The notes under the pieces: generated by a model
Told to the model about the DNA's origin: nothing
Seen by the model: the letters and a program-made list of their open reading frames with translations, nothing else
Databases searched by the model: none
Position numbers and translations under genes: made by a program
Shown: positions 1 through 64,000 of the stretch, piece after piece
Numbering within the stretch: position 1 is the stretch's first letter
How the letters are laid out: each line of letters begins with the position of its first letter
Assembly (NCBI GenBank): GCA_964247055.1
Contig: OZ176060.1
Span: forward strand, 248,001 to 312,000
Direction: 5' to 3'
DNA length: 64,000 bases
Source: Paragordius varius
Taxonomy: Eukaryota > Animalia > Nematomorpha

Positions 1-275
1 TTAATTTTTGAGTGTTTAAAGACTCACTTTTTCCATTATTATTGTTATCATTAAATAAATTGTTAATATCATTTAAGCTTATGTCATTGGAATCAACATT
101 TGAACATACCGAGGTATTATCTTTTACATTTTTTGGTGGTTTCAGCGAAAGATTTAACTCCGTATGTTTTCCAACCAAATAAATTATCAAGATATTGTTG
201 ATTTCGGTATTTGAAATTTTTTGCTGATTGTGAAGTATTTTCACTTTTATTTATTTTAGATAACAAAAGTTACGA
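1..275 (-). pseudogene. Zinc-finger paralog A, N-terminal/linker part of the main exon; runs off the left edge
   Basis: Minus strand reads ...NFCYLK*...LIIYLVGKHTELNLSLKPPKNVKDNTSVCSNVDSNDISLNDINNLFNDNNNNGKSESLNTQKL. This is clearly homologous to the linker of copies D-G; there is a stop/frameshift near 250. Confidence 0.8.
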
Positions 276-559
276 ATCATTGGTGTACTCTCTATACAAC
301 TCGAAGAAGAGTGTATTTTTATAAAAAACGATAAAGTTACATATTTTTCACAAAATCTTTCCAAGTAACAAACAAATGAACGAATTCACCATATGTATCT
401 TTAATGATGTGAACGTAAATCAATTAGATGGCATATTTTATATATATAATTATAATATATAGCTTAAAGTTCTTGGCATAAACTTAACTTAATCTAATTG
501 AAAAAATATTTATTTTTACAAGGTGTAAATAGGTTTTTCATAATTTTACGAAATAAAAT

Positions 560-1770
560 ATTTAATATTTAACATAATGTGCCCAAATTTTGCCATACTC
601 TGTTAATAAACCGTTACAATTAAAGTGTAATTTTGTCAGTCGTGAAGATCAAAACCAAAAGCCCTATGATATTCCTGATACTTTTCCTATCGAATAAATT
701 TTATAATTTAAGAAAGAAGCCTTTAGGAAGAGGATATAAATTAATTGTATTAGCACGAGCTGATAAAAAATATAACGCTGAGTTTTTTTGAGAAAAATTT
801 GACTTTATTTGGTCCTTCATGAAGTCGAATTCACTACTACTAGTAGTCTACGAGCAGTATTAAATGTGTTATTAATTATCCAAATTTGTTAAAATTTTTT
901 ATATTTATAATAATAAAAATTGTAGTATTTTATATTTTTGTACTATGCAAATATTATATCCATTAGTTTACTCGTATAATTTTAATGTATTATCGCTAAT
1001 TATATTTATTTGGTAAATTACTTTCATAGAAATTTTGCTTAAAACCTATATACTAAGTGAATGATCATTTTCGCATACCTTTTATTATAGCAGATTAATC
1101 TAAAAAGTTAACTAATTATAAAGTATTTGTTAAGTATATGCCATCTTTATCTTTATATTTAATATATATTGTAATTAGTTTAAAGATAGTTCATTAGGAA
1201 TGTATAAAAAGTTATGTTACAATGTTGACTCACCAATAACATATTTTATTGTGTAATTCATTTAAATGCTAGAATTGGCATATAAAAGTCGCAAAAATAA
1301 TTTAAATTTATATGCATTCAATTATTTTGATATAAATTACATTTTATATTATGCGAAATCCTCTAAATTATTCTACATTTTACCATCCTAAAAAATATAA
1401 ACATATTTAGGAGGCAGGTATATATAGACTGCTGTGTTTTGTCCATATTTGGGTATCAATAGCAACATAAAGGGAATTCTTCCATGATTCAGTAAAAATC
1501 AAACTTATACGGCAAAAAACTTAAAAATATAAAGAATTATTTAAAAGATATCCATTTTATAAACATTTTTGGCATAATTATTGAAATGTTTTAATTGTGA
1601 AATATGTAATGATTATGAGCATATACTTTTGCTACTTTGCAATATTAACCAATGATATATTAAAAAATAAAAACTAAAAGTACTTAGAAAAAAATAATTA
1701 ACTATATTTTACGTTTTGTCTGTATATCAATTACGACTGTATTAAGAAATAAAATAAATTAACTGCTTAT
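560..1770. repeat. Segmental duplication, direct copy of 51065-52372
   Basis: Long near-identical blocks, e.g. GATCAAAACCAAAAGCCCTATGATATTCCTGATACTTTTCCTATCGAATA and GCTGTGTTTTGTCCATATTTGGGTATCAATAGCAACATAA. The match ends at AACTGCTTAT (1770/52372). Confidence 0.9.
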
Positions 1771-2972
1771 TGGATGGCTTAGAGCCTATGTTGTTTCCGT
1801 AATGCTTAAAAATAGCATGAATAAGGCTTTAACAAAAAGATATTAAATTTATAAACAAAGTATGCAATTTTTTAAAAAAATATTTTTTATAATCTATGAT
1901 ATATTTATAAATTTCATCTCGGCTTATTAACATTAAGTATGGATCAAATTGTTTTTAAAAACCATTTTTAAATTTATAAAAATACCCTTAAAGTGCAAAT
2001 GGTAATTTAAATTTGGTTGCGTCATTTTAAATAGGTTCAGTATTTTTATAGATATAAAAATTTATATTGGCTTATCTATGAGAAAGCTTATAGTCGCATC
2101 ACAACTAGCTTCTATAGCGTAGGTATATGAGCAAATGTGTAGTATCTTATATATTTGAATTAATTTTTATTATTATAAATTCGTACAAATTAAATAAATT
2201 TGTGTAATTAACCCTTATATATATTTAATAATTTTAACGATTTAAAACATCAGAAGGCAAAAAAGATACTTATTTATTATACCTTATAAAGAATAAATAG
2301 GATGTAAATAAAGTAAATTTATTTCAGTCCATTTACGTTAATTATAAATTATAATATTATAAATATGCCATCTACTTAATGTAAAATGTAACTAAACGGC
2401 CCTGTTATTAATAAAGAAACATGCGTAATGTCCATATAGTTCCCACATATGCAAGTTACATTGGGGTAAATTTGATTTGTTCTTCGTATTTTTCTCCAAT
2501 TTAATTATCTATGATATTATTAAACTTTAAATTTGTTCATCTTTAATCAAAAAGTTTTCTGGACTCATGTCATAGGAAAAATTCCACAATAAATATGGTA
2601 ATATATATTATTTTAATGACCATAAATATAATTCTCCAACATTTGGAAAACGAAATAAGAAACTTTGGTAACCATTCTGCATTTACCTAAAAACTACGGC
2701 ATTTCAGATTGGAGCATTTGTTGTAAATTATGACTTTAATTTTTTAAAAAAAAACAGGTTTATAATGATGATCTATAAAAGTATAACTTTTTAATGTAAT
2801 TTGTCTATAAAAATTAACATAAATGAGGATCTAATTTATCTTGATTAGTAATAATCTGAATTTCCTCTTAAGCATTTAACAGCATAAATAGGTTAAATTT
2901 CAGAGAAAAATTAAGATAACAAACAATTTCGAGAATATATTTTTTTGTCAATAAACAAACATCTATAAAACC

Positions 2973-3138
2973 AATTTATTAAAAAATTAAGCTGAAATGC
3001 GTACAAATATAAAAAATATATTTTTTAATTTTCGACTTTTATAAGAGTCTTTATCGAAAGACTTAACTATAAAAGTCGAAAATTAAATTATATATTTTTT
3101 ATATTTGTAAGCACTTCAGCTTAATTTTTTAATAAATT
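2973..3138. repeat. Near-perfect 166-bp palindrome (foldback)
   Basis: Arms AATTTATTAAAAAATTAAGCTGAA...TTTTCGACTTTTATA and TATAAAAGTCGAAAA...TTCAGCTTAATTTTTTAATAAATT; central hairpin AGTCTTT-ATCG-AAAGACT. Confidence 0.9.
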
Positions 3139-4234
3139 TTATAAATATAATGCGTAATTCTCCCAATTATAATATCTAAAATCAATTTAACCTTTTTCTT
3201 AAAATCAAGAGGATTTTCCTTGCTTATTACGTTTTGCATTTTTTATTTTTTAAAAGTGTAAATAACTTTCTTATATCACTCGTAAGGGCCTAAACCATAA
3301 GCACCATGATAATTATGATATAATTCCTATCAATATAATAAATTTTTAATAAACATATAATAATTTAGACACGATATACTATTTCATAATTTATTAAATA
3401 TAGAAAAATGTCATTTATACTATATCAAAAGTTAAATAATCCATATTTTTCTATAAGTATATTTGCACTTTCAATAAATATAATATGCAGTTTTTTATAG
3501 ATAAAAGCTTATAAAGCAATTATAGTACTAAACAGGCCATCTATTTATAGAAATTATAAAATTTACTGAGGGGAAAAACGTAACATAACGGCAAATATTT
3601 TTTTTCAAAAGACAACCATTCTTAAACCTTTTTTTGCCCATGTAAGTTTATTAAGTGTATAATACATAATTGATTGTGTAATCAATATACTCTTTCAACT
3701 TTGCAGTATATATTAATTAGGTATTTTCAAATATATCAAGTTTTTAAAAGTACAGCGGTCTTTTGAAAAAAACATTGGTGTCTTTATTATCTGTATAATT
3801 CCAAATTTTACTGTAATCTAAACATTCATTTATATACTAATGAGTGTAGCTATATCAGCTCCTCCATTTATTCCTTTTTTGTTTTAGCAATATTATATAA
3901 ATATTTATATTTTTATTTAAGGTACTGTCAATTTATTATCATTTAAAAAAAATTTACATACATAAAAAATTATTATTTTCCCATTTACGTAAGAATTATT
4001 AAAATGATTATATGCGTAAAAATGTTAGATTGTTTGACATCAATACATTTTGCTAGCAAATTTTTATAAATCTATAAAATTTTTCCATAGTACCATAAAG
4101 CGAAACGATTATAATTGCAAAAGGAATAGAATGTCATTAATTTATATCTTATCCCTTAAATTCCATTAAATAAATTATATAAAAATCAAGGTTTAAATTT
4201 GAACTTTTTGATAAAACAGTAAATAATTATTTAG

Positions 4235-4251
4235 CCCCCCCCCCCCCCCCC
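4235..4251. repeat. Poly-C tract (17 nt)
   Basis: Seen directly. Confidence 0.95.
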
Positions 4252-4341
4252 TTTTTGTAAATTATATTTATATAATTAACGAGACCATAACTAATGCAGT
4301 AAACTAAAGCATTAATCTGGTCAGAAATTATATTTTAAAAA

Positions 4342-4800
4342 AGGGTGACCAAGATATAACCAATAAAAGATAATCTCCTTATGACATATACCAGAAGTGT
4401 TGCAAAAGGAATGTCATTCACCAGACGTTCCGCTTTTGGGGGGACAGTCCCGATTTTTTACCATTTATCCCGCGTCCCTCTACTTTTTTTAAAAGTCCCA
4501 ACTTTCAGAATCCAGATAAATTATATATTAAACTCATTGTTTTGAGCTTTCTTGTGTCCATACTGCTAACTGAACAGTCAAATCCGGTATACTCACGCTT
4601 ACGATATTATAAAAAGTGGTTTATTTATATTGATATAATTTATTTTAGATCAATGATTTACCAAGTAAATTTCCTTTTATTGAAATATCTAAAGGACTAC
4701 TCGGTAAAACACTTGCAAGGGCGAATTCAGTAATTTGCACAGCGGATAACAAAGAATGACTCAGAATAATGTCAGTTTATTTTTCAAAAAACAACTTATG
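4342..4800 (+). mobile_element. Possible hAT-type DNA transposon remnant
   Basis: AGGGTGACCA (4342) and CACCAGACGTTCCGCTTTTGGGGGACAGTCCCGATTTTT (4419-4458) resemble a terminus I associate with hAT-type elements. A coding-like stretch NDLPSKFPFIEISKGLLGKTLARANSVICT follows at ~4652-4745. Confidence 0.4.
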
Positions 4801-7384
4801 AGGATGAAAAAGAGAAAGAATAGGACTTATATATTTTAACGCTGTTAATCACAATCATTCCTTCAGATCTAAGGATTACAAATTATCAGAAAACTATTTT
4901 AAAAAAAATTTTTTATAATATTTTTTTCAAAAAATTTTTTAAAAAAATAAACATCTAAAATTAAAAATTTTTTTATAAAATAATAAATCAAAAAATTTTA
5001 TAAAAAAATAACATACCTATTACGAAAAATTATTTTACAATCATTTGAGGTTCAAATTTAATTTAGATTTACTTTACCCGATCCTAAAAATTTAGCTCTG
5101 TCATTGATATTTTGGAAAAAAATATTTATAACAAAAAATTATCGCATACTGTTCAGACAATACGAATACTAACATCGGAGGAAATATGAGAAGATGCACA
5201 AATATTTTTAAAATTTAGTGTAAAAAGTAACAAAAGAATAAATCATAAAACTTGAAAGATAATTTATTCGTTTTTAATACTCTTTATATAAGATTTTAAG
5301 TGAACTAATTTGCATGATATTAAATAAATCAAATAAAATTACGAGTAACTAATGGATCTGTTATTTACATAATACAAAAATATAAAAAAATACAATGCAA
5401 ATCTCACTAAAAACTATATCATAAAATATATATAATTTGCATATGTTTGAGAAGTATGGTTGTTGTATTCTAGAAAAATTTGTCTTTTTATTTCTACGTT
5501 TGTCTATATAATTTTTAATGTAAATCTTATAAATATTATTTGAATGAATTCAATAAATATTTGATCATAGGGTATTATAATATAATTAATATTTTAGTAT
5601 GGGAGACCTATATTATAAGTTAAATCTTAAAAACCTAAATAGTTGCGTTCCGCACATAATACTATTAGGAAACCTGAGGGAATATTAACAATATTGACAC
5701 CATAAAACAATAATTTATTAGATAATTAACTATAAAATAAAGTTTAACTATCCTCAATAAATAAAAGTTTTAACTATATCAATATTCAGGTTATTTGAAA
5801 ATTATTTTATATTAGTCAGCCAAAAATTAAATAATATTACATAGACGAATCAGGATTTTATTAACAATGAATAAGGTAGCTTAGTTACATTTTAATTTTA
5901 TAATATTTATGCCAACTTTTTCATCGAGTTAAAAAAAAACAAAAGTCCCACAATCAGTCAATAAAAATTATAAATTAAGATCAAATAGAAACTCTATTTT
6001 AATATAATATCTGTAAAATACTTGCCATCTATTTTAAAAAATCTATAAATTCTTTTGTAAATGATAAAAATTCATCAACCTTCAGCTGAATGTTTCAATT
6101 ACACAAATTATATATACTATCTTTCCAAAAAATATTAGATATTTCTGTATATCTAGATTAATTTTTAATATTTATTTGTTTCTATGTATTTTTTACACAA
6201 TACAGTTTAGTAAAAGAGCGGATTTCTTTTTAATTTTAGTCATTTTTTATACAATTTGGTTAAATATTTATTAATTTTTATGTAAAATAAAACACACAAT
6301 CACAAAAATATTTTTTAATTTGTTTGATTTATATATTTCTATGCATGCGTAAGGGTTTAACCCAGGTTTGAGCTGATGACGTATAAGAGCGTGGCTCGTT
6401 AATTAAACCGTACAGCCTGTATCTTCTATGAAAAACTTAGAGTATTTACCAAATCAGACAAGACATTTTACATCTTTATATATTTTTAGTTGAAATATTT
6501 ATAGATATATAATATTATTTTCAAATTATTGGAATTTCCTCCAATATTACGAAATAAGGACGCCGACCTCGAAGCTGTTGATTATCTTTCTTAAATATCA
6601 GAACTTCACCTGGATGCTCTATATTTGGCACACTACATTCAAAGATAATTTACATTAACAACCAGATTTTACGTATGATGAAAATTATGACATCCTTTTT
6701 ATTTTTAACATTTATTTAATAATATAATTTAAAATTAATGTTGAGCCTAAATGCCGTAAAAATTTGAATATTTCATAAAACTTTATAAATACTTAGAATG
6801 TATTAAAAAGTCAACATAAAAATATCAGAATATAGTCTGGTCCGACTTTCAATATAAATGTTTAAGTTATATATGAACATAATCCTTAGTATATTTAATA
6901 TAATAAGCATAATGTAATATTTCTCAGACAAACATTTTTCAAGAAACCATCGAATGATTAATTTGACATCTTTCTTTTTACAATGCATGGCCGGTTATAA
7001 CATAAATTAATTATATAGATGGCGTTTTTTAACTGTAATTACTATATATTGGAATCACTGTACTAAAATTATATTAATTTATTTAACTAAAAGTTTGTTC
7101 TTTACAGGGTTAAAAATAGCAACTTTCTTATATCCATAAAGTTTTTAATAATCATTATATATTTATATAAATACTACACTATCGCCGATATGGCTGTTAA
7201 AGTCTCCTAGGTATTTTTAATTTTTGGCTATAAATGAATATTTCTTTAATATATCATAATTTTTGGTGGTAATTTCTTACTCCCATTTAATATTGTACCT
7301 TAAGTAATTTTACCTGGCCAATATTTAAAAAATGCTGCCTTTTAGGATGAAATTTTGAAGTATCCAAAATTGTAAAATAAACCC

Positions 7385-7730
7385 ACATTTTCGCCGCTAT
7401 TTTGTTCTTTAATTATTTTAAACCGTAAATACAGCACGCAAACAGTGTTTATTAAGGGAAAAGATAAATTAACATGGATAGTTTCTAATATTGTAAATTA
7501 CCGGCAAATATATTTCATTTTAATATCAACTGTTTGTATTGTGTTTTGGAGCTATCTCAATTTCTAGAGGTTTACTGTGAATTCTATTTTTTTTATCTAA
7601 TACCTAGAGAGATTAATAATTATATTAAGCAACAACTCTTAAAACTAGTATTTACTAAGTTCATTATGAAATGCCCCCAAAATATCGTTTGCAAAAAAAT
7701 GAAAAGCTAAAATGAACAGTTTATAAAATC
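7385..7730. repeat. Direct repeat of 12195-12510
   Basis: Shared TTTTCGCCGC, TTCATTTTAATATCAACTGTTT, CAACTCTTAAAAC and TGCCCCCAAAATATCGT...AAAGCTAAAATGAA. Confidence 0.85.
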
Positions 7731-8245
7731 TAAAAATTTAATATTAATTAATTAATATTCAGTTCTATAATTTTAATAATAAATTTTATAAATTTACGGA
7801 TTAGTTATTAAAGCCACAACGCACTATTGAATATTTAAAAAAACAATATTAAACTCAAATTTAGATGTAAAAAAATAGATGGATTTTCATTATAATTTAA
7901 AATTTATTAAACTGGAAAATCTTGTAAATATTAACATATATTTTCTCAAGAAAAATATTAAATTGGTTTATAATTTATTATAAATAATTTTCATATAATT
8001 GTGTGTCATTTTTATAGAATATTTTATAAAAAAAATATTTTTAACCAGATTTCATGTGTGTTATTCTCAGTAACCTAACATTACTATTAATAAATTTTAT
8101 TTAGTTTAAATTTGATGGCCCGCGTTCGACCCATCTGACGCAACTTCGAAAACGAAAAATTCTTAATTAATTTTAAATCAAAATTATTTTTATTTATACC
8201 AATTATTATAATTATCATGCTATTATCAAGAATGAATTGTGTTCT

Positions 8246-8654
8246 GGTTGGAGGGAGGGACAAATCGTCGACAGAACGGGATGGTTATTGTACAATGTCA
8301 ACGACAATGGCAAAATTATCCGCAAACATGCTGATCAATTAAGGAATCGCATGGATTGGTCGACCGAAGGAGAAGACGGGAGAAGTGAGGAAAAGACTAA
8401 AAACTTAAAATGATAATAACAGTGAGGAAAAGACTAAAAACTTAACCAACAACTTAAACAACAATGATAATAACCTCCGAAAACATCCCACGGAACATGA
8501 AATAAGAACCCCTGAAAACATCGAGGAGAATCCGGAATCAGAAAGTGCGCCTTCAAGTGAGAATACTCCCGTGCAAACAAGTGACACTTCTCCTACTACA
8601 ACTCGCCGGTACCCGATTAGATCCCGAAAGCCACCCGACCGATATCAAGCTTAA
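8246..8654 (+). pseudogene. Gypsy/Ty3 LTR retrotransposon pol C-terminus (end of integrase), frameshifted
   Basis: Reads GWREGQIVDRTGWLLYNVNDNGKIIRKHADQLRNR (W..G.I...G...Y.V...H.DQLR pattern) and ends TRRYPIRSRKPPDRYQA* (RxSxRxRxPPxRY-type tail). A 25-bp repeat offset by 37 bp (8384/8421) breaks the frame. Confidence 0.85.
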
Positions 8655-8950
8655 GGAAGAAGGTATGTTAAAAGGGTTATCATCATACGCAAATTATCCT
8701 TCTCTTTTTTAGTGCATAATACACTTTGGTCCTTGTTACGTTAAAAATATATATTACCTTGGTTGTGAATGCAAACAACGTTTAAACCACACAACTTTAT
8801 CCTTGTGAATGCAATAACCAAATTTCCTAATGTATATAAGGAATCATTGTAACACACAGAACACATTATATTATATTATTCAGTTTTGATGTTATACTAA
8901 ATAAATAAATATATCCTTTATAATTTATATTAGCTATCTATTTATTTTCC
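8653..8950 (+). mobile_element. Polypurine tract and 3' LTR of the Gypsy element (right boundary uncertain)
   Basis: Purine run AAGGAAGAAGG (8653-8663) directly after the stop, then TGTTA at 8666; AATAAA at ~8900. The terminal CA was not identified. Confidence 0.6.
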
Positions 8951-9091
8951 AAGTTAATTCTATCTTTTATCAGTTTTTCTCATTCATTCAAAAAATGCAC
9001 GAAATTACCTTAGTAAAATATTCCAATTCAATAGGATTCGTATTTTATTTTATTTTTACTAATTGATATATATTTATGTATTTCTTTTTTA

Positions 9092-9196
9092 ATTATTATT
9101 ATTATTATTATATTTTGGTTAAAATTTTTTGATTCTTTTTTAGATTATTATTATTATTATTATATTTTTGGTTAAAATTTTTTGATTCTTTTTTAG
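9092..9196. repeat. Tandem dimer of a ~52-bp unit beginning with (ATT)n
   Basis: (ATT)n-ATATTTTGGTTAAAATTTTTTGATTCTTTTTTAG occurs twice. Confidence 0.9.
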
Positions 9197-9598
9197 TTGC
9201 TTTACAGATTAGATCTTAGAGTTTATTATCTATATTATTCTTCTTTATTGTATTTTTGTTTTTTATGAGTGTTTTTTGTAAGGCGTGCAGGCCAGACCCG
9301 GCCAGTCGCTGCACGGAGGTAGGGGCCAATAGGGATAAGGAAGGTTGTAAAATGTGTTTTACCAGTATAAATGTTGGTTCGTTAAAAAGTAAGTTATATG
9401 ATTTAGTTGAAACTATGAGAAAAAGGTAAATTTTTTGTGCATTCAGGAGACCAGGAAATGGTACTAAGACGTTAGAGGGTAATTATAAAATGTTTTATTC
9501 AGGTTCTACGGATGGTTACAGTGGGGTTGCCATAATAGTGTGCCCAAGATTTGCCAATCAAGTAATTGAGGTTAGACGTGCTGACAGTAGAATCATAA

Positions 9599-10129
9599 GT
9601 GTCGACCTTGTTAAATAAGAGGGTTTTTACTATATTTAGCGTTTATGCCCCCCAGATAGGTTTAACCAAACCGGAGAAAGATAAATTTTATGATTTGTTA
9701 GACGCAGAAATGACTTCATTAACGAAAGACAGAGAAATTATATTTTGTGGTGATTTCAACGGGCACGTGGGACAAAATAGGAGAGGTTTTGAGCCTTGGC
9801 ACGGCGGAAAAGGTTGCGGGGTTATAAATGAAGAAGGGGCTAGTTTATTAAGATTTGTCCAATTTTATAACTTTGCTATAACAAATACTTTTTTTACGAA
9901 AAGGGATAGCCACTTAATTACCTACGAAAGTGGAAATAAGAAGTTACAAATTGATTATATTCTAGTGCCACGAAAGTCTTTAAAGTTTGTTTTGGACTGC
10001 AAAGTGGTACCTAACTTGCAGATTATCACACAACACAATTTAATTATGTGTAAATATATGACATATATACCAATAAATGCCAAAAAGCCTAAGCTTATAG
10101 CGCCGAAGGTAATTAACTGGGATCCCTAA
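9599..10129 (+). pseudogene. RTE LINE AP-endonuclease domain fragment
   Basis: ORF track: VYAPQIG, FCGDFNGHVG, ITNTFF, QIDYILV. Confidence 0.9.
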
Positions 10130-10801
10130 GAAACAGTAAAGATAGATTCGTAGAAACGGTAGGCATACTAGACAGGAACAGTGATCCAGAAAGTGTTTGG
10201 TCTCAGGTGGCAAAAAAAATAAGAGAAGCGGGAGTTAAGGTGTGCGGATTGAAAGGTGGCAGAAACCAGGTTTATAGAGAAGCATGGCTGAAAGACGAAA
10301 AAATAATTCTGAAATCGCGAGAGAAAAATCAAGCTTTTAAAATGTGGAGGTTTACCCACCAAGCAGAAGACAAGGAAAAATATAAAAGGATTAATAAGGA
10401 ACTTAAAAGGCTTGTAAGATTGGTCAAAAAAGAAAAGACGGCATCATTATATGAAGAGTTGAACAGTAAGCAAGGTCTAAACAAAGTTTTTAAAATTGCT
10501 CGACAAAGACACAGAAGAAAGCTGGACTTGCCCCCTTACGCGACAGCTATTAAAGATAAAAAAGGCAAATTACTCGTTGAGGAAGCGAAAATATTGAAAA
10601 GGTGGAAAGAATATTTCCAGGAGCTTGAATTGGGCGTCAGTGAAACTAGTTTACCCGAAACACAAGATTATATATCTGCGCATATTGAAAGACAAAAGAG
10701 GAAGTCCCTGGTTTAGAAGAGATGTCAATAAATAACGATGCAGGTCCAGACGATATTAACAAAAACTGTTGGAAAATAATGTCAGAGAAAGGTATTGAAT
10801 A

Positions 10802-12120
10802 GTGGATATTTTTAATTATGTAGTTACTACAGGTATGATACCAACTGAATGGAAGGAGAGTTTCACTGTTCCCATTTTCAAGAGTAAAGGAGATATTAAT
10901 GATTGTAATAATTACAGGGGGATAATATTGATGTCGCATACAATGAAGTTATTTGAGAAAGTACTAGAGAAAAGAATAAGAAAAATGGTTAGTATAGAGG
11001 GTAATCAATTTGGTTTTTTCCCAGGAAAATCCACCATTGATCCGATTCACGCAGTAAGAAGGCTAATTGATAAGCATATAGAAATGAAAAAGGAGTTGCA
11101 TGGTATTTGTATTTATATTGAAAAGGCATTTGACAGAATACCTCGGAGCACAATATGGTGAGCTTAAGACGGAAAAAGGTCCCTGAAAGTTACATAAAGA
11201 TTTTAAAAAGCATGTACGAATCACGCCAAACCAAAATTAAAACACACCAGGGAATATCAGGTCCTATTAAAATAAACGAAGGGGTCTATCAGATGTCTGC
11301 AATCAGCCCATTACTATTTATAATATGCATGGACGAAATTTCAAAAGAAGTAGGGCAACATGATGGCTGGTATATTCTTTTTGCAGACGACCTAATGGTG
11401 CTGTCCGACGAGTTGCATGAATTAAAAGAATTGGTGAGTAAATGGATTGATGTGTTACGACGATGCGGATTAAAAGTTAATAAAAAGAAAACGGAACTGA
11501 TAAATTTTGGCGGACAAAAACGAGAAATAGAATTAGAAGGGTGGGTATTAAAAGGTCAGGAGGAATGCAAATATTTAGGAGCGATATTAGCAGCTGATGG
11601 TTCTTTAACACTTGATATTAATTTAAGAATTCGAAATAGTTGGGCAAATTATAAAAAGATCTCAAGTGTTTTGTGCGACAAAAATATTGACCTAAAAGTA
11701 AAGGGTAAGATTTACAGTGCTGTTGTACAACCAACAATGATGTACAACTCACAGACATGGGCAATAAAGAAATCAGAAGAGAGGCACTTTGAGGTTACTG
11801 AAATGAGAATGCTTAGATTGATGTGCGGTGTAACGAGGAATGACAAGGTGAAGAATGTCTACATAAGAGGAAGTACGGAAATCAAATCGGTAACGCAAAA
11901 GATGATGGTAAATGGTTTAAGATGGTTTGGACATGTGGAAAGAAGAGATAAAAATTACATTGGTAAAAAGATTGATGATTATATTGTAAAAGGCAAGAGG
12001 GGAAAAGGGCGCCCTAAAACGCGATGGATAGATACAGTTAAGAGGGACATGGCAAAACTTAACCTAAAACGCGAGGATGCCACAGACAGGGTTCTATGGC
12101 GAAATAGTTTACGGATATGA
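10802..12120 (+). pseudogene. RTE LINE reverse transcriptase and C-terminal region (two frameshifted ORFs, 10802-11161 and 11155-12120)
   Basis: RT motifs including LFADD, KAFD and SPLLF. Confidence 0.92.
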
Positions 12121-12194
12121 CCGCTCGAAAGAGTGATATCATATAATGTAATTATTATTATTATTATTATTTTATTAAATAAACCCAATTTTCA

Positions 12195-12510
12195 AACTTT
12201 TTCGCCGCCATTATACAACATGCAAATTGAAAAATATAAATATACCTGGATAGTATCTTACAATTTACCAGCAAATTGATTCATTTTAATATCAACTGTT
12301 TATTTTAATCGTGTTTTGGAGGTTTAATTAAACACTCTAGAAGTTTACTGTAGATTCTATTTCATCATCTACATGATAAGAGAGATCGATAATTATTAAG
12401 CAAAACAACTCTTAAAACAGTAGTCTATTTACTATAAGCATTATACAAAACTGCCCCCAAAATATCGTCTACACAAAAATGGAAAGCTAAAATGAAGTGT
12501 TAATAAACTT
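12195..12510. repeat. Direct repeat of 7385-7730
   Basis: See partner; it begins just after the LINE 3' tail. Confidence 0.85.
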
Positions 12511-12944
12511 AAAAAAAGTTTTTATTAAATAAACTTACATGAGGGGCGTATACAGTCGAATTAAGATTTTAGAAAGGTTTTGAAATATATAAATTATAAT
12601 TGTTGTTAGATAAATTATTAAAGAAACATTAATTTATAGTCATAAATTTGAGTTATATAGGAGTTGACAACTGTTAACGTTCAGATAATGTATTTTTATA
12701 TATATGATATATATTAAATATTTGTTGCCGTCATAAAAGTGAAAAAATGATTATACTCCTTATAAATAATAAATTTTGATTATAACGTATATATGTTAAC
12801 GAAAATCTGCCATCTAAATAATGCAGTAACGGTTCTGCTATTATTGAAAAAATAAATAATATTATATTCGTTTTACTTGAAAAAATGTGTCAAAATTATG
12901 TTACTTTATCTATTTTTATAAAAAAAATATGCTCTTAATTTAAT

Positions 12945-13738
12945 TAATTGAAGAATGTAGATTCCACTAATGATGATCTAAAACAATTGTTATTTAAATG
13001 GCATTACATATTATTAATGAATATTTCCGAATAGCTTAACATCAAAGAATTTAAACTTTGCCGAAAAATCAACAATAATCCCTAATAATAAATTTTGAGG
13101 GGAGAACAGTCAAAACCTGTGGATTTTAAAAAGGATATTGATTTTAATGATCTAAGCATGAAATATTATTGATGATATAATAATGCAAAACCTATTGAGT
13201 CCTTAAACATTCAAAATATAAAGGATTATTATCAATGCACTTAATATGATAAAATTTATATGGTTAAACATTTTTAATCCCCACATATTCGTTAATTTCA
13301 TGAACAAGTTAAATATCCAACGCATATCAAATCTCTTTATTAAAATTAAACAGGGATGTCCAAATGTAAAAAGAAAGCATTTAATCAAAAAGGAAATCTT
13401 GCAACATATATATAGGCATGTAAAGTTTAGTATCCTTGTCCGATTTTTAATAAACATTTTTTTTGAAAAAGCAATCTTTACATATTCAATTTGATCATAA
13501 ACAGTTTTAACATGAATGTTCAATTAATAAAAATGAATTTTCTCTCAAAAAAAACTATTTCAACTCACATAAAGACTGTTTGTAAAATGCATGATTGTCC
13601 GATTTGTAATAAAGATTTTTCTAAAAAATCTTTTAGGGCATATCAAATCCTTTTATAAACAATTAATGTCAAATTTTTAGTAAAGAGTTTAATCATAAAT
13701 ATAATTTTACCAAGCATATAAAAAATGTTCACAATTGA
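12945..13738 (+). pseudogene. Zinc-finger paralog B, heavily decayed
   Basis: Remnants of TNDDL (12965), GEQ..P.D (13100) and finger repeats (CATGAACAAGTTAAATATCC, CATGATTGTCCGATTTGTAATAAAGATTTTTC). It ends KHIKNVHN* like the other copies; many stops and frameshifts. Confidence 0.8.
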
Positions 13739-16441
13739 ACATAAATTTAATATATATAATATAATACATATACCATGTGTAAACACAAATAAATTTATTT
13801 TTAAATTTATCATTTTTATAAATAAAATACATAGAATCGTTAATTTAATATTTCGAATGCTATTTGACCGCTCTTGTTTAGAGCTTTCCTTTGTTGATAA
13901 TAAATGAATTGTAGTAAAAATTGAAATTATATGGACAATACGTAAAATTATAGAGACAAATATTTTTTCTAAATAACGATTACTTTTACATCTTGATTTT
14001 CTTAATTGACTGATTTCAGATTGCAAAATAAAGTATAATCAATTATGTAGTTTCCAATTCCAATTTATTAGTTTTTGTATAAAAAATTAAATTTTAATAT
14101 GTATGGTTGTTTGAAAAAAATTCACTATATATTTTACGTTTTGTGCGTATAGTTTCGATTTTTATTGTAGAGTAGTCACTTTATTGTTGGACAATTAGTA
14201 TACAGTAGCGTATGATATAAAACAAATTTCATCCATAAACTAATAAACAAATCCAAAATTATTTCAAATAATTATTAAAAGTAAAGTAAAATATAAATAT
14301 ACTGATTTCTAATTATCATAATTTAAATTATTTTTAAATTAAATTACATAAAGAAAAATAAATAATTTTAATGTTGTTAATATAAAAAAAAGTTCATTTC
14401 ACACCGTTTGTCGTTTATAACTCACACGTTACTGTATTGCCAATTGGCTAAAAATATTGTGAAGTAGCCAAATATAAAGTGTTATATATACTCTGAGTTT
14501 ATTAAATAAATAGGCTCACCGGTGTAGTCGGTTAACGCCTTTTCTATGTTAGATTATCAGCTTAAACCTTCCCGATCATGTTTACCTTTGTTTAAAGAAA
14601 CTAAACTATAAAATATTTGAATAAACCTTTAAAAATTAAATAATTTAAAAAAATTTGCGATAAAGTTGTCTATTATTTTAGAAAGGATTAGTATAAACAT
14701 TATATTACACAAAATTTTATATTATAGTAAAAAAAATATTTAAAATTCGCTAATTATATTACTATAAATTATTTTATTTACATACACATACAACTAAACA
14801 AGATGTATATACTAAAAATGACATATATCCAGATATAATCCATCCTACAATAATATTCATATAAAATTTAATTTATAAGGACAAAACCTAAAAAAAATAT
14901 TTTTTTCAAAAAACCGCTGTATTTTTTTAACTTGAATATTTCAATTCTCAATGTTTTAAATGACAAAATGAAATATAGATGTGATTTGGTAATTAATCAA
15001 TTATATATTTGCAATTGGGATATAAGCAGGATAGATTTTATATGTGGTCTTTAGATCTTCGTTTTGTCTGTAAAATTTTAAAATTTAAAAACTGATAATT
15101 TTTATTAACATATATTGGACCTATCAAACTGTATATAAAAAATTTTTATTGTCTTAAAATTTAAATCTCTTTATGATTAATTTTGTGGAAATCCAATTTA
15201 AAATTCAAAATCATGTAATTTATATTATATATATATAATATAGATATAATTGTAATTATACGGACAAAACACAAAAATATTAAACAAATATTAAATTGCA
15301 AAGTATGAAAAAGATATGTATATTAACACCAATTATTAATTTTACAATTTTTAAATAGAAAAACCCAAATAATAAATATGTATTTTGAAAAACATAAAAA
15401 GATTATTATAAAATTTGTTTAAGCAAAAACGAATCTATAATATGGTACAGAGATAGTTTATTTAAATTTTGTTCAATATTATACACGGACTTTCAGTTGT
15501 GTTAGTTTCCTTAGTTCGTTTTTTGAAAATTTGAATTATTATGACTTTTATTTAAAAAATATTAATATAGCCAAGAGGTGACTTTAACAGACATATTAGT
15601 AATAGTTTAGTAATATACATAAGATAAATATGTTATGCTTATTAACTTGATAAAAGTAAAAAGCTTAATATTTATACGTTGCAGAAAATAAATATTTATT
15701 TTAACACAGTTAGTTTATTATAACCACTATATATATTGACAATAAAATTAAATTTTAAAAATATGCCATCTGTTTATTAATTATATGACTCTGCTATCGT
15801 CGAAATAACATGCTAAATTTTGAATTATATAAGTTTTTTGTTATTTGATAAATAATTATCCAAAATTGTTGCTCGTTTTATGAATTAATATCATGGGAAG
15901 GATAAACGCTTTAAGATATTAAAAATTATTTTCTATATAATTCAATAGTGATAAACATTTCGAACAGTTTAGAATTTTAATTAGAAAAGTTTGTTTGCGT
16001 TCAAATTTTTGGGATTGTAAAATTTATTTAACTTGTATAACAGATCTTTTAATCGAAGTTCTACCGTGATAGAGATGTTAGGCATTATGAAATTTATATA
16101 GAGAGGTGTTTTATAATATCTCAAAACACTTTTATACTCTCCTCAGTATACCTCAAAAATAGTATGATACACAATTTTGCTATAAAATAGATTTTGGAAA
16201 AAAATACATTTTTTAATATGTTTAGTATACTTTTTTTCCCCCAAGTATTCACGAATATGAACACATGCTTTTAATCGAGTGGGAAAGGTATGGTATACCT
16301 ACCCATCTCTTATCGATCTTTTTTTACCAAAAACATTGATTTTATACCTTCTCCGAATATTAGAAATAGTTAGATCCTATTCCTTACATATCCATAACAT
16401 ATTTCCTATTCACATTCTTCCATTCGAAGGACATTCTGCTA

Positions 16442-17735
16442 ATGTTGAAATCACGCAATCTCAGCATCCGCATCGCCACATGGAATTTACGCGGATCCTA
16501 CAAAAACCACAAACTAGATATTGTCGTTAACGAGATGACTAAGCATAAAATTGACATACTAGGAATTTCAGAATCACACATCCCCTCTACCGGAGCCTAA
16601 TTCGACAATCATATTTTGTATTATTCCGGCCACGACTCATCAAAATACAACGGTGTCGGCATAATAATGAACAAAAAACTAGCTAACTTATCGGACATTA
16701 TTAATCCAATCAATGATCGTATTATCGCAATCCGCATACAAACAACCCCTCAACCCATTACTATCCTCCAAATTTACGCACCTACCTCCTCTTACAGCGA
16801 TGACGACTGTGAAAAATTTTATAGCGATCTCGACTTGGCGATTTCCCAAATTTCAAAAAAGAATATCATATTTATCTTAGGCGACTTCAACTCAATCATC
16901 GGAATAGATAAAACACCTCCTATGACGGTGGCATGGGCTTGGGCATAAAAAACGAGAGAGGAGACAGATTGATTGAATTTTGTGCTAACCATCGTTTCTT
17001 AGTCTCAAACACCTTTTTTAAACACCCCAAACGACGTCTATACACATGGCGTTCCCCGTGTCAAAGATACCGTAACCAAATTGACTTCATATTAGGTATG
17101 GTAAAATACAAAAGTTCATTTCATAATGTCAAATGCCTACCAGGATCGGATTGCTACAGCGACCACAACCTATTGATCGCCAAACTCCGAATTAAATTAC
17201 AACTTCCTAAAACATCCAAACCCACAAGAACAAGATTAGATTATGATACAATCGACGACAAGTTTAGCACCGCTTTATCAAATTGTTTCGATTGTCTTGA
17301 TCATAATTCCGAAAATTATCAGGATATAAACTTCTTTTGGAACGATATATATTCAATCTGCCGAAACACAGCCGACGAATTCAATCGGCCTCTCAAACGC
17401 AATAATCAAAAAATAAAATTGTCAACCAAAAGTCTCGAGATCGCAGAAAAACGTAGAAAATCCAAAATCAAATGCAAATGGGATGAATACAAACAACTAA
17501 ACAGTGAATTTCAGAAGAGTGCAAGAGAGGATACAAATAAATATAATGACCAACTATGTGAAAAATTAGAAACATACGCCAAAAATAACCAAAACCTCTT
17601 TGCCCATGCAAACAATATTATTCCACACAAAAAAGTTTTTTATAAGACACCTATGAGAAACGACAACAACTCAATCGTCACTGAAAAAGACGAAATTCGC
17701 AAATTGTGGCACAAACATATAAACAAACTAAACCA
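16442..17735 (+). mobile_element. Second RTE-type LINE: APE domain and linker only, 3'-truncated before RT
   Basis: MLKSRNLSIRIATWNLRG...ILGISE (stop at ~16598), YYSG...GVGII, IYAPT, LGDFNS, NERGDRLIEFC, YTWRSP...NQIDFI, SDHNL. Homology stops at EIRKLWHKHI; no YADD domain follows. Confidence 0.9.
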
Positions 17736-18467
17736 TTTTCAAAAAAGAGTAAACATTGTGTTTACTAACATAATTTATTGACTCAAAATCCCACCTCCTA
17801 TTTTTAGTTTAACACCGAACAGCTTTATGAGTTTTTTTGCTCTTCAGAAACAATAAATTAAAAAAGTTTAAATTTAATATAGATCCTAATAGTTAATAAC
17901 CATTTATATCTACACTTTTTGTATTTTCACCCCTTAACTTCTTTTATGCGACAACTTTTTTTCGTGTACTGCCATTTTATATAAAATTTATTTTTAGCTT
18001 TTCGAAAATGATTTTACTATTATTTATGGAAAAATAGTACTTAATTTATAGATTAAATTTTATTTGTCGGTATTAAATGATAACAAAACACTGTTTTTAA
18101 CCTTTTAGCTCAATTATTTAATTAATATATTGATTAAATATTTATAACACAGCTTTTTTCAAAAGTATACATTATATATTTGTAAATAATATTAATTATT
18201 AACTTTACAAATAGAGATTGATATACTTAAAAATATAAAATATAATTTTGTTTAAAATAGATGGCGTCTTTTTCACTACGTTGATAAGCCAGTAAGAGTT
18301 TGAATATATCACCAATAAAAACATAGACGGACCACACTAGACAACATTTGTTTCTTGAGTTTATTTGCACACTATATAATATATTTTTGAAAATTTTATT
18401 TTAAAACTTAATTAGTGATATGATGTTATATAATATGCAACAAAACATAACTCTATTTTATATATTA

Positions 18468-18828
18468 CAGTCAAATATGTAATTATCCGGAAGAATTTTT
18501 TACTAACAGACATAATTTTTTATAACAGACAGAGTATTAAAATCAAAAGATTAAAATTTTTAATTGGCGGACAAATTTTTTTTCAACGGACATAAATCCG
18601 AAATATAATAGGGTAAGAGGAACTCTTATCTATAACACTGGACAACATTACTGCAACTCGAGTTTTTTGCATTTTTTGATATTTAGTATCATTCTAACAG
18701 TAAATCTGAAATAAAAATTAAAGCTCCTTGTAAGAATTTTGTATAATTTGATATTTTTGATTATGCGCCCTCTTTATTAAAATTTTACTGAAAAATGTTT
18801 TTATTTGAAAATATACAAGTAAACGCAT
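18468..18828 (+). mobile_element. TA-CAGT-starting (pogo/Tc1-like) element, ~360 bp; copy of 37264-37620
   Basis: TA|CAGTCAAATATGTAATTATCCGGA start and high identity to 37264-37620. It is interrupted at the right by the RTE fragment. Confidence 0.7.
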
Positions 18829-19626
18829 CACCAAGCAGAAGACAAGGAAAAATATAAAAGGATTAATAAGGAACTTAAAAGGCTTGTAAGATTGGTCAAA
18901 AAAGAAAAGACGGCATCATTATATGAAGAGTTAAACAGTAGGCAAGGTCTAAACAAAGTTTTTAAAATTGCTCGACAAAGACACAGAAGAAAGCTGGACT
19001 TGCCCCCTTACGCGACAGCTAGATAAAATTGCAAAGAATATTTCCAGGATCTTGAATCGGGCGTCACTGAAACAAGTTTACCCGAAACACCAGATTATAA
19101 ATCTGCGCATATTGAAAGTATAACAAAAGAAGAAGTCCAGGGTGGTTTAGAAGAGATGTCAACAAATAAGGCTGCAGGTCCCGACGATATTAACATAAAC
19201 TGTTGGAAAATATTGTCAGAGAAAGGTATTGAATTTTTAGCGGATATTTTTTAATAATGTAGTTACTACAGGTATGATACCAACAGAATGGAAGGAGAGT
19301 TTCACTGTTCCCATTTTCAAGGGTAAAAGAGATATTAATGATTGTAACAATTACAGAGGGATAAGATTGATGTCGCATACAATGAAGTTATTTGAGAAAG
19401 TACCAGAGAAAAGAATTAGATAAATGGTTAGTATAGAGGGTAATCAATTTGGTTTTATTCCAGAAAAATCCACCATTGATCCGATTCACGCAGTAAGAAG
19501 GCTAATCAAGAAGCATATAGAAATGAGAAAGGAGTTGCATGGTATTTGTCTTGTTATTGAAAAGGCATTTGACAGAATACCTCGGAGCACAATATGGTGA
19601 GCTTAAGACGGAAAAAGGTCCCTGAA
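18829..19626 (+). mobile_element. Internal fragment of the same RTE family as 9266-12175
   Basis: Matches 10357-11187 (from CACCAAGCAGAAGACAAGG to GGAAAAAGGTCCCTGAA), with a ~40-bp deletion near 19020. Confidence 0.95.
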
Positions 19627-20121
19627 CACAAAAAAAGTATGAAGTAGGCTTGAACAAAATTATGCTAAAAATTTGCATGTTTTTATGAATATTTTTATTA
19701 TCAAAATTTAACATCTATATTAGAAAATTTTATACCACAAACCCGACATTTCTGCGTTTATTATATGTACTAGTCCATATTTATAGAGTAAATTTGGGAC
19801 CATCTGGCCCTACTTCTAAAAATTTAATTTTTTTTTGAAATATTGTTTTGATTTACATATGTAGGATATGATATATTTTAACTTTTTAAAATGAATTATT
19901 TAAATTTCACCAAAAAAATTTTATCACAAAAAATGCGCAAATTCTGTTATTTTCTGATATTGAGCACTGACCACAAAATTGTAACAACTTTCTTTTATCA
20001 CTCATAAGGGCAAAACTAAAAACTCACCATGATAATCCTGATAGTCCTGTACTATATTTTACCATATTTTTATTCCCAATTTGCAATTGTATAATACATA
20101 ATTGATTGAGTTACGAATATA

Positions 20122-20362
20122 CAGTAAAAACTGAAATGTGGACAAAACGTAATATAAGGACAAGTATTTTTTTTCAAAAGATACTTTTCACCTTATTTTC
20201 TCCATATGAGCAATTTAATTACAGTTGTATATTATATAATAATTATTTTACCAATATACATTTCTATTATATTTGCAAATTTACAATGGATTCCAAAAAA
20301 TAAGATTTAAAAAGTATGGTTTTCTTTTTAAATATTTATCTGTATAATTTCAAATTTTACTG
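20122..20362. mobile_element. pogo/Tc1-mariner-type MITE
   Basis: TA|CAGTAAAAACTGAAAT... and ...ATTTCAAATTTTACTG|TA; long imperfect TIRs and TA flanks. Confidence 0.8.
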
Positions 20363-20421
20363 TATGTCGTCATTACATAAACAAAATCAGATAAGAATCC
20401 TAATATATTTATCTCTCACTA

Positions 20422-20447
20422 ATATATATATATATATATATATATAT
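20422..20447. repeat. (TA)n microsatellite
   Basis: Seen directly. Confidence 0.9.
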
Positions 20448-21752
20448 TTCATCAGTATATTTTTCTAAGATATTTTCTGAAAAGTATTATAATTGGAAAC
20501 ATGTGGTTATATAACATAAGTATCGATTTGATAGCAAATTTAGCTTTATTTATTACATTTATCCATTATCTTATGTAAAACATCGAGATAATAACCCTAA
20601 AATTTATTAAACGGATGATTTTTTATTATAATATATATCTTTTTTATTAATTATATTTATAGTTTATAGCCAAAAATTACATTATTTAAAAAATATTATA
20701 CTTTATATATTTCTCGGTCGCACGTAAGACATCGAAGCAATGCATATCTCTCTTTACTTTATAGAAGCCTTAAAAACCGAATAATATTTAACAAGATACC
20801 ATATCGAAACTCAAATAATCTCTATTTTGTTTTAGAATTTTTGTGCCTTTAACAAAAAAATGCAATTACGTGAGTAAAATAGATTTAATCTAAATAAGCC
20901 ATCTATTTACACTAAATATTACACAGACAAAACAAGATAAAGACATAATATTTTTTAAAAATAACCATAATTTTTTTAAACCTTATTTTTGCCTATATAG
21001 ATTATTTATTTGCAATTTTATAATACATAATTGATTGTGTAACCAATATTCATTGTATTTCAAATATATCAAGTTTATAAAAGTACAGCGGTGTTTTGAA
21101 AAAAACATTTGTCTTATGTTTATCCTAATAATTCCAAATTTGTAATTTTATTTTTAATTTTTCTATCAGACGTGAGGCTCTACCGCCTCTACTATTTATA
21201 ATTGTTTCTCATTGATTCCAGCAATATTATATAAAAGCTAATATTTTCACATATATTCTATCATTATATATTCAAAATTTTTACACACATAATAAAAAAT
21301 TACTTTACCATTTACATAAAAATTGATTCTGTATATGATTACGAGTTTAATTGCTAGATAAATTAATTCCAATACATTTAACAACAAATTTTGTTTTAAT
21401 TAAAAATAGCTCACACAAAAACAAGCTCTGATAAATGTTGCCTCAACAAAATAGTAATCTAACTTCTTTCCATAAGTAAAAATGCCGTAGACCAAAAAAC
21501 TAATTTTTTCAGTAAAATGTTTTCTAATGTAAAGTTACCAAAATATGGCCAATAATACATAAATTATACAATAAAATTGGGTCTATTTCTGGTTAAATAG
21601 GATATAAATTTATTGTGTGATTTTTTAATTTTATTTTCAGTGAAGTGTTAAACCATTCTAATAAAAAGAAATTCACACAAAAAATTTGAATCACAGGAAA
21701 TAAACAGTTGGGTAAAATATATTAAAAATATGCGCTAGTTTCATTGCATTAA

Positions 21753-21757
<5 letters not shown>

Positions 21758-21804
<47 letters not shown>
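21758..21804. repeat. (TA)n microsatellite
   Basis: Seen directly. Confidence 0.95.
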
Positions 21805-21806
<2 letters not shown>

Positions 21807-22170
21807 AGTATTTAGACTCAGTTCGTAATTTTTTTTAATTTATAGATTTTACAAACCCATGTTTTGTAATATGCCATTTTTATAATATAAAAAGCTTAAT
21901 AAAATATAAAGTTTTATAAACTTATATTTAATAATAGATGTCAGAAATGTTGTATAAATAAAATACACAGCTTTTAAACAATTGAATATATAAACGTTCT
22001 ATTTCAACTTTCAGTGACTGTTTAGTATATTTAATTATATAATGACAATATATATTTCGAATGCAGCTGGTCGTAATTTTTAAGCTCACTCTCGTAGGTA
22101 ATTAAGTGGTTATTCCTTTTAGTAAAAATATATTTGTTATAGCAAAGTTATAAGATTGGAATCTTAATAA

Positions 22171-22233
22171 ACTAGCCCCTTCTTCATTTACCCCGTAGAT
22201 TTTTCCGCCGTGCCAAGGTTCAAAACCTCTCCT
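22171..22233 (-). mobile_element. 63-bp inverted fragment of the RTE APE region
   Basis: The reverse complement TAGGAGAGGTTTTGAACCTTGGCACGGCGGAAAA...AAATGAAGAAGGGGCTAGT matches 9779-9844. Confidence 0.9.
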
Positions 22234-22515
22234 AGTGCCCATTGAAATCACCACAAAATATAATTGTAGTCAACGGTTATTACTTACCAAATTAATAAAT
22301 TTTATTATATTTAATTACTATGTATATAAAGTTTTACCAAAAAAGATAGTTTGCATTTATTTTTATATATATCATCATCCTAATACAAGTATTTTTCTAA
22401 TTACAAATGAATATTAATTGTATGAGACCTTAATGAAATGCTAACTATATGCCATCTTCTTTATATGTGGTATTATTATGTATATTAACCTATTTTAGTT
22501 AATATAAATTATCCT

Positions 22516-22974
22516 TTGGCAGAAAAGACCCCCAATAATAGAAAAAATAATCGATTTCGAACAAAGGTGTACTCATATGGCAAAAATGAGAGTTATATTG
22601 AAAATAATTTATTCCAAAGCCTAAAAAATGAATACTATAGCGAACTCAGAAAAATGTCTGAATGTATGCAATATATAAAAATATATAAAACGCCTCCGGG
22701 GTTATTTTTTCATAAATCTGTTCATGAACCCATAAATTTCCGTGCAAAATTTTTTCAACGATGATTTCTAACAAAAGCTCTCTTGCTAGGCACATTTAGT
22801 TCATGAGAAAATTAAACATGAATGTCCGATTTGCAAAAATGATTTTTAAAAAGTCTATCTTGCATTACACATTCAATCGTTCATAAAAAAGGTAAATATC
22901 AAAGTCCGATTTGTAATAAAGAGCTTTCACGGAAAAGCACTCTTATCAAGCATATTAAAAATGACCATAATTGA
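22516..22974 (+). pseudogene. Zinc-finger paralog C, divergent and decayed
   Basis: ECMQYIKIYK...HKSVHE, then CATGAGAAAATTAAACATGAATGTCCGATTTGCAAA and terminal PICNKELSRKSTLIKHIKNDHN*; several frameshifts. Confidence 0.8.
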
Positions 22975-24002
22975 ATATCAATTGTAAATAATATCTTTAT
23001 ATTTTTTATATAATATATATTGAGATTCTATATATTATATGGCAACGTTTTGGAAAATGTATTTAAAATTACTTAATATATTAATTTGAATATTTGGCAC
23101 ATTCTTTAGTCTGTTCTAATGTTTATTTTTAGAATTGCATTCTTAAAGCAAAAATTAATTAAAGTGGCCAATTAGCTATACAAGAGCTTATGATATAAAA
23201 CAAGATTATCATAAATTTATCATATTTAAAATTATTTAAAAAAATTATTGAAAGCAAAGTATATATATAATAGGATAAATATACAAGTTTCGGTTGTCCA
23301 TCTCGTTCCTACTTTAAATTATTAAATAATATTACATAAAAGCAAATAAATAATTTTGTACATAAATAAAAATGAACAAATTAAATGTTTGTAATTATAG
23401 GAAAAAATGTGTATTTCACACCGTATCTTGTTTTTTCTTGTTACTTTTTGTATGTATTGCCAATTGGCTAAAAATAATGTCAAGTAGACAACAATAAAGT
23501 TGGTACTGTCTTTACTTTAAGTTTTCTATGTAACAAACAGGCTCTACGGCTTAATCCGCGAGCCACGCTTTTACAATGTAATCATCAACTCAAACCATTC
23601 TTTACGTTTCACTCAGTTTAAAGCACTTATAAACTAAATTTAAAATATACCCAGAAATAATAAAATGAGATAAAAACAATTTAGAATTTTTTGGGTATAT
23701 AGGTGTATATAATTCAAAAAAGGATGGCATGAACATATCAATTCAAAACGTAAAACTGTATTTTTGCATATAAAACATAGGAACATAAACTAGAATGACA
23801 TTATATAATTCAACCTATAAGAATTTCCTATATATACAATTCAAATTATACAGACAAAACGTAAAGTGTGAAGAGAGTATTTTTTTGCAAAACTACGCTG
23901 TACTTTTTTAACCCATTTTAATTATTTGTTTTAAATTGGAAAATTTGATATATGTAAATGATCAATTTATATATATATATATGTATATAATTAAAATTAT
24001 AT

Positions 24003-24250
24003 ATATTACAGTTCAAATTCACCCTTGAACAATTCAAATTTTTACTTGAACGATTCGAATTCACCCTTTCACCCTCAAAAAATTCTAATTCATTCTAAAA
24101 TAAATTATGTGTTTTTTAAAAAAAATATCTATATTTTTTAATATTATTAAAAATATAGATAATGTTTCAAATAAATATAAAACTGAAAAAATAATAAATT
24201 ATGCCATAAGAATAAATTTTATATTAATGATGAGTTATATTTGGCCATAT
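24003..24250. mobile_element. Foldback-like element with 21-bp subrepeats (left arm plus internal part)
   Basis: TTACAGTTCAAATTCACCCTTGAACAATTCAAATT..., same family as 35941-36300 and 61685-61920. Confidence 0.65.
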
Positions 24251-24269
24251 GATTTCAATAAGGGCGTGA

Positions 24270-25217
24270 CATATTATCCGTAAACAGGCAAAATATTAGT
24301 AAAGTGAATTTATTAAATTAACCCTTAATTAGGTCCTCGCACTGAAAAGGCTCCACCATATGACTTATTAGTTTTGAGGAAATTTTTCGAAAATCGTGAG
24401 CATATGGAATCAATCATGATTCCAGTAATTAAGGCAACAATTTTAATCGAGCGTTTTTTTCACTCCTGGTTAGGGGGCTACACGCGCGGGTCACCATATC
24501 GGTACAGCCTGCCCTTGGAGCCAAATTCACACTATATAGAAATTTGTTTTCGAGCTAATTAACAGAAATTTTATGAAGCCATATGAGCTCATTGAAATAT
24601 TATCCGTAACTAGGTAAATAAGGTCAGGCGTTATTTATTAGCCGTTAAGGCCTTTATGCCCTAAAAATAGGCCATCATAAAACGATTATCATGAGATGAT
24701 TGTATTAAAAATGTCCAAATATTTGCCCTATAAAGCAAAGAATTCAACTTAGCCCTTTTGTCATCTAGGTCAATGGGTAGGGCTACCGAATTAAAACCGA
24801 GACACCATATAGAAATGGTGTTGTTTTCAAGCTAATTGTTAAAAAACTTAAGAGGCCATACGAGTTTAATTTATACATTTCTGTAAAATTTGTATAATAT
24901 CATTCTTTCCTTTAATAAGAGACCACAAATGATTTACTTTTTATACCCGTAATCCCAACTGTGTGAACAACGAAAATCTTAAAATAATTCCAATAATAGT
25001 TGAATACTAACTTTAATAAGGGAGAATTTAAATATGGTCATTTTAGAGTGAATATTTAAGCCTATGCAAAAACCCGTAAAAGATTAATAATTTAGGACAT
25101 TCTTTTGATTAAATATGTTTTTATTATTTTTTTATGTCCCTTACCACTATTTATTGCAAATTATTAAGATAATTATTGAATAGACTACGCCACGCGAAGC
25201 GTGACAGGGCCAGCTAG
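24270..25217 (+). mobile_element. Probable non-autonomous Helitron (5' boundary uncertain)
   Basis: 3' end: hairpin CACGC-GAA-GCGTG (25191-25203), then ACAGGGCCAG-CTAG|T (CTAG 25214-25217), the standard Helitron hairpin+CTAG signature. Internal subrepeats ATATTATCCGTAA and CATATAGAAAT..GTTTTC.AGCTAATT. Confidence 0.65.
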
Positions 25218-26100
25218 TTAAAAATATTTTTCTACAGAAAATGTAGTATATTTGTATGCATTAGTAAGAAAAAATGCAAAATAAATATGGACGATTTTGT
25301 CTATCTTTGAATGTAATTTTAAAAAAACTATTTATTATGTAATGATAGAATCATAATCATATTTGTCAACCACTTAATAATTTTATATTTAATTATAGCA
25401 ATAATAGTACAGTTTATTCTTTAGAAGAAAGAAATAATGGGCATTTAACATTAAAAATGGCGCTGTCTTTTATGAAATCTAAATTCATTTACATGCCAAA
25501 CTTTTACTTAGTGGAAAATCGCAAAATAAAGATATCCCGATTAAAATATTTTTACTAGCTTTCATGCTATCTTCTTAATATTTTTTTTAAAATATATATG
25601 TTAAAAAAGGATTGACAGATTGTTTTCTCTGATAAATAAAAAAATCATTTGAAATATTTGCATTAAATTCTACTTCAAAAATAAATTTTATATTTTATAT
25701 AATAATTATAAAAAATAATCTAAATCACAAAACATAATCAATCCGTCATTTTTATTAATAAATAAAGTTTTGTAATTGTAAAAAGTAGTATGATTTGGTA
25801 AGTGCTGGTTAATATAATATTTATTAGTTAAATAAATTATTTAAATTATCAATAAATAAAACCGTAATTATTTAAAAATATTTAATATAACCTTCTAAGG
25901 TAAATTAAAATTATATATATAATTTAAAAATATTAAATATTATTTTATTTTAAAATGTTTTAAACCCAAAAATAATTGAAAATAATTTAAATATTATGAA
26001 ATGAAACAACAGACGATTACATTACCAACAGTTTTTTTAAATTGTCTGCTTTTTGTTTATTCGAAAAAATATTCAAATTTATTTGGAAAATGGTATATTA
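24440..26100. repeat. Inverted segmental duplication of 42925-44700
   Basis: e.g. GGTCACCATATCGGTACAGC vs GCTGTACCGATATGGTGACC. Continuous through the Helitron end to the conserved hairpin. Confidence 0.9.
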
Positions 26101-27229
26101 CACTAGTCGACAAATTTGGACATTTTTAAGCACCACCACTCAAACTTTTTAAATTATGACTAATTTCAGTGTTTTAAAACCAAATTTGAAAAAATCTTTG
26201 ATCCCGCCAATCAAAATTTTGAAATATTATAGGTTTTTCAATTTTTCAAAAACAAGAGAAAATCGAGAGAAAATTAAATATAACTTTATAATAAAATGTT
26301 ATTATAACTTAATATCATTTAATAAAGCGTTTTAAACTCTATCTTTTGAATATAAATATATCATTTAAATATCAGAGAGAAAAAAATAGTACGGACTTAA
26401 ACGTCAAAATTTAGTCTTTTTTTTCAAGTAAATTTTTAACACATATAAAATATTTTTAAAAAAATACTAAAAAAGGCATTCTATGGTTTAAACCTTCGGC
26501 TTTCAGATAGGTTATATTTTTTTGTTAGATTTCGTTCTTTCGAGTACTTATTAGACTTTTTCTCTTGAGTTGGTTCTTATAAAAAATCCTTTATTTATAC
26601 CTAATGGATATATCTTATTTTTTAAAAATTATTGGTTGTTTTGTATTTTTAATTTCAGATGGATGTTGTGTAGCCACTTTTAGTAGAATTTACTGTTATT
26701 GGATTGGACCATTTGTATTTAACTAATCTTTTTTTTCAATTTAATTGTATAATTTATCTAACTTTATTCTGTGAATTGGTTAATTTGACATGTCAATTTG
26801 GCTGAATTTTGCTTGCAAGTCTCTCTTATCGGGCTTTACGATTACTTATTGTTATCTTTGCCATATCTGGCATAATTGGATCGCTTGGGGGATATGCAGA
26901 GCTTGTGCAGCCGCCCGGATCTATCACACTATACTAAGCCCTTTTAGATTTTAATACTTTGGCTCTTAGCTTGTTTAGTATCTTAATTAATGCCTAGAAT
27001 TTTGTTATTCATGCATGGAATATTACTTGAAAACTTGCTTGTTTGAATATTTAAACATATGTACACGAGGAATGATTGTTATTTTTGAATTAAATACAAA
27101 TTTAAAAATTAAATTTTGGAAAAATCCTATTGGTGGCCTCAATTTTCTTTTTTGTTTTGGCCTTTCCATGCCATTAGGTCGCAGAAAATGCAAAAATAAT
27201 GGGGTGGTGCAAAACCTTGTTGAGCAGTG
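26101..27229. mobile_element. Tc1/mariner-like non-autonomous element, 1.13 kb (copy A1)
   Basis: Left TA|CACTAGTCGACAAA...GCACCACC; right end reverse complement CACTGCTCAACAA...GCACCACC (imperfect TIR). An inverted copy lies at 47033-48156. Confidence 0.75.
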
Positions 27230-27808
27230 TTATTAATTGAATATATTTTTTGTGATTTAATTTAGATCATCTTTTTTTAAAACATATTAGCATATTAAAG
27301 AGTATAAATAAAAAATTTAGTTGATATTTTTAGATTATTTTTTGGATTTTGAAATTTTTATTTTTTATTTTTATATAATTATTTATAATAATAATTTATT
27401 TAAAATTCATCATAGAAATATAATTTCAATAAATATAAAGAAAAAGTTAAATTCCATATATACCAATGTTTCATCAATAAATTCATTATTAATCAAATTA
27501 CCTCATGTACGCATGTGCGTTTTAATTAGATAATTGATAAAATAAAACTGATTATATAATAATGACTAGTTTTTTTATTTATAACACTTTTCTAATTTTT
27601 TTATATCAACATCGCTTTTCTTAAGAAAAAATTTTTAAATTTTAAAATTTTGATATAACTTATATATAATAGTTTTGTCATTTTTAGTGTTTTATTAATA
27701 GCAATCCAGATTTATAAGCGACTTAATGCAATCTTCTATTATAATAGATTATTTTATTTTTTTTTCATTAAGTTTAGTTACAGTTATCTTTGCAAAGTTA
27801 AAATAATA

Positions 27809-28246
27809 CAGTAAAAATTGAGATATACGGAGAAAACGTAAATATATAAGGACAAATCTAAAAGTAGCTCTAATTTTTACTTGGCGATTCTAAACAGTGA
27901 TTTTCAAGTAAAAATCAAGATTTAGAAAGTATGTGGTAACACAATCTATTATATATTTTACAACGTAAGTAAATAATTTTTTTGGAAAAAAATTAATGTT
28001 TAAAAAATATGGTAATGTTTTAATAAAAAATTTTGTCTTTTTATTTCTTAAATGAGAGCATTTATAAATAATGATATCAAACATAGGAGGTCGTAAAGAA
28101 AACTGATGACAATTATATCTCATTCATGCTATTTGTATAGATAAACTTATTTGAAAAAATGTCGTTATAATATTATGGCTGTCTTTAGAAAAAAAATATT
28201 TATGTTTATATTATTACGTTTAGTCGTATAATTTCGATTTTTACTG
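27809..28246. mobile_element. pogo/Tc1-mariner-type MITE (long variant)
   Basis: TA|CAGTAAAAATTGAGATATACGG... and ...CGTATAATTTCGATTTTTACTG|TA. Confidence 0.8.
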
Positions 28247-28441
28247 TAATTTATTTATTATCTACAAAAGAAAACTCCAGAACCGGTCAAAAAGCATTCC
28301 AAATATTTTATTAGCGAAATGCATATTGCGAAACGTCAAATTAAAATAATATGAATCCAAATTTATTTTATGTGCAACAAGGATAAAACTAAAACAAAGT
28401 TATATTTAATACTACATTTAATATATATATGTTGAATTAAG

Positions 28442-29252
28442 TTAATTATGTGTATTTTTAATATGCCTGGCAAGACTGCTTTTTTGAGTATATTCCTTTT
28501 TGCAAATCGGACATACATGTTTAATTTTCTCATGAATAGCATGAATGTGTGTTGCAACATCTCCTCTTTGAGTAAATTGTTTTTTACAAATCGGACATTC
28601 ATGTTTAATTTTCTCATGAACTGAATATATGTGCCTTCCAAGATGGCTTTTGTTAGAAAGCAACTTTGAACAAATGCTGCACGGATATTTCACTTGTTCA
28701 TGAACAGAACGAATATGTTTGGTCAAGCCGCTTTTATCCTTATAAATCTTATCACATTGAATACATCGAAATTATTACCCAATTTTGTAGAATTTAAGGA
28801 CTCAATAGATTTTCCATTATTATTGTTATCATCAAATAGCTTGTTAATATCATTCAAGCTTATGCCATTGGAATCAACATTTGAAGATACCGAGCTTATA
28901 TCTTTTACCTTTTTTGGTGATTTGTATAGAGAAAAATCTAAAGGTTCTGTCTGTTCTCCTACCAAATTAATTATTAGGGTATCTTTGTTGGTTTCGGTAT
29001 TTTCATCATTTAAATAATTATTTTGTTGAGTATTTTCGCTTTTATGTTCCCTTAAATAACAAAGGTTATGGAAAGAAGCGTTCAGAATTCTTCTTAAATC
29101 ATCATTTGTAAAATCTTCATTTTCCAATAAATTGATAAATGATGTCAGTTTAGATGGATCATCAATATACGTTTCTTGTTGATTTTTAAGTTCCACTTTA
29201 TAAAGCTTAGTATCGAGATCACACCAAAGTTTGTAAGTCGTGTCACCGAAAT
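28442..29252 (-). pseudogene. C2H2 zinc-finger paralog D (4 fingers), one 1-bp deletion from intact
   Basis: Acceptor TTTTTAG|AT at 29252; (D)FGDTTYKLWCDLDTKLYKVELKNQQE...LENEDFTNDDLRRILNASFHNLCYL, then linker. AATAAT-T-TCGATGT lacks one base at ~28769 compared with G and F. Fingers CIQC, CSIC, CPIC, CPIC all retain C2H2 ligands. Confidence 0.9.
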
Positions 29253-32200
29253 CTAAAAAAATTGTTAGAAATGTAATTTAATAAGGCAAGTTATCAATAA
29301 TGAAACAATAAATCTTCACAGTCCAAGAAATGACTTAAAACTCAGTTGTACAGGTTTATTATTCTAACTATAAAAATTACAAACTTGGCAAACATTAAAC
29401 AATACAGTAATGATAAAAACCAAATGATAATAATGTAAAAGCATTAAGAAAAATATTTTTTTTATAAAACTATACTTATTAAAAGGAAAACTTCTACATA
29501 AACTATTATATTAAATATGATATCTATATTAACAATTATATCATTATGCCTATTTTGCAACTCGAATCAATGAGTGTTATATATAAAAAATTTCTTTATA
29601 TCTGTACATTATTGGATTTTAGTGGAATTAGATTTAATTTCAAATTTTTAATAAAAGAAAAATTATTAAATAAATGTAATGCATAAAGTCGAGGATTGGT
29701 AAAATATTTTAATTGAAACAAATAAAAAAGACAAATCTTATAAAGAAAGACTAATTGAGATTTTGAAATCAAAATTAATTATTTATCATGCTAATTTAAT
29801 TAAATTAAAATATGCAAAATAAATTAAAGATATTTATTATTATTATAATTATTATTTTATATAAAATATGTTCAGTTCTTTGTCTAATAAATTGTTATGA
29901 ATATTAATATACAGGGTGATGCTAGATATTTTTACATTAAAATAAATTATGAATTTCATTTTTACGATTTAAATATTATATATATACTTAAAAATCAGAA
30001 AAGAAATATTTTATGAATATTAATAATTAATAACAAAAATCATTCAAAATTTAAATTTATTTATAAATTGGAAAAAAATTTCTAATCTAATAATTATCTA
30101 AAAATATTATCTCAATTTTGGTATATATTATAAATATAAACTATAGTTAAGAATAATTTTTAAAACATGATAATTAATAATTTAAATTACAAAAAAATAA
30201 TCCATTAATTAAACAATTAAATTAAAAACAAATTATTTCTAAAAATTAGAATAAATAATAATATTAAAATTAATAAATTTAATATATAGAATTAATTTAA
30301 AATAAATTAATTAAAATATTTTTTACAAAATTTATAAAAATATAAAAATTTTAAAAAATATACCCATTTTCCAAATAAATTTGAATATTTTTTTGAATAA
30401 ATAAAAAGCAGACAATTAAAAAAAAACGTTAAAAAAAATCGTCTGTTCTTTCATTTTATATTTAAAAATCAACGTTTTTTATATTATATTATGGTTTAAA
30501 AATATTATGTTATTAATTTATTTAATTTTTATATTTATTTTATTCTTTTACATATAATTTTTATTTCTGAATAATTATGTTAAATAATCAATTATTTCTT
30601 TAATTGTCAATTATTGACGTAAATATTTTTTCGTAAATAATTAAATAATAAAAAGTATTCAATAAAATATTTAAAATTCTTAATTATTGGAATCGCAAAA
30701 TAAATTATATGACATATATTATATATGTAAATGGAAACCACCCTTTTATAAAAAAATATTTCAATTTTAAAATAACTATATGTTTCCAGGCAAAAATTTT
30801 AAGGCCAGAGAATTTTGGCTGAACTCGAATAAATTTAATATTAAATTTTATCTTAAAATTTAATATAATTAATTATATTGAGAAAATATTTTGTTAAAAA
30901 TATTTAACCTTAATATAATACTTACAAGTGCTGATACTAGATACAAAATTGTCATAAATTATCATATATATTTTGGTAGATACAGTAAAAATAATAATTA
31001 TACAAATAAAACTTTGAAACCAAAATACAAATATTTTTTGGAAAAATTCACCATACTTTTTAATAATTTTAGCATAAACAAAATATGCTTTTAGATATGA
31101 TAAAATTCGGTGAAAGATTTCTATTACATCAGAATTTTGATTAAAAAAGTTGGGTAATTAATCGTAATATACAATTTATAATTAACTTATATTTAAACAC
31201 CACAAAATAATCGAAATTCTGAGGTGATGTATTTAAGATATAGTCAATCCCGTTAAATAGCATTCATTTTTGTGTAATTTTAATTTTATTTTATTCCAAT
31301 AACGTTTAATGGTATTTTTGCAATATTTATTATATGTAATAGTATTTATATTTTATTGGCCATATTTTGGTTACCCCTTTTAACAAACATTTTTCTCACC
31401 ATAATTCAGTTTACGGCATTCTTGTTGTTTTAAGTCATGGCAATAGTATAAATATAAAAATAGGAAGTTAAAGATTTATTACTGTTTTATAAAGGTTAAC
31501 TATTATAGGTTCATTTTTGGATATGTTTTTGATTGAGAACTAAGAGATAACCTATAATTAAATAACATTCTATTGCACCTATATTAGTTTTAAAGTACCA
31601 ATAAAAAAAATATGGATTTATATAAATTAAATTTTCCAAATGTGAAATCAACAATCTAACATTATTACGGAAAACTCACATGAATAATTTAATTTACTTA
31701 AATTGGAAAGAGTATATTATGATAATAATTTGATACAATATAACCTTAAGTTTATATATAAGCGATTTTTCATACAATATTGCTAGAGCCAAAAAGAGGC
31801 AATCAAGAGGGGCAGAAAATAACTACATTTCTTGGTTAATGAATTAATATTTAAATTACAGTATTTGGATTTTTACAATTAAAAATATATAAGGACAAAT
31901 GTTTTTTTAAAAGATTACCTATGTACTTTTATAAGCTTGATATGTTTTAAAATTCATGATTATTATAAACTACAAAGTAGGAAATAGAGATTTATATGGG
32001 TTAAACAATCAAATATGTATTATACAATTGCACAATTAAATAATAGGGGAGAATAATGTTTAAAAAAATTATGGTTATTTTTTATAAAAAAATATTTGTT
32101 ATATTGATTAATTTTTATTTTTGGTTTAAATAGATGGCTTATTTACTCTCATTTGTTACGTCTTATGTAATATAATCTTTTAGTAACTCTATAATACAGT

Positions 32201-34881
32201 TATTATTAGGTGCATATATTTTTAAATGATATCATTTTTTGATATGTTATAAATTGTTAAATATTATTGGGTCCTTACATTTGCTCTTTGTACATCAAAG
32301 GACATTTTTCTAAAAATAAAATTTTTGTTTAAAAACCATAATTATATTTAGTCAATTAAGTTATTTAATTTAATAAGGATCGTGTCTAATTTATTAAAGG
32401 TTTATAATATTTGTATTACAGTGCGTCCGAAATCGGGAAGTATAAAAAAATAATCTGATGACATATATGTATATAAATATTCTGACAAGAGAATGTAAAG
32501 ATTATCATGGTGCTTCTTTTGATTTTTGCTTTTACGAGTGATTTAAGAAAGTTATTATTAACAGTTTTATGGTGAGTGATCTTTATCAGAAAATGGCAGA
32601 ATTTGCCCACATTTCTTAAATAATTTTTTAATAAAAGCTAACTGATAATTCAAAAATATTATTAACAAGTATAGTTATTGATAATAACACAGCGTCTCAC
32701 AAATATCCTAATGTAATATATATTCTTAGGAAAATGTATCATATGGTGCTTTTGTTAAGCCCTTACGAGTGATTCAAGAAAGTTATTTAAACTTTTGTGA
32801 GAAATGTTCCATATCGCAAAATTTGAAAACAATTTTTTTAAATAATTTTTTTTGGTGACTATAGGCTTCAATGCTAAAAAATCACTAAATAATTTATTAT
32901 ATATACATATAGAGTTAAAACAATATAAAAACTTTAATTTTTAGAAGTGGCCCAGATGGTCCCATATTATTCGCTCTTCTAAAATAGGATAGTCCTTTTA
33001 AAATAAACGTCAAAATGCCGAGATTGCGCAATATTTAAATATATTTGATACAAAAAATATTTATATAAAAATACAAATTTTTTTAATCTAATTTTTATCA
33101 AAATTTTGAAGCTACTTCATACTATTTTAAGGTATGATGAAAACAGTATAAAATTGAGATAATAAAATTTTTTTTACATAATTTGATAATTCTAAACATT
33201 TATATCATCTCATTTCGATTATAAGATGATTCTTCAAGTTAAATATAAACTTTTTACAATCAAAATAATTTAAAGCAATCAAACTTATCTAATTAAATGA
33301 ACTTTGAAATGTTATCACTATTGAATTATATTTAAAAAAGTTTATTTTAATGTCTTAAAGCGTTTTATACCTTTTTTGCTAAATTTATTTTATAAGTTTA
33401 TTTGTTATTTGATAAAAATTTGGCGAAAATTGTTACCCGTTTTTTAAAAAGCATGTATTTTAAATTGAAAATAGCAGAGCCGTATTCCCTTAGATTAATT
33501 AAATAGATGGTATTTTTACATGTTTTTCCAGTCAAATTAAACTAACTGTGTTAGAATAAACATTCACCTATTTTTACTTTTATGGAGTTTATAAGCATAA
33601 CATATTTATCCTACATATATTACTATAATATTACCAATATGTCTGTTATTCTAAATTGTATTTTATAAATATAAATAAATTAATCATCTCTAAACTAATC
33701 CAAATTTTCAAACAAAGAAACTAACACAACTAAAACTCGCCAATGTAAATAATTAAGTCTATTTTTGGTTCATATATAGACGTTTGCTTTTTGGAGTATT
33801 TATTTACTTTAAAATATTACAATATAATCTGAATATTTATTAGAATTGAGTTAAAAAATGATAAAACAATTTTTTTATAAATTTAAATTTCAGAACACCA
33901 ATTTTTAATATATATTAGGGTCTTAATTATTTTTGAAATATTTTTTGCACAATGATTTTTTATATTTAATCATATAACTAAAAATTTTTTTTAGACTTGA
34001 ATTTTTCTGAATTTTTTTTTCAATTATCTTCGTGAAAAAATATTCTATTATCAAAGAGTCGGTTTTTTCAAGATTAATCAATTAACAGTTTAAAGGAAGG
34101 GGGTCCAACACTTGCGGGTCGCATTTTTAGCTCAAAAATTACGACCAACTGCATTCGAAATATATATGCGAGCTTTCATAAATAATTTATATGATTTCAA
34201 ACATAAGACGTCGAAACAAAAGGACATTCTTGCTATTTGACATTAATAAAAATTTTCTCAGGAATATCAATTTTACTAAGATTTTGCGAACATGTTTTTG
34301 CAAATTATAAATTCCAAGTTTTTTTGCAGGCAGCACGGACAGAGGGCCAAACACTGCCCCCCTTTGGTGTTAATCATTTAATTTTATAGTAAAGATGAAT
34401 AACTTTTAAGTAAACTTTTCTAACCATTTTTCTGGCTTTTTTTGTCGTTTAAAATAATTGACTGCTTCTCAAAAATATCAGAATCGCAAAATAAAAAAAA
34501 TTAAATTTTATTAAAAAAATTTTTTTTTTAATGAAACATAATTATCTTTAATAAATTATTTAATATTTCATCAATAAAAACTGATAAAATTGTTAATAAA
34601 TATAGGTTGGTATTTTTAAAATAATAATAGTTATTGAAAATTAACTATTTTTAAATGTATACAGTATTTATATTAATTTTTAAAAATTATAATTGTTAAA
34701 CCATCAAATAATAGAAAAAGTATAAAATGAAACGACAGACGATTTCTTTTTAAACGGTTTTTTAAATTGTCTGCTTTTTATTTATTCGAAAAAATATTCA
34801 AATTAAATTTGGCAATCATGATCAGGTCAGTGAACATTTATTTTTGGACCATGGTCATTTAGAGGTTGGTGGTATTTTATG

Positions 34882-34895
34882 AGAGAGAGAGAGAG
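34882..34895. repeat. (GA)n microsatellite
   Basis: Seen directly. Confidence 0.85.
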
Positions 34896-35879
34896 ATTTT
34901 ATTGATTTTTTATATATTTTTTAATATAAATTAAATATTTAAATATGCCTTTTTAACAATATAAAATTGTTAAACATGCATCTTTATGACATTAGCATTA
35001 GGCATATTCATCGATTCAAAAAATAATACAATCAAGCTCTTTGCAAAATATGCAATCATTCCATATATATAAACAATGAAAACATATTTTATAATTGGAT
35101 ATTTCAATGATGAAAGAAAGTGTAAAATAAACTAGGTAAAATTTTATTTGAAATATTCAGTATTCAGCTATGTATTTGAAGATTCAGAAGGCGACAAATA
35201 TGTGACAAAATCTATTCGAAAACAAAATTTTTGATTAAATTTGATTGGAAATATATGTAAAATAAGATATATCAAAAATGTATATAATACAAAGCAAGAA
35301 AATATAATTAATGAAACGCAAGTGTCGTTAGAGCATTATTTTCACAATCCAATATCGCATGATAATTTAAATAAAAAGTAGGTCTGACCGGACTTTTTTT
35401 TGAAAAAGCAGTCAAATGCAAAACCCTAGTTGTCACATATGCTAATTTGAAAGTAAATCTTAGTTTTGTTAAATTCAAAACAAATTTAGGAGTGGTAAAG
35501 ACGTCAAAACTTATGATATGAAGGCCAATATTAGGAAAAAGCGCTATATTTTAATCTACTAAATAAACTCATTGTTTAAACTGTTTAAAATATATATGTT
35601 GGTAACACAATCATTTATATATTTCAAATGTAATTGAATAATTTTACAGTAAAAAATCAAATTATAAGGACAAAACTTAATAGAGACAAATATTTTTATA
35701 TAAAAGAAAACGATACATTTCCCAACCTAAATTTATCCTATTACAATTGTATAATACATAAATTAGTTTTCATTTTACAACTTTATTTCTTACTTTATAG
35801 TTTAAATCAATGTTAATATTATGAAGACTAAGAAGATACACAAAGTATGATTGATTGTTTTTTAGTAAAACATATTTGA

Positions 35880-35881
<2 letters not shown>

Positions 35882-35946
<65 letters not shown>
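35882..35946. repeat. (TA)n microsatellite
   Basis: Seen directly; it abuts the foldback element. Confidence 0.95.
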
Positions 35947-35948
<2 letters not shown>

Positions 35949-36300
35949 TTTACAGTTCAAATTCACCCTTAAACAATTCATATTCATCCTTGAACAATTA
36001 AAATCCACCCTAAAAATAAATTATGTGTTTTCGAACTAATATAACACATTATTAAAATAAAATATATCTTTATAGCATAACTAATAGTTTTTTTCAGTAT
36101 TATGTTAATTTAAAACAAAATTTTATTTTTTAAAAATATATTAAAATATAGGTAATTTTTGATCTTAAAAAACATTTAATTTATTTGAGGGTGAATTCGA
36201 TTTGTTCGCGAGTGAATTGGAATGGTTTAAGGGTGAATTTGAATTGTTTAAGGGTAAATTTGAATTGTTCGAGGGTGAATTTGAATTGTAAATGGTATAC
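35941..36300. mobile_element. Foldback-like MITE with TIRs built from 21-bp subrepeats
   Basis: Left CATTTACAGTTCAAATTCACCCTTAAACAATTC..., right ...GAATTGTTCGAGGGTGAATTTGAATTGTAAATGGTATA. Unit CAAATTCACCCTTGAACAATT occurs about 3 times on the left and about 5 times on the right. Confidence 0.8.
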
Positions 36301-36489
36301 ATACATTTAAGCACGATTATAAGAATATATAATATTTTCATTTTTTTGACTCATGGATATAATATTTTTATTGTTATTTTAGGATTGTGTTTCTATTGCT
36401 TATACAGTAAAAAAATTAAAATTATACGGACGAAACGTAATATAAAAATAGTTTTTTAAAATGACAACCACCATACTTTTTAAAGCTTA

Positions 36490-37260
36490 TCCCGATAGAA
36501 ATTCATATATTTAAATGCTCTAAATATACATTGTGTTATCAATTAACATTTCTATTTAATACTAATAAATAGAATTAAAGCTATTTTGTGAAAATTAGTA
36601 GAAATATAATTACGTACTCATATTTGTTATAATTATTACAGATGTAAATATTATTCTTTTCAATTTGTAGAATGTTTATCAAAAACTTATTAATTAGGAA
36701 TTTTAATTATTTAACCTGCTCTACGTTATTTGAATATAAGTAGCCGCGGTAATTTGACTGTGCGAAGGTAGCATAATCATTTATTTTTTGATTGGAAAAT
36801 CAGGATGAAAGGTAAAACTACTAATGGAAAAATATTTATAAAAATTGAAATTGTAATACGTGTGAAAATACACGTGTGTATAAAAAGAAGGCAAGACCCT
36901 GGGAGCTCTCCTTGTAAGTTTGTGAGGTTGATTGGGGCAATCAATGCAAAAAATTAAATTTCAATTTGATCCACATAGTTGAGTTGTGTGAGAATAAGAA
37001 AAAGTTACCCCAGGGGTAACAGCGTAATACAGTAACAGTAGGCCACATACTTTACAGTGATTGCGACCTCGATGTTGAATTATTAGATCTACTTTTTGCA
37101 GTAAAAAAGTAAGAAAGTCTGTTCGACTTTTAAAATAATCCATGATTTGAGTTCAGATCGGTGAAAGCCAGATCGGTTCCTATCTTTTATCTATAGTTTT
37201 AAAAGGTAGTACGAAAGGGCCCCTTTTATTTTCATAGTTTAGCATATTAATGCGTTAAAT
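36490..37260 (+). rRNA. rrnL: Mitochondrial large-subunit (16S) rRNA fragment inserted in nuclear DNA (NUMT); outer boundaries approximate
   Basis: Conserved metazoan 16S blocks in the correct order: TGTTTATCAAAAAC (36673, 16Sar site), GCCGCGGTAATTTGACTGTGCGAAGGTAGCATAATCA (36743), AAGACCCT (36893), GTTACCCCAGGGGTAACAGCGTAAT (37004), TTGCGACCTCGATGTTGAA (37061), TGATTTGAGTTCAGATCGG (37143, 16Sbr site), AGTACGAAAGG (37208). It is flanked by nuclear MITE sequence. Confidence 0.93.
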
Positions 37261-37263
37261 TTA

Positions 37264-37620
37264 CAGTAAAATATGTAATTATCCGGACGAATTTTTTAAC
37301 TAACAGACATAATTTTTTTATAAGAGACAGAGTGTTAAAATCAAAAGATTATAATTTTTAATTGGCGGACAAATTTTTTTTATACGGACATAAATCCGAA
37401 ATATAATAGGGTGAGAGGAGCTCTTATCTATAACACTGGACAACATTTCTGCCACTCGAGTTTTTTGCATTTTTTGATATTTAGTATCATTCTAACAGTA
37501 AATCTGAAATAAAAATGATAACCCGTTGGAAGAATTTTGTATAATTTGATATTTTTGATTATGCGCCCTCTTTATCAAAATTTTACTAAAAAATGTTTTT
37601 TTTCGAAAATATACAAGTAA
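37264..37620 (+). mobile_element. TA-CAGT-starting element, copy of 18468-18828
   Basis: High identity to 18468-18828; starts immediately after the NUMT. Confidence 0.7.
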
Positions 37621-39149
37621 TGCCCATTTGTAATATATCATTCGAAAAATAATATGTATTACATCGACAATTAATATTGGACACAAAGAGCGACAAACGC
37701 GCGAAGCGAGAGCATTTTTTTTAATTATTAAATTTTAAAACTAATGGATGAAAATAGCTCAAACTTTGTTTAGATGGTTATGAATGTCCAAAAAAGATAA
37801 CACAAGAAAGTTTTTTTGATTAAAACATTTTTTGTTGCTTTTATGTCACTCAAAACAGCCATTTTTAAGTTTTTTTTTTAAAAATTACCATCTCATCAAT
37901 ATTAATTTATTTTCTTTACAAGGCTGATAATTTCGAAGTTTTAAAAATAAAAACAAAGTCTAAGGTATTTTTGATCTTTTATAGCCATTATGTAATAAAT
38001 TTACAGTTATAACTATGCATTTTAGTATCCACTAGGTAAAATATTTAAGATAATAATAATTTTTATTAAAAGAGCAAACCAAAAGCTTTTTCAAAACATT
38101 TTTTTAAATTAAATTCTAATATAACCCTAATAAATTATATTTAATTAATTTTTATGATTTAATTAGATTGTCTAAAATTTTGGACTTATACAAGGGTTAA
38201 AAATTTTGATCATATAAACCCAAAACTTTTACATCAGATTGTAATTGACTAACTACCATTTGTTTTTGGCGCTCTTTCGAACGATATATAATATATGGCT
38301 CTATATCTAAATTGTTAATTTGAATTTATTAGTTATTTTATTTTTTATTATTGTTTAAACAATTATATTTCAAATCAAAATCGAAATTATTAAGGTTTCA
38401 TTATGATATAGACCTTGTTAAATATAATTCGGTTTTTAGCGCTTTTATATGTAATGTTTTCTTATTAATGTAATTTTTGGCTAAAAACTATAAATATAAT
38501 GAATGATACATAAATTTATACCATAATAAAAAATCCGTTTAATTTATTTTAGTTATTGCAGTCATGATATTATACGGACAAATCGTAACAAGAAAAATAT
38601 TTTTTTCTAAAATATAACCATACTTTTTTAATCATGTATATTTAAAATATACATGATTGTTTTAAACTGCAAAGTATAGAAACGATATGTATATCGGTAA
38701 AACAACAATTATATATTTTACAATTGTTTATATATAGTTTATATGAGATAAGTTAATGATTAATAAGTATTGTATTTTGAAAAAAAATTCTTCATTTATA
38801 TTTTTGCATTTTGACCGTCAAATTTTAAACCTTTACAGATCTACATATTGTAATTTGAAAGGGCTTTTTGTAAAAATTGATACACAAAAATTTGGTTTAC
38901 TAAAATGGAAAATGTTAATAAAATTTATTTTTAAATACTAACTAAGAAGAACACGACTGAAAACTCCCCTCTGTCTCTATAACACCGAACAATTATTTTT
39001 CATTGAATAAATTCTGATATTTTTGGATTACCATATATGTAGACTTTATTTTGGCTGCAACAAATTTTATTATAATTATTTCATTTGGAATATTATTACA
39101 CTTGAAAGATTCTATTACATAAATTGCAAAGTATGATAAAGAGATGTAT

Positions 39150-39800
39150 ATTAGACTCCAATTATTAATTTTACAATTGTAATTAAATAGTTTATAAAAA
39201 AATTAAATAATAAAAGAATGATTTTGGAAAATATATAATTATCTCTAATTTTAACGTTTTTTCCCTATAATTTACTGTAAATAGATGGCTTATTTAATGA
39301 AAATATAAAATAATTTATTCATTAATTGATTAGTAAATATTAATGGTGTTTATTGTTAAGCGCAAAATATATTTTAAATAAAAATAGAGATTATTCAAAT
39401 TTAAATATTGTATAAATTGTTTTATATAATTGGGTTCTAACGTTTGCTTTTTGTACACTTGTTTTTCCCTCTCTTGAAAAATTTTTGCTTAAAAAATCAA
39501 CAAAATGATTAAATAATTTTAAATCAATTCATTTTTTACAACTATTATGCCTTTTGCTTTTATACGAAGCTAATAATATTTAAATATTTTTTATAAAATA
39601 AATAAGCCAAAACTTATCATGGAATGTGTTTTTTTGCTATTTTATTAAAAAATTTTCAGCAAAACCTATTGTTAATATCATTTATGCTTATATTGGAAAA
39701 ATATTTAATTTGTTTTATATTTTCTATTTTATAGGTTATATTCTCTTAATAAATTAATTATTTATTTTACAAATTTATTGTTTTCTACTCCGTTACTTTA
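39150..39800. repeat. Inverted duplication of 60480-61130
   Basis: e.g. TTGGGTTCTAACGTTTGCTTTTTGTACACTT vs AAGTGTACAAAAAGTAAACGTTAGAACCCAA; TTTACTGTAAATAGATGGCTTATTT vs AAATAAGCCATCTATTTACAGTAAA. Confidence 0.85.
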
Positions 39801-41126
39801 TGGCCAATTGCCCAAATGTTAGGCCAACAATGAAGTGGGTACTGAGTATATTAAAAGTTTATAACATATACTTTATAATTTAATCGGCGTGCCACGTTTT
39901 TTTTAATGTTGTTAGCTTAAATTTAGTCGATCTAAGTTCTTATCCTAAATAATTGATCATTATGCCTTACCAATTTACATATCTGTTTTTTAGAGCAATT
40001 TCACACACAGAGAAAGTTATATTAAAAAATAGGTTTAAAAAAATATAGCGGACTTAAAAAATATATCTCTTTACGCTTTGACGTTTTGCCCTTATGGTGT
40101 AAATTTTATATGAGATTATTATAGGTTGGATTATATCTGGATATATGTCATTTCTATTTCTCATTTATTGTTTCTTTTTGTTTATATGTAATAAACCTTT
40201 AGTAATATTATTAATTTTATAATAGTAATTTAGTTAAATTTTTAATTTTGGTGCTATCTTATCTAAAAAAACAACCTTTCTCCCCAAAAAAATTAAATTT
40301 CTTAGAATTTCTATGCAAATATTTTATAGTTTTACTTTGTTAGTGCTTAAAGGTTTTTATAAAAAAGGTTAAAACGTAATCGGCTGAAAGGTTTAACCTG
40401 ATAATAATTTACATTGAAAAAGCGTGGCAGGCCTATTAAAACCGTAAAGCCTATTTGTTATTTAGATAGAAAACTTACAGCATATACATTATACCTACTT
40501 TGTTTTTGTGTTTTTGGCCAATTGGCAATACAGTAACATGTGAATAAAAAACAGCAAACGGTGTGAAATATATATTTTTCTTATATCACAACATTAATTT
40601 TGTTTATCAATTTATGGACAAGATTAATTTTATATTCTACACTACTGTATTGCTAATTAACCATCAATAAAGTGACTACAGTACAGTAAAAATCGAAACT
40701 ATACGTACCAAATGTAAATTATATAGTGAATTTTTCAAACAACCATACATATTAAAATTTAATTTTTTATACAAAAACTAATGAATTTGAATTGTAAACA
40801 TAATTGTTTCTACTTAATTTTGCAATCTGAAACAATCAGTCGGATTAAGAAAATCAAGATGTAAAAGTTTTGGTTATCTAGAAAATAATTTTGTCTTTAT
40901 ATATTTGCGTACTCGTATAATTTCAATTTTTATGCAATTTATTTATTATCTACATAAGAAAATTCTAGAAAAGACCGGTCAAATAGCATGCCAAATATTT
41001 TATAAACGATGCTTTTCAAAACGTCTTATAAAATAATATGAATCTCAATATCTGTTATTTTCGAAATGGATATTTAAATTATATTTAATGCTACATTTAA
41101 TCTATTATATATGTTGAATTAAATGC

Positions 41127-41930
41127 TCAATTATGTACATTTTTAATATGCCTGGCAAGACTGATTTTTTTGGTATATACCTTAAGACAAATCGGCCATT
41201 TATGTTTAATATTCTCATGAATAGCATGAATGTGTGTTGCAAGATGGCATTTTTTAGGGATTTTTTTTGCAAATCAGTCATTTATGTTTAATTTTCTCAT
41301 GAACCGACTTAATGTGCCTCCAAGATTGCTTTTGCTAAAAAACATTTTTGAACAAATTTTGCACAAATATTTAATTTGTTCATGAACAGAACGAATATGT
41401 TTGGACAGACCGTTTTTAAACATATATATCTTATTACATTGAATACATCGATAATTAGTATCCAATTTTTGAAGAGTTCAAAGACAGAATAGGTTTTGTA
41501 TTATTGTTATCATTAAATAAATTGTTAATATCATTCAAGCTTATGCCATTGGAATCAACATTTGAAGATACCGAGCTTTTATCTTTTACATTTTTTGGTG
41601 GTTTTTTTAGAGAAAGATCTAAAGGTTCTGTCTGTTCTCCTACCAAATCAATTATTATGGTATCTTTGATGGTTTCGGTATTTTCATCATTTAAGTTATT
41701 ATTTTGTTGAGTATTTTCGCTTTTATTTTCCCTTAAATAACAAAGGTTATAGAAAGAAGCGTTCAAAATTCTCCGTAAATCATCGTTTGTGAAATCTTCA
41801 TTTTCCAATAAATCAAAAAAAGATGCCGGTTTAGATGGATCATCAATATACGTTTCTTGTTGATTTTTGAGTTCTACTTTATAAAGTTTAGTATCGAGAT
41901 CACACCAGAGTTTGTACGAATCGCCAAAAT
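41127..41930 (-). pseudogene. C2H2 zinc-finger paralog E, multiple frameshifts
   Basis: Acceptor TTTTTAG|AT at 41930; DFGDSYKLWCDLDTKLYKVE...LENEDFTNDDLRRILNASFYNLCYL. Frameshift in an A-run at ~41465; fingers 1-2 recognisable, later ones broken. Confidence 0.9.
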
Positions 41931-43817
41931 CTAAAAAAATTTTCAGAAATCAAGTTATCAATGAAGAAACAAAAAATCCTAACAACACAAGAAAGGAATC
42001 TAAAATCTAAAACAGGTTATTACTATAAAATGATGATGCATACATAAATCATAGAGTAATGGTTGAAAATACACAGACAAAAAACATAAAGAAATCATAG
42101 TTTATAAACTAAAACTTTTCAACATATAATATTATGTGTGATATCTTAAATTCATTATATTATCAATTACATCTCTAACCCTATTTTATAAATCATGAGT
42201 GTTATAATATAAAGTATGGCTGTCAAAAATATATTTAGTTTTTTCCCTTATATCTGTACGTTTTTGGATTTTACCGGTATTAGATTTAGTTTCAAATTTT
42301 GACTATTTAAAATAAAGATTATCTAATATTAATAAAAGAGTTGCAGAAATTCGCGGATTGGTAATAAATTTATTTTTATCAAGACAACTAACCCCACAAA
42401 TGACACAAAACTATTATATGGAAAATTAATTAAAAGTTTAAAAATTAAACAATTTAAAATTTTTCTCAAAAAAGGCGGTGTTGTTTTAAAATTATTTTTA
42501 TTATTATTATTATACCAAATTTAATATTTTTACCAATCATTTTAATAAAAACGTCTATTAATTTTAATATTAGGTAACTTAATGTTTTATGATGAGTATT
42601 TGTTAAAACATTAAATTATATTAGGAATTTTATACATATATTTTTTGAAACCAGAAATAATTATTGATAAATAGAATCATATAATAAAATAATTAATAAA
42701 AAATTTACAAATCTAAATATAATTTAAAATACTATCAACTATAAATGATATAATAGGTTCTATTTTAATATTTTAAAACAAAATTAATACTAAATTAAAT
42801 CATAAAAAATATTTAAATTTTTTTAAAACAAATTATTTTGACATTTTATTACAAAAAATATATATTTAAATAAAATATGATATGATAAATAAATTTTAAT
42901 TAAAGTATTTGATAATATATGAATACCCATTTTTCAAATAAATTTGAATATTTTTTCGAATAAACAAAAAGCAGACAATTTAAAAAACTGTTGGTATAAT
43001 CGTCTGTTGTTTCATTTCATAATATTTAAATTATTTTCAATAATTTTTGGGTTTAACACATTTTAAATAAAATAATTTTTTAATATTTTAAATTATATAT
43101 ATAATCTTAATTTACCTTAGAAGTATATTAAATATTTTAAATAATTACGATTTTATTTATTAATAATTTAAATAATATATTTAACTAAAATATATTATAT
43201 ATTAATTTTGATTTACTTTTAACCTGCACTTACTAAATAATAATACTTTTTTCAATTACCAAACTTTATTTATTTATATTAATGACGGGGGTTGATTATG
43301 TTATGTGATTTAGATTATTTTTTATAATTATCATATAAAATATAAAATTTATTTTGATAACATAGTATTTAATGCAAATATTTCTGATGATATTTTTTAT
43401 TTATTAGAGAAAACAATCTGTCAATCCTTTTATAACATGAATATTCTAAAAAAAATATTAAGAAGATAGCATGAAAGATAGTAAAAATATTTTAATCGGG
43501 ATATCTTTATTTTGCGATTTTCCGCTAAGTAAAAGTTTGGCATGTAAATGAATTTATATTTTATAAAAGACAGCGCCATTTTTAATGTTAAATGCCCATT
43601 TTAATAAATCTATCTCTTCTAAAGAATAAACTGTACTTTTATTGCTATAATTAAATATAAAATTATTAAGTGGTTGACAAATATGATTGTGATTCTATCA
43701 TTACATAATAAATAGTTTTGTTTAATTTACATTCAAAGATAGATAATATCGTCCACATTTATTTTCCATATCTTATAAATGAATACAATTATATTTTCTG
43801 TAGAAAAATATTTTTAA

Positions 43818-44700
43818 CTAGCTGGCCCTGTCACGCATCGTGTGGCATAGTCTCTTCAATAATTATCTTAATAATTTGAATAAATAGTGGTAAGGGACAT
43901 AAAAATTATAGAAAATATATTGAATCAAAAGAATGTCCTAAATTATTATTCTTTCATGGGTTTTTGCATAGGCTCAAATATTGACTCTAAAATGACCATG
44001 TCCCTTATTAAAGTTAGTATTCAACTATTATTGGAATTATTTCAAGATTTTCGTTGTTCACACAGTTGGGATTAAGGGATGTAAAAAGTAAATCCTTTGT
44101 GGTCCCTTTTTAAAGGAAAGAAGATATTATACAAATTCCCCAGAAATGTTTAAATTAAACTCGTATGGCCTCTTAAGTTTTTTAACAATTAGCTCCAAAA
44201 CTACACCATTTCTATATGGTGTCTCGGTTTTAAACCGGTAGCTCTACCCATAGAACTAGATGGAAAAAGCGCTGAGTTAAATCTTTGCTTTATAGGGCAA
44301 ATATTTGGACATTTTTGATACCATCATCTCATGGATTATTTAAAAATACCTCAACACTAAATAATCGTTTTATGATAGCCTATTTTTAGGGCACAAAGGC
44401 CTCCACGGCTAATAAATAAGAGTTTAATTTTTACCTAGTTACGGATAATATTGTAAGCTTTTATGAGCTCATATGGCTTCATAAATTTTCTGTAAATTTG
44501 ATCCAAAACAACACGATTGCTATATAGTGGCGCAGTTTTGGAGGGCAGCTTCTTACCCAGGGGCAAGAAAAGGGCGTTGGGGAAAATTTTTACGGAATAT
44601 CTTGATTTATAGGTTTTTTGAAAATTGGCTCCAAAGGCATGCTGTACCGATATGGTGACCGACGCGCGTAGCCACAAATCAGGGGTGAAACAAATAGCGC
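43818..44700 (-). mobile_element. Probable non-autonomous Helitron, inverted copy
   Basis: ACTAG-CTGGCCCTGTCACGC at 43817-43836 is the reverse complement of the 25201-25218 terminus; the hairpin is partly mutated. Confidence 0.6.
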
Positions 44701-46519
44701 TAAAGTCCTGGGTGGGTGGGTGGGGGGTTTTTAATTAAAATTTTGGTGATTTTAAAGATATATTTTTTTATAGGCAAAAATTTATCTAGGTGACTTTAAG
44801 AGCATTGTAGGAGACGGTGTTAATTTATAATTGATAATTATAAATATATATTACCTTCACAAAAGTTGGAAAAATGCCTATTAAATCCTTATAAAGAAAA
44901 AATATTAAATCAATTATTAGTAAGTGAAGTTTATGCCAAGGGCTTCCATAATGAATGTAACAAATATTAAAATATGCCATCTAATTAATGTAATAATTAT
45001 ATTTTTTAAAAAAATGCTAAATGGTTTTCTGTTAATTTGTTTGTTACTTAACAATCAAATATTCAAATATGTATCAATTGACAATTGTGATATGCTTATT
45101 AAAATGACCTAAGAATACATTATTGGCTGTATATAAATATGTTTAAATAATTACAAATTTATATTTAAGTATTTACAGCAAGATTGGGCAGTACTGTTAA
45201 TTCTCAAATTGACTTTGACTAAATTACCTTCTTATTAAATTAAAAACTTTTATATTTTCTATTTCAAATCTGGCTTTTTGTCTAAACATATTTTATAATA
45301 ATATTATTAGGGATATTTATTATACTCAAAAATAGTATAATATAAACTCTAAAATTATTAGAATTTGATTTTTAAAAAATGATAGAAATATATTATAAAA
45401 TTAAAATGTAAGCCATCCAAACATCATGCTACGATTCATTTTTACACATCTTGAAAATTAAATTTATATTAATAAAAACTAAGTTTATATTCGCGTATAA
45501 AAAGCATTCTTGAAAGTTCGCTTAGAAATAAATTAGTTTTAAAATTAGCTAATATCGTAAAATAAACATTTTATTATAAAAAAGGCTAATTTATTCTAAT
45601 CATATTCAAATATTGCACCAATCAACTTCATTTATTGAATTAATAGTTTAAAGAAGTGGATTCCAACACAAATCGCTTTGCGGGCCGCATTTTTAGCTTA
45701 AAAATAGGACGTTAGGAATATATATGCGAGCATTCATAATTAATTTATATGATTTTTGAACATAAGATCATAAAAAGAAATCGGAAGGCAACAATATATC
45801 TTGTTATTTAAAAAATATTTTTTAGGAATCATTAATTTTTAGATTTTATGAGAATGTTTTTGATGGAATCTTTTTAAAAAAACTAAAAAATTCATTTCAA
45901 TATAAGGAATGACAATTGTTGTCTCTCATAAATAAATTAACTAGAAATATTTTCATATTCACTACAATAAAAATATTATTTTTATCGATGAATTTTTTTA
46001 TATATTTTAAATTATTTACTTAAATTATTAAAATTTTTTAAATATAATTATAAATTGGCGATTTTAATTAATTATGTTAAGTATTAGTTATTAAAATTTT
46101 ATCAGAATCAATATATTTTAAGTAATATATTTATATATATAATTATTTGTAGAAATATTCGAAAGTAATTAATATTTGATGAATATAGCTAAATAGTTTT
46201 TCATAAGGTGAATATTAATTGTTATTAATAGTAAATAATATTAAACAATTTCAAATCATATATTAATTGATAAACATTTCTTTATGAATATCTTAATAGA
46301 TTTTCAATAAGTAATTAGATTTATCAGTACTAAATTATAATAACTAATTTAGTTGTTAATTATTGTCAAATACATATCCAGCAAAGAGAATTATTATTGG
46401 CTAATAATTGAGAACAAAGTGAAAAAAATAACTATAAGCCAATAATACTGCCCTTTGTTGAATATGCCATTTATTTGTCAATAATTTATAACTTTCTAGC
46501 AATGCATACTTACCCATAC

Positions 46520-47030
46520 TGTAATTGAATATTTTTTTGTGATTTAATTTATTATTAATTATACTAATTTAACATATTAGTGTTTAAAAGATATATAAAT
46601 AAATATTAAATTTTTAGTTAATATTATTAGATTATTTCTTAACTATGAAATAAATTATTTTTTATTTGAATTATTTAATCAATAATTAATTTAAAAATAA
46701 AATATTTCTTATATTAAAAATAATAAAACTTATAATCTAGTTTAATGTTTCAACAATAAATTTATATTATATAAGATCAAATTACCAATATTAATTCCTA
46801 GTCTTTATTGATATAATTATATAGACTCATAATATAATAATACTAGTTATATTTAATTAATTTTATAAAATAATTAATACCGCTTTTTGGAGAAAAACAT
46901 TAAATTGTTTAATATTTTAAAATTTTAATTTATCATATAATAGTTTTGTCATTTTTAGTGTACATGGTATTAATAAATATATTTTATCAATCCTGCTTTA
47001 TAAGCGACTTATATGTAATCTTATATTAAT
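46520..47030. repeat. Direct repeat of 27232-27745 (block B)
   Basis: Shared TAATTGAATAT.TTTTTGTGATTTAATT start and ATAATAGTTTTGTCATTTTTAGTGT...TTTATAAGCGACTTA end. Confidence 0.8.
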
Positions 47031-47032
47031 AA

Positions 47033-48156
47033 CACTGCTCAACAAGGTTTTGCACCACCCCATTATTTTTGCATTTTCTGATACCTAATGGCATGGAAAG
47101 GCCAAAACAAAAAAGAAAATTGAGGCCGTTAATAGGATTTTTCCGAAATTTAATTTTTAAATTTGTATTTAATTCAAAAATAACAATCATTCCTCGTGCA
47201 CATATGTTTAAATATTCAAACGAACAAGTTGATACAAGTAATATTCCATGCATGAATAACAAAATTCCAGGTATTAAATAAGATACTAAACAAGCTAAGA
47301 GCCAAAGTATTAAAAATCCAAAAAGGGCTTATGTATAGTGTGATAGATATGGGCGGCTGCACAAGCTCTGCATATCCCCCAAGCGATCCAATTATGCCAG
47401 ATATGGCAAAGATAACAATAAGTAATCATAAAGCCCGATAAGAGAGACTTGCAAGCAAAATTCAGGCAAATTGACATGTCAAATTGATCAATTTACAGAA
47501 TAAAGTTAGATAAATACAATTAAATTGAATATAAATTAGGTAAATACAAATGGTCCAACATAACAGTAAATTCTACTAAAAGTGGCTACACAACATCCAT
47601 CTGAAATTCAAAATACAAAACAACCAATAATTTAAAAAAAATAAGGTATATCCACTAGGTATAAATAAAGGATTTTTTATAAGAACCAACTCAAGAGAAA
47701 CAGTCTAATAAGTACTCGAAAGAACGAAAACTAACAAAAAAATATAACCTATCTGAAAGCCGAAGGTTTAAACCATAGAATGCCTTTTTTTGTATTTTTG
47801 TAAAAAATTTTTATATGTGTGAAAAATTCACTTAAAAAAAAGACTAAATTTTGACGTTTAAGTCCGTCTATTTTTTTCTCTCTGATATTTAAATGACATA
47901 TTTATATTCAAAAGATAGAGTTTAAAACGCTTTATTAAATGATATTAAGTTTATAATATAATAGCATTTTATTATAAAGTTATATTTATCTCGATTTTCA
48001 CTTGTTTTTGAAAAATTGAAAAACCTATAAAATTTCAGAATTCTGATTGGCGGGATCAAAATTTTTTTGAAATTCGGTTTTAAAACACTGAAATTAGTCA
48101 AAATCTAAAAAGTTTGAGTGGTGGTGCTTAAAAATGTCCAAATTTGTCGACTAGTG
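47033..48156. mobile_element. Tc1/mariner-like non-autonomous element (copy A2, inverted relative to A1)
   Basis: Reverse complement of 26101-27229; ends ...TTTGTCGACTAGTG|TA at 48156. Confidence 0.75.
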
Positions 48157-48411
48157 TAGTTTATGTAGAAAAGTTTTCCTTTTAATAAGTATAGTTTTAT
48201 ATCATAAAAAAATATTTTTCTTTATACTTTAACATTTTATCTATCAATTATAATCATTAGTGTAATGATTTAATGTTTGCAAAAGTTGTAATTTTTATAG
48301 TTACAATAATAAACCTATACACAAAGTTTTATGTCATTACTTGGGCTTTTAAAACGAATTTTATCATTAATAATTTGACTTTTCAAATTACATTTATACA
48401 AATTTGTTTAG

Positions 48412-49354
48412 ATTTCGGCGGTTCGACCTACAAACTTTGGTGTGATCTCGATACTAAACTTTATCAAGTAGAACTCAAAAATCAACAAGAAGAATATATT
48501 AATCCATGTAAACCGGCATCTTTTATTGATTTATTGGAAAACGAAGACTTTACAAACGATGATTTACGGATAATTTTGAACGCTTCTTTCCATAACCTTT
48601 GTCATATAAGGGAACATAAAAACGAAAATGCTCTACAAAATAATAATTTAAATGATGAAAATAAAAATGATACCAAAACCAACAAAGATACCCTAGTGAT
48701 CTTTCTCTGAAAAAATCACCAAAAAATGTAAAAGATATAAGCTCGGTATCTTCAAACATTGATTCCGGTAACATAAGCTTGAATGATATTAACAAGCTAT
48801 TTGATGATAGTAACAAAAAACCTATTAAATCTTTAAACACTCAAAAATTCGACAATAATTATCGATGTATTCAATGTGATAAGATATATATGTATAAAAG
48901 CACCTTAACTAAACATATTCGTTCTGTTCATGAACAAGTGAAATATCCGTGCAGAATTTGTTCAAAGATGTTTTCTTGCAAAAGCTCTCTTACTCAGCAC
49001 ATTAAGTCATTTCATGTGAAAATTAAACATGAATGTCCGATTTGTAAAAGAGAATTTACTCAAAGAGGAGATGTTACATCACACATTCAATCTGTTCATG
49101 AACAAGTTAAATATCCTTGTCCGATATGTAAAATAGATTATTCTAGAAAAAGATATCTCACCAAACACATTCTATCTGTTCATGAAAAAAAAACATGATT
49201 ATCCCATTGGTAAATCGGTATTTTCTAATAAACCAATCTTGCATCGCTCATTCAATCTGTTCATGAACAAATTAAACATGAATGCCAGATTTGTAAAAAG
49301 GAATATACGGACAAATACTATTTTAACAGGTACATCAAAAATGTACATAATTGA
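48412..49354 (+). pseudogene. C2H2 zinc-finger paralog F (6 fingers, 4 intact), frameshifted
   Basis: Acceptor TTGTTTAG|AT at 48412; DFGGSTYKLWCDLDTKLYQVE...LENEDFTNDDLRIILNASFHNLCH. A ~30-bp deletion at ~48700 removes LVGEQTEPL and shifts the frame. Fingers CIQC, CRIC, CPIC, CPIC follow, with further frameshifts at ~49190 and ~49240. Confidence 0.9.
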
Positions 49355-49734
49355 ACACTTTATAAATATATGTAGCATGTGTTCATAAATATAATTTGCT
49401 TAAAAATTATGATTTTCGCAAATGTTATATATTGAGATTAATGTTATTTTATGAAGTTTTGCAAAATGCATCATTAATAAAATATTTGAAATGCTATTTG
49501 ACCGCTCTGTTCTGGACCTTTTTTTGTAGAAAAAAATTACAGTAAAAATCAAAATTATACCGTCAAAACCTAAAAATATAAACATAAATATTTTATTTTA
49601 GAACAACCATAATTTTATCTCCTTGATTTTCTTAATTATAACTGATTGGCCTACATTTTAGATTGTAAAATAGAGTTTAATTCGTAACAAATCTTTTTTC
49701 GACAAATAATCTATATAAATATTCACTTTTTTTT

Positions 49735-50265
49735 TATACCATTCGCACTTCAAAAGTGTCCTTGAAAACTTCAAGTTGGTCCTTGAACGTTTCAGGTTGG
49801 TCTTTGAACATTTAAAGTTGATCCATAAATACTTAAAATTAGTCATTCATTTTTGTTTGTTTATACCTTTTATCAATCAAATCGTTAATCATTCATCTAT
49901 TTATCGTTTTTAACTTATTTTCTATTACTAACATAAATTTTAAATCAATATCAACTTTTAATAATTGAAAAACCGTATAGCTTTATTATTTTCTCTAAAT
50001 AATTTAGGATATTTATAAGATGTTAACACTTAATTAAAAAATATATAATTTTGCTGGGTTAACATTTTTAATTTCGAAGACAATTAAAAGTCAATAATTT
50101 TGTTAAATGGAAAAAATAGTTTGAGACAAAAAAGTGGTTTTAAATTAAAAAATATTATATTAAATGAATAATATGAATAAAAAGGTAGGTTAAAAAATCA
50201 AATACATTCAAATATTTTAAGGACCAACTTGAAGTGTTCGACAACACTCTTGAAGTGATGGTATA
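49735..50265. mobile_element. MITE/foldback element with subrepeated TIRs
   Basis: TATACCATTCGCACTTCAAAAGTGTCCTTGAAAACTTCAAGTTGGTCCTT and AAGGACCAACTTGAAGTG...CACTCTTGAAGTGATGGTATA. ~21-bp period; shares the TATACCAT terminus with the 35941 family. Confidence 0.75.
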
Positions 50266-51064
50266 TGATAAGCATAACATATTCATATATACTACTAAAC
50301 TATAGCCAATGTGTTTAGATCACCTCATAATATATATTTTTGGTTAAATATATATATATTTTTAAATATTTAATTATCTAAACTAATTCAAATTTCTAAA
50401 AGGAACTAAGGAGATTAAATGTTAAATTATGGCTATCAAAACTAGCTATTTTATCTAAAATAAACATAAACCCCAGACACATTGTTAAAACTTATTATAA
50501 TCAAAATTTTATTATAATGAAATTCTAAGGGTTAAACAGGCAAAAATTTTAGTTTTTAGGAAAACATCAAGAGTATAGACATAGGAGAGTTAAAAACCTA
50601 ATCTTTCAAGTTTAGGTTACGCATAATTTGTATATATTTTGCCATTTAATTTCGTATGATTTTCAAATAATACACATAAAATTTTTAAATTAATCAACTG
50701 ATCTAAATTCGTATATTTATATCGTCAAATAATATTAAAAGGAGAGTAAATATTTTACATATACGGACAAAATGTAAAATATGAAGACAAATATAATTTT
50801 TCAAAAAATCATGCATTCTAAATCTTAATAAATTTAAATTTAACTCACATTATGTATATCTTGATAATGTTAAACATTTACACCTCGAACATTTTCGAGT
50901 TTATTTTAAAATAACTAGCCCATTTATGAAGAGCGATGAAATTTGGGATTCGGGGTCTATATCAAAAAATTAAAATATTTGAAATATCTGTTTGTCTATT
51001 TATAAGTAATTTATGATAAAATTTACTGATATTTACAAATGAACCGTTAAACCTTTATCAAAAA

Positions 51065-52372
51065 AATATATTTAACATGATGTGCGCAAATTTTGCCATA
51101 CTCTGTTATAAACCGTTGCAATTAAAGTGTAATTTTGTTAAAACAGTTGTGGAGATCAAAACCAAAAGCCCTATGATATTCCTGATACTTTTCCTATCGA
51201 ATAATTTTTTTTATATATTTCAATTTTATAATTAAGAAGCCTTTAGAAAGAGGATATAAATTAATTGTATTATCACGAGCTGATGAAAAATATAACGCGG
51301 AGTTTTTTTTAAAGAAAATTTGACTTTATTTGGTCTTTCAAGTCGAATTCACGACAACAAGTAGCCTACGAGTAGTATTATATGTGTTATTAATTATCCA
51401 AATTTGTTAAAATTTTTTTATATTTATAATAATAAAAATTGTAGTATTTTATATTTTTGTACTATGCAAATATTATAACCATTGTTTACTCGTATAATTT
51501 TGTATGTATTATCGCTAATCATATTTATTTGGTAAATTACCATCACAGAAATTTCGTTTAAAACCTATATACTAAGTGAATGATCATTTTCACATATATT
51601 TTATTATAGCGGATAAATGTAAAAATTAACTATATAAATTGAATAGTTAAGTATATGCCATCTTTTTAATGTTTATATTTAATATATATCGTAATTAGTT
51701 CAAAGATAGTTTATTAGGAATGTATAAAAAGTTATGTTACAATGTTGACTCACCAATAATAAAGTACATGACTGAAAAAATTGTTTTGATTTTCTTCTAA
51801 ATATTTTTATTAATTTTCAATTATCATTATATCTTGTTTAATGTTGAAATTTATAATATTTTATTGTGAAATTAAGCTAGAATTCGCATTAAATAAAAGT
51901 CGAAAATAATTTTAATTCATATCCATTCGATTATTTTGATATAAATTACCTTTTATATTATGCGGAATTCTCTCAATTATTCTACATTCTACCATTTTTA
52001 AAAAATATAAACATTTTTAGGAGGCACGAATATATAGAGTGCTGTGTTTTGTCCATATTTGGGTATCAATAGCAACATAAGGGGAATTCTTCCATGATTC
52101 AGTAAAAATTAAACTTATACGGCAAAAAACGTAAAATATAAAGAATTATTTAAAAGATATCCATTTTATCATTTTCGGCATAAAAATTGTATTGTTAGAA
52201 TTAAGAAATATGTATTGATTGTGTTTAGCATAAACTTTTACTACTTTGAAATATTAACGAATGATATATAAAAAAAATAAAAATTTAAAGTACTGAAAAT
52301 TTGACTATATTTTACGTTTTGTCTGTATATCAATTAAAACTGTATTAAGAAATAAAATAAATTAACTGCTTA
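51065..52372. repeat. Segmental duplication, direct copy of 560-1770
   Basis: See partner. Confidence 0.9.
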
Positions 52373-52975
52373 TGAAATTGAATAACTTTATAATTAATAT
52401 AAAACAATTATAATATTTTTTTTAAGATCTTTTCCTTCTTCAATCAATAACATTATTTATTTACTATTTAAAAGTATTCTTTTACAAAAGATATAATTTA
52501 TTAAAATAAATAAAGATATTTAGAATATATGAAGAAAAGTGCTGCGCAACAATCAAGGGCGTGGGGAAGTTACAAGGGGAAAGAAAGAGAAATTATTATT
52601 ATATATAAATATATAAAAAATAAAATAAAAAAAGAAATATATATATGATTACAATGATGCATTTGTTGGGTTGTTGTCTATGAGGGAATTTCGACCGCTC
52701 ATAAACATGTGATACATATCCGAGGATAATTTGATAGTATTAGTGGCTATTGACTTCTTAAGTTGTGTAGGGTAACGAAAACTGATTTTGTCGAATCGAA
52801 TGTAGTTTTTTGACTACCAGGAACCGAGGCTCCCTACAACAACTGGGATGACCTGGGTGTTTCTGTAGGTTTCCTGTAATTGTTGAGCCATACAGCTATA
52901 CTTCATTATTTTATTGTTATAGGCCGTTTCGAATGATTCTAGTCTTTTTTCAAACGGCATATTAAGTGTAAACCC
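52373..52975 (-). mobile_element. 3' end of an RLE-class non-LTR retrotransposon (NeSL/Utopia-like): endonuclease domain plus 3' UTR
   Basis: Minus strand 52960-52649 reads MPFEKRLESFETAYNNKIMKYSCMAQQLQETYRNTQVIPVVVGSLGSW*SKNYIRF...LKKSIATNTIKLSSDMY. PFE...A...K..KY...VVGSLGSW is the restriction-like endonuclease signature of NeSL/Utopia/R2-group elements. There is one in-frame TAG at 52814-52816. The boundaries are approximate. Confidence 0.85.
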
Positions 52976-53461
52976 AGCCAAAAATTAATATCAATTATTG
53001 AAAATTTTCCTAACAGAAATTAAAGCAAGGTTACTTACATTTATATTACATTAATGGCTATATATAACATATTTTTTAATTTAATTCAAAAGCGAAACTA
53101 ATCCGATAATTAGGCATATTTTATAAATGTCTTTTTTTAGATAATGTAAACCGAATTATATATCATTTGTAATATACTCGCCATCTATTTATAAAATCAT
53201 TTAAAATCATTGGTTAACATAGATAATATATATTAATTTCAAAATCTTCCGTTGTTTGACTTTAGCAGCCAACAAAAGCGACAACTTAAGCGCGATTGCG
53301 ATCTGTCAATATATAGAATACCATATATAAATAAACTCCAGAACAGACCAGTAAAAGAATGTGCCAAATATTTAATTAATTAAGTGATTTTTTTACATTT
53401 TTCAAATCGCCATGAAATAAATATAATCACCATATATTTTATTTATAAAAAAATAAAGATA

Positions 53462-53712
53462 CAGTAAAAATTGAAATTATACGGACAAAAAGACAATATT
53501 TTTTTCAAAAATCAACCATACTTTTTTAATTTGATTTTTTTTAATATACCTCATTTTAAACTACAAAGTATAAAATAATGTAAAATGGTAATACCTTTTA
53601 TATATACAACATTAATTAATAATTAATATAAGATAAATTATGTTTAAATAAGTATGGTTGTTTTTTGAAAAAATTAGTCTTTATATTTTGTCCGTATAAT
53701 CAATTTATACTG
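53462..53712. mobile_element. pogo/Tc1-mariner-type MITE
   Basis: TA|CAGTAAAAATTGAAATTATACGGACAAAA and TTTTGTCCGTATAATCAATTTATACTG. Confidence 0.85.
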
Positions 53713-53753
53713 TTATACCATATATAATTTAATTGTAAAATTACCAGCATACA

Positions 53754-54006
53754 CAGTAAAAATTAAAATAATACGGACAAATGTAAAAATATACAGATAA
53801 TTTTTTTTCAAAGTCACCCCCTCTTTAAATCCTGATTATTTTCAATATAACTCATTATTTAATCGAAAATGTAAAAATATAGATGTAAATAAAAAACCCC
53901 ATCAATTATATATTTTACATTGTAAATAATTTATGTAAACAAAATATCTTGAAAATATTTGTCTTTATATTTTTACGTTTTGTCCGTAAAATTCCAATTT
54001 TAATTG
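53754..54006. mobile_element. pogo/Tc1-mariner-type MITE
   Basis: CAGTAAAAATTAAAATAATACGGACAAA and TTTGTCCGTAAAATTCCAATTTTAATTG|TA. Confidence 0.8.
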
Positions 54007-54912
54007 TAACATAATGCTCTATACATATATATAGATATGAAAACTATTTTTTTGAGTTATTTTTTTTAATTTAAGGTCCAATTTATTTTCGTAAGATACA
54101 ATGGTTATATAATAACAAAACCTAGAATTTAAGTCATATTAATACCTTTTAGCATGTTGTATAAATCCAAATTAGCTTTTTATAAATTGATAAAGATTCC
54201 ATCAACTTTCAGCGATTATATGCTCTTATTTTTTGCCAAATAGGCACACAAATTATTCAATTTGACTAGTCATTCGTTGAAGCGAAAGAAAGACGCATTT
54301 TTCACAATAACCTACAATATGTTACAACTTCTACTAAAATGCGCAGATGTATTTTACGTAGCGTAAATTATAAAATAACGTATAGCTAAATTAAATTTGG
54401 TTAAAAATTTGACTTTCTTCTAGTTGAAGTTGAGAATTAGTTCAGAGCAAATAGTCAACGGTTATTACTTTTTAAATTAATAATTTTATTACATCGAATA
54501 AATAGATATGGCGTTTACAAAAAATGTTTTCGTTTTAATAAATCTATGATGTTGTTGTTTTAAAAATTTTTTCGTCACAAATATAACAATAGGTCAAAAA
54601 AGGAGTTACGAATATGCCATCACCTTTTTGTTTAGTATGTTTAATGGATAATAACCTATAAATATTTTTTTAACCAAAACTCACTTGACAAGTAAAATAA
54701 TATTATTTTGAAATTGACCAATAATAAAGTATATGGCTAAATAATTGATGTTTTGGTTATCTAGAAACCTAATAAAGTATATTAATGTCTTTAAATTGAT
54801 AATCTATTTACTACACACAACAAATGTAACATTATTTTAAAATTTTTCATTGCTTGTGTTGTATGTCATAAATAATCATAATATATCACCATGTAAATTA
54901 TTTTAAAAATTA

Positions 54913-55172
54913 CAGTAAAAATCAGAATTATACGGACAAAATGTTAAACAAAGACAATTTTATTAAACAACCGAATCCTTTAAATCTTTATTATAAATAT
55001 GACTCATTGTTTTATACAAGTTATAATATCGAATTAATTGGTAACACAATTAATTGTGTATTTTACGCTTCTAATTTTTAAAGGATAAAAGATTTACAAA
55101 GTATGGTTGTATTTTGGAAAAAAAATTATCTTTATAATTTTACGTTTTTTCCGTATATTTTCAACTTTAGTG
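54913..55172. mobile_element. pogo/Tc1-mariner-type MITE
   Basis: TA|CAGTAAAAATCAGAATTATACGGAC and CCGTATATTTTCAACTTTAGTG|TA. Confidence 0.8.
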
Positions 55173-56830
55173 TATTACGCCATATCAAAAAATATATTAA
55201 AGGCGATGAGCTATTGATTTCACTTCAATTTTAATTGATTTTAATGATTGGAGGAGCGGCTTTTGTTTCATTGAAAATCAAATAAACATAACCAAAACTA
55301 CAACAAATGTATACCTTATCTCCCATATTAACAGAAATTAAAATTATACGCAAGTGTATACTTTTTTAAATTTAATTTTTCCCATATTAGCTATTTAATT
55401 ACAATTGTAAGAATTAATTGTGTTAGTTGTATATGTCTTTATTTTACATTTTTTTCATTTTAAACAATGAGTTATTTTATAAAAATCAAATTTAATTAAT
55501 AAAGTTTGTCTTTTAAAAAAAAATATTTGTCTTTATGTTTTACATTTTGTCCGTATAATATCAGATTTATTAAAAAGATTTAACTACAGGTATATTAACA
55601 ATAATGACACCATAAAATTATTTTATTACATTGACCATTATAATACAGTTTCAATACCTCACATTAACCGTAACATTATTTAGGTAATTTAAAAATTTAT
55701 ATTATATTAGTGAGCCAAAAACTAAATAATATACAGACGAATCAGGATTTTATTAACAATGATTAAGGTAGCTTAGTTAGTTCAATAAATATATAAAATA
55801 CACCAATTTTTTCAATGATTGAAAAAGAAACAAGTCCCACAATTAGTCATAGAAATTATAAATTATATATAAGTAAAAATCGAAAATTTACGAATATAAA
55901 AATATTATGACAAAAATTCACTTACCAAAAAAAATCATACTATTTTAAACTGTAATTTATCCTATAATACAAACTATTTAATTATTAATGTATGTATATA
56001 AAATGGGTACCAATTTACATTTTATATTATACTTGTAATTTACAATGAGTTTTAATTAAAAAAATCAAGATTAAAAAGTATGGTTATCTTTTTAAAAATA
56101 TTTGTGTTTATAGTTTCACGTTTTGTCCGTATAAAAAAGAACTTGCCATTTTGAAACGTAAAAATTTATTTGTTATCAATCAACATTTATCAACCAACAA
56201 TATCGAGAAGCTAACCGTTTTGATTGCGCAAAAAATATTATTTATTTTTATCTTTTTTAAAATATGTGATATTTCTGTAGGTTAAATTTTTACTCTTCTA
56301 TTTCTTGTTTATGTATTTTTTAAACGACACCTTCATTAATAAAATTTGTCAATTTTCAATTAGCAATATTTCGGTAAATTTATATTATATACAATTTTGT
56401 TTTATATATTTTAATTTTCAGTTACCCTATAAATATTATCGCCAAAAAAATTTCTAAATTATTTTTTTAATAATCAAAATTTATGCAAATATTTTATAGT
56501 TTTAAACGCTTAGTGCTTAGCGGTTTTTTATACAGGGCTAACGACAGAAAGTTTGAGTTGATAATTACATTGAAAAGGCGTAGCACGCTGATCAAGCCGT
56601 ATAGCATATTTGTTATATAGATAGAAAACTTAGAGTATATACAGTACCCTTTTTATTGTTGGACACTTTTTATTTTAGCCCAATCGGTTTTACAGTGTGT
56701 GAGTAAAAAATAACAAACGGTGTGAAATATATGTCTTTATAACAACATTAAATTTGTTTATTAGTATGGACAAAATTGCTTTGTACCATACACTACTGTA
56801 TTGCTAATTGGCTTACAATTAAATGAGTTA

Positions 56831-57070
56831 CAGTAATACATAGCGGACAAAACGTAAAAATATAAAGAAATTTTTTTGTAAAACAACCATACTTAATTTT
56901 TTACACACGAACTATTGAATTAGAATTGTAAAATACGTAATTGATTATACTTGATTTTGCAATCTGAAACAAATCAGTCAATTAAGAAAATAGTAAAAGT
57001 TATGGTTATCTGTAAGAAATATTTATCTTTATATTTTTACGTTTTGTCCGTATAATATCGATTTTTACTG
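56831..57070. mobile_element. pogo/Tc1-mariner-type MITE
   Basis: TA|CAGTAA...GGACAAAACGTAAAAATATAAAG and TTTACGTTTTGTCCGTATAATATCGATTTTTACTG|TA. Confidence 0.8.
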
Positions 57071-57321
57071 TAAATCTACAAAAACTCCACAAAAAACCGG
57101 TCAAAAAGCATCATTTTATTAAAGAAAATGCATATTGCAAAACTCCATAAAATAATATTAATCTCAATATATTGCGAAATGTATATTTAAACAAAATACA
57201 TTTAATACTACATTTTATATATAATATATGTTGAATTAAGTGTTCAATTATGTACATTTTTAATATGCTTGGTAGATTGCCTTTTCCAGTATATTCCTTA
57301 AGGCAAATCGGACATTTATGT

Positions 57322-58298
57322 TTATTTCTCAACAGACTGAATGTTCGATGCAAGATTAGTCTTATTTGAAAATTCCGATTTACATATGGGATAATCATGT
57401 TTAGTTTTTTCATGAACAGATTGAATGTGTTTGGTAAGGTATCTTTTTCTAGAAAAATCTTTATTACAAATCGGACAAGGATACTTAATTTGTTCATGAA
57501 CAGCATGAATGTGTGATGCAACATTTACTCTTTGAGTAAATTCTTTTTTACAAATTGGACATTGATGTTTAATTTTCCTGTGAACACTCTGAATATGTGT
57601 TGCAAGAGAGCCTCTTTGAGTAAATTCTTTTTTACAAATCGAACATTTATGTTTAATTTTCTCATGAACCGATTTAATGTGCTTAGCAAGATTTTCTTTT
57701 TGAGAAAACTCATATTTACAAATGGAACATGCGAATTTAACTTGTTCATGAACAGAACGAATATGTCTGGCTAAAACATGTTTATCCTTATAAATTTTAT
57801 TACGTTGAAGACATCGATAATTATTACCCAATTTTGAAGAGTTTAAAGATTCAATAGGTTTTGAATTATTATTGTTATCATTAAATAAATTGTTAATATC
57901 ATTCAAGCTTATGCCATTGGAATCAACATTTGAAGATACCGAGCTTATATCTTTTACATTTTTTGGTGATTTTTTCAGAGAAAGATCTAAAGGTTCTGTC
58001 TGTTCTCCTACCAAATCAATAATTAGGCTATCTTGGATGGTTTCGGTATTTTCATCATTTAAGTTATTATTTTGTTGAGTATTTTCGCTTTTATGTTCCC
58101 TTAAATAACAAAGGTTATGGAAAGAAGCGTTCAAAATTCTCCGTAAATCATCGTTTGTAAAGTCTTCGTTTTCCAATAAATCAATAAAAGATGCCGGTTT
58201 ACATGGATTAATATATTCTTCTTGTTGATTTTTGAGTTCTACTTTATAAAGTTTTGTATCGAGATCACACCAAAGTTTGTAAGTCGATTCACCAAAAT
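57322..58298 (-). CDS. C2H2 zinc-finger paralog G, main exon (4 intact fingers); first exon not identified; possibly a young pseudogene
   Basis: Acceptor TTTTTAG|AT at 58298, in frame with the 284-aa ORF. Finger 1 has lost a Cys (CLQR), fingers 2-5 are intact, finger 6 is degenerate. The ancestral last finger (57244-57320) is frameshifted off. Confidence 0.65.
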
Positions 58299-58396
58299 CT
58301 AAAAAATTTGTTTGATTTTAAAAGATGAAATCTCTTAACATCCCAACAAAATGGTTTAAAATCTAGTTAGATGACGTTAGTTAAATATTTCTGATA

Positions 58397-58656
58397 CAGT
58401 AAAAATTGGAATTGCTTATACAGACAAAAAGATAAATATTTTTTATAAAAAGACAACTATACTCTTTTAAACATTAATTTTTTCAAAATAGGTTATTTAC
58501 TTACGTTGTGATATATATAAATGAATGCATTACCAATATAAATCTCTATATAATACATTACAGGTAAAAACATTCATATCATTCAAATAAATTTTAGATA
58601 GTATAAGAAATTTTTATATATTTTGCGTTTTGTCTGTTTTATTTCAATTTTTACTG
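58397..58656. mobile_element. pogo/Tc1-mariner-type MITE in the intron/upstream region of paralog G
   Basis: TA|CAGTAAAAATTGGAAT...ACAGACAAAA and TTTTGTCTGT...ATTTCAATTTTTACTG|TA. Confidence 0.85.
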
Positions 58657-61600
58657 TAATTGAGAAATTTTGCAAACTTTAACATAAGCAACTGAAAAAT
58701 AATAATTATCTGTTATTAATATAAGGTTGCCTAAAGTCGCATATGGTAAAATATTTAAAATATGAACCTAACAATGAAAAACTATTTGAAAGATTAATTA
58801 AAATTAAGTATTTAATATTTTTCGTAAAACTGGTGTTATTTTTATTAATTTAAAAAAATAAATATAAAAATTATTATATAATCAGTTTATATAACATTAC
58901 CAATAAAAACAACGTATATAAATTATAATATAAAGTATTTTTGATTATTAATAATTAATAATGTTGGAAATTATAATAATTTAAATTATATAATATTTTT
59001 TTATATTATTTTATGAATTTTAAATTAATTATTGATAACAATAACTATATATAAAATAAAAAATAATTAAAAAAATTAAGAATTCCAAATCTAAAAAATA
59101 ACCTTATAATACCATAGTTTTTTGAATTTAGTAATATACATATTATGTTACTAAATTTATATTAAATTAAATTGCAAAATAATCCAATAATTGAACAATT
59201 TAATTTAATTAATTTATAATATATTTAATTAGAGATTTAAATAAGTATAATAAAATTAATAATTAATTTTATAATTAATTTAAAATAAAGTAGTTGAAAT
59301 AAAATAATTAAATAAAATCAATATAAAAATATACCCATTTCCAAATAAATTTGAATATTTTTCCGAATAAATAAAAAGCAGACAATTAATTAAAACCGTT
59401 TAAAAAAGTAATCGTCTGTCCTTTCTTATACTTATTTTATTATTTTAATGGTTTAACAATTATAATTTATAAAAACTAATATTATTAGTCTATTTTACAT
59501 TCAAAAATAGTTAATTTTGAATTACTAAATTTATTTTAATACCAACCTATATTTATTAACAATTTTATCAATTTTTATTGATGTAATTATTCAATTATTT
59601 ATTGAAGTTAATTATTTTTCATTGTAAAAAATATTTTTTTAATTAAATTTATAAATTTTTTTAATATTTTTGCGAAAAGTTTATTTAAAATTTATTCATC
59701 TTAAATAAAAAAGTCAAATGTTATTAAACCAAGAGCCTGTGAGACTATTAGTGCGGTCAGAGAGAAAGTTTGTATTTATAATTTGCAAAAAAAATTTCAC
59801 ACAATTTTGGTTAAATTGATATTCCTAGGACAATTTTTTACAAAATAGGTGTATCATCCAAATAGCAAGAACGAGAATGTTAAATTGCGTTTTCTATTTG
59901 AGGTTTTATGTTTGAAATCTAATAAAATATTTTCTCGCATATATATTTCGAACGCAGCCGGTCGTAGATGAAGAATGCGACTTGCAAAGTCATATGTGTT
60001 GAAGGCACAAGCTTTACAATATAAATTCAATAATATGAAGTTGATTGATGAAATATTTTGCAGTATAATTTCTTTGATATATACTGAGTTGATTTTAATA
60101 GACATACAGCAATAGTCAATTATTTCATATTAATAAAAAGTTGCATATTTATACCTTGCATAGAAAAAATAATTATTTAAATACAGTAAGCATTATTATT
60201 CCATATGGGGCAATAATATACATTTAAATAAAATATGCCATCTGTTTCTGAATTTTATAAGGTAATTTAATGGCTTACTATTAAAATACATTACCAATAA
60301 TGATTATGTTTGATGCTTTATAAAAATTAAAAATTATTTTTCGTAAATTATATTCAATTAAAATGGAGAAGTAGAAATTCACTACTAATGATTCATAACC
60401 TTTATTCATTTATAGGAAAATAAAAATGAAAATATTTAACATATTAACAAAATCCATACAGTTTTTGAAATCAACGAAAACCCCAAGATAATTCATTTAT
60501 TAGGAGAACATAACCTATAAATCAGAAAATGTAAAGCAAATCAAATATTTTTCCAATATATGTATAAATGATATTAACAATGGGTTTTGCTGAAAAATTT
60601 TTAAAAAATATTTATTTCTAGCCTAAAAATTCATTCCATGATAAGTCTTGGCTTATTTATTAAATAAATATTTATTATTAGCTTCGTATAAAAGCATAAG
60701 GCATCATAATTCGTGCTAAAAAATGAATTGATTTAAAATTAAATAATCATTTTGTTGATTTTTAAGCAAAAATTTTTCAAGAGAGGAAAAAATAATAAGT
60801 GTACAAAAAGTAAACGTTAGAACCCAATTATATAAAACAATTTATACCATATAAAAATTTAAATAATCTCTATTTTTATTTAAAATATATTTTGCGCTTA
60901 ACAATAAATACCATATCTAGTTAATAATTAATTTCGATATAAATATTGATTATGAATATTAAATAAGCCATCTATTTACAGTAAATTATAGGGAACGTTA
61001 AAATTAGAGATAAATATATTTTTTTATATACATAATATTTTTATTATTCGGGTTTAAACTATAAAAAAATTTTAAAATTAATATTGGTGTCCAATATACA
61101 TTTCTTTTTATACTTTTCAGTTTAAAAAGACAAATGTCTTTTTGTTTTGTCCATATAACTTCAATTATTACTATATTATATATATTATATGATTACACGT
61201 TTTTAATAAATGTGAAAATACTATTGGATATCTACATAAATTAACCATTAAACAGTTTTTTAATTTTTCCTACACTTAAAAATAATTGATAGGAGTTTGA
61301 TAGGTTATTTATGTTGAAAAAATTATCATAGTAAAAATAATAAGTATATTCAAAATCATTAAAAATATTAATTATATTTAATCAATAATAAATTTGTTTT
61401 TGATATTTTTGCAATTATAATATCATACCTTTTTAAAAAGAAGAAGTCAAATCTTGTAAATGACATAAAAAATCCAAAAAATAGGCATTTAAAGTTTATT
61501 TACAGTTTATTCTTTTTTGACAAAAAATCAAATGATTACTTAAAACCAAGAGAGGGCCGTCCCAGGAAGATTTTTTCTAAATTAGTTCATCTATCCAAAT

Positions 61601-61684
61601 AGAAAAAAGATTTAATTGTTGCCTTTCAATTTCTTTTTGAAGTTTTATGTTTGAAATCAAATAATTTATTTAAGAATGCTTCCA

Positions 61685-61920
61685 TATATACCATTTACGA
61701 TTCACATATACCCTTAAACAAATTTTACCCTTGAACAATTTAAATTCTCCCTCAAATAAGTTATATATTACCTATTTTATACATTTAAAAAACTAAAATT
61801 TGTGTTTTAAATCAAAATATATGAATTATGCCATAAATATATATTTTATGTAATAATAGGTTATATTGGCAAAAACACATAATTTAGGGTGATTTTAAAA
61901 TGTTCAAGAATGTATCTCTA
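61685..61920. mobile_element. Foldback-like element of the 21-bp subrepeat family
   Basis: TATACCATTTACGATTCACATATACCCTTAAACAAATTTTACCCTTGAACAATT, and right arm AAACACATAATTTAGGGTGATTTTAAAATGTTCAAG. Confidence 0.65.
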
Positions 61921-63143
61921 AATGGACTATATCTCAAATGAGGCTCGTCTTAATTTTTAAGCTAAAAATATGGCCCGAATAGCGTGTTGACCCCTGCTTT
62001 AAACTATTGATTCAATAATATGAAGTTAAAATTCTTGAATAAAACAGACTTTAATAGGATATTTTTTTACGAAGTTAATTAATAAATTTTTTAGACTATA
62101 GCGAAAAGGTTTATATACAATATTTTAGTTTTTTTATAAAATGCTAAAAAATCATTGTGCAAAATATATTTCTTAATAAATTATGGCGCTTTGATATATT
62201 AAAAAAGTGGTGTGTTAGGATTTTTACAGTTTATAAAGGTTCCAAAAATGCATCTAATATATCAATCTAATTTAAGTAAACATATTTCATATTATTTTAG
62301 GTACAAAAAATTCCAAAATTTATTGCTAAAAATTCGTTTAGGCAAAAATGAAGTCTTTAAGATGACATATTTATTCAAATTTTGTGCGTTATTATGAATC
62401 GAGTTTCATTCTGTTAGTTTCATAGTAAGTTTTGTAAAATTTGAATTAGTGAGATGATTATATATATAAATATTCATACTTAGCCAAAAATTTATATTTA
62501 GAAGGTTTTAAATAGATATCGCAATAGTTTGTAAGTATATATATTTATATATTATGTTTTTTAACTAAAAGGAAAAAAAAGTGAATATTAATGCCTTGAA
62601 AAGAATAAATATTTATTTAAACACAGTTATTTATTTTTACCCCTTATTAAACCAATAAATATTATCAAAAAATATGCCAGCTCTTTAATTAATGTAAAGG
62701 TTTACGACAAATCTGTTATTTTCAATTTAAAATACATGCTAAATTTTTAATTATAGCTTTTTTTCGTTATTTGAAAAAATTGTTCAAAATCTGTTACCCG
62801 TTTTTTAAAATAATTTTGTGGATAAGCTATAAACACGCTTTAAGATATATTAATAAGCCTTTTTCTCTAAATATAATATTGATAAATCTCACTGTTCAGT
62901 TAATTAGAAAAATTCGTTTGCTTTTAAATTTTTGGGATTATTAAAATTTATTTGAACTTGTACCCATCGAAATTGTAACCTGATACAAACGTTCATCGAA
63001 TTTTGTAAAAAAAAGTGTTTTTATAATATCTTAAAACACTTTTACACTATTTCCATCAAATAGTAAAAGGTACGCTTCAACTAATTATGCTAAAAATTAG
63101 ATTTTTGTTATTAAAAAAATATTTTGAAATGGTATAATCAGCA

Positions 63144-63411
63144 CAGGGATGTCCAAAACAAACAGCCTCGCGGGCCGCATTTCGACTTAAAGAATTCAGC
63201 TATTGAAAACATATATGGGTGTTTAGAAATATTTTAATAGTTTTCACACATAAAGCTCTAAATGTAAGCACAATATGATTTTTCTAGTTCTTTGCCAATG
63301 GGAATGACTAAGTTACATTTTTTAACAAATATCAATTTTATTGGGATTTTATCAGCTTTGTTAGCAAATTATGGATTTCCTAATCATTCGCATGCATGTT
63401 GGACAGACCTA
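63144..63411 (+). mobile_element. hAT (Charlie-like) MITE
   Basis: CAGGGATGTCCAAA...CTCGCGGGCCGCATTT left end and GTTGGACAGACCTA right end. Related termini occur at ~34090, ~45655, ~59930(-), ~61940(-) and ~22040(-). Confidence 0.6.
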
Positions 63412-64000
63412 ATCTCTATTAAATATTTTTGCGAAATCTCGGCGGACGAACATGTAGTGTTAAAGGACCAACCTAAAGAGTATAAAAACACTCACAAAAC
63501 TCAAATTTTTGAATATAAATAAATATTTCTTTAATTACTTTATCTAACAAAAATTTCAATTTAAATATTCCAAAAACTACCTGAATTTTAGGTGAGCTGT
63601 GCATGACCTAACTTATTCTCCATTTTTGCCAGTAATAATATATAAAAAGGTGCTTATACATACATAGATATAAAATTACTGCTTTCCCATAAATAATTAA
63701 ACGGGCAAAACGTAAAAATATCTTATTATATAATTGAATTTACAAAGTTAGTTAATTTTTGCAGTTACCTTTAATCTGTATATTTTTAGTTTTTATTGCA
63801 TCTAATATTGCTATCAAATAATTTAAATTTAATTATAGTAGTAATGTGAGGTTACTGATCTAAAATAAACAAACAATTTTTAGTATTTTTCTTGAGAATT
63901 ATGTTAATGATTACAAGATTTTTCATAAATTATATTTTTAAAATATAAATAATAACCATCAGAAATACATTCTTAATTATATTTTCATTTTTTACAAGGT

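Follow-up and report, generated by a model that had tools for sequence, protein, structure and literature searches.

Tetrapods, insects and carp-like fish each have a well-studied family of zinc-finger repressors that evolves rapidly, namely KRAB, ZAD and FiNZ, respectively; zinc-finger repressors that depend on CtBP include ZEB, Knirps, Kruppel, Snail, KLF3/8 and ZNF217. Dozens of such uncharacterised zinc-finger families exist across animals (Wells et al., 2023; PMC10547256), FiNZ having been described only from cyprinid fish (PMC10547256), and ZEB is documented as a CtBP-dependent zinc-finger repressor (PMC2749851). We analysed a stretch of DNA of 64,000 nucleotides (the window) from the very AT-rich genome (22% GC) of an animal, in which an earlier note had picked out four copies, D to G, of an unrecognised N-terminal segment fused to C2H2 fingers. 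We consider it rather probable that these belong to a lineage-restricted C2H2 family evolving by birth and death, tandemly amplified and mostly dead, whose products would repress through CtBP and carry an orphan domain for protein interaction. That the proteins bind CtBP and act as repressors, what the N-terminal domain does, and any connection with transposons are what we infer.

Like the KRAB zinc-finger genes of tetrapods, the family combines a candidate N-terminal effector region with a C2H2 array, lies in clusters where transposons are frequent, undergoes birth and death, and varies at its DNA-contact residues while its N-terminus is conserved. It differs in showing no KRAB similarity in Pfam, in encoding domain and fingers in one exon, in having only four to five fingers, spaced H-x4-H and joined by HEKIKH in place of TGEKP, and in its likely co-repressor handle, which would be a PLDLS motif (CtBP) and not TRIM28. 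With the ZAD genes of insects it shares an N-terminal module of ~70-90 aa and lineage-specific, clustered C2H2 genes, and dimerisation is plausible for both; however, ZAD binds zinc through four conserved cysteines, whereas the family keeps C11 and C65 only, and no CxxC pairs. CtBP-dependent repressors also carry P-x-D-L-S-x-K in a disordered region adjoining C2H2 fingers, but they are conserved, mostly single-copy developmental regulators, in contrast to a young, amplified and largely pseudogenised cluster with an orphan domain. Among public proteins, the nearest finger arrays (35-45% identity, H-x4-H spacing and linker style as here) belong to BTB zinc-finger proteins with HEG(I/V)KY-type fingers (P0004-P0009, P0015), which have a full BTB domain at the N-terminus, where the family has a segment without significant similarity to it (hhalign P=0.17). 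FiNZ, compared by description only, likewise has an orphan acidic N-terminus in a young, massively duplicated family (Wells et al., 2023; PMC10547256), but the FiNZ domain is 28 aa long, sits in its own exon and occurs in ~700 copies in zebrafish (PMC10547256), as against 72 aa, ~46 copies and an additional CtBP-type motif here. The earlier note drew a parallel with KRAB, ZAD and SCAN families; the domain itself matches none of KRAB, zf-AD or SCAN. The system is not new in kind, and the genes in the window are mostly dead; what is new is the gene model, the family size, the orphan status, the selection contrast and the CtBP-type motif.

Gene model and copies in the window

A tblastn search of the window with the segment returned exactly four copies, with second exons starting at 29252 (D, minus strand), 41930 (E, minus strand), 48412 (F, plus strand) and 58298 (G, minus strand) and a protein identity of 75-82%. 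The shared segment, put at ~65 aa in the earlier note, was found to span 72 aa, with the motif DFG.xxYKLWCDLDTKLY(K/Q)VELKNQQE...LLENEDFTNDDLR.ILNASF.NLC.L, copy E being one codon shorter. It is followed in the large exon by an Asn-rich spacer, a near-invariant IIDLVGEQTEPLDLSLKK, a second spacer and four or five H-x4-H fingers. The Asn/Ser-rich linker, the finger spacing and the inter-finger linkers HE(K/Q)(I/V)K(H/Y)xC were all as previously described, and Pfam zf-C2H2 (PF00096) matched copy G over four stretches (E=4.9e-22), identifying the fingers as C2H2.

Upstream, the best-conserved block (16 loci) carries ...GGAAAATGG|GTATAT as well as a TATA box, with a consistent reading phase. The gene model consists of this conserved TATA/5'UTR mini-exon ending in ATG-G, a phase-1 intron of ~1 kb, and exon 2; the TTTTTTAG acceptor lies immediately 5' of the segment in ~40 of 45 loci. 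The predicted splice joins ...AAAATGG to ATTTCGGCGA..., and since exon 2 opens exactly at the segment, the latter would be the true N-terminus (M-DFGDSTYKLWC...). Exon 1, splicing and expression of the family are predicted from sequence conservation. Homology searches used the exon 2 product, to which the joined protein would add the initiator Met only. Copy G, the only one in the window to keep an open frame (325 codons), is laid out as follows.

59335..59431, minus strand: predicted promoter-proximal block and mini-exon 1 of G, with TATA-like GTATAAG and a 5'UTR of ~70 nt, located by pattern search
59338-59336, minus strand: predicted ATG of G; exon end at 59335, with donor GTATAT next
58299..59334, minus strand: predicted phase-1 intron of G, ~1.04 kb, from donor GT to TTTTTTAG acceptor
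58084..58298, minus strand: N-terminal domain of G, residues 2-73, with the intron interrupting codon 2 (G|AT); unmatched in Pfam, the PDB and the library
57976..58026, minus strand: LIIDLVGEQTEPLDLSL motif of G, with a SIM-like hydrophobic core and P-x-D-L-S-x-K of the CtBP-docking type
57322..57813, minus strand: C2H2 array and stop codon of G; finger 1 degenerate (CLQR), fingers 2-5 canonical C-x2-C-x12-H-x4-H

Both the first finger (CxxR) and the sixth (YxxC; DYPIC...NIQSVEK-stop) of this copy are degenerate. The earlier picture of D to G needs correcting in one respect: D, E and F are frameshifted pseudogenes, so that three of the four cited copies are dead.

28442..30460, minus strand: copy D, pseudogene with a single frameshift
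30364-30460, minus strand: TATA and predicted exon 1 of D
29253-30363, minus strand: predicted intron of D
29038-29252, minus strand: N-terminal domain of D
28927-28977, minus strand: degenerate PLDFS motif of D
28445-28790, minus strand: four fingers of D; frameshift near 28770-28798, stop at 28442-28444
41130..43022, minus strand: copy E, pseudogene
42927-43022, minus strand: exon 1 block of E, TATA mutated to TATGAAA
41931-42926, minus strand: predicted intron of E
41719-41930, minus strand: N-terminal domain of E, one codon deleted
41608-41658, minus strand: PLDLS motif of E
41133-41468, minus strand: finger region of E, with several frameshifts and stops
48412..49355, plus strand: copy F, pseudogene; N-terminal domain at 48412-48626
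25950..26096, plus strand: orphan promoter/exon-1 block that no exon 2 follows; its ATG-G|GT junction lacks one G
26099-27237: 1.14-kb repeat 3' of the orphan exon-1 block
13135..14252, plus strand: old family copy, 5'-truncated (linker end, fingers, 3' flank), downstream of a LINE fragment
22715..22975, plus strand: family fragment with the last fingers only
3..272, minus strand: linker fragment of another copy, truncated at the window edge

In copy F, IDLVGEQTEPL is lost to a deletion that also puts the sequence out of frame near 48680-48710, and four stops interrupt the finger array. Exon 1 is absent from this copy, its intron homology ending at 48157, the start of an inverted 1.14-kb repeat; a twin that is 98.4% identical lies at G000:C11:122k. 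LINE fragments with APE and RT domains were found at 9.6-12.1 kb and 16.6-19.6 kb, so that transposons are indeed nearby, as had been proposed.

Family size and selection

Across the genome, 52 matches represent ~46 separate copies, which with few exceptions share two contigs and lie mainly at C11:105-642 kb and C10:3.46-3.59 Mb, in agreement with the clustered birth and death suggested in the earlier note. The nearest copies are 76-90% identical across ~2 kb and are therefore paralogs and not haplotigs; some copies are 97-100% identical to another copy, and the duplicated unit is compact (~2.4 kb). Eight copies keep an intact ORF of 267-295 aa, in which a regex detects 3-5 fingers and alignment shows four or five; examples lie at G000:C11:115k, 205k, 360k, 414k and 637k and at C10:3582k. 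Of the 45 scored copies, ~37 are truncated or carry stops or frameshifts, pseudogenes making up ~80% of copies. An HMM search of the animal's own genome with the segment gave no divergent paralog at E<=10, and the nearest zinc-finger gene that is not a member, at C5:5.81 Mb, is unrelated.

Selection was measured across the eight intact paralogs as dN/dS, using pooled pairwise Nei-Gojobori estimates from these related sequences. The N-terminal domain gave 0.19 (bootstrap 0.12-0.33), the non-contact finger positions 0.30, the linker 0.68, and the DNA-contact finger positions 1.16, with an interval (0.63-3.09) that includes 1, so that positive selection is not proven. The domain is under purifying selection, its ratio being not near 1, as neutral evolution would have it. 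The contact residues are under relaxed or positive selection, varying at approximately the neutral rate or faster, and fingers that are variable at their contacts and otherwise constrained are the pattern of KRAB, ZAD and FiNZ families.

Orphan domain and putative CtBP-docking motif

Pfam searches with the N-terminal 100-125 aa, using single sequences or all 23 members, gave no match at E<=10, including to the KRAB box (PF01352), zf-AD (PF07776; the four-cysteine pattern is also absent), the SCAN box (PF02023) and BTB/POZ (PF00651). The segment had no credible homologue in a PDB profile search, in which matches to HIV Env (E=0.6-2) were at chance, and no match in the ESM Atlas or among 5.8 billion proteins searched by words; HMMER, run on 1.84 billion representatives, found only three internally repetitive proteins (P0001-P0003), none credible as a homologue. 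A match to the cathepsin propeptide (I29; procaricain, E=2.9), with a suggestive K.Y...D.KLY..E alignment, was at chance level and had no Pfam support. The claim of an unrecognised domain, matching no known domain or transposon protein, was thus upheld. The public libraries apparently lacked this genome's own proteome (there were no self hits), and absence from close relatives is therefore not established. AlphaFold2 gave no confident fold (pLDDT 56.6 with the 78-aa domain alignment and 44.3 with the 125-aa alignment); only helices at ~37-45 and 50-77 recurred, in models too poor to use, and Foldseek with the model from the 78-aa alignment found no match in the PDB at E<=0.001. The segment may therefore be conserved yet only partly ordered.

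The near-invariant motif between the spacers fits the CtBP-docking consensus, EPLDLSLKK being 90-100% conserved across 23 paralogs and matching P-x-D-L-S-x-(K/R). In the window, copies E and G retain PLDLS, D has the degenerate form PLDFS, and F has lost the motif by deletion. The N-terminal exon of CtBP was found at G000:C7, ~1,002.46-1,002.77 kb, by its match to human CtBP1/2 (E=6e-20), and it follows human CtBP1 almost residue for residue over the core ~40 aa. A genome search with PF02826 and PF00389 returned PHGDH, GRHPR-like genes and GLYR1/NPAC, together with weak matches on C7 that proved to be CtBP; the first impression from these models, that CtBP was absent from the genome, was overturned by the C7 exon. 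The NAD-binding domain of CtBP was barely detectable (15 bits), which makes the function of CtBP in this animal uncertain. Other CtBP-like exons can be made out in L056.

The near-invariant PLDLSLK and the CtBP gene lend indirect support to the proposed repressor role, whereas the anti-transposon function raised in the earlier note is conjectural. To call the N-terminal domain a counterpart of KRAB is no more than an analogy, because PLDLS, and not the domain, may serve as the repressor handle. In the mechanism that we propose, the fingers would read DNA, with specificity diverging between paralogs at helix positions -1, 2, 3 and 6, and the PLDLSLK motif, judging from its sequence, would dock the co-repressor CtBP encoded by the same genome. 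The N-terminal module would be a small, acidic protein-protein interaction unit with a hydrophobic core, serving self-association or binding a second cofactor.

Alternative origins and significance

The number of dead copies, the copies that are 97-100% identical and the loss of three of the four copies in the window would also fit a decaying repeat without present function, the segment being conserved only because the copies are young or subject to gene conversion. We regard this as unlikely, since the intact copies have diverged substantially (dS ~0.3) against a domain dN of only 0.06, and neither youth nor gene conversion predicts constraint ranging from 0.19 to 1.16 between regions of one exon; eight ORFs of ~270 codons would also be unlikely to stay open in a genome of 22% GC without selection. 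Still less probable is an origin of the 'genes' as parts of mobile elements, with the segment derived from a transposon-encoded protein. Although the copies lie amid LINE fragments and other repeats, and their unit is compact, we find this reading extremely improbable: the genome HMM search placed the segment nowhere but beside these finger arrays, with nearly every copy in one of two clusters, no scattered copies and none inside a transposon ORF, and homology between copies ends at variable points without shared termini. The unit has a predicted TATA promoter and spliceosomal intron, and no Pfam transposase, RT or integrase match.

Two further readings concern the descent of the segment, which could be a truncated and degenerate BTB/POZ remnant from a BTB-zinc-finger ancestor and not a new domain. 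The public finger arrays closest to the family, with H-x4-H spacing and the HEGIKYxC style, come from just such proteins, and by eye three short blocks correspond to the beginning of their BTB domains: YKLTW to YKLWC (with the same W-x6-L spacing), LMMNEDFSDITL to LLENEDFTNDDL, and NILSACS to RILNAS. The profile-profile alignment keeps the same register, but its hhalign P of 0.17 (probability 0.35%), the lack of a Pfam BTB match in the 23 members, and the need for a 17-residue insertion and an 11-residue deletion, with more than half of the BTB fold missing, make a remnant distinctly unlikely. A relationship to a helix-turn-helix or TALE-like repeat unit, which would make the segment a single degenerate nucleic-acid-binding repeat instead of an effector, is suggested by the only library matches being repeat proteins (P0001, 13 stretches, E=3e-15; P0003, four stretches, E=2.6e-6). 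Units of both align with segment residues 26-69, those of P0003 resemble TALE-type repeats by eye, and Pfam assigned Trp_repressor and other helix-turn-helix models to P0001 and P0003. However, near-identical internal repeats inflate these E-values for whole sequences; when a single unit was set against the profile, hhalign gave a P of 2-4e-4 (probability 35-49%), which is not significant for matches drawn from 1.84 billion proteins. Residues 1-25 are left uncovered and the GG loop of the repeats is absent, so that we hold this relationship to be very improbable.

We return to a lineage-restricted, CtBP-coupled family as the preferred explanation. A bolder version of it is possible, though we put it forward tentatively: the 72-aa module would be a new effector or self-association domain without a detectable ancestor and, with the CtBP-docking motif, would make the family a lineage-restricted counterpart of KRAB, ZAD and FiNZ that co-evolves with the transposons of this animal. 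If this is true, an 'adaptive repressor array' was invented independently, on CtBP instead of TRIM28. With ~46 copies, ~8 of them intact, proteins of ~270 aa, an N-terminal domain that has no detectable ancestor and an explicit co-repressor motif, the family would offer a compact, tractable example from an invertebrate lineage that has been little studied. It could be used to test what a newly arisen N-terminal domain contributes, and whether CtBP can act as the shared silencing hub for an adaptive zinc-finger array.

Copies of the family in the window and in the genome

A tblastn search with the shared segment identified four copies (D, E, F and G) in the window (G000:C11:248001-312000 of an assembly of 110.5 Mb in 44 contigs, ~22% GC), and their coordinates were refined by comparison with intact family members.

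Family copies and neighbouring elements in the window
29252, -: start of exon 2 of copy D; mini-exon end at 30364
41930, -: start of exon 2 of copy E; mini-exon end at 42927
48412, +: start of exon 2 of copy F; no mini-exon
58298, -: start of exon 2 of copy G; mini-exon end at 59335
25950-26096, +: orphan mini-exon copy
3-272, 13135-14252 and 22715-22975: further family fragments
9599-12120, +: LINE APE/RT fragment (Exo_endo_phos, RVT_1), non-LTR retrotransposon
16616-19626, +: LINE APE/RT fragment (Exo_endo_phos, RVT_1), non-LTR retrotransposon
26099-27237, +: 1.14-kb repeat
47025-48158, inverted: second copy of the 1.14-kb repeat

All four copies contained DFG.xxYKLWCDLDTKLY.VELKNQQE...LLENEDFTNDDLR.ILNASF.NLC.L, followed by an Asn-rich spacer and C-x2-C-x12-H-x4-H fingers (Pfam zf-C2H2, E=4.9e-22) joined by HE(K/Q)(I/V)K(H/Y)xC linkers, confirming the layout that an earlier note had read from the sequence. 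Copy D was interrupted by a single frameshift immediately ahead of finger 1, E carried several lesions, and F had lost exon 1 and the region of the PLDLS motif (between domain and fingers) and had four stops within its fingers. A frame of 325 codons was open in G, with degenerate first and sixth fingers. One copy of the 1.14-kb repeat directly follows the orphan promoter/exon-1 block, and the other (93% identical) adjoins the truncated intron of F, a placement which suggests that an inversion or transposon insertion parted F from its first exon. The two LINE fragments were related (88% identical over 0.8 kb), and the first lies just 5' of the truncated zinc-finger copy at 13135, which lacks its 5' part.

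The whole genome contained 52 matches to the segment, and an HMM search of this genome at E<=10 returned 55, none of them more divergent. Reduction left ~46 distinct copies, most of them on C11:105-642 kb and C10:3.46-3.59 Mb, with one outlying copy on C2 and one at C11:1.83 Mb. The closest copies shared 76-90% identity over ~2 kb, indicating that they are paralogs and not haplotigs; copy F has a 98.4% identical twin at C11:122k. The copy on contig C29 (15.7 kb; G000:C29:1-2100, L040) was a 100% duplicate of C11:641k (L030) over the 1.77 kb compared, and C29 is probably redundant assembly that raises the copy count slightly. Intact ORFs were present in eight copies, encoding 267-295 aa with four or five aligned fingers and the C-terminal end ...HIKNVHN; for six of these eight, an exon 1 could be recognised no more than 1.5 kb away. 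All copies outside the intact set showed stops, frameshifts or truncations. This distribution bears out the clustered birth-and-death family proposed earlier.

Predicted gene structure and selection

In 30 genomic copies, homology began directly after a TTTTTTAG acceptor. Upstream, at a distance of ~0.9-1.5 kb, lay the non-coding block with the strongest conservation in the unit, which contained a TATA box and ~70 nt ending ...TTTGGAAAATGG|GTATAT. Joining ATG-G across the intron to AT-TTC-GGC reads M-D-F-G... in the conserved frame, and AAAATGG is a good initiation context. The acceptor position and the in-frame mini-exon therefore indicate, as a predicted gene model, that the domain is the real N-terminus of the protein. 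One exon is predicted to encode the entire protein except Met; protein searches used exon 2, to which the joined model would add Met only. Around the TATA box and 5'UTR, ~100 nt (e.g. 30364-30460, -) had 86% column majority compared to 40-66% nearby, and no other non-coding stretch of the unit is as well conserved. Two short complementary words in this block, ACAGACGA...TTGTCTGC, are conserved as a pair and may form a regulatory site.

Selection was estimated in the eight intact copies by pooled pairwise Nei-Gojobori dN/dS with a codon bootstrap.

dN/dS by region (bootstrap 95% interval)
N-terminal domain: 0.19 (0.12-0.33), dS 0.32
Linker: 0.68 (0.47-1.03)
Non-contact finger positions (all but -1, 2, 3, 6): 0.30 (0.17-0.50)
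Finger contact positions -1, 2, 3, 6: 1.16 (0.63-3.09)

Neutral evolution of the domain, which the earlier note had named as an outcome contrary to its proposal, is not what these values indicate. The contrast inside a single exon speaks against youth or gene conversion as the sole explanation. At the contact residues, the values suggest positive selection without proving it.

Search for relatives of the N-terminal domain

Pfam returned no match at E<=10, either to individual copies or to any of 23 members, and none was found in the ESM Atlas or in a word search of 5.8 billion proteins with residues 1-75. A profile search across every PDB sequence returned chance-level rows only, including HIV Env (the best, E=0.6) and a papain propeptide (E=2.9). 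HMMER against 1.84 billion representatives gave three proteins, every one internally repetitive, with E-values that are sums over many near-identical units; a single unit aligned to the domain profile with hhalign P ~2-4e-4, which carries little weight for matches drawn from 1.84 billion. Two of these library proteins (P0001 and P0003) are long proteins of 47-52-aa tandem units with weak HTH models only in Pfam, and the P0003 units (FT..RII.VLN.GGG.KNL..L.ALL) resemble TALE-type repeats with an extra helix. With the whole protein, the word search found BTB-ZF proteins of like finger style (35-45% identity in the fingers), and a by-eye likeness of the segment to the start of their BTB domain was not significant (hhalign P=0.17). 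AlphaFold2 did not yield a reliable fold (pLDDT 56.6 and 44.3), and Foldseek gave no match. As these searches gave no credible relative and the predictions no reliable fold, the domain stays an orphan, as first described. Since this genome's own proteins were absent among the public-library matches, close relatives may simply be unsampled.

Candidate CtBP-docking motif and proposed function

Across 23 paralogs IIDLVGEQTEPLDLSLKK was almost invariant, and it agrees with the extended consensus for CtBP docking, P-x-D-L-S-x-K, which is established in E1A, Knirps, Snail and ZEB. For ZEB, the docking motif is described in PMC2749851. The IIDLV preceding the motif may resemble a SUMO-interaction core.

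A first reading from dehydrogenase Pfam models, whose matches were PHGDH, GRHPR-like genes and GLYR1, was that CtBP is missing from the genome. This was overturned on contig C7, where weak matches led to an exon matching human CtBP1/2 (E=6e-20); the genome thus encodes CtBP, the putative partner.

G000:C7:995000-1003500 (L056), -: CtBP gene, N-terminal exon nearly identical to human CtBP1 (E=6e-20)

Its NAD-binding region is divergent or insertion-rich (just 15 bits to Pfam 2-Hacid_dh_C). The GLYR1/NPAC-like gene (G000:C2:6889500-6893500, L055; ORF 1030-2751, -) is a single exon of 573 aa with PWWP and beta-hydroxyacid dehydrogenase domains.

The defining domains of KRAB, ZAD, SCAN and BTB proteins were tested for and not found. 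The family would work in a similar way to KRAB-, ZAD- and FiNZ-ZNF proteins, although it belongs to neither the KRAB nor the ZAD family and probably not to FiNZ: variable fingers would be linked to a constant handle for CtBP and to an orphan module, itself under constraint, that probably makes protein-protein contacts. An anti-transposon role is an idea drawn only from analogy and the transposon neighbourhood. The best reading is of a lineage-restricted, birth-and-death family of putative sequence-specific repressors. As dozens of such uncharacterised ZNF families have been noted across animals (Wells et al. 2023; PMC10547256), the kind of system is already known, and this family would be a further case.
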